A stretch of 64,000 nucleotides of DNA from Candidatus Freyarchaeum deiterrae (GTDB taxonomy: Archaea > Asgardarchaeota > Jordiarchaeia > Jordiarchaeales > Jordiarchaeaceae). Shown here one piece after another: positions 1-64,000 of this stretch (positions within the stretch are counted from its first letter, which is position 1; every line of letters starts with the position of its first letter). The notes below the pieces were generated by a model. The model did not search any database and was not told where the DNA came from. It saw only the letters and a program-made list of their open reading frames with translations. The translations under genes and the position numbers were made by a program. The DNA is taken from assembly GCA_037305845.1 (NCBI GenBank), contig CP147778.1, positions 256,001 through 320,000 on the forward strand, written 5' to 3'.

Positions 1-3000
1 TGCCAAAGGACATCAAGGATTACCCTCTCGTTCTTGATGATAACGGTCATATGGTACCAATCAATGATGTGTTTTGGACACCTACTCACCATCATGACTT
101 AATCAAGGATTTTCTGATTTCCCAGAAAGGCGAATCACATTTGGTCTCCAAGTCAATCCTTACGGATTTCGAGGACTTCATCTGCAAAAGTCTTAAAGTC
201 CAAATCTTGGATTACCATGAAATAATCACAAAATATCGAAATGCCATTGAAGGGACAGAGCAGCAAAAGATAGAGTTACAGGCTATAATGGCAGAGGGGA
301 TTATGCTTGGACTTGCGAATAGGTCATGGCAGGCGGACGAGGTGAATGAATTGCATTTTCTGCCGGTGAACGGGGTATTGGAAATCCCTCGTAATGCTTG
401 TGTTGGCTCTGTTAATGACAAAGAACTGGATAGTTTTTTGGGATCCATCGACGGTTATGTACAAGAGATGATTGAAAAAAGCGGTTATAAGAAGGCTATT
501 ATAGAATTGGGATGCGGGGATTTGAACAAAGATTTTATCGGATGCATCATTGGTAGGATAGATAGGTACGCAGAGGAGAATAAGGATGAAGAAGGTATAT
601 GCCGCTTGGATGATAAACATCACAGGTTGGTTTCAGATTGTTTGTATAGACTGACCAAAATATCTCAGTTTAGGGGATATGAAGGAATCCTAAAGAAGAG
701 AATATTGCCTGTAGATTATCGTAACTCATTGATTCTTTCTACTCCTCCAAGATGGGACACGGTAAAAGGAGAATGGCGACTTGAAAAATATGATAGGGAT
801 TGGCCTTGGGTTAGACCCGAACTAAACTTTTTGAATGAAGGGGCATCTTCGGTTTGGAAATCAATCCAATTCGTTCATCTCCATGAGGATTTCCAAGACG
901 CTGAGAAATTGATAATAAGGGAGTTCGGGATAGAACGCCTTAATATTAGAGCATTGATTATGCACTTCCTATTACCAAGGGACGAGCCTAGGACTTCCCT
1001 CTTCTTTGATGATTCATTAATCGCATTCATTGGACCTTCCCATAAGATGAATAATACCGATAAAATCAAAAAAACTTTTCTTGGTTATTTGAATGAATAT
1101 TATAAGGAAAGTAAACATGCGGGTGAGAAACTGTCCATTGAAGATAAACCGTGTCTCTACGATGACAAACCAGTGCCAGTCTGGAGAACGCCAAAAGAAT
1201 TCGCCTTCAAAATAAATGAGGATTTGGAGGTATTGGGATACAATAACCTTAGCGAGGACTTCTCTGAAGAGGGAGGATGGGATAGAAAGACGCTCACAAA
1301 TATGGGGGTTGTGGACAGACTTGAATTCGAGATTATAGGGAAAGCAATCCGTAGATACTCTGCCGAAGACAGGAACACTGATACGGATAGAGTGATACTG
1401 AGAACTCTTATACTCTGCTTACGTGAAAGAATAGGCACTTACGATGATTGGAAGAAACTATCTGATGTAAAATGGGTGCCTACTATAGATGGCAAGTGGA
1501 ACAAGCCAAGCTCCGCACTTCCTCTTACAGAAAAAATTGGAAAGTTGATTGGTGATTATAAGCTCAATTCTCTTATCGACTTTGCGTCTTTAAAAGGTGA
1601 AGAGGAGGATGAATTATCGAAGTTCACTGAAGAGGACTTCAAAAATATTGGTTTCAGGAACACCCCTACTTTTGATGAATTGATAGAAGTATGGACGCAT
1701 TACCAGAATGAAAAGAAAAGCCCACCACCAGAACTCTTTGACGAACTCGAAAATAGGTTCCGGGGGAATAAGGAAAAGTTTCTACATACGAAATATACGG
1801 GTGAAATATTATATTTCGTAGATGATGAATGGAAAGACCCAAAATTTGTGGTAATGGGCAAACGGGAAGATTTCCCAGAACCGATAAGAGAAAGATTCGC
1901 ATTCACGAGTAAACATGAGAACCTGTTAAAATGGATGCGTGGAGAGCTAGATACAGAAGAAAGACCCAGGATTAAAGTGAAGGACGCACTTGCGATAGTG
2001 GACGACCTTTCTGATGAGGAGATGAAATCTGTCTGGGATTTTATCATAGCCCGACGGACCGAAATAGATGAAGGATTGAAAAATGAGTTCAAGGAAAAGA
2101 AGATTTTCCTTTATGATGACCAACGTTATGCTCCCATCAGGATATTGATTCCATCGAGTGACGTAACTGGTCTAAAGTTCAAAGGGAAGCTCGGGAACTG
2201 GCTGTCAATCGGTTCTGAGACTAGTCGGAAGGCAATGGACACGCTGTCCAGCCTAGGAGCACAAGAATTAGATAAAATCATCCATGAACAAATCAACCTG
2301 CAGGATTTAATAAAATGTATGATAACCGAAAAACCCAGACCGGGGATGACTCTTTGGTCCGACTACCTCCTGGTAATATCGAAAATGATTGATGGAGGGG
2401 TTACAATCCCCACCGATTTTGAGGCAGTTCCTTTTGAACAATCTTCTGAAATAGTCTTTAAAGCGCCGAAGGAAATCCTGTTAAGGGATAACTCAGGAGT
2501 ATGGGAGCTGTTCCAAAATGAGAACAGGTTGAATATCTTAGATCCTACCTTGTTCTTGGATGAGAAGATATCTGCGGATAAGTTGGAAAGTTGGTTAAGA
2601 AGATGTGGTGCAAGAAACTTCAAAAAGGTCTTGGGGGGCATCCAAGAACCACATATAAGCGAAGCGGAGCAAGAAACTAATCTTACAGATGACTTCAAAA
2701 ATGCGTTGAAAAGACTTGAAGAGAGTGTCAGCTCAGAGTTTGAGGTTGATGATCAAAATCTCATCAATCAAAAGATAAGTGGATTACGAGAAGCAATCAT
2801 ATACTCATGCAAGAAGATAGTGCGATTATATGAAATAGACATGACCCAAATCGATGGTGGTCCCTCTATATCCAAGGAGATATCCCAATCCTGCTATTTA
2901 GCGAAGAATAATACAAGATGGATTATCTTTATGGGAAAAGATTCCGAGAACTATATGTTAGACCTAGAAAAGATGGTTAGAGAGGATTTCAACCCTGGCT

Positions 3001-3986
3001 TTGGAGATATATACCGAAAGAGATTTTGGGAGAGTACAGTAAAATCCGCTTTCTTTGACCAAGCAACAGATATAACTCGTGAGCGGGTATTACCTAATTT
3101 AGCTGAAAACATAAGTAAGCTAGATAAGTGGTGGAGTATCTATCTCTCAGACCCAAATAAATCGTCTTTCCCTACGCTAGATGGTGATTTTTGGTGGCCT
3201 GCCCTTGGTCTTGATGACGAAGGTAATGAAGAAAAAAGAGTGGCTATATTGAAAGGTGAACTGCTGAAGAATAGAAAGGTGATGTTCAACTTATTTTCAA
3301 TGGCTACTTTATTGAGCGCAAACGTTCAGAGAAATCAAATAAAGAGCTTCTTGGATATCCTAAAGGGCAAAGGGCTGTCATTCAGTGAGATGTACGATAT
3401 GGAGGAAGAAGAGGTCATTAGAAAGATGATTGATGATATGTTTGGGGATATCGACAGTAAAGGTCTCACAGAGAACATCTACCCTGAACTCAGACGTCGG
3501 ATATTTGATATTCTGACCTTGAGAAGGGCGATGAAGGATGAAATCATAGGTGGGAACATACTAAGCATGATAAAATCTTATGAAGATGATGGCATTTCCC
3601 CTGAGCTTTTCTTTACCCGTGGCCGAGGGTATGGAGCAAAACCATTCATGAAAGGGTTCAAAGGAATGTTCACAGGGCAAATATATTTCTTCGTAAGAGA
3701 GATGGCCAGGCTCGGGCTCGCGGACAAATGGAAAGAAATAGCTTTCCATACCCCGTCTCAGGTGAGGAAATTGATTGATAACTTGGGCGGAAGAGTACCC
3801 TCAGAGTCCAAGGATGGTTGGAGAGAAGGTTTGGCCCAATCCATGATGCGCTCTATAAATGATTACCCCAATCTGAATGGATGGTACGATATCCCATTTT
3901 TCATATATTATGACGAGTTCTGTAGAGAATGCATGCGAGGTAATCCTCCGCATGAATGCGAGATGAATTGTTATCAACGTGAGTGA
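1..3986 (+). CDS. Very large (>1311 aa) defence-island protein, 5'-truncated by the window; sacsin-like repeat segments and a Cys-rich C-terminus
   Basis: The frame is open from base 3 (PKDIKDYPLVLDDNGHM...), so the true start is upstream. Segments such as KWVPTIDGKWNKPSSAL resemble sacsin-like proteins. The stop overlaps the SNF2 start. Confidence 0.6.
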   Translation, partial: PKDIKDYPLVLDDNGHMVPINDVFWTPTHHHDLIKDFLISQKGESHLVSKSILTDFEDFICKSLKVQILDYHEIITKYRNAIEGTEQQKIELQAIMAEGIMLGLANRSWQADEVNELHFLPVNGVLEIPRNACVGSVNDKELDSFLGSIDGYVQEMIEKSGYKKAIIELGCGDLNKDFIGCIIGRIDRYAEENKDEEGICRLDDKHHRLVSDCLYRLTKISQFRGYEGILKKRILPVDYRNSLILSTPPRWDTVKGEWRLEKYDRDWPWVRPELNFLNEGASSVWKSIQFVHLHEDFQDAEKLIIREFGIERLNIRALIMHFLLPRDEPRTSLFFDDSLIAFIGPSHKMNNTDKIKKTFLGYLNEYYKESKHAGEKLSIEDKPCLYDDKPVPVWRTPKEFAFKINEDLEVLGYNNLSEDFSEEGGWDRKTLTNMGVVDRLEFEIIGKAIRRYSAEDRNTDTDRVILRTLILCLRERIGTYDDWKKLSDVKWVPTIDGKWNKPSSALPLTEKIGKLIGDYKLNSLIDFASLKGEEEDELSKFTEEDFKNIGFRNTPTFDELIEVWTHYQNEKKSPPPELFDELENRFRGNKEKFLHTKYTGEILYFVDDEWKDPKFVVMGKREDFPEPIRERFAFTSKHENLLKWMRGELDTEERPRIKVKDALAIVDDLSDEEMKSVWDFIIARRTEIDEGLKNEFKEKKIFLYDDQRYAPIRILIPSSDVTGLKFKGKLGNWLSIGSETSRKAMDTLSSLGAQELDKIIHEQINLQDLIKCMITEKPRPGMTLWSDYLLVISKMIDGGVTIPTDFEAVPFEQSSEIVFKAPKEILLRDNSGVWELFQNENRLNILDPTLFLDEKISADKLESWLRRCGARNFKKVLGGIQEPHISEAEQETNLTDDFKNALKRLEESVSSEFEVDDQNLINQKISGLREAIIYSCKKIVRLYEIDMTQIDGGPSISKEISQSCYLAKNNTRWIIFMGKDSENYMLDLEKMVREDFNPGFGDIYRKRFWESTVKSAFFDQATDITRERVLPNLAENISKLDKWWSIYLSDPNKSSFPTLDGDFWWPALGLDDEGNEEKRVAILKGELLKNRKVMFNLFSMATLLSANVQRNQIKSFLDILKGKGLSFSEMYDMEEEEVIRKMIDDMFGDIDSKGLTENIYPELRRRIFDILTLRRAMKDEIIGGNILSMIKSYEDDGISPELFFTRGRGYGAKPFMKGFKGMFTGQIYFFVREMARLGLADKWKEIAFHTPSQVRKLIDNLGGRVPSESKDGWREGLAQSMMRSINDYPNLNGWYDIPFFIYYDEFCRECMRGNPPHECEMNCYQRE

Positions 3987-6654
3987 TTCGAGATTGGTAA
4001 AGAGGGTAAAAGACAGACTGGGTAGGTATCATAATATCGGTAAAGTTCTGGCGGAAGAGTTATTTGGTGGTTTCCTCCAGTATGTGGTGGACTTTGGGGA
4101 GGAAGGGATACAAAGGCTGAAAGTCGATGAACTGGATATAATACCCTTGGAAGAAAGATTGTACGATGGTAACTATAACTTGAAAGAATTCATCCTCAGG
4201 ATAAAAGCTTCACTGATGTTCAATGATGATATAAAGACTGGGTGTGTATCCAGAATGAAACTTGACCTGATACCACACCAGATAATAATGGCAGATAAGG
4301 TCATGAACACAAAATCCAAAGGGTTCCTTATCGCAGATGATGTGGGACTTGGCAAAACGATAGAAGCGGGACTAGTAATCCGTTCCATGATAGCTCATGG
4401 AAGGGCGGACAGGATTCTACTTCTCTGTCCTGCAAATCTAGCGCCTCAGTGGAGGGAACAGTTATCAGAACGCTTTGATGAGTGGTTCGATATATTAAGG
4501 ACAGAGATGAACATCACCGATCCAAGGAAATGGGACTATAGTCCTAGGATGATAGCAAGCATCCAGACACTCAGGTTACCACAACACAGAGATATACTGT
4601 TGGAGAGCGTACTGGACTGGGATCTCGTAATAGTAGATGAGGCGCACCACTTAACAGCAAGGGAGTATGCCTCGAAAATCACCTCAAAAATCGATAAGAA
4701 CAAGAGCTATCAGTTGCTCGACAGACTTAGAGAGAGGAGCAAGTTCTTTCTCTTCCTGACGGCTACCCCACATCAAGGTGAGGACGATAGGTTCGCCATG
4801 TTGTTAAGGCTACTTGACCCGGAACATATCAAGAACACTAAGGATCTAGATGGTCTCGGTCCCAAGATAAACGAGTTGATGGGGAGGAACATAAAGTCTG
4901 AGGTCACGGATTTTGAGGGTAACCAACTGTTCAAAGGGCATGATATGTTCAGACATGAGGTCATGCCTACTTTGGAGTATTCATCTTTCTTGGAAGAGTT
5001 GAAACAGTACGTGAATGATGGATTTATATCGTTGGATGAGCAAAAAGGTAACCGTTTAAGTGCGGAGGGCTTCGTCCTCACATCATTCTTGAAGTTAGCC
5101 GCTTCAAGTCCGGAGGCCATAAGGAGGACATTGACCAATAGATATGACAACTTAAAGAAAGTAAGCGTTGTGTCAGCCGTCAGTTCTGAGCATGACGATA
5201 GGTTTGAAGGGGAGTATGAGGAGAAATCTGCGTCAGAAGCGAAAGAACTTTTCGAGGGTGAAAGAAAAAGGATTGAGAACCTTATTAACAAATTGAAGAA
5301 TATCAGAGATACAAAATTAGCGGAACTGGACGAGATACTTGAGCAAGAGGGTATACTTCATGACAAAGACAAAAGGATTCTGATATTCACAGAATACCGT
5401 GGTACACAGGAAATGATTAAGAACCACTTAGAAGCAAATTTTGAGAAAGGGTCGGTACTACTGATGAATGGGGACATGGACGCTAACCAGAAGAGAAACG
5501 TGGTGAAGAAGTTCGATACCGAGAAAAGGTTCCTTGTATCGACAGAGGCTGGTGGAGAGGGCATCGATCTTCAAAACAATTGCCATATCATGGTCAATTA
5601 CGACATACCATGGAACCCTATGAGGTTGCACCAGAGGACGGGTAGGCTAGACAGATACGGCCAAAAAGAAAAGGTTCATGTGCACTACATTGTCGTTAAA
5701 GGAACGATAGATGAAAAGATACAGCTTTTCCTAAAGGAGAAAATCGAGCGAATAGAGAGAAGATTGGGCGATTTGAAAGGCGACAAAGCAGAAAGACTAC
5801 GTGAAGATGTACTTGGCCAACTAACATTGTCCAGAGATGACATATCAAAGCTATATCTTTCAAATATCAAAGAATCTGAGGAAAGGTTAGAAAAGAACAT
5901 AGAAAATGCTATCGAATCGCTTAAAAGACAGGAGAGCATATTCAAAGAGATAAAAAGGTTCGACCTGAAAGAATTCAGAAAAATAAAATCTGAATATGAA
6001 CTTGGAAATCTTGAAGAACTCATTAGACAATATCTAGCATCTATGCACAAACGGATGGTCGAAGAGGGGGATGGCGTCGTTCACTTCGATATACCTGACG
6101 AAATAAGTGATATGAAGGTCTTCCACGGCAGAAGACTCAATATGTCTAAAATCAGAGGGACGTTCGATAGAGTTAAATCTGGAAAGCTTGGCATAGATTT
6201 GCTTGGCACAGGGAACGAGTACATAGATGCCATGTTGGACAGGATGATTAAAAGGGCTGACAGCGGTGATGTGTTAGCCTCAAGGATATATGTGGATGAA
6301 GGGCATATGCTCGATGGGAAAAGAGGGCTACTAGCATCCTACATAGTGACATCCACTCCCACTGTAGGGGGGAAACAAAGTTTTGATGGTGTCGAGTTCA
6401 TTTTTTATAATCCCGATGAGGAAAGATTGTATGATTCACAAGAGGACTTGAGGGAAATCCTAAAAACCATATGTGATGAGCGAAGGCACCATATGCTGAA
6501 TCCGCATGATGTTCCAGATGAAAATAAGATTGTTAGCATCGCCAAGGAAATCGAGAACTTCATAAACGGGAAAATCCGTGATGGTCGTATAGGTTCTGTG
6601 AACATGAACTCAATAGCTTGGTTGGAATTCTATGGGCAGAAGCCGCTCGCTTGA
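3979..6654 (+). CDS. drmD: SNF2/RapA-family helicase, DISARM DrmD-like
   Basis: ADDVGLGKT (Walker A), DEAHH, TATPHQG and QRTGRLDRYGQ motifs; lies upstream of the methylase and drmABC. Confidence 0.8.
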   Translation: MSDSRLVKRVKDRLGRYHNIGKVLAEELFGGFLQYVVDFGEEGIQRLKVDELDIIPLEERLYDGNYNLKEFILRIKASLMFNDDIKTGCVSRMKLDLIPHQIIMADKVMNTKSKGFLIADDVGLGKTIEAGLVIRSMIAHGRADRILLLCPANLAPQWREQLSERFDEWFDILRTEMNITDPRKWDYSPRMIASIQTLRLPQHRDILLESVLDWDLVIVDEAHHLTAREYASKITSKIDKNKSYQLLDRLRERSKFFLFLTATPHQGEDDRFAMLLRLLDPEHIKNTKDLDGLGPKINELMGRNIKSEVTDFEGNQLFKGHDMFRHEVMPTLEYSSFLEELKQYVNDGFISLDEQKGNRLSAEGFVLTSFLKLAASSPEAIRRTLTNRYDNLKKVSVVSAVSSEHDDRFEGEYEEKSASEAKELFEGERKRIENLINKLKNIRDTKLAELDEILEQEGILHDKDKRILIFTEYRGTQEMIKNHLEANFEKGSVLLMNGDMDANQKRNVVKKFDTEKRFLVSTEAGGEGIDLQNNCHIMVNYDIPWNPMRLHQRTGRLDRYGQKEKVHVHYIVVKGTIDEKIQLFLKEKIERIERRLGDLKGDKAERLREDVLGQLTLSRDDISKLYLSNIKESEERLEKNIENAIESLKRQESIFKEIKRFDLKEFRKIKSEYELGNLEELIRQYLASMHKRMVEEGDGVVHFDIPDEISDMKVFHGRRLNMSKIRGTFDRVKSGKLGIDLLGTGNEYIDAMLDRMIKRADSGDVLASRIYVDEGHMLDGKRGLLASYIVTSTPTVGGKQSFDGVEFIFYNPDEERLYDSQEDLREILKTICDERRHHMLNPHDVPDENKIVSIAKEIENFINGKIRDGRIGSVNMNSIAWLEFYGQKPLA

Positions 6655-6767
6655 ATTGAAAGGTTTATAGATATGGACACCCAGAATAAAGAGATTAATA
6701 ATATATGAAAGGAAATAAAAATCGTTACGGTAATTTGTCCAAATAGAAAAAAGAGGATGAACTTGAG

Positions 6768-8612
6768 ATGGGATTGAAGGTGGCAGATTTTTTCTGTGGT
6801 GCGGGTGGCTTTTCCGAAGGTTTCAGACAGATGGGATTTGAGATAGTTTATGGGACTGACATATGGCCACATGCAGTAGAGACTTTTCGAAAGAACTTCC
6901 CTGAGGCTGATGTACCAGACCCTATCGACATATTAGACATAGAGATAAAAGACTTACCTGATGTAGATGTGATAATTGGCGGTCCCCCCTGTACTTTTTT
7001 CTCTCCATCAAATAACGGTGGGAATGGCAATACCGACAAAGGTATGAGACTGGTAAAAGGGTTTCTAAAGATAATAGATGAAATGAACCCTAAATGGTGG
7101 ATAATGGAGAATGTTCCAAGACTATCACTGACTTTACCTAAAAGCATCTCTCTCTATGATTCAGCGATTGGGAAGAAAGACAAGTGTTTCGAAATACCAA
7201 ATAGAAATGTATTGAACGCTGCAGATTATGGGGTACCTCAAGGAAGAAAAAGACTTTTCGTAGGGAACTATCCATCGCCTAAGCCGTCCCACTCAGACAA
7301 AGGAGAAGGAGGAACGGAGCAATGGAGACTGATGCGGGATGTTATAGAAGGCCTGCCTTATCCACTGGACGAAGAGAACAGTAGTAATGTTAACGACCCC
7401 CTCTACACAGGAATCACATTGGATTGTGATGAATTCACTGAACATAGGTACGATACCTTCCTTACAAAGATAGAGGTAGAAGAAGCGAAGAGATTGAAAA
7501 CCAGACACAGGTATTATGGAAAGATAAACTTCCCGGACGATATCGACAGACCAGCAAGGACCGTTATGGCTTCGATTAGCAGAACAAGCAGAGAGATGAT
7601 GGTTATTAAAGAGAATAGAGGTAGTAAGGAAGGATATAGGATTCCGACCTTACGGGAATGTGCCTCCCTTCAATCTTTCCCTATTACCTACCAGTTTTGG
7701 GCTCAGAACATCTCTCCGAAATACAAATTGGTAGGCAACGCTGTCCCTCCCATGTTATCGAGGGCGATAGCTAGAGCGATACTGATTGTTGAAGGACGTA
7801 CCCCTCCAGATGAACCAATTATTCGAAAGAAAGTGACCGAGATACCTGAAGTTCTACCTGTTGATGCAATCTCCAGAGGAAGGCTAAGAACCAATTATCG
7901 CCTCAACAGACATTATTGCGACTTCATAGATCATCATGCCAACCATTCAAGAACTGGTTGCCGTATAGATATTGATAACGAAGGTAAGCGGCCAAAAGAA
8001 CACCCTATGTATAGTGGAAAACATGGTTGGAGGAGAAAAGTGATACGGCATATCAAGGAATGGAGGTGCGTCCTATATACTGGGTACGCTAAGAATGCCG
8101 AGAACATGGTAGTTTCTTTGAAAGATGCTTTGAGCTTATTGAATGACAGCAACCCACTAGAGTTCAATAAAAAGATGACTTGCATCATTGACGATATTAT
8201 TAATAAAAAGATACATGAGATACCAGACGCAACAACGTGCCAGGGTATATTGTCGGGTAAGGTCAAGGGCATAAAGGAGAGCCCCCTTTGGATTAGAAAA
8301 ATGTTGACGAAAATCGTAAATGATAATTTTCCTGAAAAAGAAAAAACAACGAACAAAATCAAAGATTATGGACGTATCCATGTCAGATCGGAAATAATGT
8401 TAACTCAGAGAGATGCAGCACAGTTGATAATAGCAGCTCTTACATGTGCCGTGATGAATGAGAGCGATGTATGGTTATTAGAGAACTGGGGTAAGCACTT
8501 TTGGTTGAAGGAATGGCCAGTAATTGAGAAACTCCCTTACAAAGAATCTAAATGGGTAAAAAAAATCGAGGGAAAAATAAAGATGCATAAATGGTCAGGC
8601 GATACGAATTGA
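6768..8612 (+). CDS. DNA (cytosine-5) methyltransferase with a ~270-aa C-terminal extension
   Basis: Motif I FCGAGG, motif IV GPPC, motif VI ENV, motif VIII QGRKR, motif X GNAVPP. Confidence 0.95.
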   Translation: MGLKVADFFCGAGGFSEGFRQMGFEIVYGTDIWPHAVETFRKNFPEADVPDPIDILDIEIKDLPDVDVIIGGPPCTFFSPSNNGGNGNTDKGMRLVKGFLKIIDEMNPKWWIMENVPRLSLTLPKSISLYDSAIGKKDKCFEIPNRNVLNAADYGVPQGRKRLFVGNYPSPKPSHSDKGEGGTEQWRLMRDVIEGLPYPLDEENSSNVNDPLYTGITLDCDEFTEHRYDTFLTKIEVEEAKRLKTRHRYYGKINFPDDIDRPARTVMASISRTSREMMVIKENRGSKEGYRIPTLRECASLQSFPITYQFWAQNISPKYKLVGNAVPPMLSRAIARAILIVEGRTPPDEPIIRKKVTEIPEVLPVDAISRGRLRTNYRLNRHYCDFIDHHANHSRTGCRIDIDNEGKRPKEHPMYSGKHGWRRKVIRHIKEWRCVLYTGYAKNAENMVVSLKDALSLLNDSNPLEFNKKMTCIIDDIINKKIHEIPDATTCQGILSGKVKGIKESPLWIRKMLTKIVNDNFPEKEKTTNKIKDYGRIHVRSEIMLTQRDAAQLIIAALTCAVMNESDVWLLENWGKHFWLKEWPVIEKLPYKESKWVKKIEGKIKMHKWSGDTN

Positions 8613-11600
8613 CGAAAGCGGAAGTAAGAAAGCAACTAGTTAAGAACTTGGAAAGAGATTTGCTTGGCCCAAAGAAAGGGCCGGATGAAGAATTCATGGA
8701 ACTACCCACACAACGATATGTAATTGGTATTCTTTTCCCTTCAAGTACACCGATAGGTCCAGAACAGGACATAAACAATCCTCCTGAAGGGGAGGACGAT
8801 GAAGAATATAGCCCGATGTATAGAACTCCCCTTGAAAACGAGCTCCGTCCCTCGTCCATGGGAATGTCGTTCATCGTTGATAAGAATATTACATCACTGC
8901 CCGTCGAGATAAGATGGGCGACATATATACAAAAAGAAGAATATGGTTCTTTCAGGCGGTGTGAACACACAGTCTCTATGGAACTTGATGTATCTGCCGA
9001 TGACCTCAAGGGGGATGAGCCTCTTTACAGAAAAGATATGGCTGATGCTAAAGAATTCAGAGTGTTCTGGAGGACATACAGAGGAGAGAAGGAAGATCGT
9101 CCTGTTAGCGTCTTTCTCTGGAACAAGGAAACTACTTCATCGAACAAAGCGGAGCTGTCCCAGCGATGTATGTTCTCTCCTTCAATAAGGATAGAGTTCA
9201 AAGACAGGTTCATCATCGCAAGAAAGAGGATGACGATTGCCAGTGAGGAGGAGGATTTGAAATCCCTAAATCTCCTTTATCATGATAGACATGAGTTCGG
9301 CGTTGGTCATGGTTGTTCAATAATGTGGATGGATGTACAGGGGAACCGCTGTGGGCTCATTGAGACGACATTCATGCCAACGTATCATTGGCAACCCTTG
9401 TCGTTTAGGGAGGAAGAATATCCTTTTTATATGAAGAATATGTCAGAAAAAAAAAGGAAAGAACAAATCCAGGAAGAACTTGAACTGTTAAAGTCTTATG
9501 AGGAGTGGATATCTGGAACGTTCTCTGAAGTTGAGAAGAATCAATTAGAGCCTATGTTCCACGAGACCTTTGACAGACATAAGAATGAATGCATGACATC
9601 CCTCGTCAGGATTAAAAAGGGCATCGAACTGTTAGAAGATGACCAAGTTTTCAACGCATTCTGCTTTATGAACGAAGCGATGTTCCTTCAAAGGGCATAT
9701 TACGACGCTGCTGTTGAATATAGAAAAGAGGGCAAAAAGTTCAAAGATCCTTCTCTCACAGATTCGAAGGTAATCGCGAAGCATAGATGGAGACCGTTCC
9801 AAATCGCTTTCATTCTACAGGCCATCCCAGGGATTGTGAATCCCAACGATGATGATCGAAAGATTGTAGACCTTCTCTGGATTCCTACAGGAGGAGGTAA
9901 GACAGAGGCGTATCTAGGTCTTGCCGCCTTTACTATGGCATACAGGAGGCTAAAAAGCAAGGCGCTAGAAGACTATGCAGGTGTTAGCGTCATGATGAGA
10001 TACACGCTACGCCTCTTAACTATACAACAATTCCAAAGAGCCGGAGCTTTGATGTGCGCTTGCGAAGCCATCAGGGACAAGAACAAAGCTAAATGGGGTG
10101 AAATTCCGTTCCTTGTTGGACTTTTCGTCGGTCAAAGCACCACTCCGAACATCATAGGTAAAAAGAATGATTATGTCAAGTACAATGAAGACGGATGGAA
10201 AAACAAAAATTGTGAAGATACTGCATATTATGCATTGGAATATTGGAAAAAGGAACATCAGAAACCTACGGGTAGTAATCCTTTCCAATTGTTATACTGT
10301 CCTTGGTGCGGTGAGGAGCTTACTGAAAAGAGCTATACGATTGACGATGAAAAACAAAATGTAATCACACATTGCGTTCGAGACGGGTGCCTTTTCAAAC
10401 TTCTGGAAATCCCTGCGATAACAGTAGACGAAGATGTATACAATCGCCTCCCCTCTATGGTCATAGGCACAGTTGACAAATTCGCCATGCTCCCGTTCAG
10501 CCCCAAAATAGGTAAAATGTTCGGGCACGTAGACAGGTACTGCCCTACACATGGCTTTCTCTGCCGAACCGAGAATCATTCAGATTCGCATAAGAGCGGT
10601 GTGCAAGTGCGTTCAATAAGGAATCCGCTTAACCCGCCTAATCTGATTATACAGGATGAACTGCACCTTATCAATGGGCCGTTGGGTAGCATGGTCGGCA
10701 TTTATGAAAGTACAGTAGATAGGCTTTGTTCCAGAAATATTGGAACTGTTATCGTAAAGCCTAAGGTCATCGCGTCGACTGCAACAATACGAAGAGCAAG
10801 GGATCAGGTCTGGAACATCTTCGCAAGGGATGTCAAGCGTTTCCCTGCTCCTGGGACCGAGTTCTCAGATTCTTTCTTCGTTAAGGAAGTCCAAGATGAT
10901 AACAATGCCAAGCAATTCATAGGTGTTTTCCCCTCGGGGATAGGTCAGAAAACCGTAATGAAGAGAACGTTATCCAGCCTTCTATTATCTGCGTTGGAAT
11001 TTAATAAGAAAGGTTCACCAGTGGAGGACTGGGACGAATATTGGACCTTGGTTTCCTATTTCAATAGTATCCGCGAACTTGGCAGTGCTAAGACAACAAT
11101 CGAGGACGATGTTAACAGTGCTGTTAAAGAAAGGAGAAAAATATTACCAATCGATGAACTTACAAGCAGAATCAACTCTAAGGATTTACCATCCATTTTG
11201 GCAAAACTTAACATCAGAGGGGACACTGACAAAGCCGTCAACATCTTGGCATGTTCCAACATGTTCTCGGTCGGTGTCGACGTCCAGCGACTTGGGTTGA
11301 TGGTAATGAACAACCAGCCAAAAGCGACATCAGAATACATCCAATCTACAGGGAGGGTAGGAAGGAACAAGTCAGGGTTGGTCATAGTGTTATATAATTG
11401 GGTGAGACCAAGGGATCAATCACATTATGAAAGGTTCTATGATTACCATAACAGGATACAATCATATGTGGAAGCCATGACCGTGACCCCGTTCTCAGAA
11501 GGCGCTAGTGAACGCGCCCTGCATGCCCAATATGTGAGCATGATAAGGATATTGAGCGATGCGCAATTGTCACGCCAGTCAGAAGCAGGTAATTTCAATT

Positions 11601-11929
11601 CTGTAATAAGGTGCTCCTCAGCCAGCCGTGCGTATGAAGAGTGGTTAGAGGAGCGAATGAAGACTGTCACAGGGGAAAGTAGTGGAGACCTGAAAGAAAG
11701 GCTGACGAAATTTCTAGATAAATGGATTGATTGGGTCGATTTAGTAGGGAAAGAACTATGTTATGAAAAAGGCCAGTACGGTCAGTGCAGAAACTACCTA
11801 TTGAGGAGAATAGACGATGTCCGTCAACCGGAAGACGGAGGCCTTAAAAAATTGACCCCTACCTCAATGAGGAACGTTGAGCAACAAGTGCCGTTACATA
11901 GGGTGAAAATACCAAGGTCGGGAAGGTGA
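8591..11929 (+). CDS. drmA: DISARM helicase DrmA
   Basis: WRPFQIAFIL, PTGGGKTEAY, RYTLRLLT, QDELH, SEYIQSTGRVGR; 1112 aa; followed by DUF1998 and PLD genes. Confidence 0.92.
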   Translation: MVRRYELTKAEVRKQLVKNLERDLLGPKKGPDEEFMELPTQRYVIGILFPSSTPIGPEQDINNPPEGEDDEEYSPMYRTPLENELRPSSMGMSFIVDKNITSLPVEIRWATYIQKEEYGSFRRCEHTVSMELDVSADDLKGDEPLYRKDMADAKEFRVFWRTYRGEKEDRPVSVFLWNKETTSSNKAELSQRCMFSPSIRIEFKDRFIIARKRMTIASEEEDLKSLNLLYHDRHEFGVGHGCSIMWMDVQGNRCGLIETTFMPTYHWQPLSFREEEYPFYMKNMSEKKRKEQIQEELELLKSYEEWISGTFSEVEKNQLEPMFHETFDRHKNECMTSLVRIKKGIELLEDDQVFNAFCFMNEAMFLQRAYYDAAVEYRKEGKKFKDPSLTDSKVIAKHRWRPFQIAFILQAIPGIVNPNDDDRKIVDLLWIPTGGGKTEAYLGLAAFTMAYRRLKSKALEDYAGVSVMMRYTLRLLTIQQFQRAGALMCACEAIRDKNKAKWGEIPFLVGLFVGQSTTPNIIGKKNDYVKYNEDGWKNKNCEDTAYYALEYWKKEHQKPTGSNPFQLLYCPWCGEELTEKSYTIDDEKQNVITHCVRDGCLFKLLEIPAITVDEDVYNRLPSMVIGTVDKFAMLPFSPKIGKMFGHVDRYCPTHGFLCRTENHSDSHKSGVQVRSIRNPLNPPNLIIQDELHLINGPLGSMVGIYESTVDRLCSRNIGTVIVKPKVIASTATIRRARDQVWNIFARDVKRFPAPGTEFSDSFFVKEVQDDNNAKQFIGVFPSGIGQKTVMKRTLSSLLLSALEFNKKGSPVEDWDEYWTLVSYFNSIRELGSAKTTIEDDVNSAVKERRKILPIDELTSRINSKDLPSILAKLNIRGDTDKAVNILACSNMFSVGVDVQRLGLMVMNNQPKATSEYIQSTGRVGRNKSGLVIVLYNWVRPRDQSHYERFYDYHNRIQSYVEAMTVTPFSEGASERALHAQYVSMIRILSDAQLSRQSEAGNFNSVIRCSSASRAYEEWLEERMKTVTGESSGDLKERLTKFLDKWIDWVDLVGKELCYEKGQYGQCRNYLLRRIDDVRQPEDGGLKKLTPTSMRNVEQQVPLHRVKIPRSGR

Positions 11930-13680
11930 TTTTTATTAACGAGATGAGACCAAGCAAATTGATAATGACCTTTGGACCTGGATCTATAGTCGATTTTCCA
12001 GATAGGGAATCTTACATCGTGATGGGACCAGATTATTGGAAGTCACATGAAACGATACAAGAACCTAGACTTGCTAAGAAATTGGATTGCGACCATTTTG
12101 GTTCGCCCCAAAAGAGATGGGACGACAAATCCCATTTTTTTGTGGGCATCGCCGTCCGTGATTTCCCTCATATGAGGGTATGTCCATCTTGCGGTAAGCT
12201 TTCATATGAGTTCCGTTGCAAGGATTGTAAGGGATCTGAAGATGAAAAAGGCCCTAAGACGATGCCTCCGAGACTCGTCGCCGCTTGTAAGGGTGGTCAT
12301 ATCCAAGATTTTCCATGGAAAGCGTGGTGCGGTTGCACTTGCAACCGTAATGATGCACGGTTGTTCCTAATCGGAGAGAGTATAGAGGCGGAAGGTTCGG
12401 ATTTGAAAGTCGTATGTAAAAATTGTAGGAGCGAGAGGAATTTGATGCTGGCACTAGGGCAGTTGAAATACAGTTGCAATGGGGAACGGCCGTGGTTAGG
12501 CGATGAAGAGACCTGTTCGGAAAAACTATATGGGCTGATGAGAGGGGCGAGCAATGTTTACTTCCCAGTGATTGAGAGCTCTTTAAGCATACCACCTTAC
12601 TCAACAGAGATACATAAGGATGTAGAAAAGCATATGGACGCTGCTAGGGCAAACTGGGTTAACAATAACATTAAAGGGTACATCGAAAATAATGATGAAC
12701 TGAAAAAGTACATCGAAGATGGGAAATACACCGAAAATCAACTTATAAGGGCTTTCGGCGAGAAATTTGGAGGGCCTTCCTCCATCGATATAAAAGGGGA
12801 GGAGTGGGACCGGCTCGTTCACGATGTAAAATACGGTCCAAACGATGATTTCCAGACAAAAAGTATTGACATAACCGGCTCCAATCTCGATAAATGGTTC
12901 GCCCGCATCGTACTTGTTACAAAACTGCGCGAGGTCGTCGCAGTGACTGGTTTCAATAGAGTGGAACCAAACAATCCTGACACGAAACAAAAATTGAGGA
13001 TGGAGATGGAGAACTGGTCGGATTTCCTTAATAATCATCCGGATATAAGTCCTAGTCTGGACATCGAAATATCTAGAAATTGGCTACCAGGTGTAGAACT
13101 GTTCGGTGAAGGTATCTTCTTCAAGTTTAAAGAGTCCATGGTCAATAGATGGAATGGTGACTCAGCTAATATTAAACGTTGCAAACGGATAATCTCGCAG
13201 CCGAAACAACCCTTCAAAAAGGAAGGAGTAGACCTCACCGACGAGCGGACAATCCTTGTGCATACCTTCGCTCACCAGTTCATTCGTCAAATATCACTAG
13301 AATGCGGTTATTCTATGGCGTCTCTAAAGGAAAGACTTTATGTTAGGAGAAGTGATGAAAGGGACATGTGCGGTGTCCTTATTTACACAGCCTCGTCAGA
13401 TAGTGAAGGAACCCTAGGTGGACTAGTAGCACAAGCAAAGGACAGCAGAACCCTTCTTGGTCATATCTCAAGTATAATCGATTCCGTAAGGTTTTGTTCT
13501 CAAGATCCATTATGCGGAACACATGAACCGACCACTACGAAAAACCCATGGGGAGCCTCATGCCATTCATGTTCCCAATTGCCTGAGACCTCCTGCGAGG
13601 GACTACAGAACAAACTATTAGACCGTTTCACATTGATAAGCAATGATGAAGTGACGGGATATTTCGATGACAGTCTATAA
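11926..13680 (+). CDS. drmB: DISARM DrmB (DUF1998)
   Basis: RPSKLIMTFGPGSIVD N-terminus, HTFAHQFI, GTLGGLV and CSQDPLC...CHSC...SCE Cys cluster. Confidence 0.92.
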   Translation: MIFINEMRPSKLIMTFGPGSIVDFPDRESYIVMGPDYWKSHETIQEPRLAKKLDCDHFGSPQKRWDDKSHFFVGIAVRDFPHMRVCPSCGKLSYEFRCKDCKGSEDEKGPKTMPPRLVAACKGGHIQDFPWKAWCGCTCNRNDARLFLIGESIEAEGSDLKVVCKNCRSERNLMLALGQLKYSCNGERPWLGDEETCSEKLYGLMRGASNVYFPVIESSLSIPPYSTEIHKDVEKHMDAARANWVNNNIKGYIENNDELKKYIEDGKYTENQLIRAFGEKFGGPSSIDIKGEEWDRLVHDVKYGPNDDFQTKSIDITGSNLDKWFARIVLVTKLREVVAVTGFNRVEPNNPDTKQKLRMEMENWSDFLNNHPDISPSLDIEISRNWLPGVELFGEGIFFKFKESMVNRWNGDSANIKRCKRIISQPKQPFKKEGVDLTDERTILVHTFAHQFIRQISLECGYSMASLKERLYVRRSDERDMCGVLIYTASSDSEGTLGGLVAQAKDSRTLLGHISSIIDSVRFCSQDPLCGTHEPTTTKNPWGASCHSCSQLPETSCEGLQNKLLDRFTLISNDEVTGYFDDSL

Positions 13681-14458
13681 AAGAACATCATTGGAAAGGT
13701 TAGCTGATTTGGCAACCAAGATAAAGATAACTCTATCCCCTGAGAAAACCACGATGTTCTTGAAGATGTTGGAAGAAAGAGGCTTCACACATCCGACATC
13801 ATTCGATATAGATAGACTAGGTCTCCCGCCAAACAAAGCTGATTTGTTAAAAAGGTACATCGGAAGCATTGAGAAAAAGGAAGAATTAATTGCAATCTCA
13901 TTATCCCTTTTAGATGACACAAAATCAGAGTCCTCATCCCCAATGGAAGTATGTTGGACAGGTCCTTCAGAAAATCGGCATATACGCATGACATGGCCTG
14001 CTCTTTCGGAGATGCTGTTATCTGCTGAGAAAAGCATACTTATAATCGGTTATGCAATCAACGCCAACATGAGAAGCTTAATGGACTATCTGGAAGAGAA
14101 ATCTAAATCCGGTGTGAGGCTGGTTTTTATGATGGATAGATTGAAAGAGAAAGAGGATTTCCTTTGCTGGGCCAAGGGGCTACCTCAACCACCAGAACTC
14201 TATGATAGACCCGAAGACCCAGAAGACCCTATGTCCGCGCTTCACGTCAAATGCGTGGTTGTCGACGAGAAAGTAGCTATGTTCGGATCAGCGAACTTAA
14301 CATATCATGGCATGAAGGGAAATATAGAGTTAGGTCTAGTATTACACGATGAGAAAATCGTCAAAAACATAGTAGATTTATTAGAGGGGTTAAAAAAGGA
14401 ACTGGTCAGATTCAACCTGTCCGAATATAGAGCGAACAGCAATGTTGGAAATAGTTGA
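13667..14458 (+). CDS. drmC: DISARM DrmC phospholipase-D-like nuclease
   Basis: Single HKD motif HVKCVVVD...GSANLT...NIELG; WTGP motif; last gene of the operon. Confidence 0.9.
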   Translation: MTVYKRTSLERLADLATKIKITLSPEKTTMFLKMLEERGFTHPTSFDIDRLGLPPNKADLLKRYIGSIEKKEELIAISLSLLDDTKSESSSPMEVCWTGPSENRHIRMTWPALSEMLLSAEKSILIIGYAINANMRSLMDYLEEKSKSGVRLVFMMDRLKEKEDFLCWAKGLPQPPELYDRPEDPEDPMSALHVKCVVVDEKVAMFGSANLTYHGMKGNIELGLVLHDEKIVKNIVDLLEGLKKELVRFNLSEYRANSNVGNS

Positions 14459-14569
14459 AAGGAAAAAAGCGATTTCAGCGTTCAACAGACTTGGCAAATA
14501 GACATTGAGAAGGATTGTCAGGAGACACACACAGAAAAAACGCATTACGAATTTGTAAAAGTTGCTGAA

Positions 14570-14765
14570 TTAGTTTGTATAGTTGTTATTTGTAGTTTTC
14601 TTTTTGTTTTTGTTATTTATTTGGATGTCTGGACTAGTTTCGATTATTGCCCTTACTTTTTTCTTATCTGAACGATGTTTACGTTTGTTTTTATTTTTTC
14701 CTTCGATTATTTTTATTGTGGTTGCGTTTGCAATTTTTGGTAAGCATCTCTTGGGAAATTTAATA
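14570..14765 (-). repeat. Degenerate copy of the 3' end of the PIN gene (15621-~15825)
   Basis: Translates ...PKRCLPKIANATTIKII...KVRAIIETSPDIQI, versus PKKCTPEIANATTIKIT...KVRAIIETSPDIQI in the gene; indels present. Confidence 0.85.
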
Positions 14766-14946
14766 AGATAAAAAGCCGCAAAAAGTTTGCCTCTACATTT
14801 TAGAAGAAGAAACAGTTTAGCACTTTTTTCTGTGTAGCAGAGAATAAAAGTAATATTAAAATCGGCGAAATACAATAGATAATATTATTGAATGTTAGTA
14901 GTTTATGAGCATTAAAATCATTGAAGACAAATAAAGAGGTATCAAT

Positions 14947-15576
14947 ATGAAAAACGAGGAGAGAGCAGAAGAAAAAAGAAAAGAAATAGTGGATATTTTA
15001 AATGATGCCCTTAAAAACCATATTACTCAATATATGAAAGATAATTCAAATTTGCGTATTGAAGATATATCCTCAAGAATAACAAATAACTTTGTGAGAA
15101 TAACTTCTCCTGAGTCAGATGATAAAATTTATTTGATTACTGAGAGAATGATGGGTAGAGGAGGAGGCAGAAGCGTAAAACCAGGAAATATTTTTTTAAA
15201 CTGGAAAAAGCTCATAGTAGTTCTTTCTGAAAGCTTTCTGACAATTTTTGGAGCCATTCAAATGCCACTCTTAATTCCATTTGCATGTCTTGTCGTTTGG
15301 GATAAACTTTATTCTTTATCAAATATTCCGATTTCAGAAAAACACGCTGCTGTTATTTATGTTATGTGGAAAAATCGGGATGAAAAACAATGCATCAGAG
15401 AAGACTTGATTTTAAATTATATAAACACAGAACTATCTAAATTTAATCTCCCTACGATGAGCCAAGAAGAACTAAACCAGATATTGAAAGATTTAGAAAA
15501 AATGAAAAGCATTGAAAAAAGTAAAAGTGATAGAAATAAATGGTGGTTACGAGAATGGGTTAGGGTTGAATACTAG
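14947..15576 (+). CDS. Hypothetical protein with a central hydrophobic segment and a possible C-terminal winged helix
   Basis: GAGGT RBS; 209-aa ORF; AT-rich; ends ...LNQILKDLEKMKSIE...KWWLREWV. Confidence 0.7.
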   Translation: MKNEERAEEKRKEIVDILNDALKNHITQYMKDNSNLRIEDISSRITNNFVRITSPESDDKIYLITERMMGRGGGRSVKPGNIFLNWKKLIVVLSESFLTIFGAIQMPLLIPFACLVVWDKLYSLSNIPISEKHAAVIYVMWKNRDEKQCIREDLILNYINTELSKFNLPTMSQEELNQILKDLEKMKSIEKSKSDRNKWWLREWVRVEY

Positions 15577-15620
15577 TAGCTATGAAAAAAGCTTTAATTT
15601 AAGAAAGCCGCTATCTCGGT

Positions 15621-17366
15621 TTATTTTGTTGGTGTTGTTGTTATTTGTATTTTTCTTTTAGTTGTCGTTATTTGTATGTCTGGGCTTGTTTCTATTATTG
15701 CTCTTACTTTGTTTTCTCTTGTCTGTGTGATGTTCTGGTTTGTTTTTATTTTTCCTTTGGTTATTTTTATGGTTGTTGCGTTTGCTATTTCTGGTGTGCA
15801 TTTTTTGGGTAGGCGTATTAGTAGTGCTGATTTTAGTGCTGGGTGCCATGCTTTTACTTGTATTTCGTTTTGTTGTTGTGTGGTTTGTAGTATGTACATG
15901 GGTTGGCAGTATGGTTTGGGGCATTCTTCGATTGGGGTGAGGGTTTCTATTCTTAGGGCTTTGTCTAGTGGTGATTTTGTTTGGTTTCGGAGTTCTTCTT
16001 CTGGGAGGGTTTCTTTTAGTTTTTTCATGGTGGTTTCTGTTGCTTCTTCGTCTTCTTGTAGTCTGCAATAGTTCAGGAGGCAGTGTGCTGCTTCTGTTTT
16101 TGTGATTTGTGTTGTTTCTAGTTCTAGTATGGCTTCGAGTATTTGGGGTGGGTGTTCTGTGTTTCCGAGTGTGTGGAGGTCTTGTACTGTGTTTAGTAGG
16201 TATTGTGTGTCTGCGTCTGGTGGTAGGGGTTCTCCTTTTGCTGCTTTTATTAGGTTTTGTATTTGTTTGAGTGTGTTTGTTGTTGGTTTTGTTGTTGTTT
16301 GTTGTTGTAGTATTTGGTTTATTGTGTTTTCGGCTTTTTCTATTTCTTTGTTTGCGAGTTGGAGTACTGCTGCTAGTGCTAGGGTGCTTTCTAGGTTTTC
16401 TATGGTGTGGGCGTGGTATAGTCCGAGGGCGTTTGTTATGTTGGTGAGTGCTTTTTGGACTTCTCCCTGTTCTAGGTTTTTCGCTGCTGCTCTTATTTGG
16501 GCTTGGAACATTTCTTGTTGAATGATTAGTACGAGCGATAGGTGGAATTCGGGTCTTAGTTGATTTTCTTTTAGTGTTAGTTGCCATGCGATTTCTATTG
16601 ATAGGTTTTCCAGTTCGTTGGGTTCTCCTATTTGGTTTAGTTTTTTTAGGAGGTTTGGGATTGGTTGAAATATGTTTAGCTCTTTTTCCTCTTCTCTATC
16701 GGTTTCTTCTCCCATTATGATTTTTTGTAGGGCTTGGGTGATTCGGGGTGGGAGTGTGGGTACTTGTTGTTCTGTCTGCTGTAGTATTTGTCGGGTTGTT
16801 TCCAGTATTTTTTGGACTATTGGTGAAATGGAGCGTCCAGATCTCGCGCGCCACTGGATGAAGTAGCCTGCGGTTCCGGTTGCTGCGAGAAGGAGTTGGT
16901 TTTTTTGGTTTTGGGTGGGTGCCTTTGAGGATAGTATGCTGAGGAAATTGAAGGGTTTGATTACGCGGAGGTTTGGGATTCTCAGATTGTTTGTAACTGT
17001 TTCTTCGATGCCTTGGTCATCGGTTACGATTTGGGTTTCTCCTTGCTCCGATAGTTTTTTTGCGAAGTATACGATTTCGAAGTCGGTGTCGCTTTTATCT
17101 CCTGAGATGTATCCTTTTCTTATGGCTTCATTTTTTATGGTTTTGAATTCCTCGTTGTATCGGTTTACTTGCTCTGATTTGTCTATGAACTGCTTCACCT
17201 TGACCACGGGCAGTCTTCCCTGGTCTACTTCATCTAGGACTGACTTGGTGGTGTAGATGTTCATGTTGTTTTCCTGTTTGATTATGTTTCTTATGTCTGA
17301 GAGTTGGTTTATGTTATTGGTGTTCTCGAGAGCCATGAAGAAGTTTGCGTCGAAAACTAGGTTCAA
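15621..17366 (-). CDS. PIN-domain protein with a long helical (TPR-like) C-terminal region
   Basis: LVFDANFF, TTKSVLDEV, DFEIV and IVTDD form the acidic PIN pattern; AGGAGG RBS before the TTG start. Confidence 0.75.
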   Translation of the reverse strand: MNLVFDANFFMALENTNNINQLSDIRNIIKQENNMNIYTTKSVLDEVDQGRLPVVKVKQFIDKSEQVNRYNEEFKTIKNEAIRKGYISGDKSDTDFEIVYFAKKLSEQGETQIVTDDQGIEETVTNNLRIPNLRVIKPFNFLSILSSKAPTQNQKNQLLLAATGTAGYFIQWRARSGRSISPIVQKILETTRQILQQTEQQVPTLPPRITQALQKIIMGEETDREEEKELNIFQPIPNLLKKLNQIGEPNELENLSIEIAWQLTLKENQLRPEFHLSLVLIIQQEMFQAQIRAAAKNLEQGEVQKALTNITNALGLYHAHTIENLESTLALAAVLQLANKEIEKAENTINQILQQQTTTKPTTNTLKQIQNLIKAAKGEPLPPDADTQYLLNTVQDLHTLGNTEHPPQILEAILELETTQITKTEAAHCLLNYCRLQEDEEATETTMKKLKETLPEEELRNQTKSPLDKALRIETLTPIEECPKPYCQPMYILQTTQQQNEIQVKAWHPALKSALLIRLPKKCTPEIANATTIKITKGKIKTNQNITQTRENKVRAIIETSPDIQITTTKRKIQITTTPTK

Positions 17367-17463
17367 GGTAATTAATCTCCTCCTAGAAGAATTATTTTGT
17401 ATTTCATTTCTATTTCTTAAGCTTAGCTCGGGCTTAAAGCCTGGTTTTTTCTTGAAAATCAGC

Positions 17464-17795
17464 TTATATTCTGAATATTTTCTCTAATTTTCTGTTAACT
17501 TCCTTTTTGAGCTCTTGCCCCGCTTCGCCGATTTCTCCAATTACAAACTCTTTTAAAATTGTTGTAACTTTATCGAGCCTTATAATCGAATCTACTTTTA
17601 AGCCGGTTAGTTTGAATTCTGGATGATTCTCTCTGTGACAACAATATCTCCAGATAATGGAGTGTCAGGAACTCTTGATGAGATGAAGGCAACTACTACG
17701 TCCTTTGTTCCTTCATGGATTACTAGAGCAGGTCTCAATTTTGCCGTAGTTAGATCTGTGAAGGGGAAGGGGACGAGAACGATTTTGCCTTTCAT
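17464..17795 (-). pseudogene. PemK/MazF-family toxin, frameshifted
   Basis: GKIVLVPFPFTD...KLRPALV N-terminus; the C-terminus HPEFKLTGLKVDSIIRLDKV...KIFRI* is in another frame; the shift lies in an AG-dinucleotide run near 17628-17636. Confidence 0.85.
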
Positions 17796-17977
17796 TGGTA
17801 TCTAACCTTTAGATCTTCAACTCTGTAGATGTCCGGTTCACTTTCGAGGAATTTTAATGATTTCTCAGAAATTCGCATCATTGACATGATTTCTCTCTCG
17901 TAGAGGAGCTCGTCGAGCTTTTTTGATATTTCGATTATTTGCTTTCTTATCTCGCTCAATTCAGCTTCAACGTTCAT
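17792..17977 (-). CDS. Putative antitoxin of the PemK-like toxin
   Basis: 61 aa, ends SEKSLKFLESEPDIY...; its stop overlaps the toxin start (ATGA). Confidence 0.7.
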   Translation of the reverse strand: MNVEAELSEIRKQIIEISKKLDELLYEREIMSMMRISEKSLKFLESEPDIYRVEDLKVRYQ

Positions 17978-18225
17978 AATTTAAAATGAGGAGGGCAATT
18001 ATTAATTCTTTCTCCTACTTCTACATTTTTTTAACTGCTTGTGTTTAATATCTTAAATTGTTCTGCTTTTCTTTATTGTAAAATGTGATAATCGAAGTCT
18101 AGAACCAGTTTCTTCGTTTTGACTCGCTGGTTGCAGTGACCAGTCTGCGTGGTGGTGCTGGACTGTGCTTCCTTTGTTCTTCTAGGAAAATCTGAAATAT
18201 GGGGAGTGTGTGAATACTTTGAGAA

Positions 18226-18669
18226 GTGATAAGTTTGAGTTATGAACCGCATGGAAATGAGTATATTGAGATGTACGGCGCTTTAGCGAAACGGTTTGTT
18301 TCCATAGATGGTCAGGGAGAAGTTAGTATTATTGTTGAGGGAAGCGATGAGGAAAGGATTTTATTGTATCTGATTGGAAAATTGTATGCTTTAAAGGATG
18401 GTTTAGTGCCTTCTGCGTTTGTGGACAGCTCAGAGTTTATGGAGAAATTAGGTATTCCTGAGGATTCTCTTGTGGAACTGTTGAAAGAACTTGGTAATAA
18501 GCAGCTGATAAGCGAGAATAGAATGGTTAGTAGGATGGGTAGAAGGGGCAGGAAGAGTAGGAAGGGTATGGGTGAGGGTAGAACGGTTTACTATGGTATA
18601 ATTGTCGATAAGCTTGAGCCGGTACTTAAAATGATAGAAGCGAGACTTTCTGGAAGTGAGGATGATTAG
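18226..18669 (+). CDS. Hypothetical protein with a winged-helix-like C-terminal half
   Basis: ERILLYLIGK...EFMEKLGIPEDSLVELLKELGNKQLI pattern. Confidence 0.6.
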   Translation: MISLSYEPHGNEYIEMYGALAKRFVSIDGQGEVSIIVEGSDEERILLYLIGKLYALKDGLVPSAFVDSSEFMEKLGIPEDSLVELLKELGNKQLISENRMVSRMGRRGRKSRKGMGEGRTVYYGIIVDKLEPVLKMIEARLSGSEDD

Positions 18670-18688
18670 AAGCATTTTGGAAGCCGGA

Positions 18689-18871
18689 GTGGCTATTTAA
18701 GAAGCGGACTACGATCTCTCTCTCTCTCTCTTTCTGATGCTATTAAAAAGGAGTTGTTGCGGGAGATGGCTAGGTTACAGTTGAAGTGGGGGAGAAAGGT
18801 GGATTTTGAGGATGTTATAATGAACCTGGTTCTTCAGGGAAGAAGAAGGCCTGAACTATTGGAAGAGGCTT
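18689..18871 (+). pseudogene. Antitoxin-like gene, frameshifted at a (TC)8 run and cut by mini-element copy 1
   Basis: KRTTISLS and DAIKKELLREMARLQLKWGRKVDFEDVI...RPELLEEA lie in different frames; the element starts immediately after EEA. Confidence 0.6.
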
Positions 18872-19086
18872 CTGACATACTCCCCACCTTGAAAGGTTGG
18901 GGGTTCTACACTTCTGTTGTTAGAAGTGTGGGGGGCGTGTCACCGCCCGGTTAATGGCTTCCGCACCTTCTTCTTCGTCGGGTGAGCAAGCCCTATTATT
19001 TTTTTTCCTCTTTTTTCGGTATTTAAACTCCAAGCAATTCATTCCCGCCTTAAAGGGACCGGGGCTTTCTTGCCAATCATCTTTAG
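18872..19086 (-). mobile_element. Non-autonomous IS200/IS605 (IS608-like) mini-element, copy 1, with omegaRNA-like scaffold
   Basis: Minus strand: TTAC target (19087-19090), left end AAAG+CCCCGG hairpin, right end GAAC-CCCCAACCTTTCAAGGTGGGG-AGTATG-TCAG; four copies in the window. Confidence 0.9.
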
Positions 19087-19227
19087 GTAATTAAAAATTC
19101 AGGGTGCTTCTTACCTATTTCTTGAACGAAGGGAATTCATAAAGTCTATAATAATTTCAGATTTCTTGGTTTCAAATTAACTCTTCATGTGTTTCTTGTC
19201 GCTCTTTTACTTCTTCTTCTTTAATGC

Positions 19228-19599
19228 TTAGGGGTCATGAATTTCGAAATGTAAGTTTTTGCCATCCAAGACGATTTTAAAATTATTTAATATGTCTCTT
19301 CCAATAATTACTTCGTCTTGAGGTAATGCCACAACTTCTATAAACTCGAGCAAGAAATTGTTGAAATCTACATTAATATAGTAGGTCCATTCTTTAACTA
19401 GCCTTCCATAGACATCAATGTAATCTTTTTTTCTAACTTTTTGCAGACCGAGTTCAGCTATTAAGTTACTCGGAATGGCGGTGTCATCTGCACCTGTATC
19501 TAGGATTCCGTAATATTGTACATTATTACCAGAGATTGGGTTAAATATTGTCACTTTGATAGTTGGGGCTGGTGGATCTTTTATTGTGTCATATTTCAA
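19228..19599 (-). CDS. Retropepsin-like aspartyl protease
   Basis: ILDTGAD and IIGRDILN motifs. Confidence 0.88.
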   Translation of the reverse strand: MKYDTIKDPPAPTIKVTIFNPISGNNVQYYGILDTGADDTAIPSNLIAELGLQKVRKKDYIDVYGRLVKEWTYYINVDFNNFLLEFIEVVALPQDEVIIGRDILNNFKIVLDGKNLHFEIHDP

Positions 19600-19600
19600 A

Positions 19601-19915
19601 TTAGAGTCTCCTTGGGGCTGGCAGTCTAGCGGGTTTTTTTCCGTTTACTTTGTCCATGTAGATTGGGAGATAGCCATATTTTGTGTAGACTCTTTTTGCA
19701 AGTCTTATCTTATCCTCATCTGAGTCAATCACTTTTTCATTTAAAATAGCCACGTATTTACCCTTATACTTGTTGAGGAGACCCGTTTCTTGCATCTTCT
19801 CGAAGGCAAGTCTTTCCTTTTCAATATTTTGTAAACTTGTATCCACATTCTCTTTCATAGAATATTCCTCGGGAAATTTATAAGAGGCGTCAACATAACT
19901 GCGCAAATAATTCAA
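19601..19915 (-). CDS. DUF5678-type small protein, partner of the aspartyl protease
   Basis: KYKGKYVAILNEKVIDSDEDKIRLAKRVYTKYG. Confidence 0.8.
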   Translation of the reverse strand: MNYLRSYVDASYKFPEEYSMKENVDTSLQNIEKERLAFEKMQETGLLNKYKGKYVAILNEKVIDSDEDKIRLAKRVYTKYGYLPIYMDKVNGKKPARLPAPRRL

Positions 19916-20098
19916 ATACTTTAATCCTTTTCCTTAATTCGGAGCCAGAAAGTTGCAAGTGATTCCTAGTTAGGATAAAGATGCGAATTCATTCTCAAAG
20001 GATGAACTAAAACCTGACTCTGATATAATAAATCGCGCCTCAAGTCTTTTTTTATTTATCGTATAGATAAAAGTTTTGTGTTCTGCATTTCTTAATAG

Positions 20099-20317
20099 CT
20101 GACATACTCCCCTCCTTGAAAGGTTGGGGGTTCTACACTTCTATGTTATTGTTGTTAGAAGTGTGGGGGGCGTGTCACCGCCCGGTTAATGGCTTCCGCA
20201 CCTTCTTCTTCGTCGGGTGAGCAAGCCCTATTATTTTTTTTCCTCTTTTTTCGGTATTTAAACTCCATGCAATTCTTCCCCGCCCTAAGGGGACCGGGGC
20301 TTGCTAATCATCTTTAG
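20099..20317 (-). mobile_element. IS200/IS605 mini-element, copy 2 (4-bp deletion in the left end)
   Basis: Same ends as copy 1; TTAC at 20318-20321; longer loop in the ACACTTCT/AGAAGTGT hairpin; left-end guide reads CAAG. Confidence 0.9.
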
Positions 20318-20521
20318 GTAATTAAAAATTCGGGGTGCCTCTTACCTATTTCTTGAACGAAGGAAATTCATAAAGTATGATCTCATTTGTGGAGGGGGGC
20401 TTTTGATCTTGAGAGAAGGTATGCTTGGTTCATAATTTACCAGTAATATATATGGTTAAAATCTAGTTTGTGTGAGAAGAATTGGGTTGCTGTTGGGGAT
20501 TTTGTTTAGGGCTGGGTGCTG

Positions 20522-20965
20522 TTAGTATGGTATGGCTTTTGGGTTGAAGTACCATTTTTTTCCATCCTTTTTTAGGCTGTATTTTCCTTTGATTTCTTGG
20601 TAGATTTGTTTGGCTTTTTCCCATGTTCCGTCGTCTCTTAGTGGGATTCCTTCTAGGATGGCGTCTAGGATTACGAAGCTTGGTCTTCTTACTGTTTCTT
20701 CGAGTTCTTTTCGGGTGTAGATGAGTGCTTGGAGGGGGAACTGTGCGTGTTTGCTTATTGCTTTTTGGCGGTTGAGCCAGTTTCGGGGGAGGTTTCTGCA
20801 AACGATTATCATGTCCACGTCGCTGTGCTGGGTTGCGAGGTTTTTCGCGTGGCTTCCGAAGACGACAGCGGTTCTCAGACCGTGAGCCTGGTCAACTTCT
20901 TCTAGGAATTTCTCTATTTTTTCAGCGTATTTCTCCAGTGATGCGAGACCTGCAGTACTCAACAA
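20522..20965 (-). CDS. Minimal nucleotidyltransferase (MNT antitoxin)
   Basis: VVFGSHAK...SDVDMIIV motif; likely TTG start overlapping the HEPN gene end; the longer ORF start at 21094 is unlikely. Confidence 0.88.
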   Translation of the reverse strand: MLSTAGLASLEKYAEKIEKFLEEVDQAHGLRTAVVFGSHAKNLATQHSDVDMIIVCRNLPRNWLNRQKAISKHAQFPLQALIYTRKELEETVRRPSFVILDAILEGIPLRDDGTWEKAKQIYQEIKGKYSLKKDGKKWYFNPKAIPY

Positions 20966-21311
20966 TTCTTTCAGCACTCTTAACCGCCTCCTCAGCCATT
21001 TTCTTAGTGTAATGGTCGGATGGTGTACCCGAAGCAAAAGCGTCGGGATATCTTGAGGGAATATAGTGATGGTCAAGCTCTTTTGCGAGGTCAACTAGCT
21101 CCTCTGGAGCGTTTGTTTCTTCAACCATTTCGCCTACCGTGTGTCCCCTTACTTCCACTCCTCGGAACTGGAGAAGAGCCTTTACAGCCTTCTCGGCGGC
21201 GGCCTGCTGCGATGTAAAACACGCCCACTCGTAGTCTCCTTCGGAGAGGTCTCTTTTCGCCTTCGCCAAATCCCTCTCTGCTTGACGCAACCAGTCTAGG
21301 TGCCGCTTCAC
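20922..21311 (-). CDS. HEPN-domain toxin
   Basis: WLRQAERDL...WACFTSQQAAAEKAVKA...GH...YIPSRYPD. Confidence 0.92.
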   Translation of the reverse strand: MKRHLDWLRQAERDLAKAKRDLSEGDYEWACFTSQQAAAEKAVKALLQFRGVEVRGHTVGEMVEETNAPEELVDLAKELDHHYIPSRYPDAFASGTPSDHYTKKMAEEAVKSAERIVEYCRSRITGEIR

Positions 21312-21470
21312 GATTATCCCTCAAAACAGTTTCCTTATGCATTTTCACTGATGCTTTTAGAAGCCGAGTGTTATAAGCTTTCGTGTTCTATTCAGTAGTC
21401 TTCTTTTTTTAATCGTTTTTCTTCGTGCTCTTGCAGTTTGGTTTCCAATATGAGCGTATCTTTCTCGTCT

Positions 21471-21680
21471 CTGACATACGCCCCACCTTGAAAGGTTGAG
21501 GGTTCTACACTTCTGTTGTTAAAAGTGTGGGGCGTGTCACCGCCCGGTTAATGGCTTCCGCACCTTCTTCTTCGGGTGAGCAAGCCTTATTATTTTTTTT
21601 CCTCTTTTTTCGGTATTTAAACTCCATGCAATTCATTCCGGCCTTAAAGGGACCGGGGCTTTCTTGCTAATCATCTTTAT
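21471..21680 (-). mobile_element. IS200/IS605 mini-element, copy 3
   Basis: CTGACAT...AATCATCTTTAT followed by GTAA (TTAC on the minus strand) at 21681-21684. Confidence 0.9.
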
Positions 21681-21758
21681 GTAAGAATCGTTCCAGAAAT
21701 TCGTCAGTGAGGACTATCCTGTAGGATTCTCCGAATGGACCCGTTTTTTATCCTTTTT

Positions 21759-22091
21759 TCACTTTTGTGGGAACCAGCCTTCTTTTTGCATTACTTCCAT
21801 TGCAATCTGGTTGCTTGGGCTGTCTCCTCCGGCTACGTTGACTCCGACTTTTTCTCCTACTGTTTCTTGAATCTCTGCGATGTTTTTGTTTGTGAATCCG
21901 GGGCAGAGGATAATTGCGTGTATGCCCTCTTTTTTGACGTGGTTTTTGCACTCCTCCAGTGCTTGTTCTTGGCTTCTGACCACTACTACGAAGAGTTTGT
22001 ACTTGCCTGTTTCAATCACGCACCTGTTCTTCTTCGGCTCCGCGTCTGGGGCGTGGGCGAGGAAGAGCGCTTTAAACGCCATACCTACCAT
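21759..22091 (-). CDS. DUF6506-like protein
   Basis: AFKALFLAHAPDA...GIHAIILCPGF pattern; AGGAG RBS. Confidence 0.7.
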   Translation of the reverse strand: MVGMAFKALFLAHAPDAEPKKNRCVIETGKYKLFVVVVRSQEQALEECKNHVKKEGIHAIILCPGFTNKNIAEIQETVGEKVGVNVAGGDSPSNQIAMEVMQKEGWFPQK

Positions 22092-22217
22092 CTCCTATTT
22101 GGTGTGTAATACAGTACGAATAATTACCTAATTTATCCGTGCACATATATGTTTTGGGTTTCTCTTTTTTGTGATATGGAAAAAGTATTAATATTTGGGA
22201 ATGCTTTTGTTGATTTT

Positions 22218-23027
22218 ATGAGAATGGTGAAGTTGGGTAAGACCGGGGAGAAGATTAGTATCCTCGGGCAGGGTACTTGGGGTCTTAATCGTGGGAACTA
22301 TGAGCTGTTTAAGGATTCTTTGAGGAAGGGTATTGAGTTGGGTATGACTCATATTGATACGGCTGAGGTTTATGCTTGGGGTGTTGCGGAGCGGGCTGTG
22401 GGTGAGGTTGTTTCTGAGTATAATAGGGATGATCTTTTTATTACTAGTAAATTGTTTCCGATGCATGTTACTGATGGGCGTTCTAAGAAAGCCTGTTACA
22501 GTAGTTTGAAACGGTTAGGGTTGAAGAACGTGGATTTGTATTTGGTTCACTGGCCTATTCCTTCTACCATGAAGAGGATGATGAGGGTGATGGAGGCGCT
22601 GGTGAAGGAGGGGAAGACCCGGTATATTGGGGTTAGTAATTACTCGGTTGCACAATTCAAGAAGGCTCAGAGCTATCTCAAGAAGTATGAGCTTGTGGAT
22701 AATCAGTTGAAGGCTCATTTGGAGCATCAGGTTCACATTAATGAGTCTTTGCCCTTCTACCAGAAGGAAGGAGTGACGATGACCGCTTATAGTCCTTTAG
22801 CGCATTCCGGTTTCACAAAACTGGGGGGGAAGCTTGGAGAGAACTTGGAGAAGGTTGCGAAGAGTCATAAGGCTACGATTCAGCAGATTGCGATTGCTTG
22901 GCTTATTAATCATGATAACGTGATTGCTATTCCTAAGGCGTTTAAGGTGAAGCATGTGGAGTCAAATGCGGAAGCGGCTGATATTAAATTGAAAAAGGAA
23001 GACATTGAGTTACTTTCTACAAAATGA
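22218..23027 (+). CDS. Aldo/keto reductase
   Basis: LGQGTW, IDTAEVY, FITSK, DLYLVHWP, IGVSNY, AYSPL and IPK motifs; start at 22218 or 22224. Confidence 0.95.
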   Translation: MRMVKLGKTGEKISILGQGTWGLNRGNYELFKDSLRKGIELGMTHIDTAEVYAWGVAERAVGEVVSEYNRDDLFITSKLFPMHVTDGRSKKACYSSLKRLGLKNVDLYLVHWPIPSTMKRMMRVMEALVKEGKTRYIGVSNYSVAQFKKAQSYLKKYELVDNQLKAHLEHQVHINESLPFYQKEGVTMTAYSPLAHSGFTKLGGKLGENLEKVAKSHKATIQQIAIAWLINHDNVIAIPKAFKVKHVESNAEAADIKLKKEDIELLSTK

Positions 23028-23198
23028 AAATTATTTTTCAGTGTTGGGGTGAAGTTGGTCTGATTTTCAACTATTCCAACCATTGAGTTGATTGTTCCGT
23101 TTAATAGTGGGATGCCTGGGCTAATTTCGCCTTTTTGATTTTGATTTTCTATTATTCTATTTTAGATTACTCTTCTCTTTACTTTTCAATGTCAGTTT

Positions 23199-23576
23199 CT
23201 AGTGTATTTCTTGTCCGCACAATCCACAGTAACTGGCTCCTTCAATTATTTCAGCTCCGCAATGGGGGCATTTTGTAGATGTCGATTGTATAGTCGGGGC
23301 CTTACCGTCTCTGAGCATGTTGGATAATCCCAGGGCGACCAACATAGCTTTTTTTCCTTCGTAAGTGATTGTGAATTTTCCTTTCTTAGAAACGTCTATT
23401 AGGATTTTGTATCGCTCCTGACCAAACCAATAAACTGCCGCCAACGCCGGGGACAATGGAACCAATCCAGCGGCAACTGCTTTGCTACCAGGCCGGCCAT
23501 CCATTGCTTCCAGTGTGTTGTCCATTTGATTAAGACGGTATCCCAATTGTGTTAAGCGACTGCAGCATAATGTCAT
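23199..23576 (-). CDS. Zinc-ribbon membrane protein, paralog 1
   Basis: KGKFTITYEGKKA core plus CPHCG...YCGLCG; the frame extends upstream (SYETNYS) without a clear start. Confidence 0.7.
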   Translation of the reverse strand: MTLCCSRLTQLGYRLNQMDNTLEAMDGRPGSKAVAAGLVPLSPALAAVYWFGQERYKILIDVSKKGKFTITYEGKKAMLVALGLSNMLRDGKAPTIQSTSTKCPHCGAEIIEGASYCGLCGQEIH

Positions 23577-23947
23577 TATTTCGTCTGGCGAATAATTCGT
23601 TTCATAACTAAAACTTTTTGAAATTGCAAACCTCTCCTTTCATTCATTAATCCTCAATTTAATCCGCTTATTATTTTTAAAATATTTAAATTTTTAGGTA
23701 TCGGCATTGGTGCGGATTGAGAAGAAAAATGGGAAAAGGCGTTGAGTTTAATCTTCCTTTTTTTATGCGGTTTTTTGGACAGTGTGATTAATTGGTTCTT
23801 TATATCAAAATCATGATTGGTGGTGTGTTGTGGAGCTTTTTTATTTGCTGTATTGGGGTGTCTTGATTTGGCTGATTTTTATTCTTTTTGATTTGGTTTT
23901 TCTGTTTTAGATTACTTTTTACTTTTCAATATTTGCCTTTTCTAGTT

Positions 23948-24424
23948 CTAGTGTATCTCTTGTCCGCATTCTGCGCAGTAACTGGCTCCTTCTATTATAT
24001 GGAATCCGCAATTAGGACATTTTGTAGATGATGATTGTACTGTCTGGGCTTCGCTACTTCTGAGCATATTGGATAATCCTAGGGCGTCCTCAGTGGCTTT
24101 TTTGCCTTCATACATGATTGTGAATTTTCCTTTATTAGTGATGTCTATTATGATTTTGTTTTGCGTTCGAGTGAACCAATAGACGAGAATAGCTATCACG
24201 CCTATCAAGGTAATTGTTAAGATACCTATGACACATAAAATGATAGCCCCTGTACTGTAATCCCGGCCGTCAGTTGCTTTTAGTAAGTTTCCCTCTTGCT
24301 TAACATAGTATCTCCCTCTTAAGCGACTGCTGCATTCTGCTATTATTTCATCTCGCGAATAATCGGTTTCATAGCTTAAACTCATTAGGATCACAACCTC
24401 CATATTCGTTAACTGGTCCTGCAT
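23948..24424 (-). CDS. Zinc-ribbon membrane protein, paralog 2
   Basis: Hydrophobic hairpin, KGKFTIMYEGKKA, CPNCG...YCAECG. Confidence 0.8.
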   Translation of the reverse strand: MQDQLTNMEVVILMSLSYETDYSRDEIIAECSSRLRGRYYVKQEGNLLKATDGRDYSTGAIILCVIGILTITLIGVIAILVYWFTRTQNKIIIDITNKGKFTIMYEGKKATEDALGLSNMLRSSEAQTVQSSSTKCPNCGFHIIEGASYCAECGQEIH

Positions 24425-24640
24425 CTATGGTTAGGGGATGCCTGTTGAGAAAAGTCACGGAAAGAGTTGAAATTATTCTTCTCAGGAAACCATTTATCTT
24501 TCCTTTTTACCTTGATCCTTTCATCTCCGCCTTGATTTTTCGAATCCCCATTAAATGTTAGTCTCCGAAAAAATTGTTATTGAACTCTGGCTATTATTAA
24601 TCCGTTCGTATTATCTTTAAAGCTATATAAATTTTTAGCT

Positions 24641-24860
24641 AGCGGCTGATATTAAATTGAAAAAAAAGGAAATTGAGTTATTTTCTACTGCCAAGAAGTG
24701 AAATTGTCTTTCGATGTGGAGGTAAAGGCTCTTATCTTGTTTTTAACTATTCCAACCGAGATTTTATTGTTTTGTTTAATTTTTGGATTTTTTGGCGTGG
24801 CTTATTTTTTCTTTTTGATTTTTTTCTGTTTTGGATAGGTTACTTTTTAGTTTTCGATTT
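24641..24860 (+). repeat. Diverged duplicate of the aldo/keto reductase 3' end and its downstream intergenic DNA (22973-~23190)
   Basis: AGCGGCTGATATTAAATTGAAAAA is identical; encodes AADIKLKKKEIELFSTAKK* versus AADIKLKKEDIELLSTK*; shared AACTATTCCAACC downstream. Confidence 0.85.
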
Positions 24861-24950
24861 CCGCGTCGAGCGTGATATGTCTTGTCCGCATTCTGCACAG
24901 TAACCGGCTCCTTCTAATATCTCGGCTCCGCAATTTGGGCAGTTTATAGA

Positions 24951-25328
24951 TCATGATTTTGTTTCTGTCTCATCAAATTCGCCACTTCTGAGCACATTTG
25001 ATAATCCTAGGGCTAAATCGGTGGCTTTTTTGCCTTCATATGTGATTGTGAATTTTCCTTTTGTAGACATGTCTATTATGATTTTGTTTTGCGTTCGAGT
25101 GAAATAATAGGCTAGTAAGACTATCAAACCTATTATCAAGGTAAAAAGGCAGAGTATGACACATGCAACGATGATTCCTGTGCTGTAGTCTCGGCCATCC
25201 GTTGATCTTACTAAGTTTCCTTCCTGCCTCGTGTGGAATCCTGATTTTGGTAAGCGGCTATTGCATTCTGCTACTATTTGGTCTCGTGTATAATCTGTTT
25301 TATAAGTAAGACTCGTTAGAATCACCAA
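24951..25328 (-). CDS. Zinc-ribbon membrane protein, paralog 3, truncated by a TGA before its zinc ribbon
   Basis: The in-frame continuation after TGA reads SINCPNCGAEILEGAGYCAECGQDI. Confidence 0.8.
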   Translation of the reverse strand: MVILTSLTYKTDYTRDQIVAECNSRLPKSGFHTRQEGNLVRSTDGRDYSTGIIVACVILCLFTLIIGLIVLLAYYFTRTQNKIIIDMSTKGKFTITYEGKKATDLALGLSNVLRSGEFDETETKS

Positions 25329-25574
25329 CCTCTCTACTCATTAACTAATTCTCAATTTAATCCAGTTTATTATTTTTTAGACTATATAAATATTTAGCTG
25401 AGGGCAATGATGCCTATTGAGAAGAAAAACGGGAAAATTCAAAGCACAATTTAAGCCTTTTTTCTGCGGTTGTTTGGATAGTATGATTAATTGCCTCGTC
25501 TATCTCAAAATATTCATTGGGACGTAGAGTTGGAGGTGGTGTTTTTACTTGCTGTATTCGGGTTTTGACTCTAG

Positions 25575-25919
25575 TTAGTTTAATTTTTCTCCGCAGCTTG
25601 GGCAGTAATTTACTGTCTCGTGTAGCCCGTAGCCGCAGTATGTGCAGACTTCTTCTTTTGCTTTCGGAGAGGTTAGCGTCTTGAATAGATTCACTGCGTC
25701 TTCTAAGGCCTTTTTTCCTTCGAAGGTTATGGTGAATTTTCCTTTTGTTGTAGCATCCACCTTAATCTTGTTATCTTTTTCATCGGGCATGTTTGCTTCT
25801 ATTACGTTACCCTTTGTGTCGGTTTCGTATCCCTTCTCTTTTAGGTAATCCCCGGATACTGTTATTACTTCATTCTGTTTGTATCCTGTTTTATAATTTA
25901 GACTCATTGGGATTTTCAC
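25575..25919 (-). CDS. Zinc-ribbon protein, paralog 4, lacking the membrane hairpin
   Basis: SLNYKTGY, KGKFTITFEGKKALEDA, CTYCG...YCPSCG. Confidence 0.8.
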   Translation of the reverse strand: MKIPMSLNYKTGYKQNEVITVSGDYLKEKGYETDTKGNVIEANMPDEKDNKIKVDATTKGKFTITFEGKKALEDAVNLFKTLTSPKAKEEVCTYCGYGLHETVNYCPSCGEKLN

Positions 25920-25988
25920 TCCCCTTATTCATTTATAGCATATTGTAAGGGTCGAGAATATTTGTTTTTCGTTTTTGTCAAGTGAACG

Positions 25989-26543
25989 CTAATTCTTTGG
26001 GGCTAATCGTTCTTGGTGGTTTGGATTTGGGTAGGTTAGTTTTCCGTTTTCTATTTTGGCGAAACTTGGGAGTTCATGTGCTATTACCTTTCCTTTGTCG
26101 ACTATGTGGGTGACTTGGTGTCTTTTGACTGTTAGATAGTCCGAGATTATTCTGCGGTGACATTGCCAGTAGAGTTTTTCTGCGCACATGATGGCGACTC
26201 TCTGTTTTTCTGCGAGGCTGAGTAGTTTTTCAGTTCCTCTTTCGAATTCTTGGGTTTGGGTGTGGTCGGCGTAGTTTCTGAAGCTTTCATCAGTCCAAGC
26301 TTTGTTGGGTGATTCCTCGCCCAGTCCCTTTTTTCGGTAGCCTCCCAGCTCTTCTCCTAGCCACAGGTATTTGATTCCCTTCTCCTCCAAGCTTTTTTGC
26401 AGGTTTTCCCGGTTGAATTGTGGGTTGCGTTTGGAGCCGGGTAGGCTTCGTACATCAACTAGGACTTGTATGTCGTGTTCCTTTAGGAGGTCGTAGAACT
26501 CTTCGAAAGTTCTGGTGGAGTGTCCTATGGTGAATATTTGCAT
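25989..26543 (-). CDS. DUF488 family protein
   Basis: IFTIGHS, LVDVRSLP, IMCAEK...CHRRII. Confidence 0.92.
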   Translation of the reverse strand: MQIFTIGHSTRTFEEFYDLLKEHDIQVLVDVRSLPGSKRNPQFNRENLQKSLEEKGIKYLWLGEELGGYRKKGLGEESPNKAWTDESFRNYADHTQTQEFERGTEKLLSLAEKQRVAIMCAEKLYWQCHRRIISDYLTVKRHQVTHIVDKGKVIAHELPSFAKIENGKLTYPNPNHQERLAPKN

Positions 26544-26766
26544 TGGTATTCTATCCTTTAGAGGATTTTTGGGGGATTCATTATGTTATAATTTTAATTC
26601 ATTGTAACTTTACTCAGAATGGCTATCACTTACTTATTTAAAATTGTCTTTATCTGGATTTGAACGCAGATTTATTTTTGCCTTATGGGTTCTAGGTGGA
26701 GTGGTGCAAACGTAAGGTAGAAAAGCCAGCTCAGGCATGGAACAAAATATAGGAGTGATATTTCTT

Positions 26767-27099
26767 ATGTCAGAAGTAGCAAAGAATGGTGACACAGTCC
26801 GTGTGCACTACGTGGGGAAATTCCCCGGTGGAAAAGTATTTGATACATCCATGGAGAAAGAAGCGATCCGCGCCGGCATAGCCCAAAAAGGGCGGGATTA
26901 CAAGCCTCTTACAGTCAAGTTAGGCTCTGGGCAGGTCATAAAGGGGTTTAACGACGCGATTATCGGAATGAAGAAAGGGGAGGAGAAGACGGTTACCCTT
27001 CCTCCTGAACAAGCGTACGGGAAAACAGGCAAACATCCCATGGCCGGCAAGACTCTGCAATTCAAACTCGTCTTAGTTGACATCGTTCCTGGAAAATAG
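26767..27099 (+). CDS. FKBP-type peptidyl-prolyl isomerase
   Basis: GDTVRVHYVG...VFDTS, GQVIKGF, PEQAYG, HPMAGKTLQF. Confidence 0.93.
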   Translation: MSEVAKNGDTVRVHYVGKFPGGKVFDTSMEKEAIRAGIAQKGRDYKPLTVKLGSGQVIKGFNDAIIGMKKGEEKTVTLPPEQAYGKTGKHPMAGKTLQFKLVLVDIVPGK

Positions 27100-27100
27100 T

Positions 27101-27225
27101 TGAGACACGGGTATAAGAGACCGTGTGCGAAGACCCGCGTGGTAAGAATCAAGCAACCCTACGAGAGTAGAGCGTGTCACCGCTCCGTTTCTGGCTTCCG
27201 CACCATCAGTGTGAGCCAGCCTTAT
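27101..27225 (-). ncRNA. Putative structured RNA homologous to the mini-element omegaRNA-like scaffold, without transposon ends
   Basis: Minus strand GGCTGGCTCAC..GGTGCGGAAGCC..GAGCG-GTGACA-CGCTC versus GGGCG-GTGACA-CGCCC in the elements (compensatory change); an upstream TAATAATA box sits at the same spacing. Confidence 0.6.
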
Positions 27226-27255
27226 TACTCTTTTTTTTATACTTTTGGGGTATTA

Positions 27256-27459
27256 TTACCATTCGCAGTTCTTGCCTTTGCAGTATCCGTATTCTACCCA
27301 GGCTTTGGCGTCGACTGCTTTTGACCTTTGCCCTCCGTGTCTTGATGTTCTGTCACTGTATGGTGTTGGCTTGGTGATTTTTCGGGCCTGGATTACTATT
27401 CTTTTTCCTATTATTGCATCATTTTCGTCATCGTGATAGTTTATGCAGGAATCCTCCAT
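27256..27459 (-). CDS. Small hypothetical protein, possibly truncated
   Basis: ATG directly follows the upstream stop, with GGAGG in the upstream gene end; no recognisable motif. Confidence 0.35.
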   Translation of the reverse strand: MEDSCINYHDDENDAIIGKRIVIQARKITKPTPYSDRTSRHGGQRSKAVDAKAWVEYGYCKGKNCEW

Positions 27460-27837
27460 TTAATCTCCTCCTTCTTCTTTTTCCAGTTTATCTTCCTTAA
27501 TGAGCGTGTCAATCACGTTTCGGACCAGCTCATAGTCCAGTCCTAGGGACTCAGCCACATCGCTGGGGTATACGGTTTCGTGTTCCTTGAGGTATTCTTT
27601 CAAAAAGTTTTCAACCATTGGTTTGGCTTCCTCAAAAGACACGTCCTTTACCTCCTCGACTTGTAGTATGACTGGTGATTCTTCAATAAACCGGACGAGC
27701 ATGGTTTTGATTTCTGCTAGGTCTGTTTTCAATTTGGAGATATCGTTTCTTAGCTCGTCTAATATTATTTTATTGTTCTTTTCGTCTGTCTCATTTTCCA
27801 GCTTTTTTCCTTTTTGAGAAATTTTTCCTGAAGCCAT
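27460..27837 (-). CDS. Coiled-coil plus winged-helix protein
   Basis: YPSDVAESLGLDYELVRNVIDTLIKED helix-turn-helix. Confidence 0.75.
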   Translation of the reverse strand: MASGKISQKGKKLENETDEKNNKIILDELRNDISKLKTDLAEIKTMLVRFIEESPVILQVEEVKDVSFEEAKPMVENFLKEYLKEHETVYPSDVAESLGLDYELVRNVIDTLIKEDKLEKEEGGD

Positions 27838-28045
27838 TTATAGCAACCTCATTTCTCCCTAGTGGGGCTTCATTAATTTGTTGCAAATCATAAAAATGGT
27901 GGCGCGGCTGAGTCAACCATTTATTATTGGAATTGAATCGATTGATTTTATTAAAGCTTTTTATTCAAGATTTCTGATACTAAGTTTGAGAGTGATTCCG
28001 AATACTTTGAAACGAGTAATCAAGTGATTTTAGGGAGAATATAGT

Positions 28046-28804
28046 CTAACTGTTATCTTTAAGGAGATACTCTTTAACCGTCCAACAATGCTCTTCATCT
28101 ATCCAGAACCCCCTAGAACGTAATATGTATTCGTTCCACCCCAGAATGGATATTATATCTTTTAAAACCCAGCCCTTATCATCCCCTAGAGGAAGAGCCT
28201 TTGATAAAAGTTTGCTCTCCTTCGTATTCTCCTTCCCTTTCACGATAACGAGGCTATTATGCTCGTCGCACCCTCTATCTAGTTTTGAGTGAGCATTGTT
28301 GGGTACATCGCTGAAATATGATTCTTTAACCGTCTTCGTTTTTCCTCTGAAGTCGTATACCTTTTCCACGGTGAAATAGGCTATGAAGTACGTTCTAATT
28401 TTACCCTTCTCTGTTTCTGCCATCTTTCTTAGTCCGGCGTAGAATATTAGTAGGTCACCTTTTTCTAGTTGGGACATCTTTTGCGCTTTCTCCTTGGCGG
28501 GGTCTCCGTAGGTGAATGTCGTGAATTCGGGATCGTTGTGTGGATGATGGTTCCTATATTTGGGGGGCGTAAACTCGGCTAGATATCTGCTGCTTCTTCC
28601 CATGATATCCGTGTATGTTTGCTTCTCGGATGTTGGGCAGTGTTCTGGACTGTGGGGTATTGGAATGTACTCAAACGTTCCGTCTGAGAATAGGGGTGCT
28701 ACGCATCCGCCTGTTTGGGTATCGATTCCTACTCTTATCAGTAGACCTACTTGCGCTTCCCCTTTCGGTCTACCCCACTTTGCGGGTTTCCATTTTTTCA
28801 GCAT
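28046..28804 (-). CDS. Nmad3-like (nucleotide-modification-associated domain 3) protein
   Basis: RVGIDT..GG...PLFSDGTFEYIPIP, HNDPEF..FTYGD, GDLLIFYAGL, NNAH. Confidence 0.8.
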   Translation of the reverse strand: MLKKWKPAKWGRPKGEAQVGLLIRVGIDTQTGGCVAPLFSDGTFEYIPIPHSPEHCPTSEKQTYTDIMGRSSRYLAEFTPPKYRNHHPHNDPEFTTFTYGDPAKEKAQKMSQLEKGDLLIFYAGLRKMAETEKGKIRTYFIAYFTVEKVYDFRGKTKTVKESYFSDVPNNAHSKLDRGCDEHNSLVIVKGKENTKESKLLSKALPLGDDKGWVLKDIISILGWNEYILRSRGFWIDEEHCWTVKEYLLKDNS

Positions 28805-29112
28805 AATCTATATCAAAAGTAGGGGAGTGTTATAATCATAGCGCAATTACTCATCTTGTTGCTACTATTTGTCGATAGGATAGTGTTGGAGCTGTTAATT
28901 GGTTCTACACGTGTGTGTGAGCACTCAGCTTAGCTTAGTACTTCTTTGAATTCTTTTTCTGCCGCTTTAAGTGATATATAAAAAAGGCGCCTTCCTAAAC
29001 GATTTTATTTATCTTATTTGCATTTTTGCATAATAGATAAATATTCAAATTCTATTATTTTGAACCATAGTAATAATTTCCAAATATAAGATATTTTATA
29101 ACACAGTGATTT

Positions 29113-29511
29113 GTGGCTGTAATTATAGATGCAAGTGAGATGCAGAGGGAAAGATTTATGGTTGTATACGAAGTCCCGGAAACGGGTAATATGATTGAAC
29201 TGGTGGAACTGAATCTTGGTAGATGGAAACCGTTCGTAGTAGCCATCATTGATATTAACTTTAAGGTTTGGGGTCAGAAAGGAGAAATCAGTCCTGAGGT
29301 TTTCGATTACTTTAAAAAGTTTCCTTTAAATGAAATGCATCTCGGAGACAGTGTACATAATAGTAACACTTTTCTAATGAAGGTCACAGAAAAAACGGGA
29401 ATCATAGTGGGAATAGATGATATGCAATTGTCTAGGCTTGCGGCTATTAATCTGCGTGGAAGAATAAGTGCACTATCAGATTTCTACTATTTGGAAAGAT
29501 TCATAGATTAA
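29113..29511 (+). CDS. Hypothetical protein
   Basis: 132-aa ORF flanked by AT-rich intergenic DNA; alpha/beta pattern. Confidence 0.6.
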   Translation: MAVIIDASEMQRERFMVVYEVPETGNMIELVELNLGRWKPFVVAIIDINFKVWGQKGEISPEVFDYFKKFPLNEMHLGDSVHNSNTFLMKVTEKTGIIVGIDDMQLSRLAAINLRGRISALSDFYYLERFID

Positions 29512-29889
29512 AGTAGCCCCCCCAAACAAAACCTAGTGATGCTGCCAAATCAGAAGAGATAGTTATTCAACGGAGAAAAAAAGGCTTTTAATGTGGTAAT
29601 ATTTTTCAACTCCAAAAAAGGTCGCATATTAAGATCACCAGCTCCCTTTTTTTAATAATGCTTGATAACTGAATCGCTATCTCTCTTCTTTAGAAGCCGA
29701 CTACTATACTATGAAAAGGAGGCTGCTTCTTAAATCGTGATCAATTTTCATGCCAGAAATCAAATTCAGTAAGTGTCCGTCTACAAAAGCTGTTTTTATA
29801 AGTTTTTCAGTTGGAGAATCACTGGAAAGAGTTAAAATGATTGTTAGCCTATTCATATTTTTTAACGAATATAAGAAAGGGGATACTGA

Positions 29890-30888
29890 ATGAAGATTGC
29901 TTTCTTTGAAACAGAAGAGTGGGAGAGAGAGTACTTGTCAAAAGGATTGGAAGGGTACTCTATTGAGTTTTTTGATGGCCCCTTGAATTCCAAAAATTTG
30001 GATAAAGTAAAGGATTATGAAGTTTTTTCTGTGTCTATCTACTCAAAAGTTAGTCGAGAAGTTATTCAGAAATTGCCGAAACTGAGATTCATTTCTACGA
30101 GGTCCACGGGTTTTGACCACATAGATATCAATGAGTGTAAAGAAAGGAGTATTACCGTTTCTAATGTGCCTACGTACGGTGAGAACACTGTTGCTGAGCA
30201 CGCTTTTGCATTAATCTTGTCGATTACACGAAATGTGCACAAGTCGTATGTGAAGAGCTTGAACGAGGATTATTCAATGGAAGGCTTGAAAGGTTTCGAT
30301 CTGAAGGGAAAAACATTGGGGGTGGTGGGGACCGGGAATATCGGTTTGCACGTTATTAGGATGGCTAAGGGTTTTGGTATGAAGGTTATTGCTTACGACG
30401 TTAAGAGGCAGAAATTCCTTGCCGAGGTTCTTGATTTTACTTACGCTGGAACTCTTGATGAACTTTTGAAGCAGTCCGATATAGTGAGCCTGCATGTTCC
30501 CTATAGCAAACAAACTCACCACATGATTAACGGGGAAAAGCTCCTACTCATGAAAAAGGGAAGCATTCTGATCAATACTGCGAGAGGGGGCTTGGTGGAT
30601 AACAGCGCACTAATTGAAGCCTTGGATAATGGTACACTTAGAGGGGTTGGGCTTGACGTTATCGAGGGAGAAGAAGCAATCAAAGAAGAGAAAGCGTGCC
30701 TAATCGATGGCAGAAACAAAGCATTCTGTAATTTCATGGAGGAATTAGTTGTTAAACACCCCGACAAGGTAGTCTTTACCCCACACATCGCCTTCTACAG
30801 TCAGGAAGCACTGGAAAGAATTCTGGACACCACAATAGAGAACATCAAATCTTTTGAAGCGGGTCAGCCAGAAAACGTTATAGCATAG
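29890..30888 (+). CDS. D-isomer-specific 2-hydroxyacid (D-lactate-like) dehydrogenase
   Basis: STGFDHID, GTGNIG, INTARG, LDVIEGE, TPHIAF. Confidence 0.95.
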   Translation: MKIAFFETEEWEREYLSKGLEGYSIEFFDGPLNSKNLDKVKDYEVFSVSIYSKVSREVIQKLPKLRFISTRSTGFDHIDINECKERSITVSNVPTYGENTVAEHAFALILSITRNVHKSYVKSLNEDYSMEGLKGFDLKGKTLGVVGTGNIGLHVIRMAKGFGMKVIAYDVKRQKFLAEVLDFTYAGTLDELLKQSDIVSLHVPYSKQTHHMINGEKLLLMKKGSILINTARGGLVDNSALIEALDNGTLRGVGLDVIEGEEAIKEEKACLIDGRNKAFCNFMEELVVKHPDKVVFTPHIAFYSQEALERILDTTIENIKSFEAGQPENVIA

Positions 30889-30973
30889 ATTCCATGTAAT
30901 AGTAAGGTTATTGAATCAGTTCAGTTAATGAACGCTGGCAGATATCCTACAAAAAAATGGAGGTGAACTGGAA

Positions 30974-31192
30974 ATGGTTAAAGATGAGGAACACGAAATA
31001 GCTGAAACTATGGCTGCTAACGCTTCATACCTGCAGGAAATTCTATGGGAGGCTCTGTCTATGAGGTTGTTTCTGAAGAAGAAGGGACTCCTGGACGAGT
31101 ATGTCGACGATAAGGAGATTATTAACGAGACCGATAACCTGTTTGAAAATGCTTTCAAAGAAATCGCAAAGGATGAAGACCAAGAAGAATAA
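30974..31192 (+). CDS. Small acidic hypothetical protein
   Basis: GGAGGTG RBS; 72 aa. Confidence 0.65.
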   Translation: MVKDEEHEIAETMAANASYLQEILWEALSMRLFLKKKGLLDEYVDDKEIINETDNLFENAFKEIAKDEDQEE

Positions 31193-31703
31193 TGACAAAA
31201 AAAAGGAGACGCATTTTAGTAGTATCAGTAGAGGAATAGTTGGACACATTCCATGATGCGTTTCTGTCGAAATCCCTTTTCGCTAGCTAGTTCTTTCTAT
31301 TAGTTTGGGAAATTTTTGAATCCTATTCACAATTTTTCAATTTTTTATAGCCTTTCGTAAATTAATTTTTTCATTTTTCCAGTGGAAATAAAGGGGCTGT
31401 TGAGAGAATCGCAATACTAAAGCTCCAATGTTTATAAATAGACCCCAAAATTAATGCCAAGTTCTCAGCTTTGCTTATAAGGAATCATCAAAAATCGCGT
31501 TCACGAAAATCCTCAACCCTAGTTTTACACTCTTCTCTTCGAAAAGGATTAGGCTCAAAAATAAAAAAAATTTAATCTAGTGCGGATATCCGAAGCATAA
31601 TCTACTATGTTTTTATCTTATTATTCCCGCGATATATTATTTGATTTAAAAAATGATTATTTTCAGTTACTTGACAGAGTCTCCCTGTGGGTAAATCAGG
31701 CTC

Positions 31704-32885
31704 CTAGTATTTGTGGAATCCCTTTCCCGCTGCTTGACCAGTCCACCCATTCTTTACATATTCCTCGAATAAGGGGCAGGGCTTGTACAGTTCCATCTCA
31801 TACTCGGTATACAGTTTATTCAGGATTTCGAGCAGTTTATCCAGGCCTATGGTGTCTGCCAGCTCGCACATCCCAACGGGGGCCATTAAGCCTAGTTTTG
31901 TGACGGTATCTATTGTTTTGGGGTCGGCCATCTTGTCAGTGATCAACCAAAAGGCTTCGTTAGCCGCGTTAGCAAATACTCTCATAACGTCGTACTTGCC
32001 TGCAAGTTTTAAGTCTATTACTGGTGGCCCTTTACTCCAATCAAAGAATCCTCTACCGCTTTTCTTCCCCAATCTTCCATCTCTAATCATCGTTAATAAC
32101 AGGTTCTCGGGAAATTCGAGGCGTTTTCCATAAGCTTTGCGGAAAATCCTGCTGACTTCTAATGCAACGTCTAATCCAATTTGATCGACGGCTTCAGCAA
32201 GGCCGGTGGATATTCCTAGCGCCCTGAATGAGGCGTCTAGCTCCTCGGGTGTTACTTCTCCTCTCTGGATTGCCCATAGGGCGTCTTTACTAAGGCCTTC
32301 GAGAACTCTGTTGAGGACGGCTCCATTCATATCCTTCTCTAAGGTCACAGGTGTTTTCCCTATCTTTTCAGCTACTCCTGCTATTGTTTTCAGGGTTTCT
32401 TCGCTAGTCTGTTCGCCCTTCATCACCTCTACTAGAGGGCTTAGAATTGGTGGATTCGAGAAGTGCATGAGCCCAATCCTGTCTGCTCCTTTCAATCCCT
32501 TAGCTATATCTGAGACCCTCAGACTCGAGGTGTTAGTAGCGAGAACCACCTCTTGGGGAAGCGTGTTATCTAGCTCTTTGAAAAGCTTTCTCTTTATGCT
32601 CAAGTCCTCTTTTACAGCCTCAAGGACGAAGTCCACATCCTTAACGTCTTCCAGCTTAGTGGCAACAGTTATTTTTTCTCGGACTGTTTCGAATTCTTTC
32701 CTTGTCACCCCAAGTGCGTGAAGCTCATCCATTGTCCTCTTCTGTTTCTCTGCCAGCCTATCCAACGCCGCCTGTGATATATCATTTACAACCACGTCAA
32801 AATCTGAGAAGGCGAAGAGAAGAGAAAAATCAGACCCCATCGTTCCTGCACCAATGACAGCAACGCGATTTATCTTATCAGCCAT
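31704..32885 (-). CDS. 3-hydroxyacyl-CoA dehydrogenase (two C-terminal domains)
   Basis: GAGTMG, EAVKED, TNTSS, MHFSNP, LGKKSGRGF. Confidence 0.95.
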   Translation of the reverse strand: MADKINRVAVIGAGTMGSDFSLLFAFSDFDVVVNDISQAALDRLAEKQKRTMDELHALGVTRKEFETVREKITVATKLEDVKDVDFVLEAVKEDLSIKRKLFKELDNTLPQEVVLATNTSSLRVSDIAKGLKGADRIGLMHFSNPPILSPLVEVMKGEQTSEETLKTIAGVAEKIGKTPVTLEKDMNGAVLNRVLEGLSKDALWAIQRGEVTPEELDASFRALGISTGLAEAVDQIGLDVALEVSRIFRKAYGKRLEFPENLLLTMIRDGRLGKKSGRGFFDWSKGPPVIDLKLAGKYDVMRVFANAANEAFWLITDKMADPKTIDTVTKLGLMAPVGMCELADTIGLDKLLEILNKLYTEYEMELYKPCPLFEEYVKNGWTGQAAGKGFHKY

Positions 32886-33058
32886 ATAAACATCTACTCC
32901 AATAATATAGCTTTAAGAAACTAACATTTATAAAAATATATTAGTTACCTGCCTCTAAATGATTCTCTATTACAGTAATTTTCTATTACAAAAAAATAGT
33001 ATGAGAGGACTTTTGCCTCCCTTTTAACTAATCTTACTCAAACAATCTATAGTTCGTC

Positions 33059-34288
33059 TTAGGGACTGACCTTTATAGTTTCTGCAAGTGCTGGTGCAGG
33101 TGCAGGGTATGTGTAGAATCCTCTTCCCGCAGCTTTACCTGTCCATCCTTTGTTCACGTATTCTACGAGCAGTGGGCAGGGCTTGTATACTTCTAATCCA
33201 GTTTTCTTGTACCTTTCCTTCAGGATGTCGAGCAGTTTATCTAGCCCTATGGCGTCTGCCAGTTCTCCAATTCCGACTAGAGACCTGAATCCGAGCATGA
33301 CAATCTTGTTTATGGTTTCTGCGTCTGCTACTTTGTCCCTGAGTAACCAGAAGGCTTCGTTAGTTGTGACGGCTATAGTTCTTGTAGCATCGTATTTTCC
33401 CTCGAGCTTCATGTCTATCACAGGGTTTCCTTTACTCCAGTCGAAGAATCCTTGTCCGCTCTTCTTTCCCAGTTTCCCTTCTTTAATTCTGGCTTCCAAC
33501 ATTTTCTCGGGTACACGGAAGCGTTCTCCGTAAACCCTGCGGTAGTTCTTGCTCATGGCTAGCATAATATCTAATCCTACTAAATCTGCGCCTATTGGAA
33601 ACCCTACGGGGAATCCAATCAATCTGTGCCGGACTTCAATTTCCTCTGGTGTTACTTCTTTCTTATGAATCGCCCATAAGGCTTCGGTTCCGGCACTCAT
33701 TAGAATTCTGTCGAGTACCATACCATTCACGTCTTTTCTAAGAACCACTGGGGTTTTCCCGATTTTCTCAGCTACCCAAAATATTGCCCTGAGGGTTTCT
33801 TCAGTGGTTTTTTCTCCCTTCACCACTTCCACTAGTGGACTTTGAATCGGTGGATTTGAGAAATGCATTCCTCCGAGTCTTTTCGCTCCCTTTAATCCTT
33901 TAGCTATATCTGTGGTTCTTATGCTTGAAGTGTTAGTGGCAAAAATCACGCGCATTGGGAGCTTCTTATCAAGTTTCTTGAAAACTTTTCTCTTCGCATC
34001 CAGATCCTCAGCCACGGCCTCTAGCACGAAGTCTACGTCTTTAATGTCGGCTAGGTTAGTTGTTGTGGTTATTCTTTTCTCAACATCTTCGTACGTTTCC
34101 TGTGTTATTCCCGCTGCACGAATCTCATCCATTGACGCTCTCTGTTTATCTCCCAGCCTGTCCAATGCCTCCTTTGACCTGTCAATTACGATAACGTCAA
34201 AGTCAGCAAAGGCTAATAGAAGTGAAAGATCAGAACCCATAGTTCCCGCCCCGATAACGGCGGTACGTCTAATCGTATCAAAAGACAT
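33059..34288 (-). CDS. 3-hydroxyacyl-CoA dehydrogenase, tandem paralog
   Basis: GAGTMG, EAVAED, TNTSS, MHFSNP, LGKKSGQGF. Confidence 0.95.
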   Translation of the reverse strand: MSFDTIRRTAVIGAGTMGSDLSLLLAFADFDVIVIDRSKEALDRLGDKQRASMDEIRAAGITQETYEDVEKRITTTTNLADIKDVDFVLEAVAEDLDAKRKVFKKLDKKLPMRVIFATNTSSIRTTDIAKGLKGAKRLGGMHFSNPPIQSPLVEVVKGEKTTEETLRAIFWVAEKIGKTPVVLRKDVNGMVLDRILMSAGTEALWAIHKKEVTPEEIEVRHRLIGFPVGFPIGADLVGLDIMLAMSKNYRRVYGERFRVPEKMLEARIKEGKLGKKSGQGFFDWSKGNPVIDMKLEGKYDATRTIAVTTNEAFWLLRDKVADAETINKIVMLGFRSLVGIGELADAIGLDKLLDILKERYKKTGLEVYKPCPLLVEYVNKGWTGKAAGRGFYTYPAPAPALAETIKVSP

Positions 34289-34605
34289 GTGTGTTTATCC
34301 CTCCAATATTCCTTCAGATTTTTTAATCCCCAACTGCCTAAATTTTTAGGCTCAAACACATCGTCAAAAACAGGCAATAAGTTGCAGTATTTAAATGTTT
34401 TTTAGAATGACCACTAATATTCTCGAGAGAATTTCACACTCGCTTTTATCTACAAGAGTTCATGTACTTCTCATTACTTTAATAAGAAAATCGTGGCTGA
34501 TTTTTTTTATTCATGCTATTGGTTACGAGAGAAGAATAAGATGTGAATAAGATATAATTAGTCACACAAAAAAAAGAAAGAGATAGAGATGGTTTAATTT
34601 TGCGG

Positions 34606-36321
34606 TTAGACTAATTTACCTACGAATATAACGCCGGATCCGATTGCTGCAGCGGGTCCCATGCTACTGATAACTATGCTGATATTGCCGAGTTCCCCGG
34701 TGCCCTTATACACTTCAAGGTTGCTCAGAGATTTTTGCGAGACAATGCTCCAAATAGCACTTATGCTGTCTGTTTCGAGGTTGATTGTGCTTGCGTTAAT
34801 GAAGATTGTTGTTTTGCCGGAGGTCCAACTATTGTTGCTATTTATTATACCGAATCCTATGAGCATCCTGTGGCTGATTAACCACTGATAGGTGGGTACA
34901 TTGACTTTTCCTGCACTGTATACACCGGCATAGACATCGAGGTGGCCGAATCCGAATAGGATATTTTCAGTGATGTCTGGATTAGCGATTCCGTTTGGTA
35001 CGGGTAGTCCAAAGAGTATAAGTCCAAATTTCCCACTGGTGAAACTAAGTAGTGGAACGTTTATTTGGATGTAGTGATCATCGAAATCGAATGTTACATA
35101 CGGGGAGTTATTCCAATTCTGTATGTTAGTGGTTTCTAAGCCTAGCCTATTTGGCCACCACCTGTCGAATGTCGATTCTATTCGTATATCTATGCTAGCG
35201 TTGCCGTAGCCGGGATATATGTTACTAATCGCACCCGGTAGAACGTGAATAGCGGTGTATATAACATACGCGCAGAAATCTGTGATAGTTAAATTAGCCC
35301 AGGGTTGTCCAGTTATGGGATTATTAGTTTGATTTGTGGGAATGGCGCCGGTAGCATTAGCGGGAGCATTGGGATTAGCTATGGCGTATAGATATAGAGA
35401 TCTCCCTCCTGGGGTAGCACCTAGAGCAGAGTTGTATACGTCCATCGCCCATAGTCCGGCTAAGTTCATGAGGTTTAAGTCTTGAGTTAGGTTGTCTGTG
35501 TTGGTCACAGCACTAAAAACCTTTCCTCCAGGCCCACCATCGAGTAGGATTATTCCCTTTAAGTCTTGTGCCCAGTATAGCGATGCGTAGTTCATCGCTG
35601 CGATTCCACCGAAGCTCTCACCTGCCATGTAGATTTTGTTGGCTCCGGATATGACTTTGGTTGCTTCTACGGCTGCTTTTATGTCACCTATCCACTGATC
35701 CCAGCCCCAGTTCTGCATGAATGATAGGTTGCTCAGGTTCAGGTTTTCGGGTACGTAGTGTGTTCTGTAGTTTATGGAGTAGACATCGAAGCCTCTATTC
35801 GCTAGGTATGGAGCTATGCTGAAGTTTTCAGTAGTGTTGTAAGGGGAGCCAGGCGGGTTCGTGAGCAGTTGATCACCGCTGCTCCATGTTCCGGGGTTGA
35901 TGAAAACTACTCCCTTGCTCGGAAGTTGGCTTGGGTCCACCAGTCTAACTAGACCGATTTCATCGTAGGGACCGTAGGGCGGTCGAGCGGTTACCCATGA
36001 ATACTGCTTCAGATTGGAGTAGGCACCAAAAGTCACACCGTTCACTGTCAGATTCCACCCATCGAAAGATTTAGCTAATATTGTAGTAGAACCGGTTATG
36101 CTTACCGATTTAGAATTTGTAGACGATGTAGCGGCAGACATTGAACCAGTGAGATTTGCCAAAATAAGGTTGGAGGAATTTGCTGACGCGGAAGTTACTG
36201 AGACCGCAGTAGCGGTAAACATTAGTCCAATAACTACTAAAGCTACTAAAGCCGAAATTTTAGCCTTGTGCGTTTCTTCCTTCTCTCCTCTTATCTGGGT
36301 ATTTGTTTCATTGCGCCCCAC
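34606..36321 (-). CDS. Secreted or membrane-anchored alpha/beta hydrolase
   Basis: N-terminal hydrophobic segment, GESFGG nucleophile elbow, FGHLD; many N-x-S/T sequons. Confidence 0.85.
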   Translation of the reverse strand: MGRNETNTQIRGEKEETHKAKISALVALVVIGLMFTATAVSVTSASANSSNLILANLTGSMSAATSSTNSKSVSITGSTTILAKSFDGWNLTVNGVTFGAYSNLKQYSWVTARPPYGPYDEIGLVRLVDPSQLPSKGVVFINPGTWSSGDQLLTNPPGSPYNTTENFSIAPYLANRGFDVYSINYRTHYVPENLNLSNLSFMQNWGWDQWIGDIKAAVEATKVISGANKIYMAGESFGGIAAMNYASLYWAQDLKGIILLDGGPGGKVFSAVTNTDNLTQDLNLMNLAGLWAMDVYNSALGATPGGRSLYLYAIANPNAPANATGAIPTNQTNNPITGQPWANLTITDFCAYVIYTAIHVLPGAISNIYPGYGNASIDIRIESTFDRWWPNRLGLETTNIQNWNNSPYVTFDFDDHYIQINVPLLSFTSGKFGLILFGLPVPNGIANPDITENILFGFGHLDVYAGVYSAGKVNVPTYQWLISHRMLIGFGIINSNNSWTSGKTTIFINASTINLETDSISAIWSIVSQKSLSNLEVYKGTGELGNISIVISSMGPAAAIGSGVIFVGKLV

Positions 36322-36655
36322 ACTCGGCGCTCTGAAAGGGAAGCCCCATGAAGATAAGTGTGTGATAACTTTACTTCATAAAAACTCCCTTTCGCCAAGT
36401 TTTCTTGTATAACTTATATAAAAGCCTTTGTGTTGAGAAAGCAAGGTAGTGCCTTGAAGAAAAACGGAGAAGAAAAAATTAGAAAATCTTTACAAATCTT
36501 TTTGTAAAAATAGAATATTTAAAAACAATTACCTCGCTATTGCTAAACCCTTGATAAGAACCGAGGAATATTGGAGTTTAATGGCAATTTGAATATTATG
36601 GGGGGGGGTAAAAAATTTTTAATTCGAAAAAAAGTGGTGAGGGATAAAAGCTCGA

Positions 36656-36841
36656 TTAGAAATCTTCGTCGAATTCCTCTTCATCTTCGCCGAATTCCTT
36701 TGCTTTGCCGAATTCCTCTTCTTCCTCTTCTTCCTCTTCCTCTTCTCTGACTTTCTTTTCCTTTCCTTTAGCAGGTTTTGCTTTAGCGGGTTTTTCTTTA
36801 GCAGGTTTTGAGAATTGAGGTTTCTTTCCTTTTCCAGCCAT
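36656..36841 (-). CDS. Small bipolar low-complexity protein (basic N-half, acidic C-half)
   Basis: AAGGAGGT RBS upstream of the ATG; KPAK repeats followed by E11 and D/E/F. Confidence 0.75.
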   Translation of the reverse strand: MAGKGKKPQFSKPAKEKPAKAKPAKGKEKKVREEEEEEEEEEEFGKAKEFGEDEEEFDEDF

Positions 36842-37267
36842 TTTACGACCTCCTTATACCTATTTTTAAGCTCTAAGGAAGTTAATAGTGCATTATACTG
36901 ATTCACCTTTTATTATTTTAAGGATTTTCCCACAAATGCAGAAAACTTAGCACCAGTCAAGTTTTCACAGTAATGTAATCATCGCCCCAATTACAGCCAG
37001 CAAGAAACTTTAGCGCCTTTCCCAACCCAAAATATTTTGTAGTCGAAAAAATGAAATCTTTTTGGTAAATTAATTCTTTTTCAGTGTGATGACAAAAAAG
37101 TTCGGTTTAGGCATCGATTGTGAGTGGCGTGTAAGATGCAAATTCTTTTAACCCGTAAGATGCCTTTGAATCCTTAGATTTGTCTGTTTAATTAGTTTCG
37201 CTGTGACTGGCATGCCTTTAATCGTGAAAGGTTTAACAAGTGATACTCATCTCCTGGGGTGAATTGA

Positions 37268-37933
37268 GTGATTATTGTGGACAATCGTGAAAATAGAAGT
37301 ATAGTTCCCAAGCAGCTGGAAAAGTTTGGGGTAGAAATTCGGTTTGCGGATTTACCTGTAGGCGACTATTTGTTAAGTGATACTTTGTGCGTTGAGAGGA
37401 AGGAGATTAATGATTACGTCTCCAGCTTAACTTCTGGGCACCTTCACGCTCAGCTTTACGACCTCAGCACAAATTTTGAAGTGAGCTACCTTATTGTGGA
37501 GGGAATAATTTCGGAAGTTTTGATGTATCGAAAAATTAAGAGGGAGGTTTACCTCTCATCGCTGGCGGGTGCCTCGCTTAGAAGGAGCTCGGAGGGTAAG
37601 AAGGGAATAGTTCAAATAATCAATCTCGAAACAGCGTTTGACACAGCGGTTTTTTTGAAGAATCTAAACGAAAGGGTGGGAAGCAATGAACCTCGCATTC
37701 CCAGAATTTCGAGAGTAAAATGTGGGGCGGGCGATCAGCTCATATTTATTGTGTCGTCGCTTCCCGGGATTGGTGAGATTCGGGCGAAGAAGCTTTTGGA
37801 ACACTTCGGGGATCTTAGAAGGCTGGTTAATGCGGATGCGGATGAGATAGCCAGTATTCGGGGAATAGGGACAAAAACAGCGAGAGAGATACAAAAGCTG
37901 TTTGTTAAAAAGTACGATGGAGGGGACGAATAA
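37268..37933 (+). CDS. xpf: Short XPF/ERCC4 structure-specific nuclease with a tandem HhH domain
   Basis: VDNRE, GDY, VERK...D, LIVEG, LPGIG...IRGIG. Confidence 0.92.
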   Translation: MIIVDNRENRSIVPKQLEKFGVEIRFADLPVGDYLLSDTLCVERKEINDYVSSLTSGHLHAQLYDLSTNFEVSYLIVEGIISEVLMYRKIKREVYLSSLAGASLRRSSEGKKGIVQIINLETAFDTAVFLKNLNERVGSNEPRIPRISRVKCGAGDQLIFIVSSLPGIGEIRAKKLLEHFGDLRRLVNADADEIASIRGIGTKTAREIQKLFVKKYDGGDE

Positions 37934-38029
37934 ATGATAACAAAACTCGTCTCCTTCAACCACAGTCTGTAAAAAGTTGTGGATGATATTAATCAAGCGA
38001 AACTTCATGAGTTTAATGTTGGTTGTTTT

Positions 38030-38962
38030 TCATATTGGTGCGGGGTAGGGCATCCCTCTCCTGAGTTCTGCAGCTTCAACAGTGTTTTCGACTCTTTTGA
38101 CGGTATCTTCGTCAACATCCAGCTCTCTTGCTATTTCGTCGCTTCTCATTCCTTTTTCTAAACAGTATAGTATGGGATCTAGTGTTTCGTATTTTATACC
38201 TATTATAGTTTCAGCCGTGGCTATTGTTCCCAAGATCATATCGGGACTTGAAGGTTTCTCTGTTATGTTTTTTGGGACTCCTAGGTACTCACCGAACTGT
38301 TTTACCTGAGTTTTGTAAAGGTTCTTAATCGGCGCGATTTCGGCGGCTCCGTCCCCATGTTCATCATAATTACTTACAAGCCATTCCGTCTTGGTTGACG
38401 TTCCTACGACTAATAGTTTTCTTAGACAGCCCTGATGGAAGAGTATTACGCTTCTTAGTCTTACTTTTGGAAGGACGAAGCAGTACGCGCGCGTACCGGC
38501 CTTGAAGTCAATTATTGGTAAATATTTTGGTTTGGCTTCGAAAGTGGCCGATCTAAATGTTTCTGCTAGCCGCTCCATGAGTAACTTTTTATCCTTCACG
38601 ATTTCGTCTGTAAGTGAATCGTATACTCCTATTTTCCTAAGTATCGGGGTTAGATCAAACGTCTCATACTTTATTTTCAGTTTTTTGGCCAGCTGCTCCG
38701 CATCTTTCATGTTTTGTGGTTCGCTGTCTCTATCCGGCATCAAAAGACCAAACACTTTATCGGGCCCTAAAGCCCTAACACTTAAAGCAACCGTAACACT
38801 CGAGTCCAGACCACCACTCAGACCAACAATAGCACCTTCTTTCCTGAAACTTTGGACAGAACTCCTTATAAAATCCTCAATTTTTTCAGACACGGACTCA
38901 TAATCCAGTGTTAATGACTCGTAAATAGAGGCTTTCATAACAACCCTCCTTTTGGCAACCAC
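38030..38962 (-). CDS. nadE: NH3-dependent NAD+ synthetase
   Basis: GLSGGLDS, HGDGA, LYKTQV, KPSSPD. Confidence 0.92.
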   Translation of the reverse strand: MVAKRRVVMKASIYESLTLDYESVSEKIEDFIRSSVQSFRKEGAIVGLSGGLDSSVTVALSVRALGPDKVFGLLMPDRDSEPQNMKDAEQLAKKLKIKYETFDLTPILRKIGVYDSLTDEIVKDKKLLMERLAETFRSATFEAKPKYLPIIDFKAGTRAYCFVLPKVRLRSVILFHQGCLRKLLVVGTSTKTEWLVSNYDEHGDGAAEIAPIKNLYKTQVKQFGEYLGVPKNITEKPSSPDMILGTIATAETIIGIKYETLDPILYCLEKGMRSDEIARELDVDEDTVKRVENTVEAAELRRGMPYPAPI

Positions 38963-39099
38963 TCCACTATAGAGTAGAATAGAAGAAAAACATAGACCTC
39001 ATTTCTGAGGAATATATTTTGGACTTTAATTTGGAGTTCTTTTCTAATAAACTCTACTGTTATCCCGCTATTACAGTTTTTATAGTGGTCTTGGAATGC

Positions 39100-40560
39100 T
39101 CACTCTATAGGTGTAAATCTGGTCTGTATGTCTCTTTCTGAGATATTCAAGCCTGTTATGTACATTTTTGTTTTGGGGATCTCTCCGTAAAACACGATGC
39201 TCCCGTCTATATTTTCGAATTTGAGGTAAGATGACGCCACTTGAGTTGGCAGTCTTAAATTCTCGTGTCCGAATTGAAACATTATCATGATACCGTTTAG
39301 TTGTTTTATTCTTTCAATCCAAGTTTGAATTATTTTTGTAAGCTCCTTCGTTCCATAAATGTACGCCATTGTGTCACTTGCAATTGTAACAAAGATGGTA
39401 TCCGCTTGAACCTCGTCTAAAACTTTAACAGCCAACTCTGTTAAACTATTAAGATCTTCGATGAAATTTTCTCCCTTCAAAAAGTGTGTATCATACGTTT
39501 CAGTATTAAGTGGAGCGTTTTCTGAGGGTAAGAATACATGGAAACATTTCTTTAAATACTTAAGAGAATTATCTCCTAAAGAAGAGACTAACTTTTCACC
39601 TAAATCAGAGGAGGGTTCACTTTTTACAACATCATAGGAGAAGAGACCCTTAGAGGGAATGGTAAAGACAGGATAGCCCTGAAGGACGAAATTTAAAAAT
39701 ATGGGGCTCACAATACCAGCGTGGTCTGACCCCACCATGTTACCTATATCTAGTACGTTGAAGGATTTCCTTTCGAAGCCTCCTCCCAATATTTTGTCTA
39801 ACTCAGTTACTAAAGTGGGAATTTTTAATCCTTTCTTCTTTTCAAATTTTGGTAATTCCGCACGTACAACGTTTATTTTAATACCCTTATCAAAGGCCAT
39901 AAATCTGCCATCTTTGAGAGTAAAAAGATAAGTGGGGTATTCTATTTTTGTTCCTCTAACTTTTTCAATGTACAATTTTCTTAAAAGTCTTCCATTCACG
40001 ACCTCTTTTTCCAGCCTTATTACTCCGTCCACAAGATAGTCCAATTTACTTTCCGAAGATAATTCACTTATGAAAATTACTTTAGCATTTAATTTATTTG
40101 CGATTTCTAGGATATCACTTTCCATGCTAAAGTCATCACATGGAATTTTCAGATTTGATTTTAAGGCGTCCAAACTGTCCACAATAATGCTGGTTTTTTC
40201 TCCTTTAGAATCCATAACCCTTGAGTACAAACTTCTCAAGAAACTTGGTTTATCAACGTATTCAAAAAGTGCTTCTTGCTTAGTGTCAGAATACAAGTTG
40301 GCATTAGCGTCTAAAACGTTTTCTTGGTGAATACAAGACTTAGACCATGGAAACTGTTCGTAGAGTCTTTCGGGAGAAACCCTTGTCGACAAGTACACCG
40401 CCCTGCAATTCTCTGGAAAAAGCCTCAAAAGTTCGAGGGCCATGGTGGTTTTACCTGTACCGGCATTGCCCTTAATGTGAAGAGAGAAGGTACGAGATTC
40501 TAATGCTTGAATAATTTCCTGAGGAACATTTAGGGTTAAAATAGCTAACCGCACCCCCAT
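39100..40560 (-). CDS. GvpD/KaiC/RAD55-like double RecA-fold ATPase
   Basis: GNAGTGKT, IIVDSLD, YLVDGVI, IEKVRG; the second domain (ELDKILGGG) has a degenerate P-loop. Confidence 0.85.
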   Translation of the reverse strand: MGVRLAILTLNVPQEIIQALESRTFSLHIKGNAGTGKTTMALELLRLFPENCRAVYLSTRVSPERLYEQFPWSKSCIHQENVLDANANLYSDTKQEALFEYVDKPSFLRSLYSRVMDSKGEKTSIIVDSLDALKSNLKIPCDDFSMESDILEIANKLNAKVIFISELSSESKLDYLVDGVIRLEKEVVNGRLLRKLYIEKVRGTKIEYPTYLFTLKDGRFMAFDKGIKINVVRAELPKFEKKKGLKIPTLVTELDKILGGGFERKSFNVLDIGNMVGSDHAGIVSPIFLNFVLQGYPVFTIPSKGLFSYDVVKSEPSSDLGEKLVSSLGDNSLKYLKKCFHVFLPSENAPLNTETYDTHFLKGENFIEDLNSLTELAVKVLDEVQADTIFVTIASDTMAYIYGTKELTKIIQTWIERIKQLNGIMIMFQFGHENLRLPTQVASSYLKFENIDGSIVFYGEIPKTKMYITGLNISERDIQTRFTPIE

Positions 40561-40849
40561 AAATTGGTTTTTAAATCACATTTTTTGAGGTTTTAAGAAT
40601 GTAGTTTATAGATTTGTAAGTTATCATACCATAATGTTTCTTTTTTTTGTGAAATCGACAAAGTTATTTGAGAATATCAAAAAAGCAAAACTACATTTCT
40701 AAGAAATTACTTAGAATTCATTCTTATATTTCTATCTCCCTCTATTTCCTCTGGAAAAATGCTGTAAGGTGTAAAATCTATTTAAACAACCCTTTAGGGT
40801 AAAAAATCAATAATCAAAATGGCTATCTGACAAAGCATTGAGACGTCTA

Positions 40850-41602
40850 TTACATTTTTCCCTCCTGCCTCAATCTTCGAAGAAGTGGGTCTTCAATTCC
40901 TGCTTCCTCAAATCCTTTAGCTCTCAGAATACAGGAATCGCATTCACCGCAGGGAACCTCTCCGCCCTTGTAGCAGCTCCAAGTCCATTCTAGGGGTGCA
41001 TTTAACTGGGTTCCTAACTCCGCTATTTCCTTCTTGCCCTTGTAGAGAAGTGGAGTTTCTATTTTCATTTCGACATTATACTTGGTTCCAACTTTGCTTG
41101 CAACCTTCATCAGTTCGTTGATTTTCTCGTAAAATTCTGGTCGGCAGTCGGGGTAACCGGAATAGTCTAATGCGTTTGCAGCTATGAAAATTCTGGCTTC
41201 TATCTCCTTCGGTTTAATTTCGTCTTTTTCTATTTTGTACAGGATTTCGGATTCAAGATAAGCTGCGGCTAATGTAATGAGGAAGGTATTCCTCAGGGGG
41301 ACGTAAGTTATGGGGATGTCCTCTGCCATTTCCTCAGTACTTCGCCCTTCGGGAACAGCGAACAATTCAGGGGTGGTCAGTGCACTGTACCAGGCTACCT
41401 CATTGAATTGTGAAACGTTCACCACTTTGTGTGGTATGTTCAATTTTTCAGCGACCAGCTGAGCACATTTAACCTCCTTACTTAACCTCTGCCCGTAGTG
41501 AACTGTGAGAGCGTAGACTTCGTAGCCTAAACTTTTGGCATAGGCTGCGGTGGTTGTGGAGTCTAAACCTCCACTTAACAGTACGACACCTATCTTAACC
41601 AT
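40850..41602 (-). CDS. queC: 7-cyano-7-deazaguanine synthase
   Basis: LSGGLDS, TYVPLRN, YSGYPDCR, WSCY...CGECDSC. Confidence 0.96.
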   Translation of the reverse strand: MVKIGVVLLSGGLDSTTTAAYAKSLGYEVYALTVHYGQRLSKEVKCAQLVAEKLNIPHKVVNVSQFNEVAWYSALTTPELFAVPEGRSTEEMAEDIPITYVPLRNTFLITLAAAYLESEILYKIEKDEIKPKEIEARIFIAANALDYSGYPDCRPEFYEKINELMKVASKVGTKYNVEMKIETPLLYKGKKEIAELGTQLNAPLEWTWSCYKGGEVPCGECDSCILRAKGFEEAGIEDPLLRRLRQEGKM

Positions 41603-41675
41603 AAATACTCTCCTCAACTATCTAGGTACCCCGATGTACACTATAAAAGTATGTCGATGGCACTATTAGAGTGTA

Positions 41676-42401
41676 TCACAGGTTTTCTTCCATTTTGCTC
41701 TCCTTAATATTCAGTTTTCCTTTCAAGTTCATGATTGTGATTATGGACTTGTGTGTTCCATCTTGGTCTCTGCTGAACACTAATTTAGCCCATTTGATGG
41801 ACGGATCGGACTGGTATTTCTTCTTAAGCTCATTAGCTCTCAAGAACGACTTAACCAATACTCTTTTTCTCCGTTCATTCGATTCAAATGAGTCATACAT
41901 TGAGTAGAGGCGTCCTGCAACGACCATCTTAACTTTGGGATTCCGAAAGTCCAGGTAAATCATATCCGCATCCACCGATTTGAAGAGCACGCCAAGAAGC
42001 CATTCCACCCGCCAATCCTCACTCGGCAAAGGGTTGGGGGACCTAGCATACTCTATATGCTCAGCGCCCCAGACGAAGAAGGGTATCACATCAATCATTC
42101 TGGCCACAGATTCTACTCCTTCTGGTGGAGGGAAGGGGCTTTCGAACTCGATTTCATATTCGCCTTTACCAACAGCCTCATCCAGAGCTTCGGTTAATTC
42201 GTCTACAAAGCTCTTCATGTCTTCAGCGGTTGGATCTTTGCGTTTAAACGCGTCTCCGTGATGTAGATAAATGACTCTATCGCCCTCAACCAAAGATTCT
42301 TCGCTGGGCATATCGTCAATAATCTCTCTGAGATCCACTTCCAAGAACGCGTTCAGATTCTCTATAACGCCTTTTTCCAAATTCCAATCTATATCAACCA
42401 T
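41676..42401 (-). CDS. Hypothetical protein
   Basis: 241-aa ORF with normal composition; no motif recognised. Confidence 0.7.
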   Translation of the reverse strand: MVDIDWNLEKGVIENLNAFLEVDLREIIDDMPSEESLVEGDRVIYLHHGDAFKRKDPTAEDMKSFVDELTEALDEAVGKGEYEIEFESPFPPPEGVESVARMIDVIPFFVWGAEHIEYARSPNPLPSEDWRVEWLLGVLFKSVDADMIYLDFRNPKVKMVVAGRLYSMYDSFESNERRKRVLVKSFLRANELKKKYQSDPSIKWAKLVFSRDQDGTHKSIITIMNLKGKLNIKESKMEENL

Positions 42402-42609
42402 GACGCTCTAACCGCCCTTCAACAGTCTCATCCTCAAAATATCTTTACTTATCTTAATCATAAGAGGACGTTCTTGCTAGAATCTATGTAACCAAAGAAT
42501 AAACAGATAATTATGTTGAGTATGAGAGAATAACAGCAGACGAAAATTACACTCATCATGCAAAAATAATTAATAGTAGGATTTAAAGTATATATAAGCA
42601 AAAAGGTAG

Positions 42610-42915
42610 GTGGTTAAAATGGCTGAAGACCCTTTGAAGGTTTATGAAAAATGGGATCCAGAGATTCGCAAGCAGGTTGAAAATACCCGGCATCTTGCCT
42701 TTAAAGATGGATCATTACCGGGTAAAATTAAGATTCTCATAGCGTTGGCTTTAGACGCTTCCCACGGATCCGTTCTAGGCGTTAAGGCATTGGCTAACGC
42801 AGCAATGAAAGCTGGAGCTTCTAAAGCGGAGATCGGAGAAGCTTTAAGAGTAGCCGTATACGTTTGCGGGGCGGGAAGTGCTTTCACAGCTGCACAAGCC
42901 CTTAGGGAATTATAA
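42610..42915 (+). CDS. Carboxymuconolactone decarboxylase (CMD/AhpD) family protein
   Basis: DGSLPGKIKILIALAL...AMKAGASKAEIGEAL. Confidence 0.88.
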   Translation: MVKMAEDPLKVYEKWDPEIRKQVENTRHLAFKDGSLPGKIKILIALALDASHGSVLGVKALANAAMKAGASKAEIGEALRVAVYVCGAGSAFTAAQALREL

Positions 42916-43098
42916 TAAATCGCGTACGGCTACTCCACACTTTCACGATAATTGTTAAACCTTATAAATTCGAAATCTACAAAGATTACGTAAGAAGAAG
43001 TAACGCCAAAAGGTAGTGGAAAAAAGATTCCACTTATTTAGGAGGAAGTGCATAGAGTAATCAGGCTGCATTTTCCAAATTTTTATGGGGGACAACTC

Positions 43099-43545
43099 AT
43101 GAGTTTTGCGGCTAATGATTTGGATTTCGACGTTTTGAGGGAGCCCTGGAATATTTATCAGCTTGAAGAGGGCCCTATTCTGCGAGTTAAATACGTGTTA
43201 ACGAGGTTTGTAAGGCAAAAGGATGCTGGAGGGCTTGTTGGCTACGCTTTCAAGGGCCAAAACGTTGTTTCCTTATCTCACTTTCCCGAAGAATTGAGAG
43301 GCTCTCCCTCGCCCAGAGTGTACAGTTCAGAGGAACTTCAAGCCTCTATAGTTAATGAGAGTGTTCGATACTCAACACTTGTGGAGGAGTGGAACGAATA
43401 CGTTGCTGAGGATGGAGCAAACATAAGATTAAAAATAACCATAACGCAAGTGTGCAAGACAAACAAAACTGATAGTGACGGAGAACCCATATACCTGGTT
43501 AAAACCTCCTTGCTCCCACAAATAACCCCTCCCAAAAAATCATAA
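43099..43545 (+). CDS. Hypothetical protein with an internal two-fold repeat
   Basis: EPWNIYQLEEGPILRVK and EEWNEYVAEDGANIRLK. Confidence 0.75.
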   Translation: MSFAANDLDFDVLREPWNIYQLEEGPILRVKYVLTRFVRQKDAGGLVGYAFKGQNVVSLSHFPEELRGSPSPRVYSSEELQASIVNESVRYSTLVEEWNEYVAEDGANIRLKITITQVCKTNKTDSDGEPIYLVKTSLLPQITPPKKS

Positions 43546-43656
43546 AACTAATTATTTTGTGCTTAGTATTTTTTGGGCAAAAGAGTAATTAGATTGAGGT
43601 GGAGTAGTTTTTATAGAAGGAAGAAATACGAGGGTTATGGAAAGTAGGCAAGTCTT

Positions 43657-44994
43657 GTGGTGTTAGAAATGGTTGAAGTGACTTTTTATGGTGGGGTTGG
43701 AGAGGTCGGTGGAAACATGTTCCTTCTGCGTGACGGGGATACCAGGGTTTTTCTGGACTTCGGTATGAACTACGCCTCAAGGAGAAACTTTTACACCTGG
43801 CCTGCTCTACAACCGAGAGACGAGAGAGGATTGCTGAATTTCGGACTCATACCCAACCTAACTGGAATATACAAATATGATGAAAAGTCTGAGCCGAGTA
43901 TTGATGCTGTTTTCCTCACCCATGCTCACGGGGATCACACCGGCTATGTCCCATTAATTAAAAGAGAGATTCCTATTTACTGCGGCGAGACCACCAGCCT
44001 CATGATGAAGACACTCGCCGCCACCGGTAGAAGTAAAAACTTTGAGAAGGACTTGACCGGAATAGAGTGGAAAACATTTAGGACCGGAGATCACCCAAAA
44101 GTCGGAGACATAGAAATTGTTCCGATACATGTAGACCATTCTGTTCCCGGAGCGTATGGTTTCATAATTCACACCTCTGAGGGAACCTTAGTTTACACTG
44201 GAGATTTAAGGACACACGGAACAAAACCCGAGTTAACTGAGGATTTTGTGAAAAAGGCGGCAGAGGAGAAGCCCGAAACTGTTATTTGTGAGGGCACAAA
44301 CATTATGCAGGCGAGGGTCTCAAGTGAAAGTAATGTGGAGTTGGAGCTTAACACAGTAGCAGCCAGTACCCCGAATATCATGTTAACCAGCTTCGGTCAC
44401 AACGACATTGACAGGCTTAGAACATTCTACAACGTAGCCCAAAAGAATGACCGGTACCTTGTTATTTCCTTGAAGCAGGCCTACCTGCTAAGAGAACTCC
44501 AAAAAGATCAAAAACTAGACGTCCCAGATGTAACTGGAAACAGGTTCATAATCTTAGACGAGGAGAATACAAGAAACAAGTGGGAGAGGGATGAAATTCA
44601 GAAATATAACAACACTAAAACCGTTGCGGAGATTGCGAAAATTCAGAACAAATTGATTTACGTCCTATCTCAGTTCGACTTAAACGACCTAGTAGACATT
44701 AAACCCGAGGCTGGCGGCGTATACGTCTACTCATCCTCAGAACCCTTCACGGAGGAAGGAGAAATAGACTTTGAGCGGCTGAAAAACTGGCTAGCCAGCT
44801 ATGGACTGCCACTCTACCAGATACACGTCTCAGGTCACATAATGCCCCATGAACTCAGAGAAATATTAAAAGAAATCCAACCAAAAAAACTAGTACCGGT
44901 GCACACCGAATATCCTGAAACATTCAAGAAATACTTTGAAAAAACAATCGAGATAAAACTGCCCACAAAAAACCAACAAATGAAAATTTTCTAA
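43657..44994 (+). CDS. Metallo-beta-lactamase/beta-CASP RNase J-like nuclease
   Basis: GGVGEVGGN, THAHGDH, VDHS, YTGD, HVSGH, PVHTE. Confidence 0.92.
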   Translation: MVLEMVEVTFYGGVGEVGGNMFLLRDGDTRVFLDFGMNYASRRNFYTWPALQPRDERGLLNFGLIPNLTGIYKYDEKSEPSIDAVFLTHAHGDHTGYVPLIKREIPIYCGETTSLMMKTLAATGRSKNFEKDLTGIEWKTFRTGDHPKVGDIEIVPIHVDHSVPGAYGFIIHTSEGTLVYTGDLRTHGTKPELTEDFVKKAAEEKPETVICEGTNIMQARVSSESNVELELNTVAASTPNIMLTSFGHNDIDRLRTFYNVAQKNDRYLVISLKQAYLLRELQKDQKLDVPDVTGNRFIILDEENTRNKWERDEIQKYNNTKTVAEIAKIQNKLIYVLSQFDLNDLVDIKPEAGGVYVYSSSEPFTEEGEIDFERLKNWLASYGLPLYQIHVSGHIMPHELREILKEIQPKKLVPVHTEYPETFKKYFEKTIEIKLPTKNQQMKIF

Positions 44995-45115
44995 AAATAA
45001 TTTGAATCGCTCTTTAGAGAAAAACAAGATGTAAATCTGTGAATGCTTGTTACGCTCGATTCTATTTAATACTGAACGTAGGTTTTAGCTAAGGTGGATA
45101 AAATTGGTAAGAAAA

Positions 45116-45562
45116 ATGAAAGTGTATCTGGACACATCGGTGATTTCTGCATTGTTTGATGATAGGAACCCAGAGAGGAAATCACTCACAGAGTCTTATA
45201 TTATGCAAGTTGAAACTTTTGAAGTGTATATTTCAGAGATTACAGTTGCCTAAATTAATAGAACTCTGGACTCGGAACTTCGGAACAAAATGAGAAAAAA
45301 GGTATCGCAGTTTTCAGTGCTTTCTCTAACCGATGATGTGAAGTGGTTAGCAGAGCAGTATATTCGCTATGGTGCAATTCCCGAGAGTTATCAAGAAGAT
45401 GCGTATCACATTGCTGTCGCTGTTATAAATGAGATGGACTTCCTTTTAAGTTGGAATTTCAAGCATATCGTAAGGATAAAAACAAGGGATATAGTGAGGA
45501 TGGTAAACACTTTAAATAATCTAAGACAAATAGTAATCATAACGCCAGCGGAATTGTTATAG
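45116..45562 (+). pseudogene. PIN-domain (VapC-like) toxin with an in-frame TAA
   Basis: MKVYLDTSVI...ISEITVA*(45251-45253)...DAYHIAVA...SWNFKHI. Confidence 0.88.
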
Positions 45563-45573
45563 GATGCGAAATA

Positions 45574-45750
45574 ATGAGCAAAATCAGTGAGAAAGATATT
45601 GAAAAAATAAAAAGAGTGGTTGAAAAGGAGTTCCCAAATGATCCAGCTTTACAACAAGTTCACATTGCAAGAAAAATTATAGCCAAAGAGGCGGAACTCG
45701 AAGGGTTAAGTTTTCTTGAATATGTCAAATTGTTAGGAAAGCAAATTTAG
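45574..45750 (+). CDS. Small protein, putative partner of the PIN toxin (not in the ORF track)
   Basis: 58 aa, MSKISEKDIEKIKRVVEKEFPNDPALQQVHIARKII...; starts 11 bp after the PIN stop. Confidence 0.7.
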   Translation: MSKISEKDIEKIKRVVEKEFPNDPALQQVHIARKIIAKEAELEGLSFLEYVKLLGKQI

Positions 45751-45873
45751 AGTTTCTAACAATTATTTGACTATAATACACGATGCTTTTTAATTCTACA
45801 CCAGTTCCATATGTACTAGATTCGCGCCATAGGATAAGTGGTGTCTCACAAACTAACAGAACTCTTCAAATAA

Positions 45874-46081
45874 CTGACATACTCTCCACCTTGAAAGGTT
45901 GGGGGTTCTACACTTCTACTGTTAGAAGTGTGGGGCGTGTGCCACCGCCCGGTTAACGACTTCCGCACCTCTTTCGGGTGAGCAAGCCTTATTATTTTCT
46001 TTCCTCTTTTTCCGGTATTTAAACTCCCGCAATTCATCCTCGCCCTAAAGGGACCGAGGCTTTCTTGCTAATCATCTTTCT
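45874..46081 (-). mobile_element. IS200/IS605 mini-element, copy 4 (most divergent)
   Basis: Same ends; TTAC at 46082-46085; compensatory CCTCG/CGAGG change in the left-end hairpin. Confidence 0.9.
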
Positions 46082-46110
46082 GTAAGCCAAAAAATAATTC
46101 TCATAAGCAT

Positions 46111-46191
46111 CGAATATCCTGAAACATTCAAGAAATACTTTGAAAAAACAATCGAGATAATACTGCCAACAAAAAACCAACAAATGAAAAT
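46111..46191 (+). repeat. Direct repeat of the RNase J-like gene 3' end (44907-44987)
   Basis: 81 bp, CGAATATCCTGAAAC...CAAATGAAAAT, with two mismatches seen by eye. Confidence 0.92.
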
Positions 46192-46283
46192 CCTAGATTA
46201 AGAAGTTGTTAAATAAAATATAAAAAAAGGAAAGGTTAGAGCTCTAGCTCTTAATAATAGTTTAGCAGAAATTGTTAAGCGGC

Positions 46284-46532
46284 TTAGCAGGAACTGTGCT
46301 GAATAGCTCCCTCTGGGCAACCCTCAACGCATGCGCAGCATTCAGTGCAGTCTTCGACTCGCGGAGCTGTAGATTTGCCCTCAACTAACTCGTAGACATC
46401 AACGGGGCACACGTCAACGCAGTTAGCGTCTCCGGTGCACTTGTCCAAGTCGATTTTTATCACAATGCTTCCAGATTTGTATTCCTTTATATTTCCCTTT
46501 GCTGCGGGAGCTTTTGCTGGTTTTTTAGCCAT
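46284..46532 (-). CDS. Dicluster-type ferredoxin with a Lys/Ala/Pro-rich N-terminal tail
   Basis: CTGDANCVDVCP and CTECCACVEGCP. Confidence 0.92.
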   Translation of the reverse strand: MAKKPAKAPAAKGNIKEYKSGSIVIKIDLDKCTGDANCVDVCPVDVYELVEGKSTAPRVEDCTECCACVEGCPEGAIQHSSC

Positions 46533-46788
46533 TTCTGTTACCTCGCGACTTTTTTATTACCAATTATCTAAATCAGACAATTTTACATGGGATATATACT
46601 TTTTGGTTTATAAATTTTAATGGTCACCTAGCCATAAAACATTTAGATACGCCGTTCCACTAAATCTTAGTGGGGCATTTTGCAGAAAACTGGAAAACGT
46701 TTAAATCCAGCTGATTTAAGTAATATTCAAGCCACGCATTTCTGGTATATATAATACCAATAAATATTGTAAAGGAGGAGGCAAATTT

Positions 46789-47175
46789 ATGTCTAGCACA
46801 TCTGAAAAGAACAAGAAAATTGTTAGCGATTTTTATAATATGGCTTTAAATCAAAAAAAGCCAGAAGAGGCGGTATCAAAATACATGGGCAAGGTATATC
46901 GCCAGCACAACCCGAATGCAGGCGATGGTCCTGAAGCATTCATTAATTTTGTCAAAGGTTTCGTGAAGCAGTATCCAGAGCTGCATTTTGATTTCAAAAG
47001 GCTCATTGCTGAGGGTGACCTAGTTGTCGTTCATTCCCATTTGAAGGTGAACCCGGCGGATCGCGGTACTGCGGTTATGGACATATTCCGCGTAGACAAG
47101 GGAAAGGTTGTCGAACACTGGGACGTTTTGCAGCCGATACCTGAAAAGTCTGCTAACAAGAACACAATGTTCTAA
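46789..47175 (+). CDS. SnoaL/NTF2-like protein
   Basis: YRQHNP, IAEGDLVVVH, DIFRV...VEHWDV. Confidence 0.92.
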   Translation: MSSTSEKNKKIVSDFYNMALNQKKPEEAVSKYMGKVYRQHNPNAGDGPEAFINFVKGFVKQYPELHFDFKRLIAEGDLVVVHSHLKVNPADRGTAVMDIFRVDKGKVVEHWDVLQPIPEKSANKNTMF

Positions 47176-47254
47176 TGTGAACCTCGTCTACCTGCACGGA
47201 CGCGGTAAGTAAGAGTATTTTTAAGGAGAATAATGATGTGGAGGAGGATAGTTT

Positions 47255-48193
47255 ATGAAAGCAGTACAAATTAAAGAATACGGGCATATCGATGTAATTG
47301 AGATAAAAGAGGTAGATAAGCCGCGTCCTGCTAAAGATCAGGTGCAAATTGAGGTACATGCGTCAAGCATCAATCCCGTTGACTGGAAGATCAGGGAAGG
47401 TCACTTGGTTCAGATGTTCCCTGCGCAGCTACCGATAACTCTTGGTCGCGATTTAGCTGGCGTGATAACAGAATTAGGTAAGGAGGTAACCAACACAAGA
47501 GTTGGAGACAAAGTGTACGGCCAAGCCGGCGTATGGGGAGGAGGAAGCGGCGCACTCGCCGAATACGCTACGACACCGGCTGGAACGGTAGCAAAAATGC
47601 CTAAAAACCTTAGCTTTACTGAAGCAGCGGCTATAGTACTTGTAGGCGTAAGCGCTGTGCAAACACTCATTGAAGACATGAAGCTGAAGCGTAAGCAAAA
47701 GATTCTCATTCACGGTGGTGCCGGGGGCATTGGCACAATCGCGATTCAGATCGCAAAGAACATCGGCGCATACGTGACCACAACAGCAACCGGCAATGGC
47801 ATCGAGTACGTGAAGCAACTTGGAGCTGACGAAGTGATTGACTATAAAACCCAAGCATTCGACGAGAAGGTGTCAGGCTATGACGCTGTTTATGATACAG
47901 TAGGAGGCGAAACCTACACTAGATCTTTCAAGGTGCTAAAAAAGGGCGGCATCATTGTTTCAATGCTTGAACCACCAAACGCCAATCTCATGAAGCAATA
48001 CGGTGTTACTGCAATATTGCGGATGACACAAATAACTACCAAACGGCTTGATGTACTGAGGAAGTTTGTCGAGGATGGAGTCGTAAAGGTGCATATTGAG
48101 AAGACATATCCACTAAGCCAAATCAAAGAAGCGTTCAAGGCAAAAGAAACCGGAGATGTACTCGGCAAGATTGCCATTGAAATAAAGAAGTAA
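47255..48193 (+). CDS. NADPH:quinone oxidoreductase-type MDR
   Basis: SINPVDWK, HGGAGGIG, GADEVIDY, GKIAI. Confidence 0.95.
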   Translation: MKAVQIKEYGHIDVIEIKEVDKPRPAKDQVQIEVHASSINPVDWKIREGHLVQMFPAQLPITLGRDLAGVITELGKEVTNTRVGDKVYGQAGVWGGGSGALAEYATTPAGTVAKMPKNLSFTEAAAIVLVGVSAVQTLIEDMKLKRKQKILIHGGAGGIGTIAIQIAKNIGAYVTTTATGNGIEYVKQLGADEVIDYKTQAFDEKVSGYDAVYDTVGGETYTRSFKVLKKGGIIVSMLEPPNANLMKQYGVTAILRMTQITTKRLDVLRKFVEDGVVKVHIEKTYPLSQIKEAFKAKETGDVLGKIAIEIKK

Positions 48194-48322
48194 TCTTAAC
48201 TTAACAGTATTATTCACTACGGCAAAAGATCCAGAGTACCATTGAGCAGTGCATCTCTATTTTATAAGAAATAGGAGAAGAAGATTTCATTATAGAGAAG
48301 AATAATGAGGAGGAGTAAATGT

Positions 48323-49261
48323 ATGAAAGCAGTAAGAATTGAAAAATATGGAAATAATGACGTGATTCAAATAAAAGAGATTGATAAGCCGCGTCCTGCT
48401 AAAGGCCAAGTACAGATTGAAGTGCGCGCCTCAAGTATCAATCCCGTTGACTGGAAGGTTATGGAAGGCTACATGGCTCAGATGTTTCAAATGAAGCTGC
48501 CGATGACGCTTGGTCTTGATGTAGCGGGCGTGGTAACAGAAACAAGTAAAGATGTAACACACATAAAAGTTGGAGACAAAGTGTACGGCCAAGCCGCCGT
48601 ATGGGGAGGAGGAAGCGGCGCACTCGCCGAATACGCTACGACACCGGCTGGATCGGTAGCAAAGATGCCTAAAAATCTCAACTTTGCTGAAGCCGCAGCC
48701 ATAGTACTTACAGGAGTAAGCGCTGTGCAAGCGCTCATTGAGAACATGAAGCTGAAACCCAAGCAAAAGATTCTCATTCACGGCGGTGCCGGGGGCATTG
48801 GCACAATCGCGATTCAGATCGCAAAGAACATCGGCGCGTATGTGACCACAACAGCAACCGGAGATGGAATTAAGTACGTAAAGCAACTTGGAGCTGACGA
48901 AGTGATTGACTACAAAACACAAGCATTTGAGGAGAAGGTGTCAAACTATGACGCAGTTTATGATACAATAGGCGGCGAAACCTATAATAAATCTTTCAAG
49001 GTGCTTAAAAAGGGAGGCATCATTGTTTCGATGCTTATGCCGCCAGACGACAAACTTATGAAGCAATACGGTGTTACTGCAATAATCCAGATGACGCAAG
49101 TAGCCACTAAATTCCTTGATGAACTGACGAAGCTTGTCGAGAGCAAGGTAGTAAAGGTGCACGTGGAAAAGACATATCCACTAAGCCAAATCAAAGAAGC
49201 GTTTAAAGCACAACAATCCGGAAATGTGCGCGGCAAGGTTGCCGTTGAAATAAAAAAGTAA
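48323..49261 (+). CDS. NADPH:quinone oxidoreductase-type MDR, tandem paralog
   Basis: Same motifs; long stretches identical to the upstream gene at DNA level. Confidence 0.95.
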   Translation: MKAVRIEKYGNNDVIQIKEIDKPRPAKGQVQIEVRASSINPVDWKVMEGYMAQMFQMKLPMTLGLDVAGVVTETSKDVTHIKVGDKVYGQAAVWGGGSGALAEYATTPAGSVAKMPKNLNFAEAAAIVLTGVSAVQALIENMKLKPKQKILIHGGAGGIGTIAIQIAKNIGAYVTTTATGDGIKYVKQLGADEVIDYKTQAFEEKVSNYDAVYDTIGGETYNKSFKVLKKGGIIVSMLMPPDDKLMKQYGVTAIIQMTQVATKFLDELTKLVESKVVKVHVEKTYPLSQIKEAFKAQQSGNVRGKVAVEIKK

Positions 49262-49422
49262 TTTTAAATTAATAATAATATCATTCGATGCTGGCAAAAG
49301 ATTTAGAGTGCTGTTGAACAGTGCATCTCTATTCTATGTGAAGTAGGAGAAGAAGAATTTCTGTTTTCGAAATAATAAAGAAGGGGATTATTTCTAGTCC
49401 CCCTTTTGCTATTTTTTGTTTT

Positions 49423-49908
49423 TTAGGCGATTCTTTTGCCTGGCATTGGTGCTATGGAGCCGAGGTAGACTTCTTCCACCTTGATCAGGCCTATTGCACT
49501 GGGTCTGAAGTACGCGTTGTACTTTAGCTGTGGAACTTCGTTGAAAAAGTCGTATAGCATTCCAGAGTCTTGGAATCCCATGAATTTTCCTTTTACCTGG
49601 TATTGTATTTCTTTGTTGGCGAGTACGCTGACTGCGACTCTGCCGTTGGAGAGCAGATTTTTCTTGGTTTTGTTCAGTGCCAGGTCCGCGAAGACCAGTG
49701 TTTCAGGGTCTATTGCTATCATGGAAAGTATGTACACCACATTGGGTTTTCCCTCATCGTCCACAGTGGCCAGGAATTTGATGGTGTTCAAATCCGCGAA
49801 TTTCTCCATAACCTTGGGTGGCATCTTAACCATTAATATCATTTCCTCCACACATATTCTTTCTTCAATTCCATAACATAATATAATATAATCAACTTTG
49901 ATTTTCAT
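49423..49908 (-). CDS. Pyridoxamine-5'-phosphate-oxidase-like FMN-binding protein
   Basis: FLATVDDEGKPNV, KTKKNL, YQVKG; the true start is probably ~25 codons inside the ORF. Confidence 0.88.
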   Translation of the reverse strand: MKIKVDYIILCYGIEERICVEEMILMVKMPPKVMEKFADLNTIKFLATVDDEGKPNVVYILSMIAIDPETLVFADLALNKTKKNLLSNGRVAVSVLANKEIQYQVKGKFMGFQDSGMLYDFFNEVPQLKYNAYFRPSAIGLIKVEEVYLGSIAPMPGKRIA

Positions 49909-50812
49909 ATCCTACTGCTATCACGTTTTTTAGGCCGTAAGATTCCATGATTCCCTTATACTTGAGCATCTCTTCCTTGTCTGGGGGTTTTATGCCATCA
50001 AGAGCGTATTTTCTTCCGAGATTCTTATACTTGGGTTCTCCGAGGCGGTGATGGGGTAAAAGGTCGATTCTCTCAACATTCGGAAGCTTAACTATAAACT
50101 CGGCAATCTTCCTCAGGTTGTCCTCATTGGCTGTGTATCCCGGAATCACGGGAACCCGAATCCACATGGGTTTAACTCTGCTGATTTTCTCAGCGTTCTC
50201 CAGTATCAAATCTGGTTTAATTCCAATGTACTCGCGGGATTTCTTGTCATTCATTTCTTTAAGGTCGTACATTACCAAGTCGACGTAGGGTAGAATCCTC
50301 TCATAAATTTCCCATTTTACGCATCCGCTGGTTTCCACAGCGGTGTGAATTCCAGCCCCCTTGCATTTCTTCAAGAACTCTACCAGGAACTCTGTTTGTG
50401 ATGCTGGTTCTCCTCCCGTGAGTGTGACTCCTCCGTTCGAAGTCTCGTAGAAGACCTTGTCTTTCTCAACCTCTTTGAGAACCTCATCCGGAGTCATTTT
50501 CTTTCCCACAATCTCGACCGCTTTGGGGATGCAGACCTCGGTGCACTTTCCGCAGCTTGTGCACTTCGACCTGTCGATTATAGGGGTCTTGCCCTCAACT
50601 CTTATCGCGTTTTCCAGGCATGCTTTTATGCAGTCTCCGCAGCCTATGCACTTTTTCTCGAAAACGAATACCTCCTGCTGAAAAAGCTGTCCCTCCGGAT
50701 TATGGCACCACACGCACTTCAAGGGGCATCCCTTCATGAAAACCACCGTTCTTATTCCGGGGCCGTCCTCTGTTGAGAATCTCTCTATGTTAAATATCAC
50801 CCCATCACTCAT
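49892..50812 (-). CDS. Glycyl-radical enzyme activating protein (radical SAM with ferredoxin insert)
   Basis: DGPGIRT, CPLKCVWCHNPE, two CxxCxxC ferredoxin motifs, GGEP. Confidence 0.95.
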   Translation of the reverse strand: MSDGVIFNIERFSTEDGPGIRTVVFMKGCPLKCVWCHNPEGQLFQQEVFVFEKKCIGCGDCIKACLENAIRVEGKTPIIDRSKCTSCGKCTEVCIPKAVEIVGKKMTPDEVLKEVEKDKVFYETSNGGVTLTGGEPASQTEFLVEFLKKCKGAGIHTAVETSGCVKWEIYERILPYVDLVMYDLKEMNDKKSREYIGIKPDLILENAEKISRVKPMWIRVPVIPGYTANEDNLRKIAEFIVKLPNVERIDLLPHHRLGEPKYKNLGRKYALDGIKPPDKEEMLKYKGIMESYGLKNVIAVGYENQS

Positions 50813-50861
50813 TTTGCAGCACTTCGATTCCGAATAAGTAATTTCTACCCTCATTTTCAGA

Positions 50862-53246
50862 TTACATTGAGTGTTCTGTTCGTGCGATTATTTCCTCCTG
50901 GATAGCTTTTCCAAGGGTTACAAAGTATGCGCTGTATCCCGTAACTCTTACCAGTAGGTTCAGATACTTCTCAGGATTCTTCTGAGCCTCCCTGAGAGTG
51001 GCGGTATCGATCACATTGGTCATCAGGGCGGTTCCGCCTAGAATGTCGAAGGCTTTGAGTAAGGATGCTAGTTTTTTTAGATGCTCTTTATCTCTTAGCG
51101 ATGAGGGGCTGAGTTGAATTACACAGGAAGCACCGTTAGGTGTTACGTCGAATCCCAGTTTAGCCACAGATTTCAAAGACGCAGTGGGACCAGTTTTGTC
51201 TCTGCCCTGAACCGGCTGCACACCGTTAGACAGATAGGTTCCGCGTGCTCTACCATCTGGGGTGGAAGCGGTTTTCGGGGCCCAGTCGATGAAGTAGTTC
51301 CACGAAAGATATCCTGCGCGGAAACGTCTACCACTGACGGGGGTTTTATACTTGAAAACCTCCTCGGACCAGAAGCGGGAAATATCCCTTCCTATCAGGT
51401 CTGCATAGTCTTCGTCGTTTCCAAATTTGGGAGCATCGTTAATCAGCATCTGGCGCAGCTTATCATTTCCCATGAAGTCGGTTTTTATTGCCTGGATAAG
51501 TTCTTGCATAGTAATCTTCTTATCCTCGTAAACCAGTTTCTTAACTGCTACCAGAGAATCAGTTGCAGTAGCTATGCCCACTCCCTCAACTGTGGTAAAG
51601 TTATATTTTGGACCCCCAGCGTTCACGTCTTTACCTTTCTTTATGCAGTCACCCACTATGGCTGACAGGTACGGCACTCCCTCATAGGTGGCTCTTAGGG
51701 TGTCGAAATCCATATTCAGCTCAATGAGAAGCCTTAGGCAGTTTTTGAGTTGGATTTTGTAAGCGGTTAGAAACTCGTCGAACGTTTTGAAACTCGTTGG
51801 GTCGCCGGTTTCTGGACCGAGCTGTTCCCCGGTTAGCATGTCTTTTCCGTTATTCAAAACGAGTTCAATGGGCTTAGCCAAGTTAATGTTAACGTCGACT
51901 GTTCCCGAGCGGTCGTTTCCCTGAGAAGTGTTTTCAAGGCAGCCCACCACTCCGTAGTCTAAAGCCTCCTTGTGAGATACGCCCTCCCATTCTAGGGCTT
52001 TTACGCTGATGCTGTCGAAGTTTAGTAGTGAAGGGGAACCACCTTTACACCTGTTTATTGATTCGACGAGTCTCATGAGGAAGTCGTCCGGTGTATCCTT
52101 GTGGATTCTGATATTAGTCTTCGGCTCTAAAAGGTTCATTTCCTCGATGACGTCTACTAGCAGCCATGACAAATCGTTGGTTGCGTCCTTTCCATTCGAA
52201 CCCAGGCCGCTGATGGTCATGAGCTGACCGTAACCGGAAGTTATGCCCTGTCTTCCCAGACGCAGTCCGAAGTAGTCGTAGGCGTAGTTGTGTTTTATCC
52301 AGAAGCACTCCAGAATCTCCTTAGCCTGATCACGCGTAAGTTTTCCTTCCTTAATGTCCTTATCGTAATATGGGAAAGTGTACTGGTCGAATCTGCCGTG
52401 TGAAAGCCCCGCACCGATATAGGACTCTGCCACACTGCATAACATGTGTGTTAACCACACCCCCTGCACCGCCTCCCAGAAGCTTCCCGCCGGATTCCAT
52501 GGAACCCTATCACAGATTCCAGCCATCTCGAGGAGTTCCCCCTTTCTCTTATCATCATTCTCCATTTCAGCCAATTTACTGGCTTCTTCCGCATACCTGT
52601 GGGTAAACTCCTTTACTGCTTCGCAGCAGATTATAATCGCTCTCAGAAAGTCTTTCTTTTCCTGCTCTACCGCTCTCTCTAACTCCTTCTCCGCCTCTTC
52701 CTTAATACCCTTAAACCCTATCCTGAGTGGTTTGGGATAATCGGGAACAAGGTGACCGGGGATTGGTCCGGTGGTTCCTATACCCAAATCTATGAAGTGT
52801 CTCATTCTCTTCAAGTAGCCGGCGTCTCTCGCCTTCCAATCTGCGGCTTCGGCTTGGTTCAGGCACAGTGACATTGCAACCGAGGAATGGGCTCCTGCGA
52901 TGAGGTCGCCTTCAAGGATTTGGACGGGGATGAGTTTCAAGACGTTCTGGAAGAATAGTGCTTGACGCACAATCTGGGGCTCGTCCCAAAATCCTTCAGG
53001 CAAATCTATTTTCACAGCCATAGCGTTAAACGAATCCTCCACAGCGTTACCGTAAACCAGAAGCTCCGGAGCACTGGCAAAGTTGTGCTGAATCCAAGTA
53101 GTATCCCAAGCAGTACCAGTAGTGTAGGGAATCGCCTCGTTTCTGAAGTAGTCGCGTTTCTCAAAGTCCCAATACTCGTCTCTCAGACGCTTAACCCTAG
53201 CAGATAACTTCTTAGAAGGACTCCAAATTTCAGTTTCCTTTAACAC
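50862..53246 (-). CDS. Glycyl radical enzyme of unknown substrate
   Basis: Gly loop LLVRVTGYSAYF; Cys loop GVVGCLEN; GRFDQY; PKFGND; TPDGR. Confidence 0.95.
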   Translation of the reverse strand: MLKETEIWSPSKKLSARVKRLRDEYWDFEKRDYFRNEAIPYTTGTAWDTTWIQHNFASAPELLVYGNAVEDSFNAMAVKIDLPEGFWDEPQIVRQALFFQNVLKLIPVQILEGDLIAGAHSSVAMSLCLNQAEAADWKARDAGYLKRMRHFIDLGIGTTGPIPGHLVPDYPKPLRIGFKGIKEEAEKELERAVEQEKKDFLRAIIICCEAVKEFTHRYAEEASKLAEMENDDKRKGELLEMAGICDRVPWNPAGSFWEAVQGVWLTHMLCSVAESYIGAGLSHGRFDQYTFPYYDKDIKEGKLTRDQAKEILECFWIKHNYAYDYFGLRLGRQGITSGYGQLMTISGLGSNGKDATNDLSWLLVDVIEEMNLLEPKTNIRIHKDTPDDFLMRLVESINRCKGGSPSLLNFDSISVKALEWEGVSHKEALDYGVVGCLENTSQGNDRSGTVDVNINLAKPIELVLNNGKDMLTGEQLGPETGDPTSFKTFDEFLTAYKIQLKNCLRLLIELNMDFDTLRATYEGVPYLSAIVGDCIKKGKDVNAGGPKYNFTTVEGVGIATATDSLVAVKKLVYEDKKITMQELIQAIKTDFMGNDKLRQMLINDAPKFGNDEDYADLIGRDISRFWSEEVFKYKTPVSGRRFRAGYLSWNYFIDWAPKTASTPDGRARGTYLSNGVQPVQGRDKTGPTASLKSVAKLGFDVTPNGASCVIQLSPSSLRDKEHLKKLASLLKAFDILGGTALMTNVIDTATLREAQKNPEKYLNLLVRVTGYSAYFVTLGKAIQEEIIARTEHSM

Positions 53247-53433
53247 AAAAAACCTCCTTATTATAGACTAATACTTTCCACCATTAAAAAGTTTATACCC
53301 CTTTTATAGAATTATTCAAAAAAATCAAAGAAAGAGTGGAAAAATATTTAGAGCAAAATTTTTCCCGAAAAAAGAAAGGAATGATGAAATCGTGGATTAG
53401 CTTCAGCAGACCTATTTTGGGAAATATTACCCT

Positions 53434-55362
53434 CTAGATTTTATTTGCGATTTCTGCTGCGCCGTGTACAGCTTCCATTATTCTTCCGGGTTTAACTGCG
53501 TCGCCTATTGCGTAGATTTCTTGGACTTTTTCCTCTGAACTCTCAAGGAGACCTGTATTCGGTACTGTACCTAGAGCAACAACCACGGTATCCGCTTTTT
53601 CTAGAATTCTCTGTCCCTCTTTTTCATAAACTGCTCCTTCACGGGTGACCTCGACCACTTTTGCAGAGGTTATAATTTTTCCACCAAAGCTTGTAAATTT
53701 TTGTCTAATGTAATGATTGAAAGAGGGGATCATCGCGGTAGCCACTCTCTTCATCTGCTCGAGTATGGTAACCTTTTTGCCCTTCTCAGCAAGGTGATAG
53801 CCGGTTTCCATGCCGATTTCGCCTCCACCAAGAATAACCACAGTTTTACCCACAACTGCTTTCCCCGCTAAAACATCCGTGGCGAGGACCACGTTACTTC
53901 CGTTGATTCCCGAAATCTTAGGAAGCGCTGTACTAGAACCAGTTGCGATGCACACCACGTCTGGTGCTAGGTCATCAATCATGGATGTGCTGATTTCCTC
54001 TCCTAAATGAACATCGACTCCCAGCCTTTTAAGCTCGTGTTCAAAATAGGGAACTATTCTTTTCAACTCATACTTGTAGGAGGGAACCGAAGCCAGTAAG
54101 ACTTGTCCTCCAAGCTCATTGTTTTTCTCATATAGCGAGACTTTATGTCCCCTCAACGCTGCTACTCTCGCGAATTCCATTCCTCCAACCCCGCCGCCAA
54201 TCACTAGAACCTTTTTGGGTTCTTTGGTAGGTTGAATTCGGAATTCTTCCTCTTTTCCCACCGCTGCATTTAGAATACAGGTAACGGATTTGAGGAACAT
54301 GAGATTGTTCATACATCCTTCGTTACAAGCTATGCAGGGCCTTATCTCCTCAAGCCTGTCCTCCATAGCCTTCCTCGGAAGTTCGGGATCAGTTATCAAA
54401 GCTCTACCCATTGAAACTAGGTCAGCCTGTCTCTTCTTCACTATTTCCTCGGCGAGTTTTACATCGTTTATTCTGCCAACCGCGATAACCGGAATACTTA
54501 CGACCTTTTTTATTCCCTGTGCTAGGGGTACCATGAATTCTCTGGGAATCCACATGGGTGCTGATGACTCCCCATTCTCCGAGTCGAAGATTCCCCCTGA
54601 AACGTGAATGGCGTCAACTCCTGCTTCCTCAGCCATCTCAGCGATTCTCTTAGCCTCAGGCAGAGTTATGCCGCCCTCAAAGTAGTCGTCTCCATTCATT
54701 CTACAAATGATGGGAAACTCTTCGCCTACCTTATCCCCAATTTTCTGAATTATCTCAAGTAGGAATCTCGTTCTACCCTCGAAATCTCTACCGTACCGGT
54801 CTTCCCTGAGATTAGTGAGTGGGGACAGGAACTGATTTATCAGATAACCGTGAGCTGCGTGTATCTCTACGGCGTCGAATCCCGCATCCTTAATCCTTCT
54901 GGCTGCCTCACTGAAAGCCTCAACGGTTTCCTTTATTTCCTCAATTTTTAGAGGACGAGGCGTTTCTTTAACTAGCTGGCAGGGAACATTGGAAGCAGAA
55001 ACGGGCTGTGTTCCAATAATCATAGAGGAAACCTGTCTTCCCGCATGAAATAGTTGTATCGCCGCCTTAGCTCCCTCGGCCTGAATAGCTTTTGCGAGTT
55101 TTCTCAAACCAGGAATCTTATCATCGTTAGCGAGACTAATCATCAGGTTCGAACCTTTTCCAATGGAAGTTACATAAGACCCCTCAACAATAACCAGACC
55201 TACTCCACCTCGAGCGCGCTCCCTATAATAATCTATGGCGCGCTGAGTTACCGAACCATCCTCAGCCGCAAAATTAGTACCCATAGGCGGCATTACCAGC
55301 CTGTTCCTAAGCTCCACATTTCCTATATTAACGGGTTCAAACAACTTGACCATTACACACAC
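53434..55362 (-). CDS. NADH:flavin oxidoreductase (Old Yellow Enzyme / 2,4-dienoyl-CoA reductase-like, Fe-S)
   Basis: RNRLVMPPM, HAAHGYL, CIACNEGC, two GxG dinucleotide-binding motifs. Confidence 0.95.
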   Translation of the reverse strand: MCVMVKLFEPVNIGNVELRNRLVMPPMGTNFAAEDGSVTQRAIDYYRERARGGVGLVIVEGSYVTSIGKGSNLMISLANDDKIPGLRKLAKAIQAEGAKAAIQLFHAGRQVSSMIIGTQPVSASNVPCQLVKETPRPLKIEEIKETVEAFSEAARRIKDAGFDAVEIHAAHGYLINQFLSPLTNLREDRYGRDFEGRTRFLLEIIQKIGDKVGEEFPIICRMNGDDYFEGGITLPEAKRIAEMAEEAGVDAIHVSGGIFDSENGESSAPMWIPREFMVPLAQGIKKVVSIPVIAVGRINDVKLAEEIVKKRQADLVSMGRALITDPELPRKAMEDRLEEIRPCIACNEGCMNNLMFLKSVTCILNAAVGKEEEFRIQPTKEPKKVLVIGGGVGGMEFARVAALRGHKVSLYEKNNELGGQVLLASVPSYKYELKRIVPYFEHELKRLGVDVHLGEEISTSMIDDLAPDVVCIATGSSTALPKISGINGSNVVLATDVLAGKAVVGKTVVILGGGEIGMETGYHLAEKGKKVTILEQMKRVATAMIPSFNHYIRQKFTSFGGKIITSAKVVEVTREGAVYEKEGQRILEKADTVVVALGTVPNTGLLESSEEKVQEIYAIGDAVKPGRIMEAVHGAAEIANKI

Positions 55363-55726
55363 ACCACTTTATAAAATTAAAATACGAATACTATACTTTT
55401 TAACGAATCAGAAGGAAAATCCGACTATACCAACTTCTCTCTCCAACACTATATTCTTCCGTATATATTCTTTATGCTATATTCTAGTACTACTTCGGAA
55501 ACTTAGTTTTATTTGGGGATGTCGCTCTTTTTTAATTTATGAAGAAAACAACGAATCAGATGAGAGCCGCCCTCCTTTAAGACAACTCATACCAACCAAG
55601 AAAAGCCCAAAAACAAGTTTCCGAAATATTATATATAGACAAAAAAGTTCATATATAAAATAGTAGGTATATTCCTCAAAAATTGTAGCGGGTTTATCAT
55701 TAATTTTAAAAAGAGGGAGACGAAAT

Positions 55727-56533
55727 ATGGAAGATCCAAAAATTGAGATTTACGACATTATGGCATGCAATGTGTATGTAGATTATGTATTCGCTAAAGT
55801 AAAAGAGCAGCACAAGTTTCTTATCGCCTTCTTACCAGTAAAAGATGCATTCCTACCGGATTACATCGATAAGATAACAGCCTACGGTCCTGACGGCTAT
55901 GAAGTAGAATTTAAAAATCAGGAATATAACCTCAAAAACGTAAACGGCTATATAACTGACGCGGCGTTTAACTCCTGCTGGTACATGGTCAATCTTCCTA
56001 CCGGTTTTTTGAATGAAGGAGAGTACAAAATTGAGGTCGAGTGCAAAAATGGTGAAGTAAAAACAAAATCTCGATATCAGAAAAATGCTCCATCTGAGGC
56101 CCTAGTAGGGGCATATCTTGAAAACAAGGATGCTCTTTACAAGTCGTATTACCCGTCGACAACGAATAAGATACCAAAGGGCACCCCGTTAAAGAACCTT
56201 AAGGTTAAATTTTCAACTCTTAAAGAGCTTGCTGATCTCGATGCATATTACATCTACCGTGTTTCTTTAGGTAAAACACCACTTGAGTTCAACATACAGA
56301 AGCTTGTATGGTGGGACAACGTATTCGTTGAAAGATATGTAAATGCGAAAGCTGGACTTAACAAAGGCGAAAATGTTATCAAGAAGGAGCTTAAGCCAAA
56401 CACAAGCTACGCATACTTTGTGGAGACAACTGACAGCAACGCTATGGGTGAAACAAATATCTGTGTTTTCCAACCACACCAGATATTTACTACACCGCCT
56501 GCTCAGCAGGTAGTTACCACACCAGGCGTTTAA
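55727..56533 (+). CDS. Hypothetical beta-rich protein
   Basis: GAGGGAG RBS; 268 aa; no motif recognised. Confidence 0.75.
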   Translation: MEDPKIEIYDIMACNVYVDYVFAKVKEQHKFLIAFLPVKDAFLPDYIDKITAYGPDGYEVEFKNQEYNLKNVNGYITDAAFNSCWYMVNLPTGFLNEGEYKIEVECKNGEVKTKSRYQKNAPSEALVGAYLENKDALYKSYYPSTTNKIPKGTPLKNLKVKFSTLKELADLDAYYIYRVSLGKTPLEFNIQKLVWWDNVFVERYVNAKAGLNKGENVIKKELKPNTSYAYFVETTDSNAMGETNICVFQPHQIFTTPPAQQVVTTPGV

Positions 56534-56760
56534 TGCACCATCTAAAAGGTATGGATAATATTTAATTTTCTATTCTCTTTTTTTACATTTTTCTAGTATT
56601 TTACTTAGGAATCAGATATTGAAATTTAGCTTCTACTAAAACTAGTGTACGTAAATATGGTAAATATGTAAAAGTTCGTGGAATTTAACTTGAATTTGGA
56701 TATCTAAACAAATTTCGCCGCATAAGGCTCAATGTAAGCTAGATTCCTGTTTAAAACTTC

Positions 56761-57034
56761 TCATGGTAATTCCATTACTATGTCTTCTTGGCTCAGCCTC
56801 TCTTTGCAACTCGGACAGTATCCCTTCACTTTAATCCACTCCAGCAAATGGTCCCTGTGACTCAGGACACCGCAACGGGGACACTTGACGATTGCTTCTC
56901 CCGAAGAGATGCTTTCACTACACACGGAACCCTCGTTAGTAGACTTACCGCAATGTGGACAGAACCGGGCACCACTTGAAGCCTGGATGCCTCAGTAAAC
57001 ACAACACCCCAATTTGGGCCTTTTTCCTACTCAT
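56761..57034 (-). pseudogene. Zinc-ribbon plus RING-like protein, degraded (not in the ORF track)
   Basis: CVY*G...FCPHCG...GSVC...KCPRCGVLSHRDHLLEWIKVKGYCPSC; the ATG at 57034 is one base out of frame; TGA at 56992-56994. Confidence 0.75.
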
Positions 57035-57149
57035 CTTTCAACCCTCGGTATGGGTAATTCCTCATTCTGTTAATTATTCTTTTTTGATAAATGCAAAAAA
57101 CAACGAAGGGATGAATAATTTTTCCCGATTGAAAAGTATCCAAAGAAAT

Positions 57150-59090
57150 TCAACGGAAAACTTCTTCATCGCCAACCTGAAGCGATTCATTATAGAAATA
57201 GTCTGCAAAAATTGCATACATCGGTTTATTCCACAGTCTAAGATATTTTTTTACTATTTTTCCTTGTAGAATTACTTTATCACCTTTCCTGATATAACGT
57301 GTTGGGACAGAGTGAACTAGGATTTCATCAGGAATTCCTACAATTCCTATATTTTCCTCTAACTTCATTACAAAATAATTTTCAATAAAAGGCGTGTAAA
57401 CGTCTCCACTAGCATTCACTCTTGATTTTCTTGTTATTGAACCTCGAATCGTACCTTCATACAATACTTGTTTTTTTCCCTTTAATTCCTCATCGCCGAT
57501 CTGAAGTGAATCATTATAGAAATGGTCTGCAAAAATTATATACAAGGGCCTACTCAATTGCCTGAAATTCCCTTTAAGTATTTTTCCTTGCAAAATTACT
57601 TTATCTCCTATCCAGAAATAACCAAACTTGGAAGTGAAAACCAGAACTTCATTAGGAATTCCTTCAAAGCCTTCTTCTAATTTCATAGCAAAACAAACTT
57701 TAGAAAAGACATAACGAGCGTAAGGGTTTGGACTGGAAATGAAAGGGCTTGTAATATTCATATTTGAATTTGAGGCTACCAACATTTTACTTCGAATTAG
57801 TCTTGATTCTCCCGTTACTGAACCTCGAATCGTAGCTTCATATAGCACGTGAAGTGCTCCCATTTGCACGCCCAGCGGCGTGGGTTTTATCGGTGGTTCT
57901 TTTCCAGTCTCTTCCGCCTCCTCAACAACTGCGTCTCTCAAAGATATGCTTTCACCACTTAAGGAACTCGGGTCAACAAGCTCACCGCAATGCGGACAAT
58001 ACAGAGCTCCACTTGGAGCCTGAGTGCCGCAGGAAACACACTGCGACCTTTTGGAAGTTAGTGGTTTAGCACCAAGCGATTCATGGTGTATATTATATGC
58101 TGCACCCATCGCTACTGATGCGGCTATCCGTACATCGCCATATCTGTCATGCGATAATTGTTGTAGGAATTCCCACGCCTGTTCCCTGTTTCTGTCCGGA
58201 AGGTGGGGAAATGCAGTACCCAAAGATTCTACTGCGCTGCTCCGTACAATGTTGTCTTCGTCCTGTGATAATTGTTGTAGGACTTCCCACGCCTCTTCCA
58301 TATTATTATTTGGGATGTAGGGAAATGCAGTACCCAAAGATTCTACTGCGCTGCTCCGTACAATGTTGTCTTCGTCCTGTGATAATTGTTGTAGGACTTC
58401 CCACGCCTGTTCCCTGTTTCTGTCCGGAAGGTGGGGAAATACAGTACCCAAAGATTCTGCTGCGCCTCTCCTTACATAGCTGTCTCCGTCCTGCGTTAGT
58501 AGATATAGGACGTCCCACGCCTGCTCCACATTATTATCCGATAGACGGGGAAATGCAGCACCCAAAGATTCTGCCGCGAACATCCGTACACTCCAGTCTT
58601 CGTCATGTGATAATCGTTGTAGGTCTTCCCACGCCTGCTCCACATTATTATCCGATAGACGGGGAAATGCAGCACCCAAAGATTCTACTGCGCTACTCCG
58701 TACTTCGCCGTCTCCGTCCTGCGTTAGTAGGTGTAGGACTTCCCACGCCTGCTCCACATTATTATCCGATAGACGGGGAAATGCAGCACCCAAAGATTCT
58801 GCTATGATTCTCCGTACTTCGATGTCTTCGTCCTGCGTTAGTAGGTGTAGGTCTTCCAAAGCCTGTTTCATGTCCATGTCACTGATGTATGGAAACGCGT
58901 TACGAAGCGATTCTGCTGCAGGTTTTCGTACACCGCGGTTTTCGTCTTGTGTTAGCTGATGTAGATCCTCCCAGGCTTGTGTCTTGTCGGGGAGGACTGC
59001 AAAATTATTGCGGAGTAACTCTACTGCCTCTCTGCGTTCCCCAGATTTGTTGCTTATTGATTTTCTGTGAATCTCTTGTTGATTCACCAA
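57150..59090 (-). CDS. HEAT-repeat protein fused to a zinc ribbon and two OB-like repeats
   Basis: 39-aa repeats QAWEDL..L.QD.D..VR..A.ESLG.AF; CVSCG...CPHCG; duplicated YE.TIRGS...GDKVILQGKI...FAD.FYN.SLQ.GDEE. Confidence 0.88.
   Translation of the reverse strand: MVNQQEIHRKSISNKSGERREAVELLRNNFAVLPDKTQAWEDLHQLTQDENRGVRKPAAESLRNAFPYISDMDMKQALEDLHLLTQDEDIEVRRIIAESLGAAFPRLSDNNVEQAWEVLHLLTQDGDGEVRSSAVESLGAAFPRLSDNNVEQAWEDLQRLSHDEDWSVRMFAAESLGAAFPRLSDNNVEQAWDVLYLLTQDGDSYVRRGAAESLGTVFPHLPDRNREQAWEVLQQLSQDEDNIVRSSAVESLGTAFPYIPNNNMEEAWEVLQQLSQDEDNIVRSSAVESLGTAFPHLPDRNREQAWEFLQQLSHDRYGDVRIAASVAMGAAYNIHHESLGAKPLTSKRSQCVSCGTQAPSGALYCPHCGELVDPSSLSGESISLRDAVVEEAEETGKEPPIKPTPLGVQMGALHVLYEATIRGSVTGESRLIRSKMLVASNSNMNITSPFISSPNPYARYVFSKVCFAMKLEEGFEGIPNEVLVFTSKFGYFWIGDKVILQGKILKGNFRQLSRPLYIIFADHFYNDSLQIGDEELKGKKQVLYEGTIRGSITRKSRVNASGDVYTPFIENYFVMKLEENIGIVGIPDEILVHSVPTRYIRKGDKVILQGKIVKKYLRLWNKPMYAIFADYFYNESLQVGDEEVFR
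58140..58990. repeat. ~117-bp coding tandem repeats (HEAT units)
   Basis: CCCAAAGATTCT recurs at 117-bp spacing; adjacent units are near-identical. Confidence 0.9.
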
Positions 59091-59245
59091 ACCCCTTCAC
59101 CGATTATTTCAATGATGAATTAATCTTAAAATTGTTTCTATTCGTGTATTCGATAGCAATTTAATTTAGGAAAAAAAATACTTGAAAATGAGAAAGAAGG
59201 GTTCGTGGCGGAGGCAAAGAATAGTATACTCGCAAAATCCGCATT

Positions 59246-60064
59246 TCACACATTTTTCACTATTCCTACCGTGCTTGGTAAACCTTGATTTTCTCCAATT
59301 GCTTCCCTTAGTTCGTATGAGAATCTTAGGGCTTTTAATCCATTCATGGTGATTACATATTTACCTTGGGGTTTTTCTTGGGTAATGTAGCTTGCTTGAA
59401 TAAGATTATTTAAATGGAATTGCAGGTGTCCGCCCTTTATGCCGATCTGGCGTTCTAATTGGGCGAAATTCTTACCGCCCTTTCCTAGGTTTTTGAGAAT
59501 CTTTAGACGCGTTACGTTGGATAGTGGTGCCAGTAAACTGCATACCTCTTCCTCTTTAACTTCCTCAAAACCCGACCAGTTCTTAGGCGAGTAAGTATCT
59601 TTGGTAAACTTTTCGGACAATTCTTTTGAGTTTTCTATTAATTCCTCGAGAGTTTTGAATGCATTAATAGCATTTTTGAAGCATTTTTCATCGTGGCAGT
59701 CTACTTCATTATAATGTCTTGTTACCATGTCAACCCAGTATTTTACTTGTTCCGCTGCAGATGTCATTCCCTGTTCCATGAAAGCACGAATTACCATGTA
59801 AGTTGCTTTTTCAACTTGTCTGGTGCACCAATCTCTGATTTTGCACTCTGAAGGTCTCTCTTTTAGGAACTTGTCCATGTTTTCGTTTGTTTTCACAGTT
59901 AGTTGGGCTAAGCAGTTTTTTTCAACTTCTCTCAGGGTCACTGTTTCAAACGCAGTTTTCATGTATAAAATCAGGTCTTGTAAATTGGTGATGTTTTTAT
60001 TTATTTCTTCTAATCTCTCGTCGATTTCCGCGACTCGTTTCTCTTCACCGTTCATGTCGTTCAT
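59246..60064 (-). CDS. ArsR-like winged-helix regulator with a Cys-containing N-terminal domain
   Basis: PLSNVTRLKILKNL...GGHLQFHLNNL...GKYVIT..G. Confidence 0.88.
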   Translation of the reverse strand: MNDMNGEEKRVAEIDERLEEINKNITNLQDLILYMKTAFETVTLREVEKNCLAQLTVKTNENMDKFLKERPSECKIRDWCTRQVEKATYMVIRAFMEQGMTSAAEQVKYWVDMVTRHYNEVDCHDEKCFKNAINAFKTLEELIENSKELSEKFTKDTYSPKNWSGFEEVKEEEVCSLLAPLSNVTRLKILKNLGKGGKNFAQLERQIGIKGGHLQFHLNNLIQASYITQEKPQGKYVITMNGLKALRFSYELREAIGENQGLPSTVGIVKNV

Positions 60065-60084
60065 GCTCCTGTGCTATATTCGGG

Positions 60085-60109
60085 TATAGTACTATATAAA
60101 GCTATAGTA
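60085..60109. promoter_or_regulatory. Putative operator in a divergent promoter
   Basis: TACTATA-N6-TATAGTA inverted repeat overlapping the palindrome TATAGTACTATA and a TATA-like box. Confidence 0.4.
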
Positions 60110-60174
60110 AATTCAATAAATTTATATATTAGATAAGAGAGTGTGAATTCAATTGTCTCAGTAGGTGGTCTTTT

Positions 60175-61266
60175 TTGAGTGAAGATGTTTACGAGCGTTT
60201 AAGACAGAAGATAAATAAATGGCCCATAAAAGCCCCAAAAAGCAAGAGCATGCTAAAGCTTCTGAGCGTCGTCTACAGCCCTGAGGAAGCCGAGCTTGTT
60301 TCATCAGCCTTCGACACCCCCTTCATTGATGCGAAGACAGTGGAGCAGGTGGCTAACGAGACGGGAAAGGATATGGATTACGTTAAGACCATTTTCGAGA
60401 GGCTGGCGGACAAGGGCGGACTTTTCGAGTTTACAAACAGGAAGGATGGCAATACATATTACAGTATGTTACCCTACGCTGTTGGATTATTTGAATTCCA
60501 TTTGAACGATGGTGTAATTAATGACAAGAAGAGGGAGTTTGCAAGACTCCATGAAGACGTATACCCTCACTGGGGATATGAATTAGGGTCTTCGAACTAT
60601 CCTTTTATGAGGGTAATCCCAGTTGAGGAGAAACTCGATGTTCAGACCGAGATTCTTCCCTTCGAGAAGGTGAGCAAATATATTGAGGAAGCGAGGAGCG
60701 TGGCGGTGAACCCCTGCGTTTGCAGACTCGTAGAAAACAATTGTGACAAGCCGCTGGAAGTCTGCTTAAGTTTCGACAGTGGCGCCGACTACATGGTCAA
60801 GCACCGCAAAGGCAGGCGAGTAACAAAGGAGGAAGCTTTTGAAATCCTCAAAGAAGCAGAAGACGCGGGTCTCGTCCATACTATGAACAACCAGCAGGAG
60901 AAACCAAGCCTTATCTGCAACTGCTGCTCCGACTGCTGCTTCGTCCTGAGAGGACTTTCTCAACTCTACAATCCGAGAGCGTTCACAAAGTCGAATTTCA
61001 TGCCAAAAATAGACAGGGAAAGCTGCCGTCTCTGTGAAACTTGCGTCAAGTGGTGCCCCCTCCAAGCACTTTACCGACATTACCCTCACACCGAAGATCT
61101 TTCAGATGACATGATTCTGGTTCTTGAGGAAAGATGCATAGGATGCGGGGTATGCGCCCACAAATGCCCCCACGATGCAATAACTCTAGTTAGGGTGAGA
61201 GAAGAAATCCCGGAGAAAAGTGGGCGAGACGCTCTAATGAGATTCGCATCCGAAAAGATCCACTAA
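60175..61266 (+). CDS. 4Fe-4S binding protein with an N-terminal winged-helix-like region
   Basis: CVCR, ICNCCSDCC, CRLCETCVKWCP, CIGCGVCAHKCP. Confidence 0.9.
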   Translation: MSEDVYERLRQKINKWPIKAPKSKSMLKLLSVVYSPEEAELVSSAFDTPFIDAKTVEQVANETGKDMDYVKTIFERLADKGGLFEFTNRKDGNTYYSMLPYAVGLFEFHLNDGVINDKKREFARLHEDVYPHWGYELGSSNYPFMRVIPVEEKLDVQTEILPFEKVSKYIEEARSVAVNPCVCRLVENNCDKPLEVCLSFDSGADYMVKHRKGRRVTKEEAFEILKEAEDAGLVHTMNNQQEKPSLICNCCSDCCFVLRGLSQLYNPRAFTKSNFMPKIDRESCRLCETCVKWCPLQALYRHYPHTEDLSDDMILVLEERCIGCGVCAHKCPHDAITLVRVREEIPEKSGRDALMRFASEKIH

Positions 61267-61320
61267 AAATAAACCCAATAAGCACTTGACCTTTTTTAAA
61301 AAAGGTCTTGTAAATCGGAC

Positions 61321-62436
61321 TTGGAGACTAAAAATTTGGCAGAATCTGATATTTATGAGAAATTGAGGGAAAAACTGAACCTGTATCCTATAAGGGTTCC
61401 GAAGACCAAAGAATTAATGGAAATGCTCAAGGTTGTGTACACTCTTGAGGAAGCTGAACTCTTAGCACATTTTTCAGCCCCATTCCAAAATCCGGAGACG
61501 ATGGATCAGATTGTTGAAAAAATGGGAAAACCCCGGGAAAAGATTCAAGAAATTGTCGATGGCTTGGTTTTAAGAGGTTTGCTTTACAGGATTAAGGGTG
61601 GGGATGGCAATTTATATTACACTCTGCCTCCGATGGTTCCGGGATTCGATTTACTCTATTTCTCCTCGGGTCGTGATTCCGACGAAAAGAGAAAAGCGGC
61701 AAAACTTTTCGATAAGTACTATTCAGATAGTTTGGGCGTAGAAATGGGGGCTTCGAATTATCCTTGGGCGCGAGTGGTACCTGTTGAAAAAACGATAACT
61801 GTTGACAAAGGAATAAGTGCGGACTTGTTAATCCTGCCCTTCGAGAAGATGTCTGAGTTCATTAAGACTTCCCGATGCATAGCTGTCATAAATTGCGGCT
61901 GTAGGACGATAAGGAAGTGTGACCATCCCTTAGAAACTTGTCTCGTATTTGGTGCTACAGCAGATTTTATGGTTGAAAATGGTTTTGGTCGTTACTTGAG
62001 CGTTGAGCAAGCGTTAGAATTACTGGAAAAGATGGAAGAAGCGGGTTTGGTTCATAACACCGTGAACGTACAGGCAAAACCCACTTTTGTCTGCAGTTGT
62101 TGCACCTGCGCCTGCATTATCCTAAGGGGCCTCTCTGAACTACACCACCCTAGGGCGTTCGCAAAATCAAACTTTCTCCCCGTAAGAGATGACGAAATAT
62201 GTACCCAGTGTAAGAAATGCGTTAACATTTGCCCTATGAAGGCGAACGTCTACCATACTCCACACGATAAAGAGCCTGAGAGAATCATTTTCTTGGAGGA
62301 AAGATGCATAGGATGCGGGCTTTGCGCCTACCATTGTCCGAATGACGCTATTAAGCTTGTTAAAGTCAGGGATCAAATTCCAGAAAAGACTCTCCAAGAA
62401 GCTTTTCTGAGAGTCGAAGCAGAACGAATTCATTAA
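61321..62436 (+). CDS. 4Fe-4S binding protein, tandem paralog
   Basis: CGCR, VCSCCTCAC, CTQCKKCVNICP, CIGCGLCAYHCP. Confidence 0.9.
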   Translation: METKNLAESDIYEKLREKLNLYPIRVPKTKELMEMLKVVYTLEEAELLAHFSAPFQNPETMDQIVEKMGKPREKIQEIVDGLVLRGLLYRIKGGDGNLYYTLPPMVPGFDLLYFSSGRDSDEKRKAAKLFDKYYSDSLGVEMGASNYPWARVVPVEKTITVDKGISADLLILPFEKMSEFIKTSRCIAVINCGCRTIRKCDHPLETCLVFGATADFMVENGFGRYLSVEQALELLEKMEEAGLVHNTVNVQAKPTFVCSCCTCACIILRGLSELHHPRAFAKSNFLPVRDDEICTQCKKCVNICPMKANVYHTPHDKEPERIIFLEERCIGCGLCAYHCPNDAIKLVKVRDQIPEKTLQEAFLRVEAERIH

Positions 62437-62558
62437 AGAACCCTGCTGAAAATTGGAACTCTATAAGAGTTGCTAAGAATATGATAAAAAAAATTGACCT
62501 ACTATCATCCGCTGTAAATGGACAGCGAATAGGTTTTCGAGATAAAATCTGAAGGAAG

Positions 62559-63005
62559 GTGAACAAAATGAAAGTTAGTAAAGAAGTATGGAATTTTTTC
62601 CAAGAACACATGGGTTACACTGATGAAGAAATGAAACTTTTTAGGGAAAACCCAAGGAATGAGGATGTTCTATCAAAGGCGGATGCCTTAATGAATAAGA
62701 CAATCATTGCAGAGGTAGTGGAATCACACGGGTGTAACAGTCAGCACAAGGTTGGAGACAAGTTCTACTTTGACGGAGCCGGCAACCTAATAACCAAACT
62801 CTGCCCGAAGCGAATCTGCATCTACGCCCTAGGCTCACTTCAACAGCGAATCTTTGCAGCAAATGAGTTACTCTACGCGGGTATTGATCCCAATGAAATG
62901 CGGTTTAAACGGAATGGTTGTTTTGACGTCGGAGTGAAATGTGGCGGCTGGGGACATATTGTTATGGAGTTGAGTGTAGAAGAACGTAAAAAGCTTGACA
63001 AATGA
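62559..63005 (+). CDS. Conserved Cys-containing hypothetical protein
   Basis: VVESHGCNSQHKVGDKF, CPKRIC, CFDVG..CGGWG. Confidence 0.75.
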   Translation: MNKMKVSKEVWNFFQEHMGYTDEEMKLFRENPRNEDVLSKADALMNKTIIAEVVESHGCNSQHKVGDKFYFDGAGNLITKLCPKRICIYALGSLQQRIFAANELLYAGIDPNEMRFKRNGCFDVGVKCGGWGHIVMELSVEERKKLDK

Positions 63006-63077
63006 AACCTATGAAATTTGTAAACGCATTTGATGATTAACCGGACTATTAGAATATTATGAGGTGGTGATAGGAAT

Positions 63078-63623
63078 ATGGTAAAAAAGCTTAACCTATT
63101 ATCATCCATTAAGAATGAACAGCAAGTAGAAATACTTCGCAAGACTTGGATATCGCACGATGCAAGATGGCAGATGGCGGTATTTCTAGAATGTGGCTGG
63201 GAAAAAGGCAACAAACTTAACCAAGAAGTCATGCGAGATATAGGTAAGGGTATGATGCACCGGGTAATGAAGGCTCTCGGAATTTCTCAGGTAAAAAATG
63301 TGGAAGAGCTTCAAGCCGTATGTTCGGCTGCTATGGACCTGTACTACCCCCCTCCTAATTTTGCATACCATTTCGAACGTCTCTCCGACAAATCTCTTCT
63401 AGGTGTTATAAAGAGTTGTGGCTCCTATGAAAACGTGAAAAAGGCAGGGGTATTAGACCACTACGAATGCGGTTGTTTCGCCATGCGTTCAGGCTGGTAT
63501 GAGGCTTTGGAAGTAGAAGCCAAAGAGGAACTTGGAAAATGCCTCAAAAGAGGGGACGATATCTGTGAGATTATTCTCACAGTCAACAAGTGGAGCAAAG
63601 AGAAGCCAACAAACACGCCCTAA
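63078..63623 (+). CDS. DUF6125/V4R-like small-ligand-binding protein
   Basis: WISHDARW, C...C and CLKRGDDICEI C-terminus. Confidence 0.75.
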   Translation: MVKKLNLLSSIKNEQQVEILRKTWISHDARWQMAVFLECGWEKGNKLNQEVMRDIGKGMMHRVMKALGISQVKNVEELQAVCSAAMDLYYPPPNFAYHFERLSDKSLLGVIKSCGSYENVKKAGVLDHYECGCFAMRSGWYEALEVEAKEELGKCLKRGDDICEIILTVNKWSKEKPTNTP

Positions 63624-63725
63624 AGGATGCGTATCGCATGTCGGACTTGACAAGTACATTTCTGCAAGCCTTACCTCTCTTTGCCTACAAATTGTAATAA
63701 TAATAATATAGGTGGTGAAAATAAA

Positions 63726-64000
63726 ATGAGTGTGAATCCTAATTTGTTAGCTCCTTGCGGGTTATACTGTGGTGTCTGTGGTATTTATTACGCGGATAAG
63801 CATGAGGACGAGGTTCTGAAACAGAAATTAGGTAAGAGTTATGGTGTGGAACCGGAAGCAATTAAATGTGACGGCTGTTTGTCGGATAACAAATTTGCAT
63901 TTTGTAAATTGTGTCCGATCCGGAGTTGCGTCATCAACAAGAAGCTTTCCGGTTGCCATGAGTGTTCTGAGTGGCCTTGTGATAAGGTCGCGAATTATCC
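63726..64000 (+). CDS. DUF3795-like Cys-rich protein, 3'-truncated by the window
   Basis: MSVNPNLLAPCGLYCGVC...CDGC...CKLCPIRSC...CHECSEWPC; GGTGG RBS. Confidence 0.85.
   Translation, partial: MSVNPNLLAPCGLYCGVCGIYYADKHEDEVLKQKLGKSYGVEPEAIKCDGCLSDNKFAFCKLCPIRSCVINKKLSGCHECSEWPCDKVANY

Follow-up and report, generated by a model that had tools for sequence, protein, structure and literature searches.

A DISARM-family locus of variant architecture with a giant GHKL ATPase in Candidatus Freyarchaeum deiterrae

Six genes at the beginning of the analysed stretch of the Candidatus Freyarchaeum deiterrae genome (64,000 nucleotides; hereafter, the window) probably constitute one methylation-based defence system of the DISARM family, with a variant architecture and carried by an acquired island of ~22 kb. 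The first gene codes for a giant GHKL ATPase which, judging from its relatives, seems to be an additional, conserved subunit rather than a chance neighbour. As far as sequence comparison goes, what is new here is the occurrence on common metagenomic contigs of the giant protein, the long methylase (whose C-domain of 270 aa is unique) and a discrete DrmA clade, and the existence of relatives with fused operons. To our knowledge, the locus is the sole DISARM reported in Asgard archaea; the mechanism of DISARM is, as far as we know, partly understood, and we know of no roles assigned to DrmE and DrmD.

In all likelihood, this is the Freyarchaeia genome published by Valentin-Alvarado et al. 2024 (PMC11529989). 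The first-pass annotation had presented the hybrid composition of the locus as undescribed. This point is not new, because PMC11529989 had reported the locus as a DISARM of 'class II' that carries a class-I-type drmD, and a neighbourhood designated Type III-C, with a Tiamat-like protein, a cytosine methylase, DrmA and DrmB, was described in a 2026 preprint (bioRxiv 10.64898/2026.09.30.754977).

Gene order and junctions

All six genes are located on the + strand, in the order giant GHKL ATPase, SNF2, C5-methyltransferase, drmA, drmB, drmC. In the ORF list the giant gene is open at the 5' end, with its C-terminal 1,327 codons at positions 1..3986 of the window (ORF 3..3986). It is followed by a DrmD-like SWI2/SNF2 helicase of 891 aa with a GTG start (3979..6654), a C5-cytosine DNA methyltransferase of 614 aa (6768..8612, PF00145), DrmA, a YprA-type DExH helicase of 1,112 aa (8591..11929, NF038325), DrmB, the DUF1998/MZB zinc-binding partner of DrmA, of 584 aa (11926..13680, NF038324), and DrmC, a phospholipase-D-family nuclease of 263 aa (13667..14458, PLDc_2). 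The overlaps are 8 nt for giant/SNF2, 22 nt for methylase/drmA, 4 nt for drmA/drmB and 14 nt for drmB/drmC. The first-pass description of six co-oriented genes with four of the five junctions overlapping agreed with these ORF coordinates, and the identities it gave to the SNF2, C5-methylase, drmA, drmB and drmC genes were borne out by the Pfam, PADLOC and NCBIfam profiles. Catalytic motifs were intact across the gene set.

The SNF2-methylase junction is the sole intergenic spacer of the operon, a gap of 113 nt on the + strand (6655..6767, by direct reading of the sequence). It is AT-rich, contains the TATA-like words TTTATAGA and TAATATAT, and is a candidate internal archaeal promoter for methylase-drmABC. 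The locus could then be two transcription units, an observation that counts against reading it as one system.

The position of this spacer, exactly between SNF2 and the methylase, favours an explanation by two adjacent, independent systems travelling together: a Tiamat-like GHKL protein with SNF2 (possibly with Vsr and a methylase) and a minimal DISARM made of methylase and DrmABC. Stacking of systems is common in defence islands, and Tiamat-like proteins, whose commonest neighbours are helicases and methylases, often pair with helicases without DrmAB (bioRxiv 10.64898/2026.09.30.754977). We consider such a composite unlikely, mainly in view of the relatives described below and of the single methylase that is available to both halves.

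SNF2 helicase, methyltransferase and Vsr

The SNF2 protein has the Pfam domains SNF2-rel_dom, ResIII and Helicase_C and the motifs GLGKT and DEAH. Its best PADLOC match was DrmD (8.4e-91), with BrxHI (1.2e-87) and HmaA (5.5e-80) close behind. With the NCBIfam DrmD model it scored 342.5 bits, under the cut-off of 610, and its alignment with an annotated class 1 DrmD showed 29% identity across 515 aa.

The methylase matched PF00145 at 2e-49, with the motifs FCGAGGF, GGPPC(T), ENV, QGRKR and GNAVPP intact, and is the sole PF00145 (Dcm-family) match in the genome. Its catalytic core (aa 1-340) is followed by a family-specific C-terminal domain of ~270 aa, for which we found 9 close relatives among 5.8 billion clusters and no informative neighbours in the ESM Atlas (scores <=0.79, TM <=0.46). 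The PF00145 match together with the PADLOC match to DrmMII (2.6e-35) identifies a C5 methylase of the kind expected in class 2 DISARM, with MTase_II (3.3e-62) and DruM (6.3e-46) matching better than DrmMII. No N6-adenine methylase DrmMI was seen in the locus, and the one model used for it, PDLC02640, found nothing in the genome.

A Vsr gene is located immediately 5' of the giant gene. In the closest metagenomic relative of the giant (65% identical), vsr overlaps the start of the giant gene.

The DrmABC core

All three proteins of the DISARM core were recognised. DrmA scored 1002.6 bits with NF038325 (cut-off 950) and 1e-241 with the PADLOC DrmA model, and has GGGKT and DELH motifs. DrmB scored 429.1 bits with NF038324 (cut-off 240) and 6e-69 in PADLOC, has CxxC pairs and matched the MZB domain PF09369 at 2.3e-7 (31.9 bits, cut-off 24.2). 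DrmC was identified by PLDc_2 (2e-15), by PADLOC DrmC (1.7e-34) and by an intact HVKCVVVD...GSANLT signature (HxK(x)4D...GSxN); with the NCBIfam model DrmC_I it scored 104.9 bits, under the cut-off of 133.

The window DrmA belongs to a discrete clade with identities of 43-74%, an SH-like support of 1.0 and a stem length of 0.46. Canonical bacterial DrmA proteins fall outside this clade, at <=40% identity. Among 401 Nitrososphaerota genomes the close clade was absent, with relatives at 37-43% only.

The giant GHKL ATPase

Tiamat-like GHL ATPases are abundant in eukaryotes. The family of the giant protein is very rare, with 41 relatives among 1.84 billion representatives and nothing relevant on viral contigs and plasmids. 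The full-length gene codes for 2,134 aa (genome positions 253582-259986); its start is outside the window, 2,418 nt further upstream, at position 13582 of the extracted locus (L001). The earlier length of more than 1311 aa was thus that of an ORF cut by the window edge, while the coupling to SNF2 claimed with it stands, through the 8-nt overlap. Its designation as sacsin-like was also confirmed, but by a SACS domain (aa 69-165) that falls upstream of the window.

The N-terminus carries a CxxC...CxxC zinc ribbon. Next, at residues ~60-450, is a GHKL ATPase of the sacsin/Tiamat type that includes a transducer-like domain; beyond it are ~1,400 aa of family-specific alpha and beta-hairpin units, and a cluster of four Cys at the C-terminus. 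The SACS match in Pfam was 3.4e-13, a profile search of the PDB gave sacsin at 2e-6, and the match to PADLOC TmtA (1.9e-24) was confined to aa 59-451. By fold, the best match was human sacsin SR1 (5v44, Z 12.5), with SMCHD1, MutL, Hsp90, GyrB and MORC at Z 8-10. Conservation among the relatives is 90% or more for the N-box residues E74 and N78 and for the G-boxes.

The ~1,700 aa outside the ATPase had no known relatives and no recognisable fold match. For the C-terminal half, Foldseek against the PDB gave nothing at E < 0.001, and VIA-align gave Z <= 6.6. A recurrent weak likeness (Z 4.4-4.9) of residues ~1692-1831, which lack HExxH, to minimal metallopeptidase folds is taken as a lead only; Tiamat has been reported with an inactive metalloprotease-like fold. 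An internal-repeat motif had 10 matches, compared to 3.8 +/- 1.6 in shuffled sequence, which is suggestive only. An HhH-GPD glycosylase fold at the C-terminus was considered and rejected: the only matches were Mag1/AlkA at Z 4.3-4.4, in a low-confidence region, and hhalign against a genuine HhH-GPD alignment gave a probability of 0.4%. A Pfam scan of the full-length protein at E up to 1 returned SACS only, with no NOV_C or PD-(D/E)xK nuclease; a remote fold-level relative of such a nuclease may be present.

The giant protein is also where the published classification is to be judged. In 2024 the Freyarchaeia DISARM was reported as class II, with drmE, with drmD together with drmMII, and with lateral transfer of DrmA (PMC11529989). 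For the locus to be a canonical class 2 DISARM with a class-1-type drmD added, the giant or another gene would have to be DrmE. The C5 methylase, a class 2 hallmark, speaks for this; yet none of the DrmE models matched the giant, even at a limit of E = 1, and NCBIfam assigned to it the sacsin ATP-binding domain only. The DrmE model PDLC02636 found nothing in the whole genome, and the other five proteins had no DrmE among the hits shown. (A gene upstream of drmA on a B. cereus plasmid, tried as a positive control for DrmE, proved to be PDC-S68, and PDLC02636 was used instead.) The methylase precedes drmA, so the order is not drmE-drmABC-drmMII, and it fits the generic type II methyltransferase and DruM models better than DrmMII. 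Moreover, the preprint figure legend on the locus names five genes, none of them DrmE. We therefore hold a canonical class 2 system to be highly improbable. By profile search, the published 'drmE' label for the locus is not reproduced here. The published annotation is corrected in that there is no DrmE and that a 2,134-aa subunit and Vsr had been missed.

Relatives on shared contigs and in fused operons

Homologs of the giant and close homologs of DrmA were found on shared metagenomic contigs (19,026 and 27,276 bp), a linkage that in these close relatives rests on exactly equal contig sizes in bp and not on gene order. Altogether, six exact coincidences of size tie homologs of the giant and/or of the long methylase to homologs of DrmA, compared to ~0.03 expected by chance for ~530 pairs. 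All DrmA proteins in the six coincidences belong to a single subclade around the window DrmA. Two giant homologs (P0006 and P0007) had no matching DrmA contig among the best 120 matches listed.

A four-gene operon was observed in MAGs of Thermotogae/Thermotogota, Nitrososphaerota and Nitrososphaeria (loci L002, L003, L004 and L006), so that the fused arrangement is seen in three further lineages of phylum rank. It consists of SNF2, a giant homolog, a fusion protein and the long methylase. The operon is tight, with the fusion gene between giant and methylase and with overlapping junctions. The fusion protein (1,930-1,950 aa) combines DEAD, Helicase_C, MZB/DUF1998 and PLD, with helicase and PLD motifs intact, and no separate DrmA was found in genomes with the fused operon. 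The giant proteins of this operon and of the window are homologs, with 30-38% identity across the N-terminal 480 aa and 22-27% in the remainder. The methylases are orthologs and share the private C-domain (39-43% full-length identity in the operons from Nitrososphaeria and Thermotogae), and both architectures follow one overall logic. The differences are that one DpdJ/DpdK-like fusion stands in place of DrmA, DrmB and DrmC, that SNF2 is upstream of the giant and the methylase last, and that the giant has ~1,700 aa, without the final ~400 aa and the Cys cluster.

The fusion helicase is Dpd-like (DpdJ, 2e-46) and not DrmA-like, and what the split and the fused architectures have in common does not extend beyond giant and methylase to the system as a whole. 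Their SNF2 proteins are distant, family-level relatives only (63 bits), and that of the window resembles canonical DrmD more closely than it does its counterpart in the fused operon, a point in favour of two independent systems. Against them, giant and private-domain methylase occur together in both architectures, the helicase-DUF1998-PLD gene of the fused operon is inserted between the two with overlapping junctions, and the DrmA proteins found alongside the giant form a discrete clade. The first-pass annotation had asked whether the giant is ever linked to drmABC elsewhere; it is linked, by the size-matched DrmA contigs and by the fused DrmABC-like operons.

Acquisition of the island

The ~22-kb segment with the locus is absent from genomes of the same genus. 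The locus was absent from all 399 other genomes of the phylum that were searched (5 of the same genus and 394 more), which argues for horizontal transfer. Downstream of drmC, positions 14459-15620 had no DNA match in the five same-genus genomes, while positions 15621-17366 were conserved in same-genus genomes at 78-80%. The final gene within the island is a 209-aa ORF on the + strand (14947..15576), with no assigned family and no Pfam or PADLOC match. Restriction-type genes surround it, namely a BglII-like nuclease gene and a DndB/DpdB-like gene; no UvrD/GajB-like protein was found among the island ORFs scanned.

Horizontal acquisition had been proposed earlier from a missing G/T strand skew. 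The transfer itself is upheld by the absence of the locus from the 399 phylum genomes and by the conserved flanks in same-genus genomes, but the skew argument is not, as the six genes are within genome norms: their keto, purine, GC and AT skews (coding strand) and codon usage were at the 12th-94th percentile of 1,261 long ORFs of the genome. The only unusual measure of composition was the strand-symmetric tetranucleotide distance (98th percentile). Judged by genome comparison, this Asgard genome acquired the island recently.

This distribution also bears on the idea of a non-defence host module for chromatin, epigenetics or repair, in which a GHKL clamp, an SNF2 remodeller, a C5 methylase and Vsr would act together and DrmABC would work in repair. 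The domain trio resembles the eukaryotic silencing machinery MORC/SMCHD1 - DDM1/HELLS - DNMT, the YprA/MrfA relatives of DrmA function in DNA repair, and the host is an Asgard archaeon. Still, an island missing from all the phylum genomes searched, its restriction-type neighbours, its sporadic distribution across Bacteria and Archaea and core proteins exceeding curated DISARM cut-offs leave little credence for a host module.

Proposed mode of action

In the DISARM-family system that we prefer, the C5-methylase, the sole one in the genome, would mark host DNA, and Vsr would repair the T:G mismatches from deamination of 5-methylcytosine. The DrmA-DrmB helicase complex would load onto unmethylated incoming DNA, as shown for the class 1 DISARM of Serratia (Bravo et al. 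2022, PMC9142583), and the PLD nuclease DrmC would degrade that DNA. By analogy with MutL, MORC and Tiamat, we infer for the giant the role of a dimerising ATP-gated DNA clamp that itself lacks a nuclease and whose translation is coupled to that of the SNF2 motor. Giant and SNF2 would fill the place of DrmE in class 2, either sensing or holding foreign DNA or licensing restriction by DrmAB-DrmC. Docking of the methylase to the giant/SNF2 complex is probably the task of its private C-terminal domain. Since the methylase sits between SNF2 and drmA, overlaps drmA and has no second methylase beside it in the locus (or second C5 enzyme in the genome), the GHKL/SNF2 pair and DrmABC would use one modification gene.

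The pair of GHKL protein and methylase would also work with a fused helicase-DUF1998-PLD protein in other phyla, which suggests that the restriction arm is exchangeable and that giant and methylase are the family signature. We tentatively put forward, as a proposal that may well prove too broad, that an unnamed and very rare defence family of Archaea and Bacteria ('GHKL-DISARM') is defined by the zinc-ribbon giant plus the long C5-methylase, in every case accompanied by a RapA/DrmD-like SNF2. An obligate ATP-gated GHKL clamp would couple cytosine-methylation status to an exchangeable YprA-helicase/PLD arm, either split DrmABC or a Dpd-like fusion.

If true, this would be the first multi-subunit setting where a Tiamat/sacsin-clade ATPase acts without its own nuclease. 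It would also make a prokaryotic GHKL, SNF2 and C5-methyltransferase machine a parallel of the eukaryotic MORC/SMCHD1 - DDM1/HELLS - DNMT axis, a parallel in logic rather than in descent, given how recently the island was acquired. A MutL/MORC/Tiamat-type ATP clamp coupled to SNF2 in the position of DrmE would give a concrete hypothesis of how accessory subunits engage DNA. The finding links Tiamat-like GHL ATPases with YprA-helicase defence, the restriction arm being apparently swappable and the GHKL-methylase pair kept. As the sole C5 methylase, the enzyme described here is the one to pair with the published 5mC motif calls.

Comparison with known systems

Class 1 DISARM (Ofir et al. 2018) has the order drmD-drmMI-drmA-drmB-drmC, and class 2 the order drmE-drmA-drmB-drmC-drmMII. 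The locus fits neither class, as the first-pass annotation stated: the gene order is that of class 1, a C5-methyltransferase replaces DrmMI, and there is no DrmE. With class 1 it shares an identical order of SNF2, methylase, drmA, drmB and drmC, DrmA and DrmB above curated cut-offs, and a DrmC that is a PLD nuclease. Where class 1 has the N6-adenine MmeI-like DrmMI, the locus has a C5 methylase that carries a private C-terminal domain; its SNF2 does not reach the equivalog cut-off for DrmD, the gene of a 2,134-aa GHKL ATPase is coupled upstream, and its DrmA, in a clade of its own, is only ~35% identical. An annotated class 1 DISARM locus on a Deinococcus plasmid has both vsr and a C5 methylase adjacent to it. 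With class 2 the locus shares C5-cytosine methylation for self-marking and the drmABC core; it differs in lacking DrmE, in having SNF2, and in a methylase that is upstream of drmA and, at 614 aa, has an extra domain. The account in PMC11529989 differs from ours in that the giant was not recognised as a sacsin/Tiamat-type GHKL ATPase and that the Vsr link, the DrmA clade and the fused operons do not figure in it.

Tiamat (TmtA) shares with the giant the sacsin-clade GHL ATPase N-terminus. In contrast to TmtA, the giant has no detected NOV_C / PD-(D/E)xK nuclease, and the similarity stops at ~aa 450. Like the Type III-C neighbourhood, the locus has a cytosine methyltransferase next to DrmA and DrmB, but its SNF2 is a separate overlapping gene rather than a C-terminal fusion, GajB is absent, and DrmC and Vsr are present.

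ARMADA, Dpd and Druantia also have a YprA/DUF1998 helicase, to which ARMADA adds a RapA/BrxHII-like SNF2 and a methylase (bioRxiv 10.1101/2025.09.15.676423; PMC13463889). The ARMADA proteins are a fused YprA-DUF1998-nuclease (ArmC) and a PglX-like adenine methylase (ArmB), whereas here DrmA and DrmB come from two genes and methylation falls to a C5 enzyme. The 2025 survey of YprA helicases (bioRxiv 10.1101/2025.09.15.676423) makes no mention of a GHKL partner, and neither it nor the 2013 HEPN paper describes a sacsin-type GHKL protein in DISARM-like operons. The MORC/paraMORC restriction-modification systems likewise have a GHKL ATPase in an R-M-like operon with helicases and mostly cytosine methylases (Iyer, Abhiman & Aravind 2008, PMC2292703); unlike them, the giant belongs to the sacsin/Tiamat clade (fold Z 12.5 for sacsin compared to 8.5-8.7 for MORC). 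The two options left by the first-pass annotation, a new subtype or a recruited module, were each right in part: the locus reads as a distinct subtype in which a GHKL and SNF2 module has been joined to a DISARM core.

The DISARM-type operon

Profile searches bore out the gene names given in the first-pass annotation, and ORF calls bore out its six co-oriented forward-strand genes in the first 14.5 kb of the window, with overlaps at four of the five junctions (8, 22, 4 and 14 nt). The C-terminal part of the giant protein (window 3..3986, with the 5' end open) is followed by an SNF2 helicase (3979..6654), whose best match in the defence library was DrmD (8.4e-91), and by a Dcm-type C5-methyltransferase (6768..8612; PF00145, 2e-49). 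Downstream are DrmA (8591..11929; NCBIfam NF038325, 1002.6 bits against a cut-off of 950), the MZB/DUF1998 protein DrmB (11926..13680; NF038324, 429 bits against a cut-off of 240) and DrmC of the PLD family (13667..14458; PLDc_2, 2e-15; PADLOC DrmC, 1.7e-34). The signatures were intact in SNF2 (GLGKT, DEAH), the methylase (FCGAGGF, GGPPC(T), ENV, QGRKR, GNAVPP), DrmA (GGGKT, DELH) and DrmC (HVKCVVVD...GSANLT). The only junction without an overlap, a 113-nt spacer, separates SNF2 from the methylase. Overall, the earlier observations stood with corrections and their interpretation in part only.

The giant protein

The giant gene was correctly recognized, while its size had been read from a gene cut by the window edge; the full ORF (253582-259986 in the host genome) encodes 2,134 aa. 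Its identifying domains, a CxxC...CxxC zinc ribbon and then a sacsin-type GHKL ATPase, are encoded upstream of the window. Residues 69-165 match Pfam SACS (3.4e-13), the NCBIfam sacsin ATP-binding domain is matched as well, and matches to the PADLOC profile of the Tiamat protein TmtA (1.9e-24) end at aa 451. Conservation across the family is at least 90% for the ATP-binding residues, namely E74 and N78 (N-box) and those of the G1 and G2 boxes. A fold search with an AlphaFold model of aa 1-1100 (mean pLDDT 60) had human sacsin SR1 as its best match (5v44; Z 12.5, 168 residues, 23% identity). The next matches, at Z 8-10, were SMCHD1, MutL, Hsp90/GRP94, GyrB/ParE, MORC and Topo VI-B, and these reach into a transducer-like second domain. 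When the giant-family profile was compared with the PDB, sacsin was the sole match (2e-6).

The remaining ~1,700 aa are predicted, with fair confidence, to form recurring helix-plus-beta-hairpin units (mean pLDDT of the C-terminal half 75); a search of solved structures gave no convincing match for this part, and no nuclease domain was detectable in the giant. The segment aa ~1692-1831 weakly resembles minimal metallopeptidase folds (Z 4.4-4.9) without HExxH. As a weak lead, this likeness in the model would parallel Tiamat, for which an inactive metalloprotease-like fold is reported. No support was obtained for a degenerate HhH-GPD glycosylase at the C-terminus (hhalign probability 0.4%).

Two local features were also observed. 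An 89-aa insertion at aa 497-585 (L001:15070-15336, in the host locus upstream of the window), predicted at low confidence to be beta-rich, is missing from all six close relatives. A cysteine cluster, CxxC-x8-C-x3-C, follows 'DIPFF.Y.DEFC' at aa ~2105-2134 (window 3900-3986); it is kept in all ~2,060-aa giants and missing from the ~1,700-aa type, and model confidence there is below 50. Some Tiamat-like proteins end in catalytically dead HNH-like zinc fingers (Tiamat preprint, bioRxiv 10.64898/2026.09.30.754977).

Rarity and genomic linkage

The giant had 7 relatives among 5.8 billion protein clusters. An exhaustive HMMER search of 1.84 billion representatives with its C-terminal half found 41 proteins, nearly all of them giants in two length classes, ~2,050-2,280 aa and ~1,650-1,735 aa. 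SACS was present in all five full-length members checked, and two ~785-aa pieces had no Pfam match. The ~270-aa C-terminal domain of the methylase is similarly private, without known relatives and with 9 close homologues only. Homologues of DrmA number in the thousands; the window's DrmA falls in a discrete clade of ~33 clusters at 43-74% identity (canonical bacterial DrmA, at most 40%), which has a long stem and support of 1.0 in a FastTree tree.

We inferred linkage among metagenomic homologues from the identical size of the longest contig recorded for each protein. By exact size, giant P0002 and DrmA P0027 share a 19,026-bp contig, giant P0003, DrmA P0028 and methylase P0017 a 27,276-bp contig, and giant P0005 and methylase P0013 a 15,073-bp contig. 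Methylase and DrmA were likewise paired on contigs of 5,886 bp (P0010, P0021), 11,179 bp (P0016, P0032) and 21,189 bp (P0015, P0033). About 0.03 such coincidences are expected by chance, and every linked DrmA sits in the subclade around the window's DrmA.

A second, fused architecture

The giant family alignment also retrieved loci from a Thermotogae MAG (L002), a Nitrososphaerota MAG (L003) and a Nitrososphaeria MAG (L004); L006 is closely related to L002, and L007 is identical to L004. These carry a compact operon of four genes whose junctions overlap, encoding SNF2 (~990 aa), a giant homologue of ~1,700 aa, a second giant of 1,927-1,947 aa and the long C5-methylase. This methylase is 39-43% identical to the window methylase from end to end, in the private C-domain as well. 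The second giant, with DEAD, Helicase_C, MZB/DUF1998 and PLDc_2 domains, is DrmA, DrmB and DrmC in a single polypeptide. Its motifs (Walker A, DExH, HxK...GSANLT) are intact, its profile is nearer to DpdJ/DpdK (2e-46) than to DrmA, and a separate DrmA is absent from the three MAG genomes. The SNF2 proteins of the split and fused forms are family-level relatives only (63 bits), the window SNF2 being nearer to annotated class 1 DrmD (176 bits).

Since both split DrmABC and fused operons occur, the giant and the methylase accompany a YprA-type helicase/DUF1998/PLD arm in two molecular forms, and chance adjacency is a poor explanation for this. The main rival explanation is that two co-travelling systems lie side by side; it would be suited by the spacer between SNF2 and the methylase, which is AT-rich and has TATA-like words, and we consider it unlikely, though deserving of some weight.

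Other genes were seen around the fused operons. The Thermotogae-type operons have a 768-aa HEAT-repeat protein encoded directly upstream of SNF2 (L002:1016-3322, L006:228-2534). In the Nitrososphaeria locus, the long methylase is followed at once, on the opposite strand, by an HhH-GPD glycosylase gene (8.8e-14; L004:20344-20994, reverse strand), which may play the part of Vsr or just be a housekeeping neighbour.

Vsr and the accessory island

A gene for a Vsr mismatch endonuclease (8.7e-22) precedes the giant by 319 nt in the same orientation, and in the metagenomic locus L005 a Vsr gene (8.9e-21) overlaps the start of a 65%-identical giant. Because Vsr precedes the giant at both loci, it is likely a seventh member of the system, as would suit one that produces 5-methylcytosine.

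Compared at the DNA level, five same-genus genomes keep the upstream flank (NDT gene) at 70-85% identity and the downstream flank, a 581-aa gene (window 15621-17366), at 78-80%. Everything from L001 ~9,710 to window ~15,620 had no DNA match in these five genomes and is a ~22-kb accessory segment, which also carries a DndB/DpdB-like gene, a 154-aa ORF, an orphan BglII-family nuclease and a 209-aa ORF. Searches of 399 further genomes of the phylum and of a sample of 400 other Nitrososphaerota genomes did not find the giant. Horizontal acquisition had been argued from composition and skew; that argument failed, as the six genes look typical of the genome in their coding-strand skews and codon usage. 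The island's sole compositional oddity is its symmetric tetranucleotide signature (98th percentile).

Further defence-type genes lie upstream: two HEAT-repeat proteins (L001:6369-8407, forward strand) and the nucleoside 2-deoxyribosyltransferase-like (NDT-like) gene (L001:9139-9660, reverse strand), which has a weak TIR_2 match and, being conserved in same-genus genomes, falls just outside the island. The DndB/DpdB-like (DGQHR) gene is at L001:10117-11298 (forward strand; PADLOC DpdB, 1.6e-17). Short segments at window ~18650-21400 match many contigs per same-genus genome at 70-85% identity, one copy in the same-genus genome G118 lying between the HEAT and NDT genes, and behave as a dispersed mobile repeat.

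Methylation and a proposed mechanism

The C5 methylase is the sole PF00145 gene in the genome. The orphan BglII/BstYI-family endonuclease gene (PF09195, 6.5e-47; L001:12001-12507, reverse strand; window -3999..-3493) lies within the island without a methylase of its own. Nucleases of this family cut GATC-containing sites. GATC is depleted genome-wide (observed/expected 0.56), and so is CCWGG (0.62-0.65). Two motifs, the Nanopore-called GAT5mC and CCWGG, are listed in the published methylome of the organism (Valentin-Alvarado et al., PMC11529989). Either could be the product of the operon's methylase, which might also shield the host from the orphan nuclease.

We propose that the C5 methylase would mark host DNA and Vsr would repair deamination damage, while DrmAB would load on unmodified incoming DNA for DrmC to cut; loading and cutting are established or proposed for DISARM (Ofir 2018; Bravo 2022). 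On the model of MutL, MORC and Tiamat, the giant may be a dimerising, ATP-gated DNA clamp without a nuclease of its own. Together with the SNF2 motor it would form a module for sensing or holding, which would license the restriction arm, and the methylase C-domain may tether the methylase to this assembly.

Comparison with known systems

In all probability the host genome is the complete one published for Freyarchaeia by Valentin-Alvarado et al., whose preprint figure legend gives the Freyarchaeia DISARM five genes and no giant. The mixed class 1/class 2 character noted in the first-pass annotation was already published there, as a class II system with drmE and a class-I-type drmD. The published DrmE was not reproduced: no DrmE model matched the giant, and the DrmE model PDLC02636 had no match across the genome.

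Tiamat-like proteins often adjoin helicases and methylases, according to an October 2026 preprint (bioRxiv 10.64898/2026.09.30.754977), whose 'Type III-C' neighbourhood comprises a cytosine methylase, GajB, DrmA and DrmB. There the Tiamat-like protein is fused to a helicase, whereas the host locus has a separate SNF2 gene overlapping the giant by 8 nt. The YprA-helicase survey (bioRxiv 10.1101/2025.09.15.676423) makes no mention of a GHKL partner.

Canonical class 1 DISARM can also have vsr and a C5 methylase alongside. For example, Deinococcus sp. AJ005 plasmid p96k (L009) has the order drmD, MmeI-like methylase, drmA, drmB, drmC. Immediately after these come vsr, a C5 methylase and an 'ATP-binding protein' resembling type II restriction enzymes (PADLOC REase_II, 1e-98); vsr and a C5 methylase are thus associated with DISARM in Bacteria too. 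Another non-canonical DISARM-like arrangement, on a Bacillus cereus plasmid (NZ_AP022916.1, 28632-42365), runs PDC-S68 family ATPase, drmA-drmB, helicase-related protein, DUF4391, N6-type methyltransferase and DEAD helicase, with no drmC annotated nearby.

None of the following was found described in the literature: a sacsin/Tiamat-clade giant conserved as a subunit, the methylase with its private domain, the link to Vsr, the discrete clade of DrmA or the pairing of split and fused architectures. Judged by sequence, the locus is a system of the DISARM / YprA-helicase family with a Tiamat-like GHKL subunit, very rare and found in both Archaea and Bacteria.

Follow-up and report, generated by a model that had tools for sequence, protein, structure and literature searches.

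Miniature IS200/IS605 derivatives with a putative TnpB omegaRNA gene in the genome of an Asgard archaeon

The window analysed here, a stretch of 64,000 nt, holds four closely similar repeats that are almost certainly PATEs, ORF-less derivatives of IS200/IS605 elements. Overall, they are probably best explained as PATE miniatures in which a TnpB omegaRNA gene is complete and is kept for their own retention. They are a clean example of an already described kind of element and not a new system: published precedents exist for PATEs whose omegaRNAs are acted on in trans, for stand-alone omegaRNAs and for transcription of an archaeal PATE.

The four miniatures, all on the minus strand, are 208-219 bp long: copy A at 18872-19086 (215 bp; left end, TATA box, omegaRNA scaffold and right end), B at 20099-20317 (219 bp), C at 21471-21680 (210 bp) and D at 45874-46081 (208 bp). 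Their pairwise identity of 91-97%, with BLAST E values of about 1e-106 or lower, implies a likeness far beyond chance. Each copy has TTAC directly 5' and TCAG as its terminus, so that the earlier description of four ~210-bp minus-strand copies with these borders agrees with our coordinates. The family is not limited to them, since a fifth, decayed relic (E) had been overlooked on the minus strand at approximately 27077-27300, in which the 5' half of the scaffold is kept and the transposon ends are gone (model hit E 3.5e-7). The intact copies are too short for a transposase or TnpB, and their remnant of tnpB consists of the last ~40 codons, inside the scaffold. Genome-wide searches place neither tnpB nor tnpA in the 64,000-nt window, as had been claimed.

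The ends are of the IS608 type. In copy A, the left-end DNA guide AAAG (19065-19068) lies at the foot of the left hairpin, the right-end DNA guide GAAC (18903-18906) lies at -35 as the partner of the terminal TCAG, and the target tetranucleotide TTAC, the predicted TAM, occupies 19087-19090, all on the minus strand. IS608 of Helicobacter pylori likewise has a TTAC target, an AAAG left guide (GL) and a right guide at -35 (PMC5934647), whereas the miniatures have GAAC/TCAG for GAAT/TCAA and lack tnpA and tnpB. From the start of GAAC to the right end there are exactly 35 nt in all four copies. Across relatives, the right-end code is GAAC/TCAG in 27 cases, GAAT/TCAA in 25 and another in 3, a covariation that upholds the earlier reading of GAAC/TCAG as a compensatory pair. 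Two details of that reading hold in part: the AAAG and hairpin of the left end, present in A, give way to CAAG in copy B through a 4-bp deletion, and at the right end GAAC and TCAG are borne out while the AGTATG between hairpin and terminus is CGTATG in copy C.

TTAC precedes 53 of 56 related left ends. It is also found at the junction of two empty sites, L187 (orthologous to the site of A) and G000:~3057905, each comparison covering one flank because the other is rearranged. As judged from sequence comparison, the miniatures insert 3' of the fixed tetranucleotide TTAC without target duplication. A MITE bounded by ITRs was ruled out, since the ends are hairpins and are not joined by any inverted repeat of at least 25 nt. 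A different right end in the copies at 3054052 and 3055571 was also rejected; a tandem duplication cuts them inside the right hairpin.

Eight intact miniatures and about seven damaged ones occur in the closed 3.58-Mb genome of this Asgard archaeon (Jordarchaeia/Freyarchaeia), which also has two cognate tnpB elements with the same ends (G000:2434938-2436345 and 3247879-3249298). Identity between miniatures and these parents is 85-90% for the left ends and 79-85% for the right ends. At the level of sequence, the alignment demonstrates that a 1.4-kb tnpB-only (IS1341-type) element underwent a single internal deletion, by which the first ~85 bp of the parent, with the left end and TATA box, came to adjoin the last ~125-145 bp, with the omegaRNA scaffold and right end. 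It also demonstrates the spread of the fused unit to numerous unrelated sites 3' of TTAC. In the parent, the 3' end of tnpB extends into the scaffold, and the scaffold of the miniatures aligns as a homologue of this overlap region, with conserved stems. In metagenomes, the exact junction pattern of the miniatures gave no match, and the scaffold pattern gave 37 loci, one of them with the same junction.

The parental coding region at G000:2435100-2436356 encodes a protein with a score of 142 bits for TnpB (NF040570, cut-off 100), a fold that matches TnpB, Cas12f and Fanzor2, and a rearranged D-E-D RuvC site (D192/E330/D364). D192, G282, the alternative E330 and D364 are invariant in 12 relatives, and the RuvC site rearranged in this way has been shown to be active in TvTnpB (PMC10530073). 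Between the two parents, pN is 0.031 and pS 0.213. One of them carries a D-to-N change in RuvC-I; in the other, a G-to-T change removes the stop codon together with the right-end guide. The protein of G000:2435100-2436356 appears to be a compatible TnpB, and the earlier suggestion that TnpB is supplied from elsewhere is thus backed by two cognate tnpB elements in the genome. The remaining TnpBs, with 23-37% identity over partial matches and different ends, were rejected as cognate.

A genome search for tnpA and tnpB with the same ends had been proposed as a check, and it succeeded for tnpB only: no Y1 TnpA was found in the closed genome with PF01797, NF033573 or a sister-species TnpA query. 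The sole resolvase-type TnpA of the genome is that of an IS607 element, whose tnpB is unrelated, and a Y1 TnpA with the same left-end type is present in sister genomes. Therefore, the copies are probably immobile or stranded now, and their many unrelated insertion sites imply past mobility. Old copies have decayed at 2966157, 2509248 and 1634754 and in relic E of the window, suggesting that single copies are not retained for long.

The omegaRNA scaffold of copy A spans 121 nt on the minus strand (18872-18992) and is composed of a P1/P2 helix, a pseudoknot hairpin, P4 and the right-end hairpin; the scaffolds of B, C and D begin at 20227, 21586 and 45988. The stems named in the earlier note (GGCTT/AAGCC, CACC/GGTG, GGGCG-GTGACA-CGCCC and others) are present in the predicted folds of the copies, with z values of -2.0 to -3.8; copy C departs from this in its minimum-energy fold, and its centroid retains them. 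The covariation check, carried out across 36 relatives, yields two-sided base-pair changes in four scaffold stems. Pairing is 93.9%, compared with 38-54% after sliding, and two-sided changes occur in 14 of 34 pairs, counts that are not probabilities because the sequences are related and drawn mostly from tnpB-bearing relatives. The putative pseudoknot consists of 5 pairs that are 100% paired in the 36 sequences and nearly invariant: four are constant, and the fifth changes in one partner only (AU 16, GU 19, GC 1), so that covariation does not bear on it. In the proposed pairing of loop TGACA with the terminal TGTCA, copy D has the loop TGGCA, which gives a G-U pair. An Rfam search returned no family above threshold for the mini-elements.

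Divergence is unevenly distributed along the miniatures. Among 12 of them, non-consensus cells amount to 3% in the TATA box, 3.5% in P1/P2 and 4.7% in P4, compared with 17% in the spacer and 18% in the pre-TATA segment. Indels in this set fall in loops, as had been stated for the scaffold, while the spacer length stays at 27-28 nt.

The TATA-like box TTTAAATA, inherited from the tnpB parent and of putative function, lies on the minus strand at 19020-19027 in A, 20255-20262 in B, 21614-21621 in C and 46016-46023 in D. It had been placed ~25 nt before the stems, and we find that it ends 27 nt ahead of the GGCTT helix in all four copies; a set of 12 copies, drawn from three sources, has a spacing of 27-28 nt. 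In two relatives the same box lies 23 nt ahead of a start codon. A genome-wide test of TATA position, with 17 tRNAs parsed, gave a broad and uninformative signal. The box seems to be positioned for a start ~5 nt before the scaffold, with predicted minus-strand +1 sites near 18997 (A), 20232 (B), 21591 (C) and 45993 (D). We think it quite likely that the mini-elements are transcribed.

A mechanism can be proposed from these features. By analogy with IS608, a Y1 TnpA acting in trans would have spread the copies by peel-and-paste, AAAG reading TTAC and GAAC reading TCAG. The retained TATA box would start a transcript that continues past TCAG into flanking DNA, yielding an omegaRNA of ~135-155 nt whose guide is particular to the insertion site. 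The TnpB of the parent at G000:2435100 would bind this RNA and cut only the empty allele (TTAC plus guide). Since cutting would be confined to the empty allele, repair from the occupied allele would restore the copy, and the scaffold would consequently be kept for the element's own retention. The four guide sequences quoted earlier match the flanks past TCAG, and all are plain insertion-site flanks; the predicted guide of A (18852-18871, minus strand) lies inside a broken antitoxin-like gene on the plus strand. The IS608-type ends, covarying scaffold, cognate TnpB and TATA position bear out parts of the earlier interpretation; its framing as purpose-built expression cassettes is overstated, because the promoter is the parent's own, moved beside the scaffold by the deletion, and the guides are insertion flanks.

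It is unlikely, in our estimate, that the copies are silent relics whose scaffold and TATA box are passengers of a chance deletion, alike through recent spread and recombination with parents, and yielding no functional RNA. The lack of a TnpA and the decayed copies are consistent with such relics, as is the sister-species miniature L030, whose right half is that of its local parent and suggests recombination. However, divergence in the spacer is about fivefold that in the TATA box and stems of the same copies, yet the spacer keeps a fixed length. An end-based search of the closed genome also found no element with left and right ends that lacks the scaffold, nor was a scaffold-less PATE found in three sister genomes by a short-range pattern, with matches at chance level. 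Several independent deletion junctions leave the scaffold untouched, at least five others in relatives ending 0-45 nt before it, a pattern biased by the use of the scaffold model to find the related families. We regard it as likely that selection acted on the scaffolds as TnpB guides, in the past of the lineage at least; that they may still be working with the present genome's TnpB is nearly an even call, leaning slightly to the negative.

Two other roles for the RNA seem to be less compatible with the data. A sink or regulator that titrates TnpB or TnpA, with an irrelevant guide, would accord with the ratio of eight miniatures to one catalytically complete tnpB and with the competitor role proposed for Halobacterium PATE RNAs (PMC4615843). 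We consider it highly unlikely, because the full scaffold is kept, including the pseudoknot partner beside the guide, and selfish retention accounts for the conservation without host benefit. A host-domesticated guide repertoire against viruses, plasmids or host genes, resembling a dispersed CRISPR array, is extremely unlikely even though several copies lie among toxin-antitoxin-like modules of a variable region. The guides are plain flanks, that of A being the sequence of the interrupted antitoxin gene, and mini positions are not common to sister species at the loci compared. TTAC plus guide has no match in the genome over 12 identical nt, nor over 14 nt when one mismatch is allowed, and none of the four guides matches IMG/VR at 16 nt exact. 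Two 16-nt genomic matches with two mismatches, in AT-rich DNA, were put down to chance as self-targets, and no viral copies of the mini-elements were found.

The miniatures have close known counterparts. PATEs of Haloquadratum walsbyi are IS605-type and ORF-less, with sub-terminal palindromes and a 4-nt target; like the miniatures, they lack terminal inverted repeats, derive from a tnpB element that lost its interior and are present where TnpA is missing or broken (PMC3119063). Some haloarchaeal PATEs are ends only, of 52 bp (PMC3119063), whereas every two-ended miniature here has a full omegaRNA scaffold and the parent promoter. PATEs of Geobacillus stearothermophilus often encode omegaRNAs and need TnpB from other IS elements in trans (Meers et al., bioRxiv 10.1101/2023.03.14.532601), the same model as we propose; the present case differs in its Asgard host, an archaeal TATA box fused ~27 nt before the scaffold, a TnpB with rearranged RuvC-II and a search for TnpA that found none. 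OMEGA systems include stand-alone omegaRNAs, mobilised and effector-less loci that work in trans with effector loci of the same genome (PMC10691335), an activity demonstrated there and presumed for the miniatures. omegaRNAs are known to form a pseudoknot in which a stem-loop pairs with the 3' end of the scaffold. Halobacterium VNG_R0052 is a transcribed archaeal PATE RNA from fused left and right ends (PMC4615843); it includes left-end sequence, whereas the predicted start of the miniatures is downstream of the left end. Their right-end hairpin resembles Rfam HgcC (RF00062), with scores of 16.7 and 14.2 bits (E ~1-4.5) that fall below the gathering score of 50.

If transcribed, the miniatures would be natural minimal omegaRNA genes that mark the 5' edge of the scaffold (~115-130 nt) and predict a TTAC TAM for an archaeal TnpB clade that is uncharacterised and has its RuvC site rearranged; this nuclease would then be easy to assay. 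They also offer a simple test of whether TnpB-driven retention acts in trans on guide-only elements, a point made with reservation in the literature.

Within the window, copies A and B have a left-end flank in common (19087-19145 and 20318-20376; ~56-59 bp, 95%), and the original left flank of A has been replaced. A DUF5678 and retropepsin-like gene pair lies between B and A (19228-19915, minus strand), a HEPN and nucleotidyltransferase (MNT) pair lies between C and B (20522-21311, minus strand), and copy D and a PIN module are inside an 84-bp duplication. Movement of C to A as one composite unit into the antitoxin gene is unsupported, since the 3' half of that gene adjoins no left end. From the common and replaced flanks, the interposed toxin-antitoxin-like pairs and the duplication, one might suppose that in Jordarchaeia deletions bringing the TATA box into register with the start of the omegaRNA recur and are selected, and that guide-only elements double as recombination anchors, building and reshuffling arrays of toxin-antitoxin cassettes. 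When TnpB cuts an empty allele, neighbouring cargo would be copied together with the miniature. We hold this reading as a whole to be quite unlikely.

Four ORF-less mini-elements on the minus strand, which the earlier note had placed between TTAC and TCAG, are real: mini A (18872-19086), mini B (20099-20317), mini C (21471-21680) and mini D (45874-46081) share 91-97% identity, each with TTAC immediately before it and TCAG as its last four nucleotides, and a decayed fifth copy is found near 27077-27300 of the window. The GAAC right-end guide starts 35 nt before the right end, matching the -35 position that we take the GAAT of IS608 to have, and the AAAG left guide is missing from copy B. The end motifs of IS608, including GAAT, have been described (PMC5934647). 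Across the family, TTAC precedes the left end in 53 of 56 cases, and the right guide covaries with the cleavage site (GAAC/TCAG 27, GAAT/TCAA 25, other 3). The predicted folds of the minis are steadier than those of shuffles (z -2.0 to -3.8); an Rfam search returned 0 families at threshold, with HgcC as a sub-threshold match.

In the closed host genome (3,576,204 bp, the window being its 256001-320000), eight minis are intact (85802, window A-D, 841232, 947854 and 2246535), and of the damaged ones, one is full-length and decayed, two are truncated in the right hairpin and about four are older relics. Two 1.4-kb tnpB-only parents carry the same ends (2434938-2436345, + strand; 3247879-3249298, - strand), and mini positions 2-86 are 85-90% identical to their left ends, positions ~90 to the end 79-85% identical to their right ends. 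All minis are joined at the same point, immediately behind the TTTAAATA box of the parent and at its N-I-G codons past RuvC-III; three sister-species copies and one metagenome contig have this junction too, implying that a single deletion made the unit, which later spread.

The omegaRNA scaffold retained by this deletion is well paired: among 36 distinct scaffolds, 93.9% of cells are paired, versus 38-54% in slid controls. Two-sided changes occur in 14 of 34 scaffold pairs (P1/P2 5, P3 2, P4 4, right hairpin 3), counts that are not probabilities since the sequences are related by descent. A pseudoknot, a known feature of omegaRNAs, is paired in all 36 sequences; because it scarcely varies, the pairing is compatible with a pseudoknot rather than proof of one. 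The TATA-like box of the minis is that of the parent itself, and two relatives have an ATG 23 nt past it, which fits a leaderless archaeal start. In 12 minis the box-to-P1 distance stays at 27-28 nt despite a drifting spacer sequence and indels in loops, non-consensus cells amounting to 17% in the spacer, 3% in the box and 3.5-4.7% in P1/P2 and P4. The predicted transcript would start about 5 nt upstream of P1.

When the closed genome was searched by element ends, no two-ended element without the scaffold turned up. At least five further ORF-less families derive from related elements (G005 with 79 model hits, G004, G003, L051 and L054/L022), with right breakpoints 0-45 nt upstream of the scaffold, a pattern biased by their having been found via the scaffold; the promoter distance is not constant among them (~30 nt in G004, ~90 nt in G005). 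The hits in the sister genome G005 (L120, L123, L144-L162) belong mainly to a ~280-bp mini family that retains the hairpin of the 5' leader as well as the start codon of tnpB. In the ORF-less family of L054 and L022, ~430 bp long (L054:7100-7550 on the + strand, L063, L022), promoter and scaffold are separated by ~180 nt of GC-rich sequence not derived from tnpB, which may be an extra RNA domain. The 5' part of a scaffold also occurs at L057:~820-900 (+), with neither tnpB nor a recognisable right end.

The parent gene at 2435100 encodes a 418-aa TnpB (NF040570 match), whose predicted model (pLDDT 79) matches the folds of TnpB 8h1j, Fanzor2 and Cas12f. Its RuvC-II position is a glycine, G282, with an alternative glutamate, E330, 48 residues further; 12 relatives share D192, G282, E330 and D364 without exception, and a rearranged site of the same kind is active in TvTnpB (PMC10530073). 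Between the two parents' tnpB genes pN is 0.031 and pS 0.213, indicating that tnpB was under purifying selection. Both parents are altered: a G to T change in the complete one (2435100) abolishes the stop codon, adding 15 residues, along with the GAAC guide, and the second has D to N in RuvC-I. Further solo tnpB families, whose ends are unrelated, lie at 459588, 1217578, 1345939 and 2615104, at 2253075 and 2502073, and at 3154973; four of these genes have GYN at RuvC-II. Between 2611500 and 2627500, an IS607 element (tnpB and a serine TnpA) is clustered with another tnpB and small antitoxin/toxin-like ORFs; this cluster also contains a half left end (2626283), separated by 8.5 kb from a solo right end of the same strand (2617793).

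Searches of the host genome found no Y1 TnpA, and sisters possess tnpA-tnpB elements with the same left-end type. We infer that the minis were mobilised in trans in the past; present mobility is unlikely. Copy A breaks an antitoxin-like gene; three sister genomes have this gene intact, together with its PIN-domain partner, and one orthologous uninterrupted gene has TTAC exactly at the junction. TTAC also ends a paralogous empty site at ~3057905 of the host genome, the only one found and a single case, belonging to guide-less copies. At that locus (3052900-3057950), tandem repeat-protein genes flank two minis that break off within the right hairpin, lack TCAG and have an altered TATA; the empty TTAC site is in the third paralog.

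We consider the minis to be, probably, selfish palindrome-associated transposable elements (PATEs) whose omegaRNA would let a trans-supplied TnpB cut the empty allele; after excision, or where a sister chromosome is empty, such a cut would bring the copy back. Each guide is simply the flank of an insertion, and searches of the genome and of IMG/VR gave no targets, as expected from selfish retention. Domestication of the guides by the host seems hardly credible beside the same observation. That the copies are silent relics, with scaffold and TATA as mere passengers, is unlikely; the damaged copies and the missing TnpA may be set on its side, the drifting spacer of constant length and the lack of two-ended elements without scaffold on the other. 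A sink RNA titrating TnpB or TnpA appears quite improbable.

PATEs formed from tnpB elements through core deletion (PMC3119063) and a transcribed haloarchaeal PATE (PMC4615843) have been reported; Meers et al. noted that omegaRNAs are often encoded by PATEs, requiring TnpB in trans, and stand-alone omegaRNAs are functional in trans (PMC10691335). The concept of an omegaRNA-bearing PATE is thus already known, and the window minis are a real further example. Particular to them are the tight TATA-scaffold register common to several species, the empty-site check, and signs of inter-copy recombination within a toxin-antitoxin-rich region.

In the antitoxin-like gene hosting copy A (window 18670-18871, +; weak VapB match; orthologs in L181, L182, L185 and L187), a CT run within the 5' half is frameshifted. 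The 3' half is gone, as is the PIN toxin gene that sister species have, both replaced by a flank common with copy B, which suggests that mini copies recombined with each other. Around copy D, an 84-bp direct repeat, 96% identical (44904-44987 and ~46108-46191) and representing the 3' end of a metallo-beta-lactamase-fold gene (43657-44994), encloses the mini, a PIN gene interrupted by a stop codon (45104-45562) and a small partner ORF; this stretch looks like an integrated 1.2-kb cassette. Elsewhere in the window, four paralogous small genes, some with a C-terminal zinc ribbon, stand in tandem at 23197-25919 (-), and the same variable region carries DUF488 and Nmad3 (nucleotide-modification-associated) genes (25989-26543 and 28046-28804). 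Six-plus 114-bp tandem repeats at 58097-58966 lie within an ORF (57150-59090) for a protein of 38-aa repeats.
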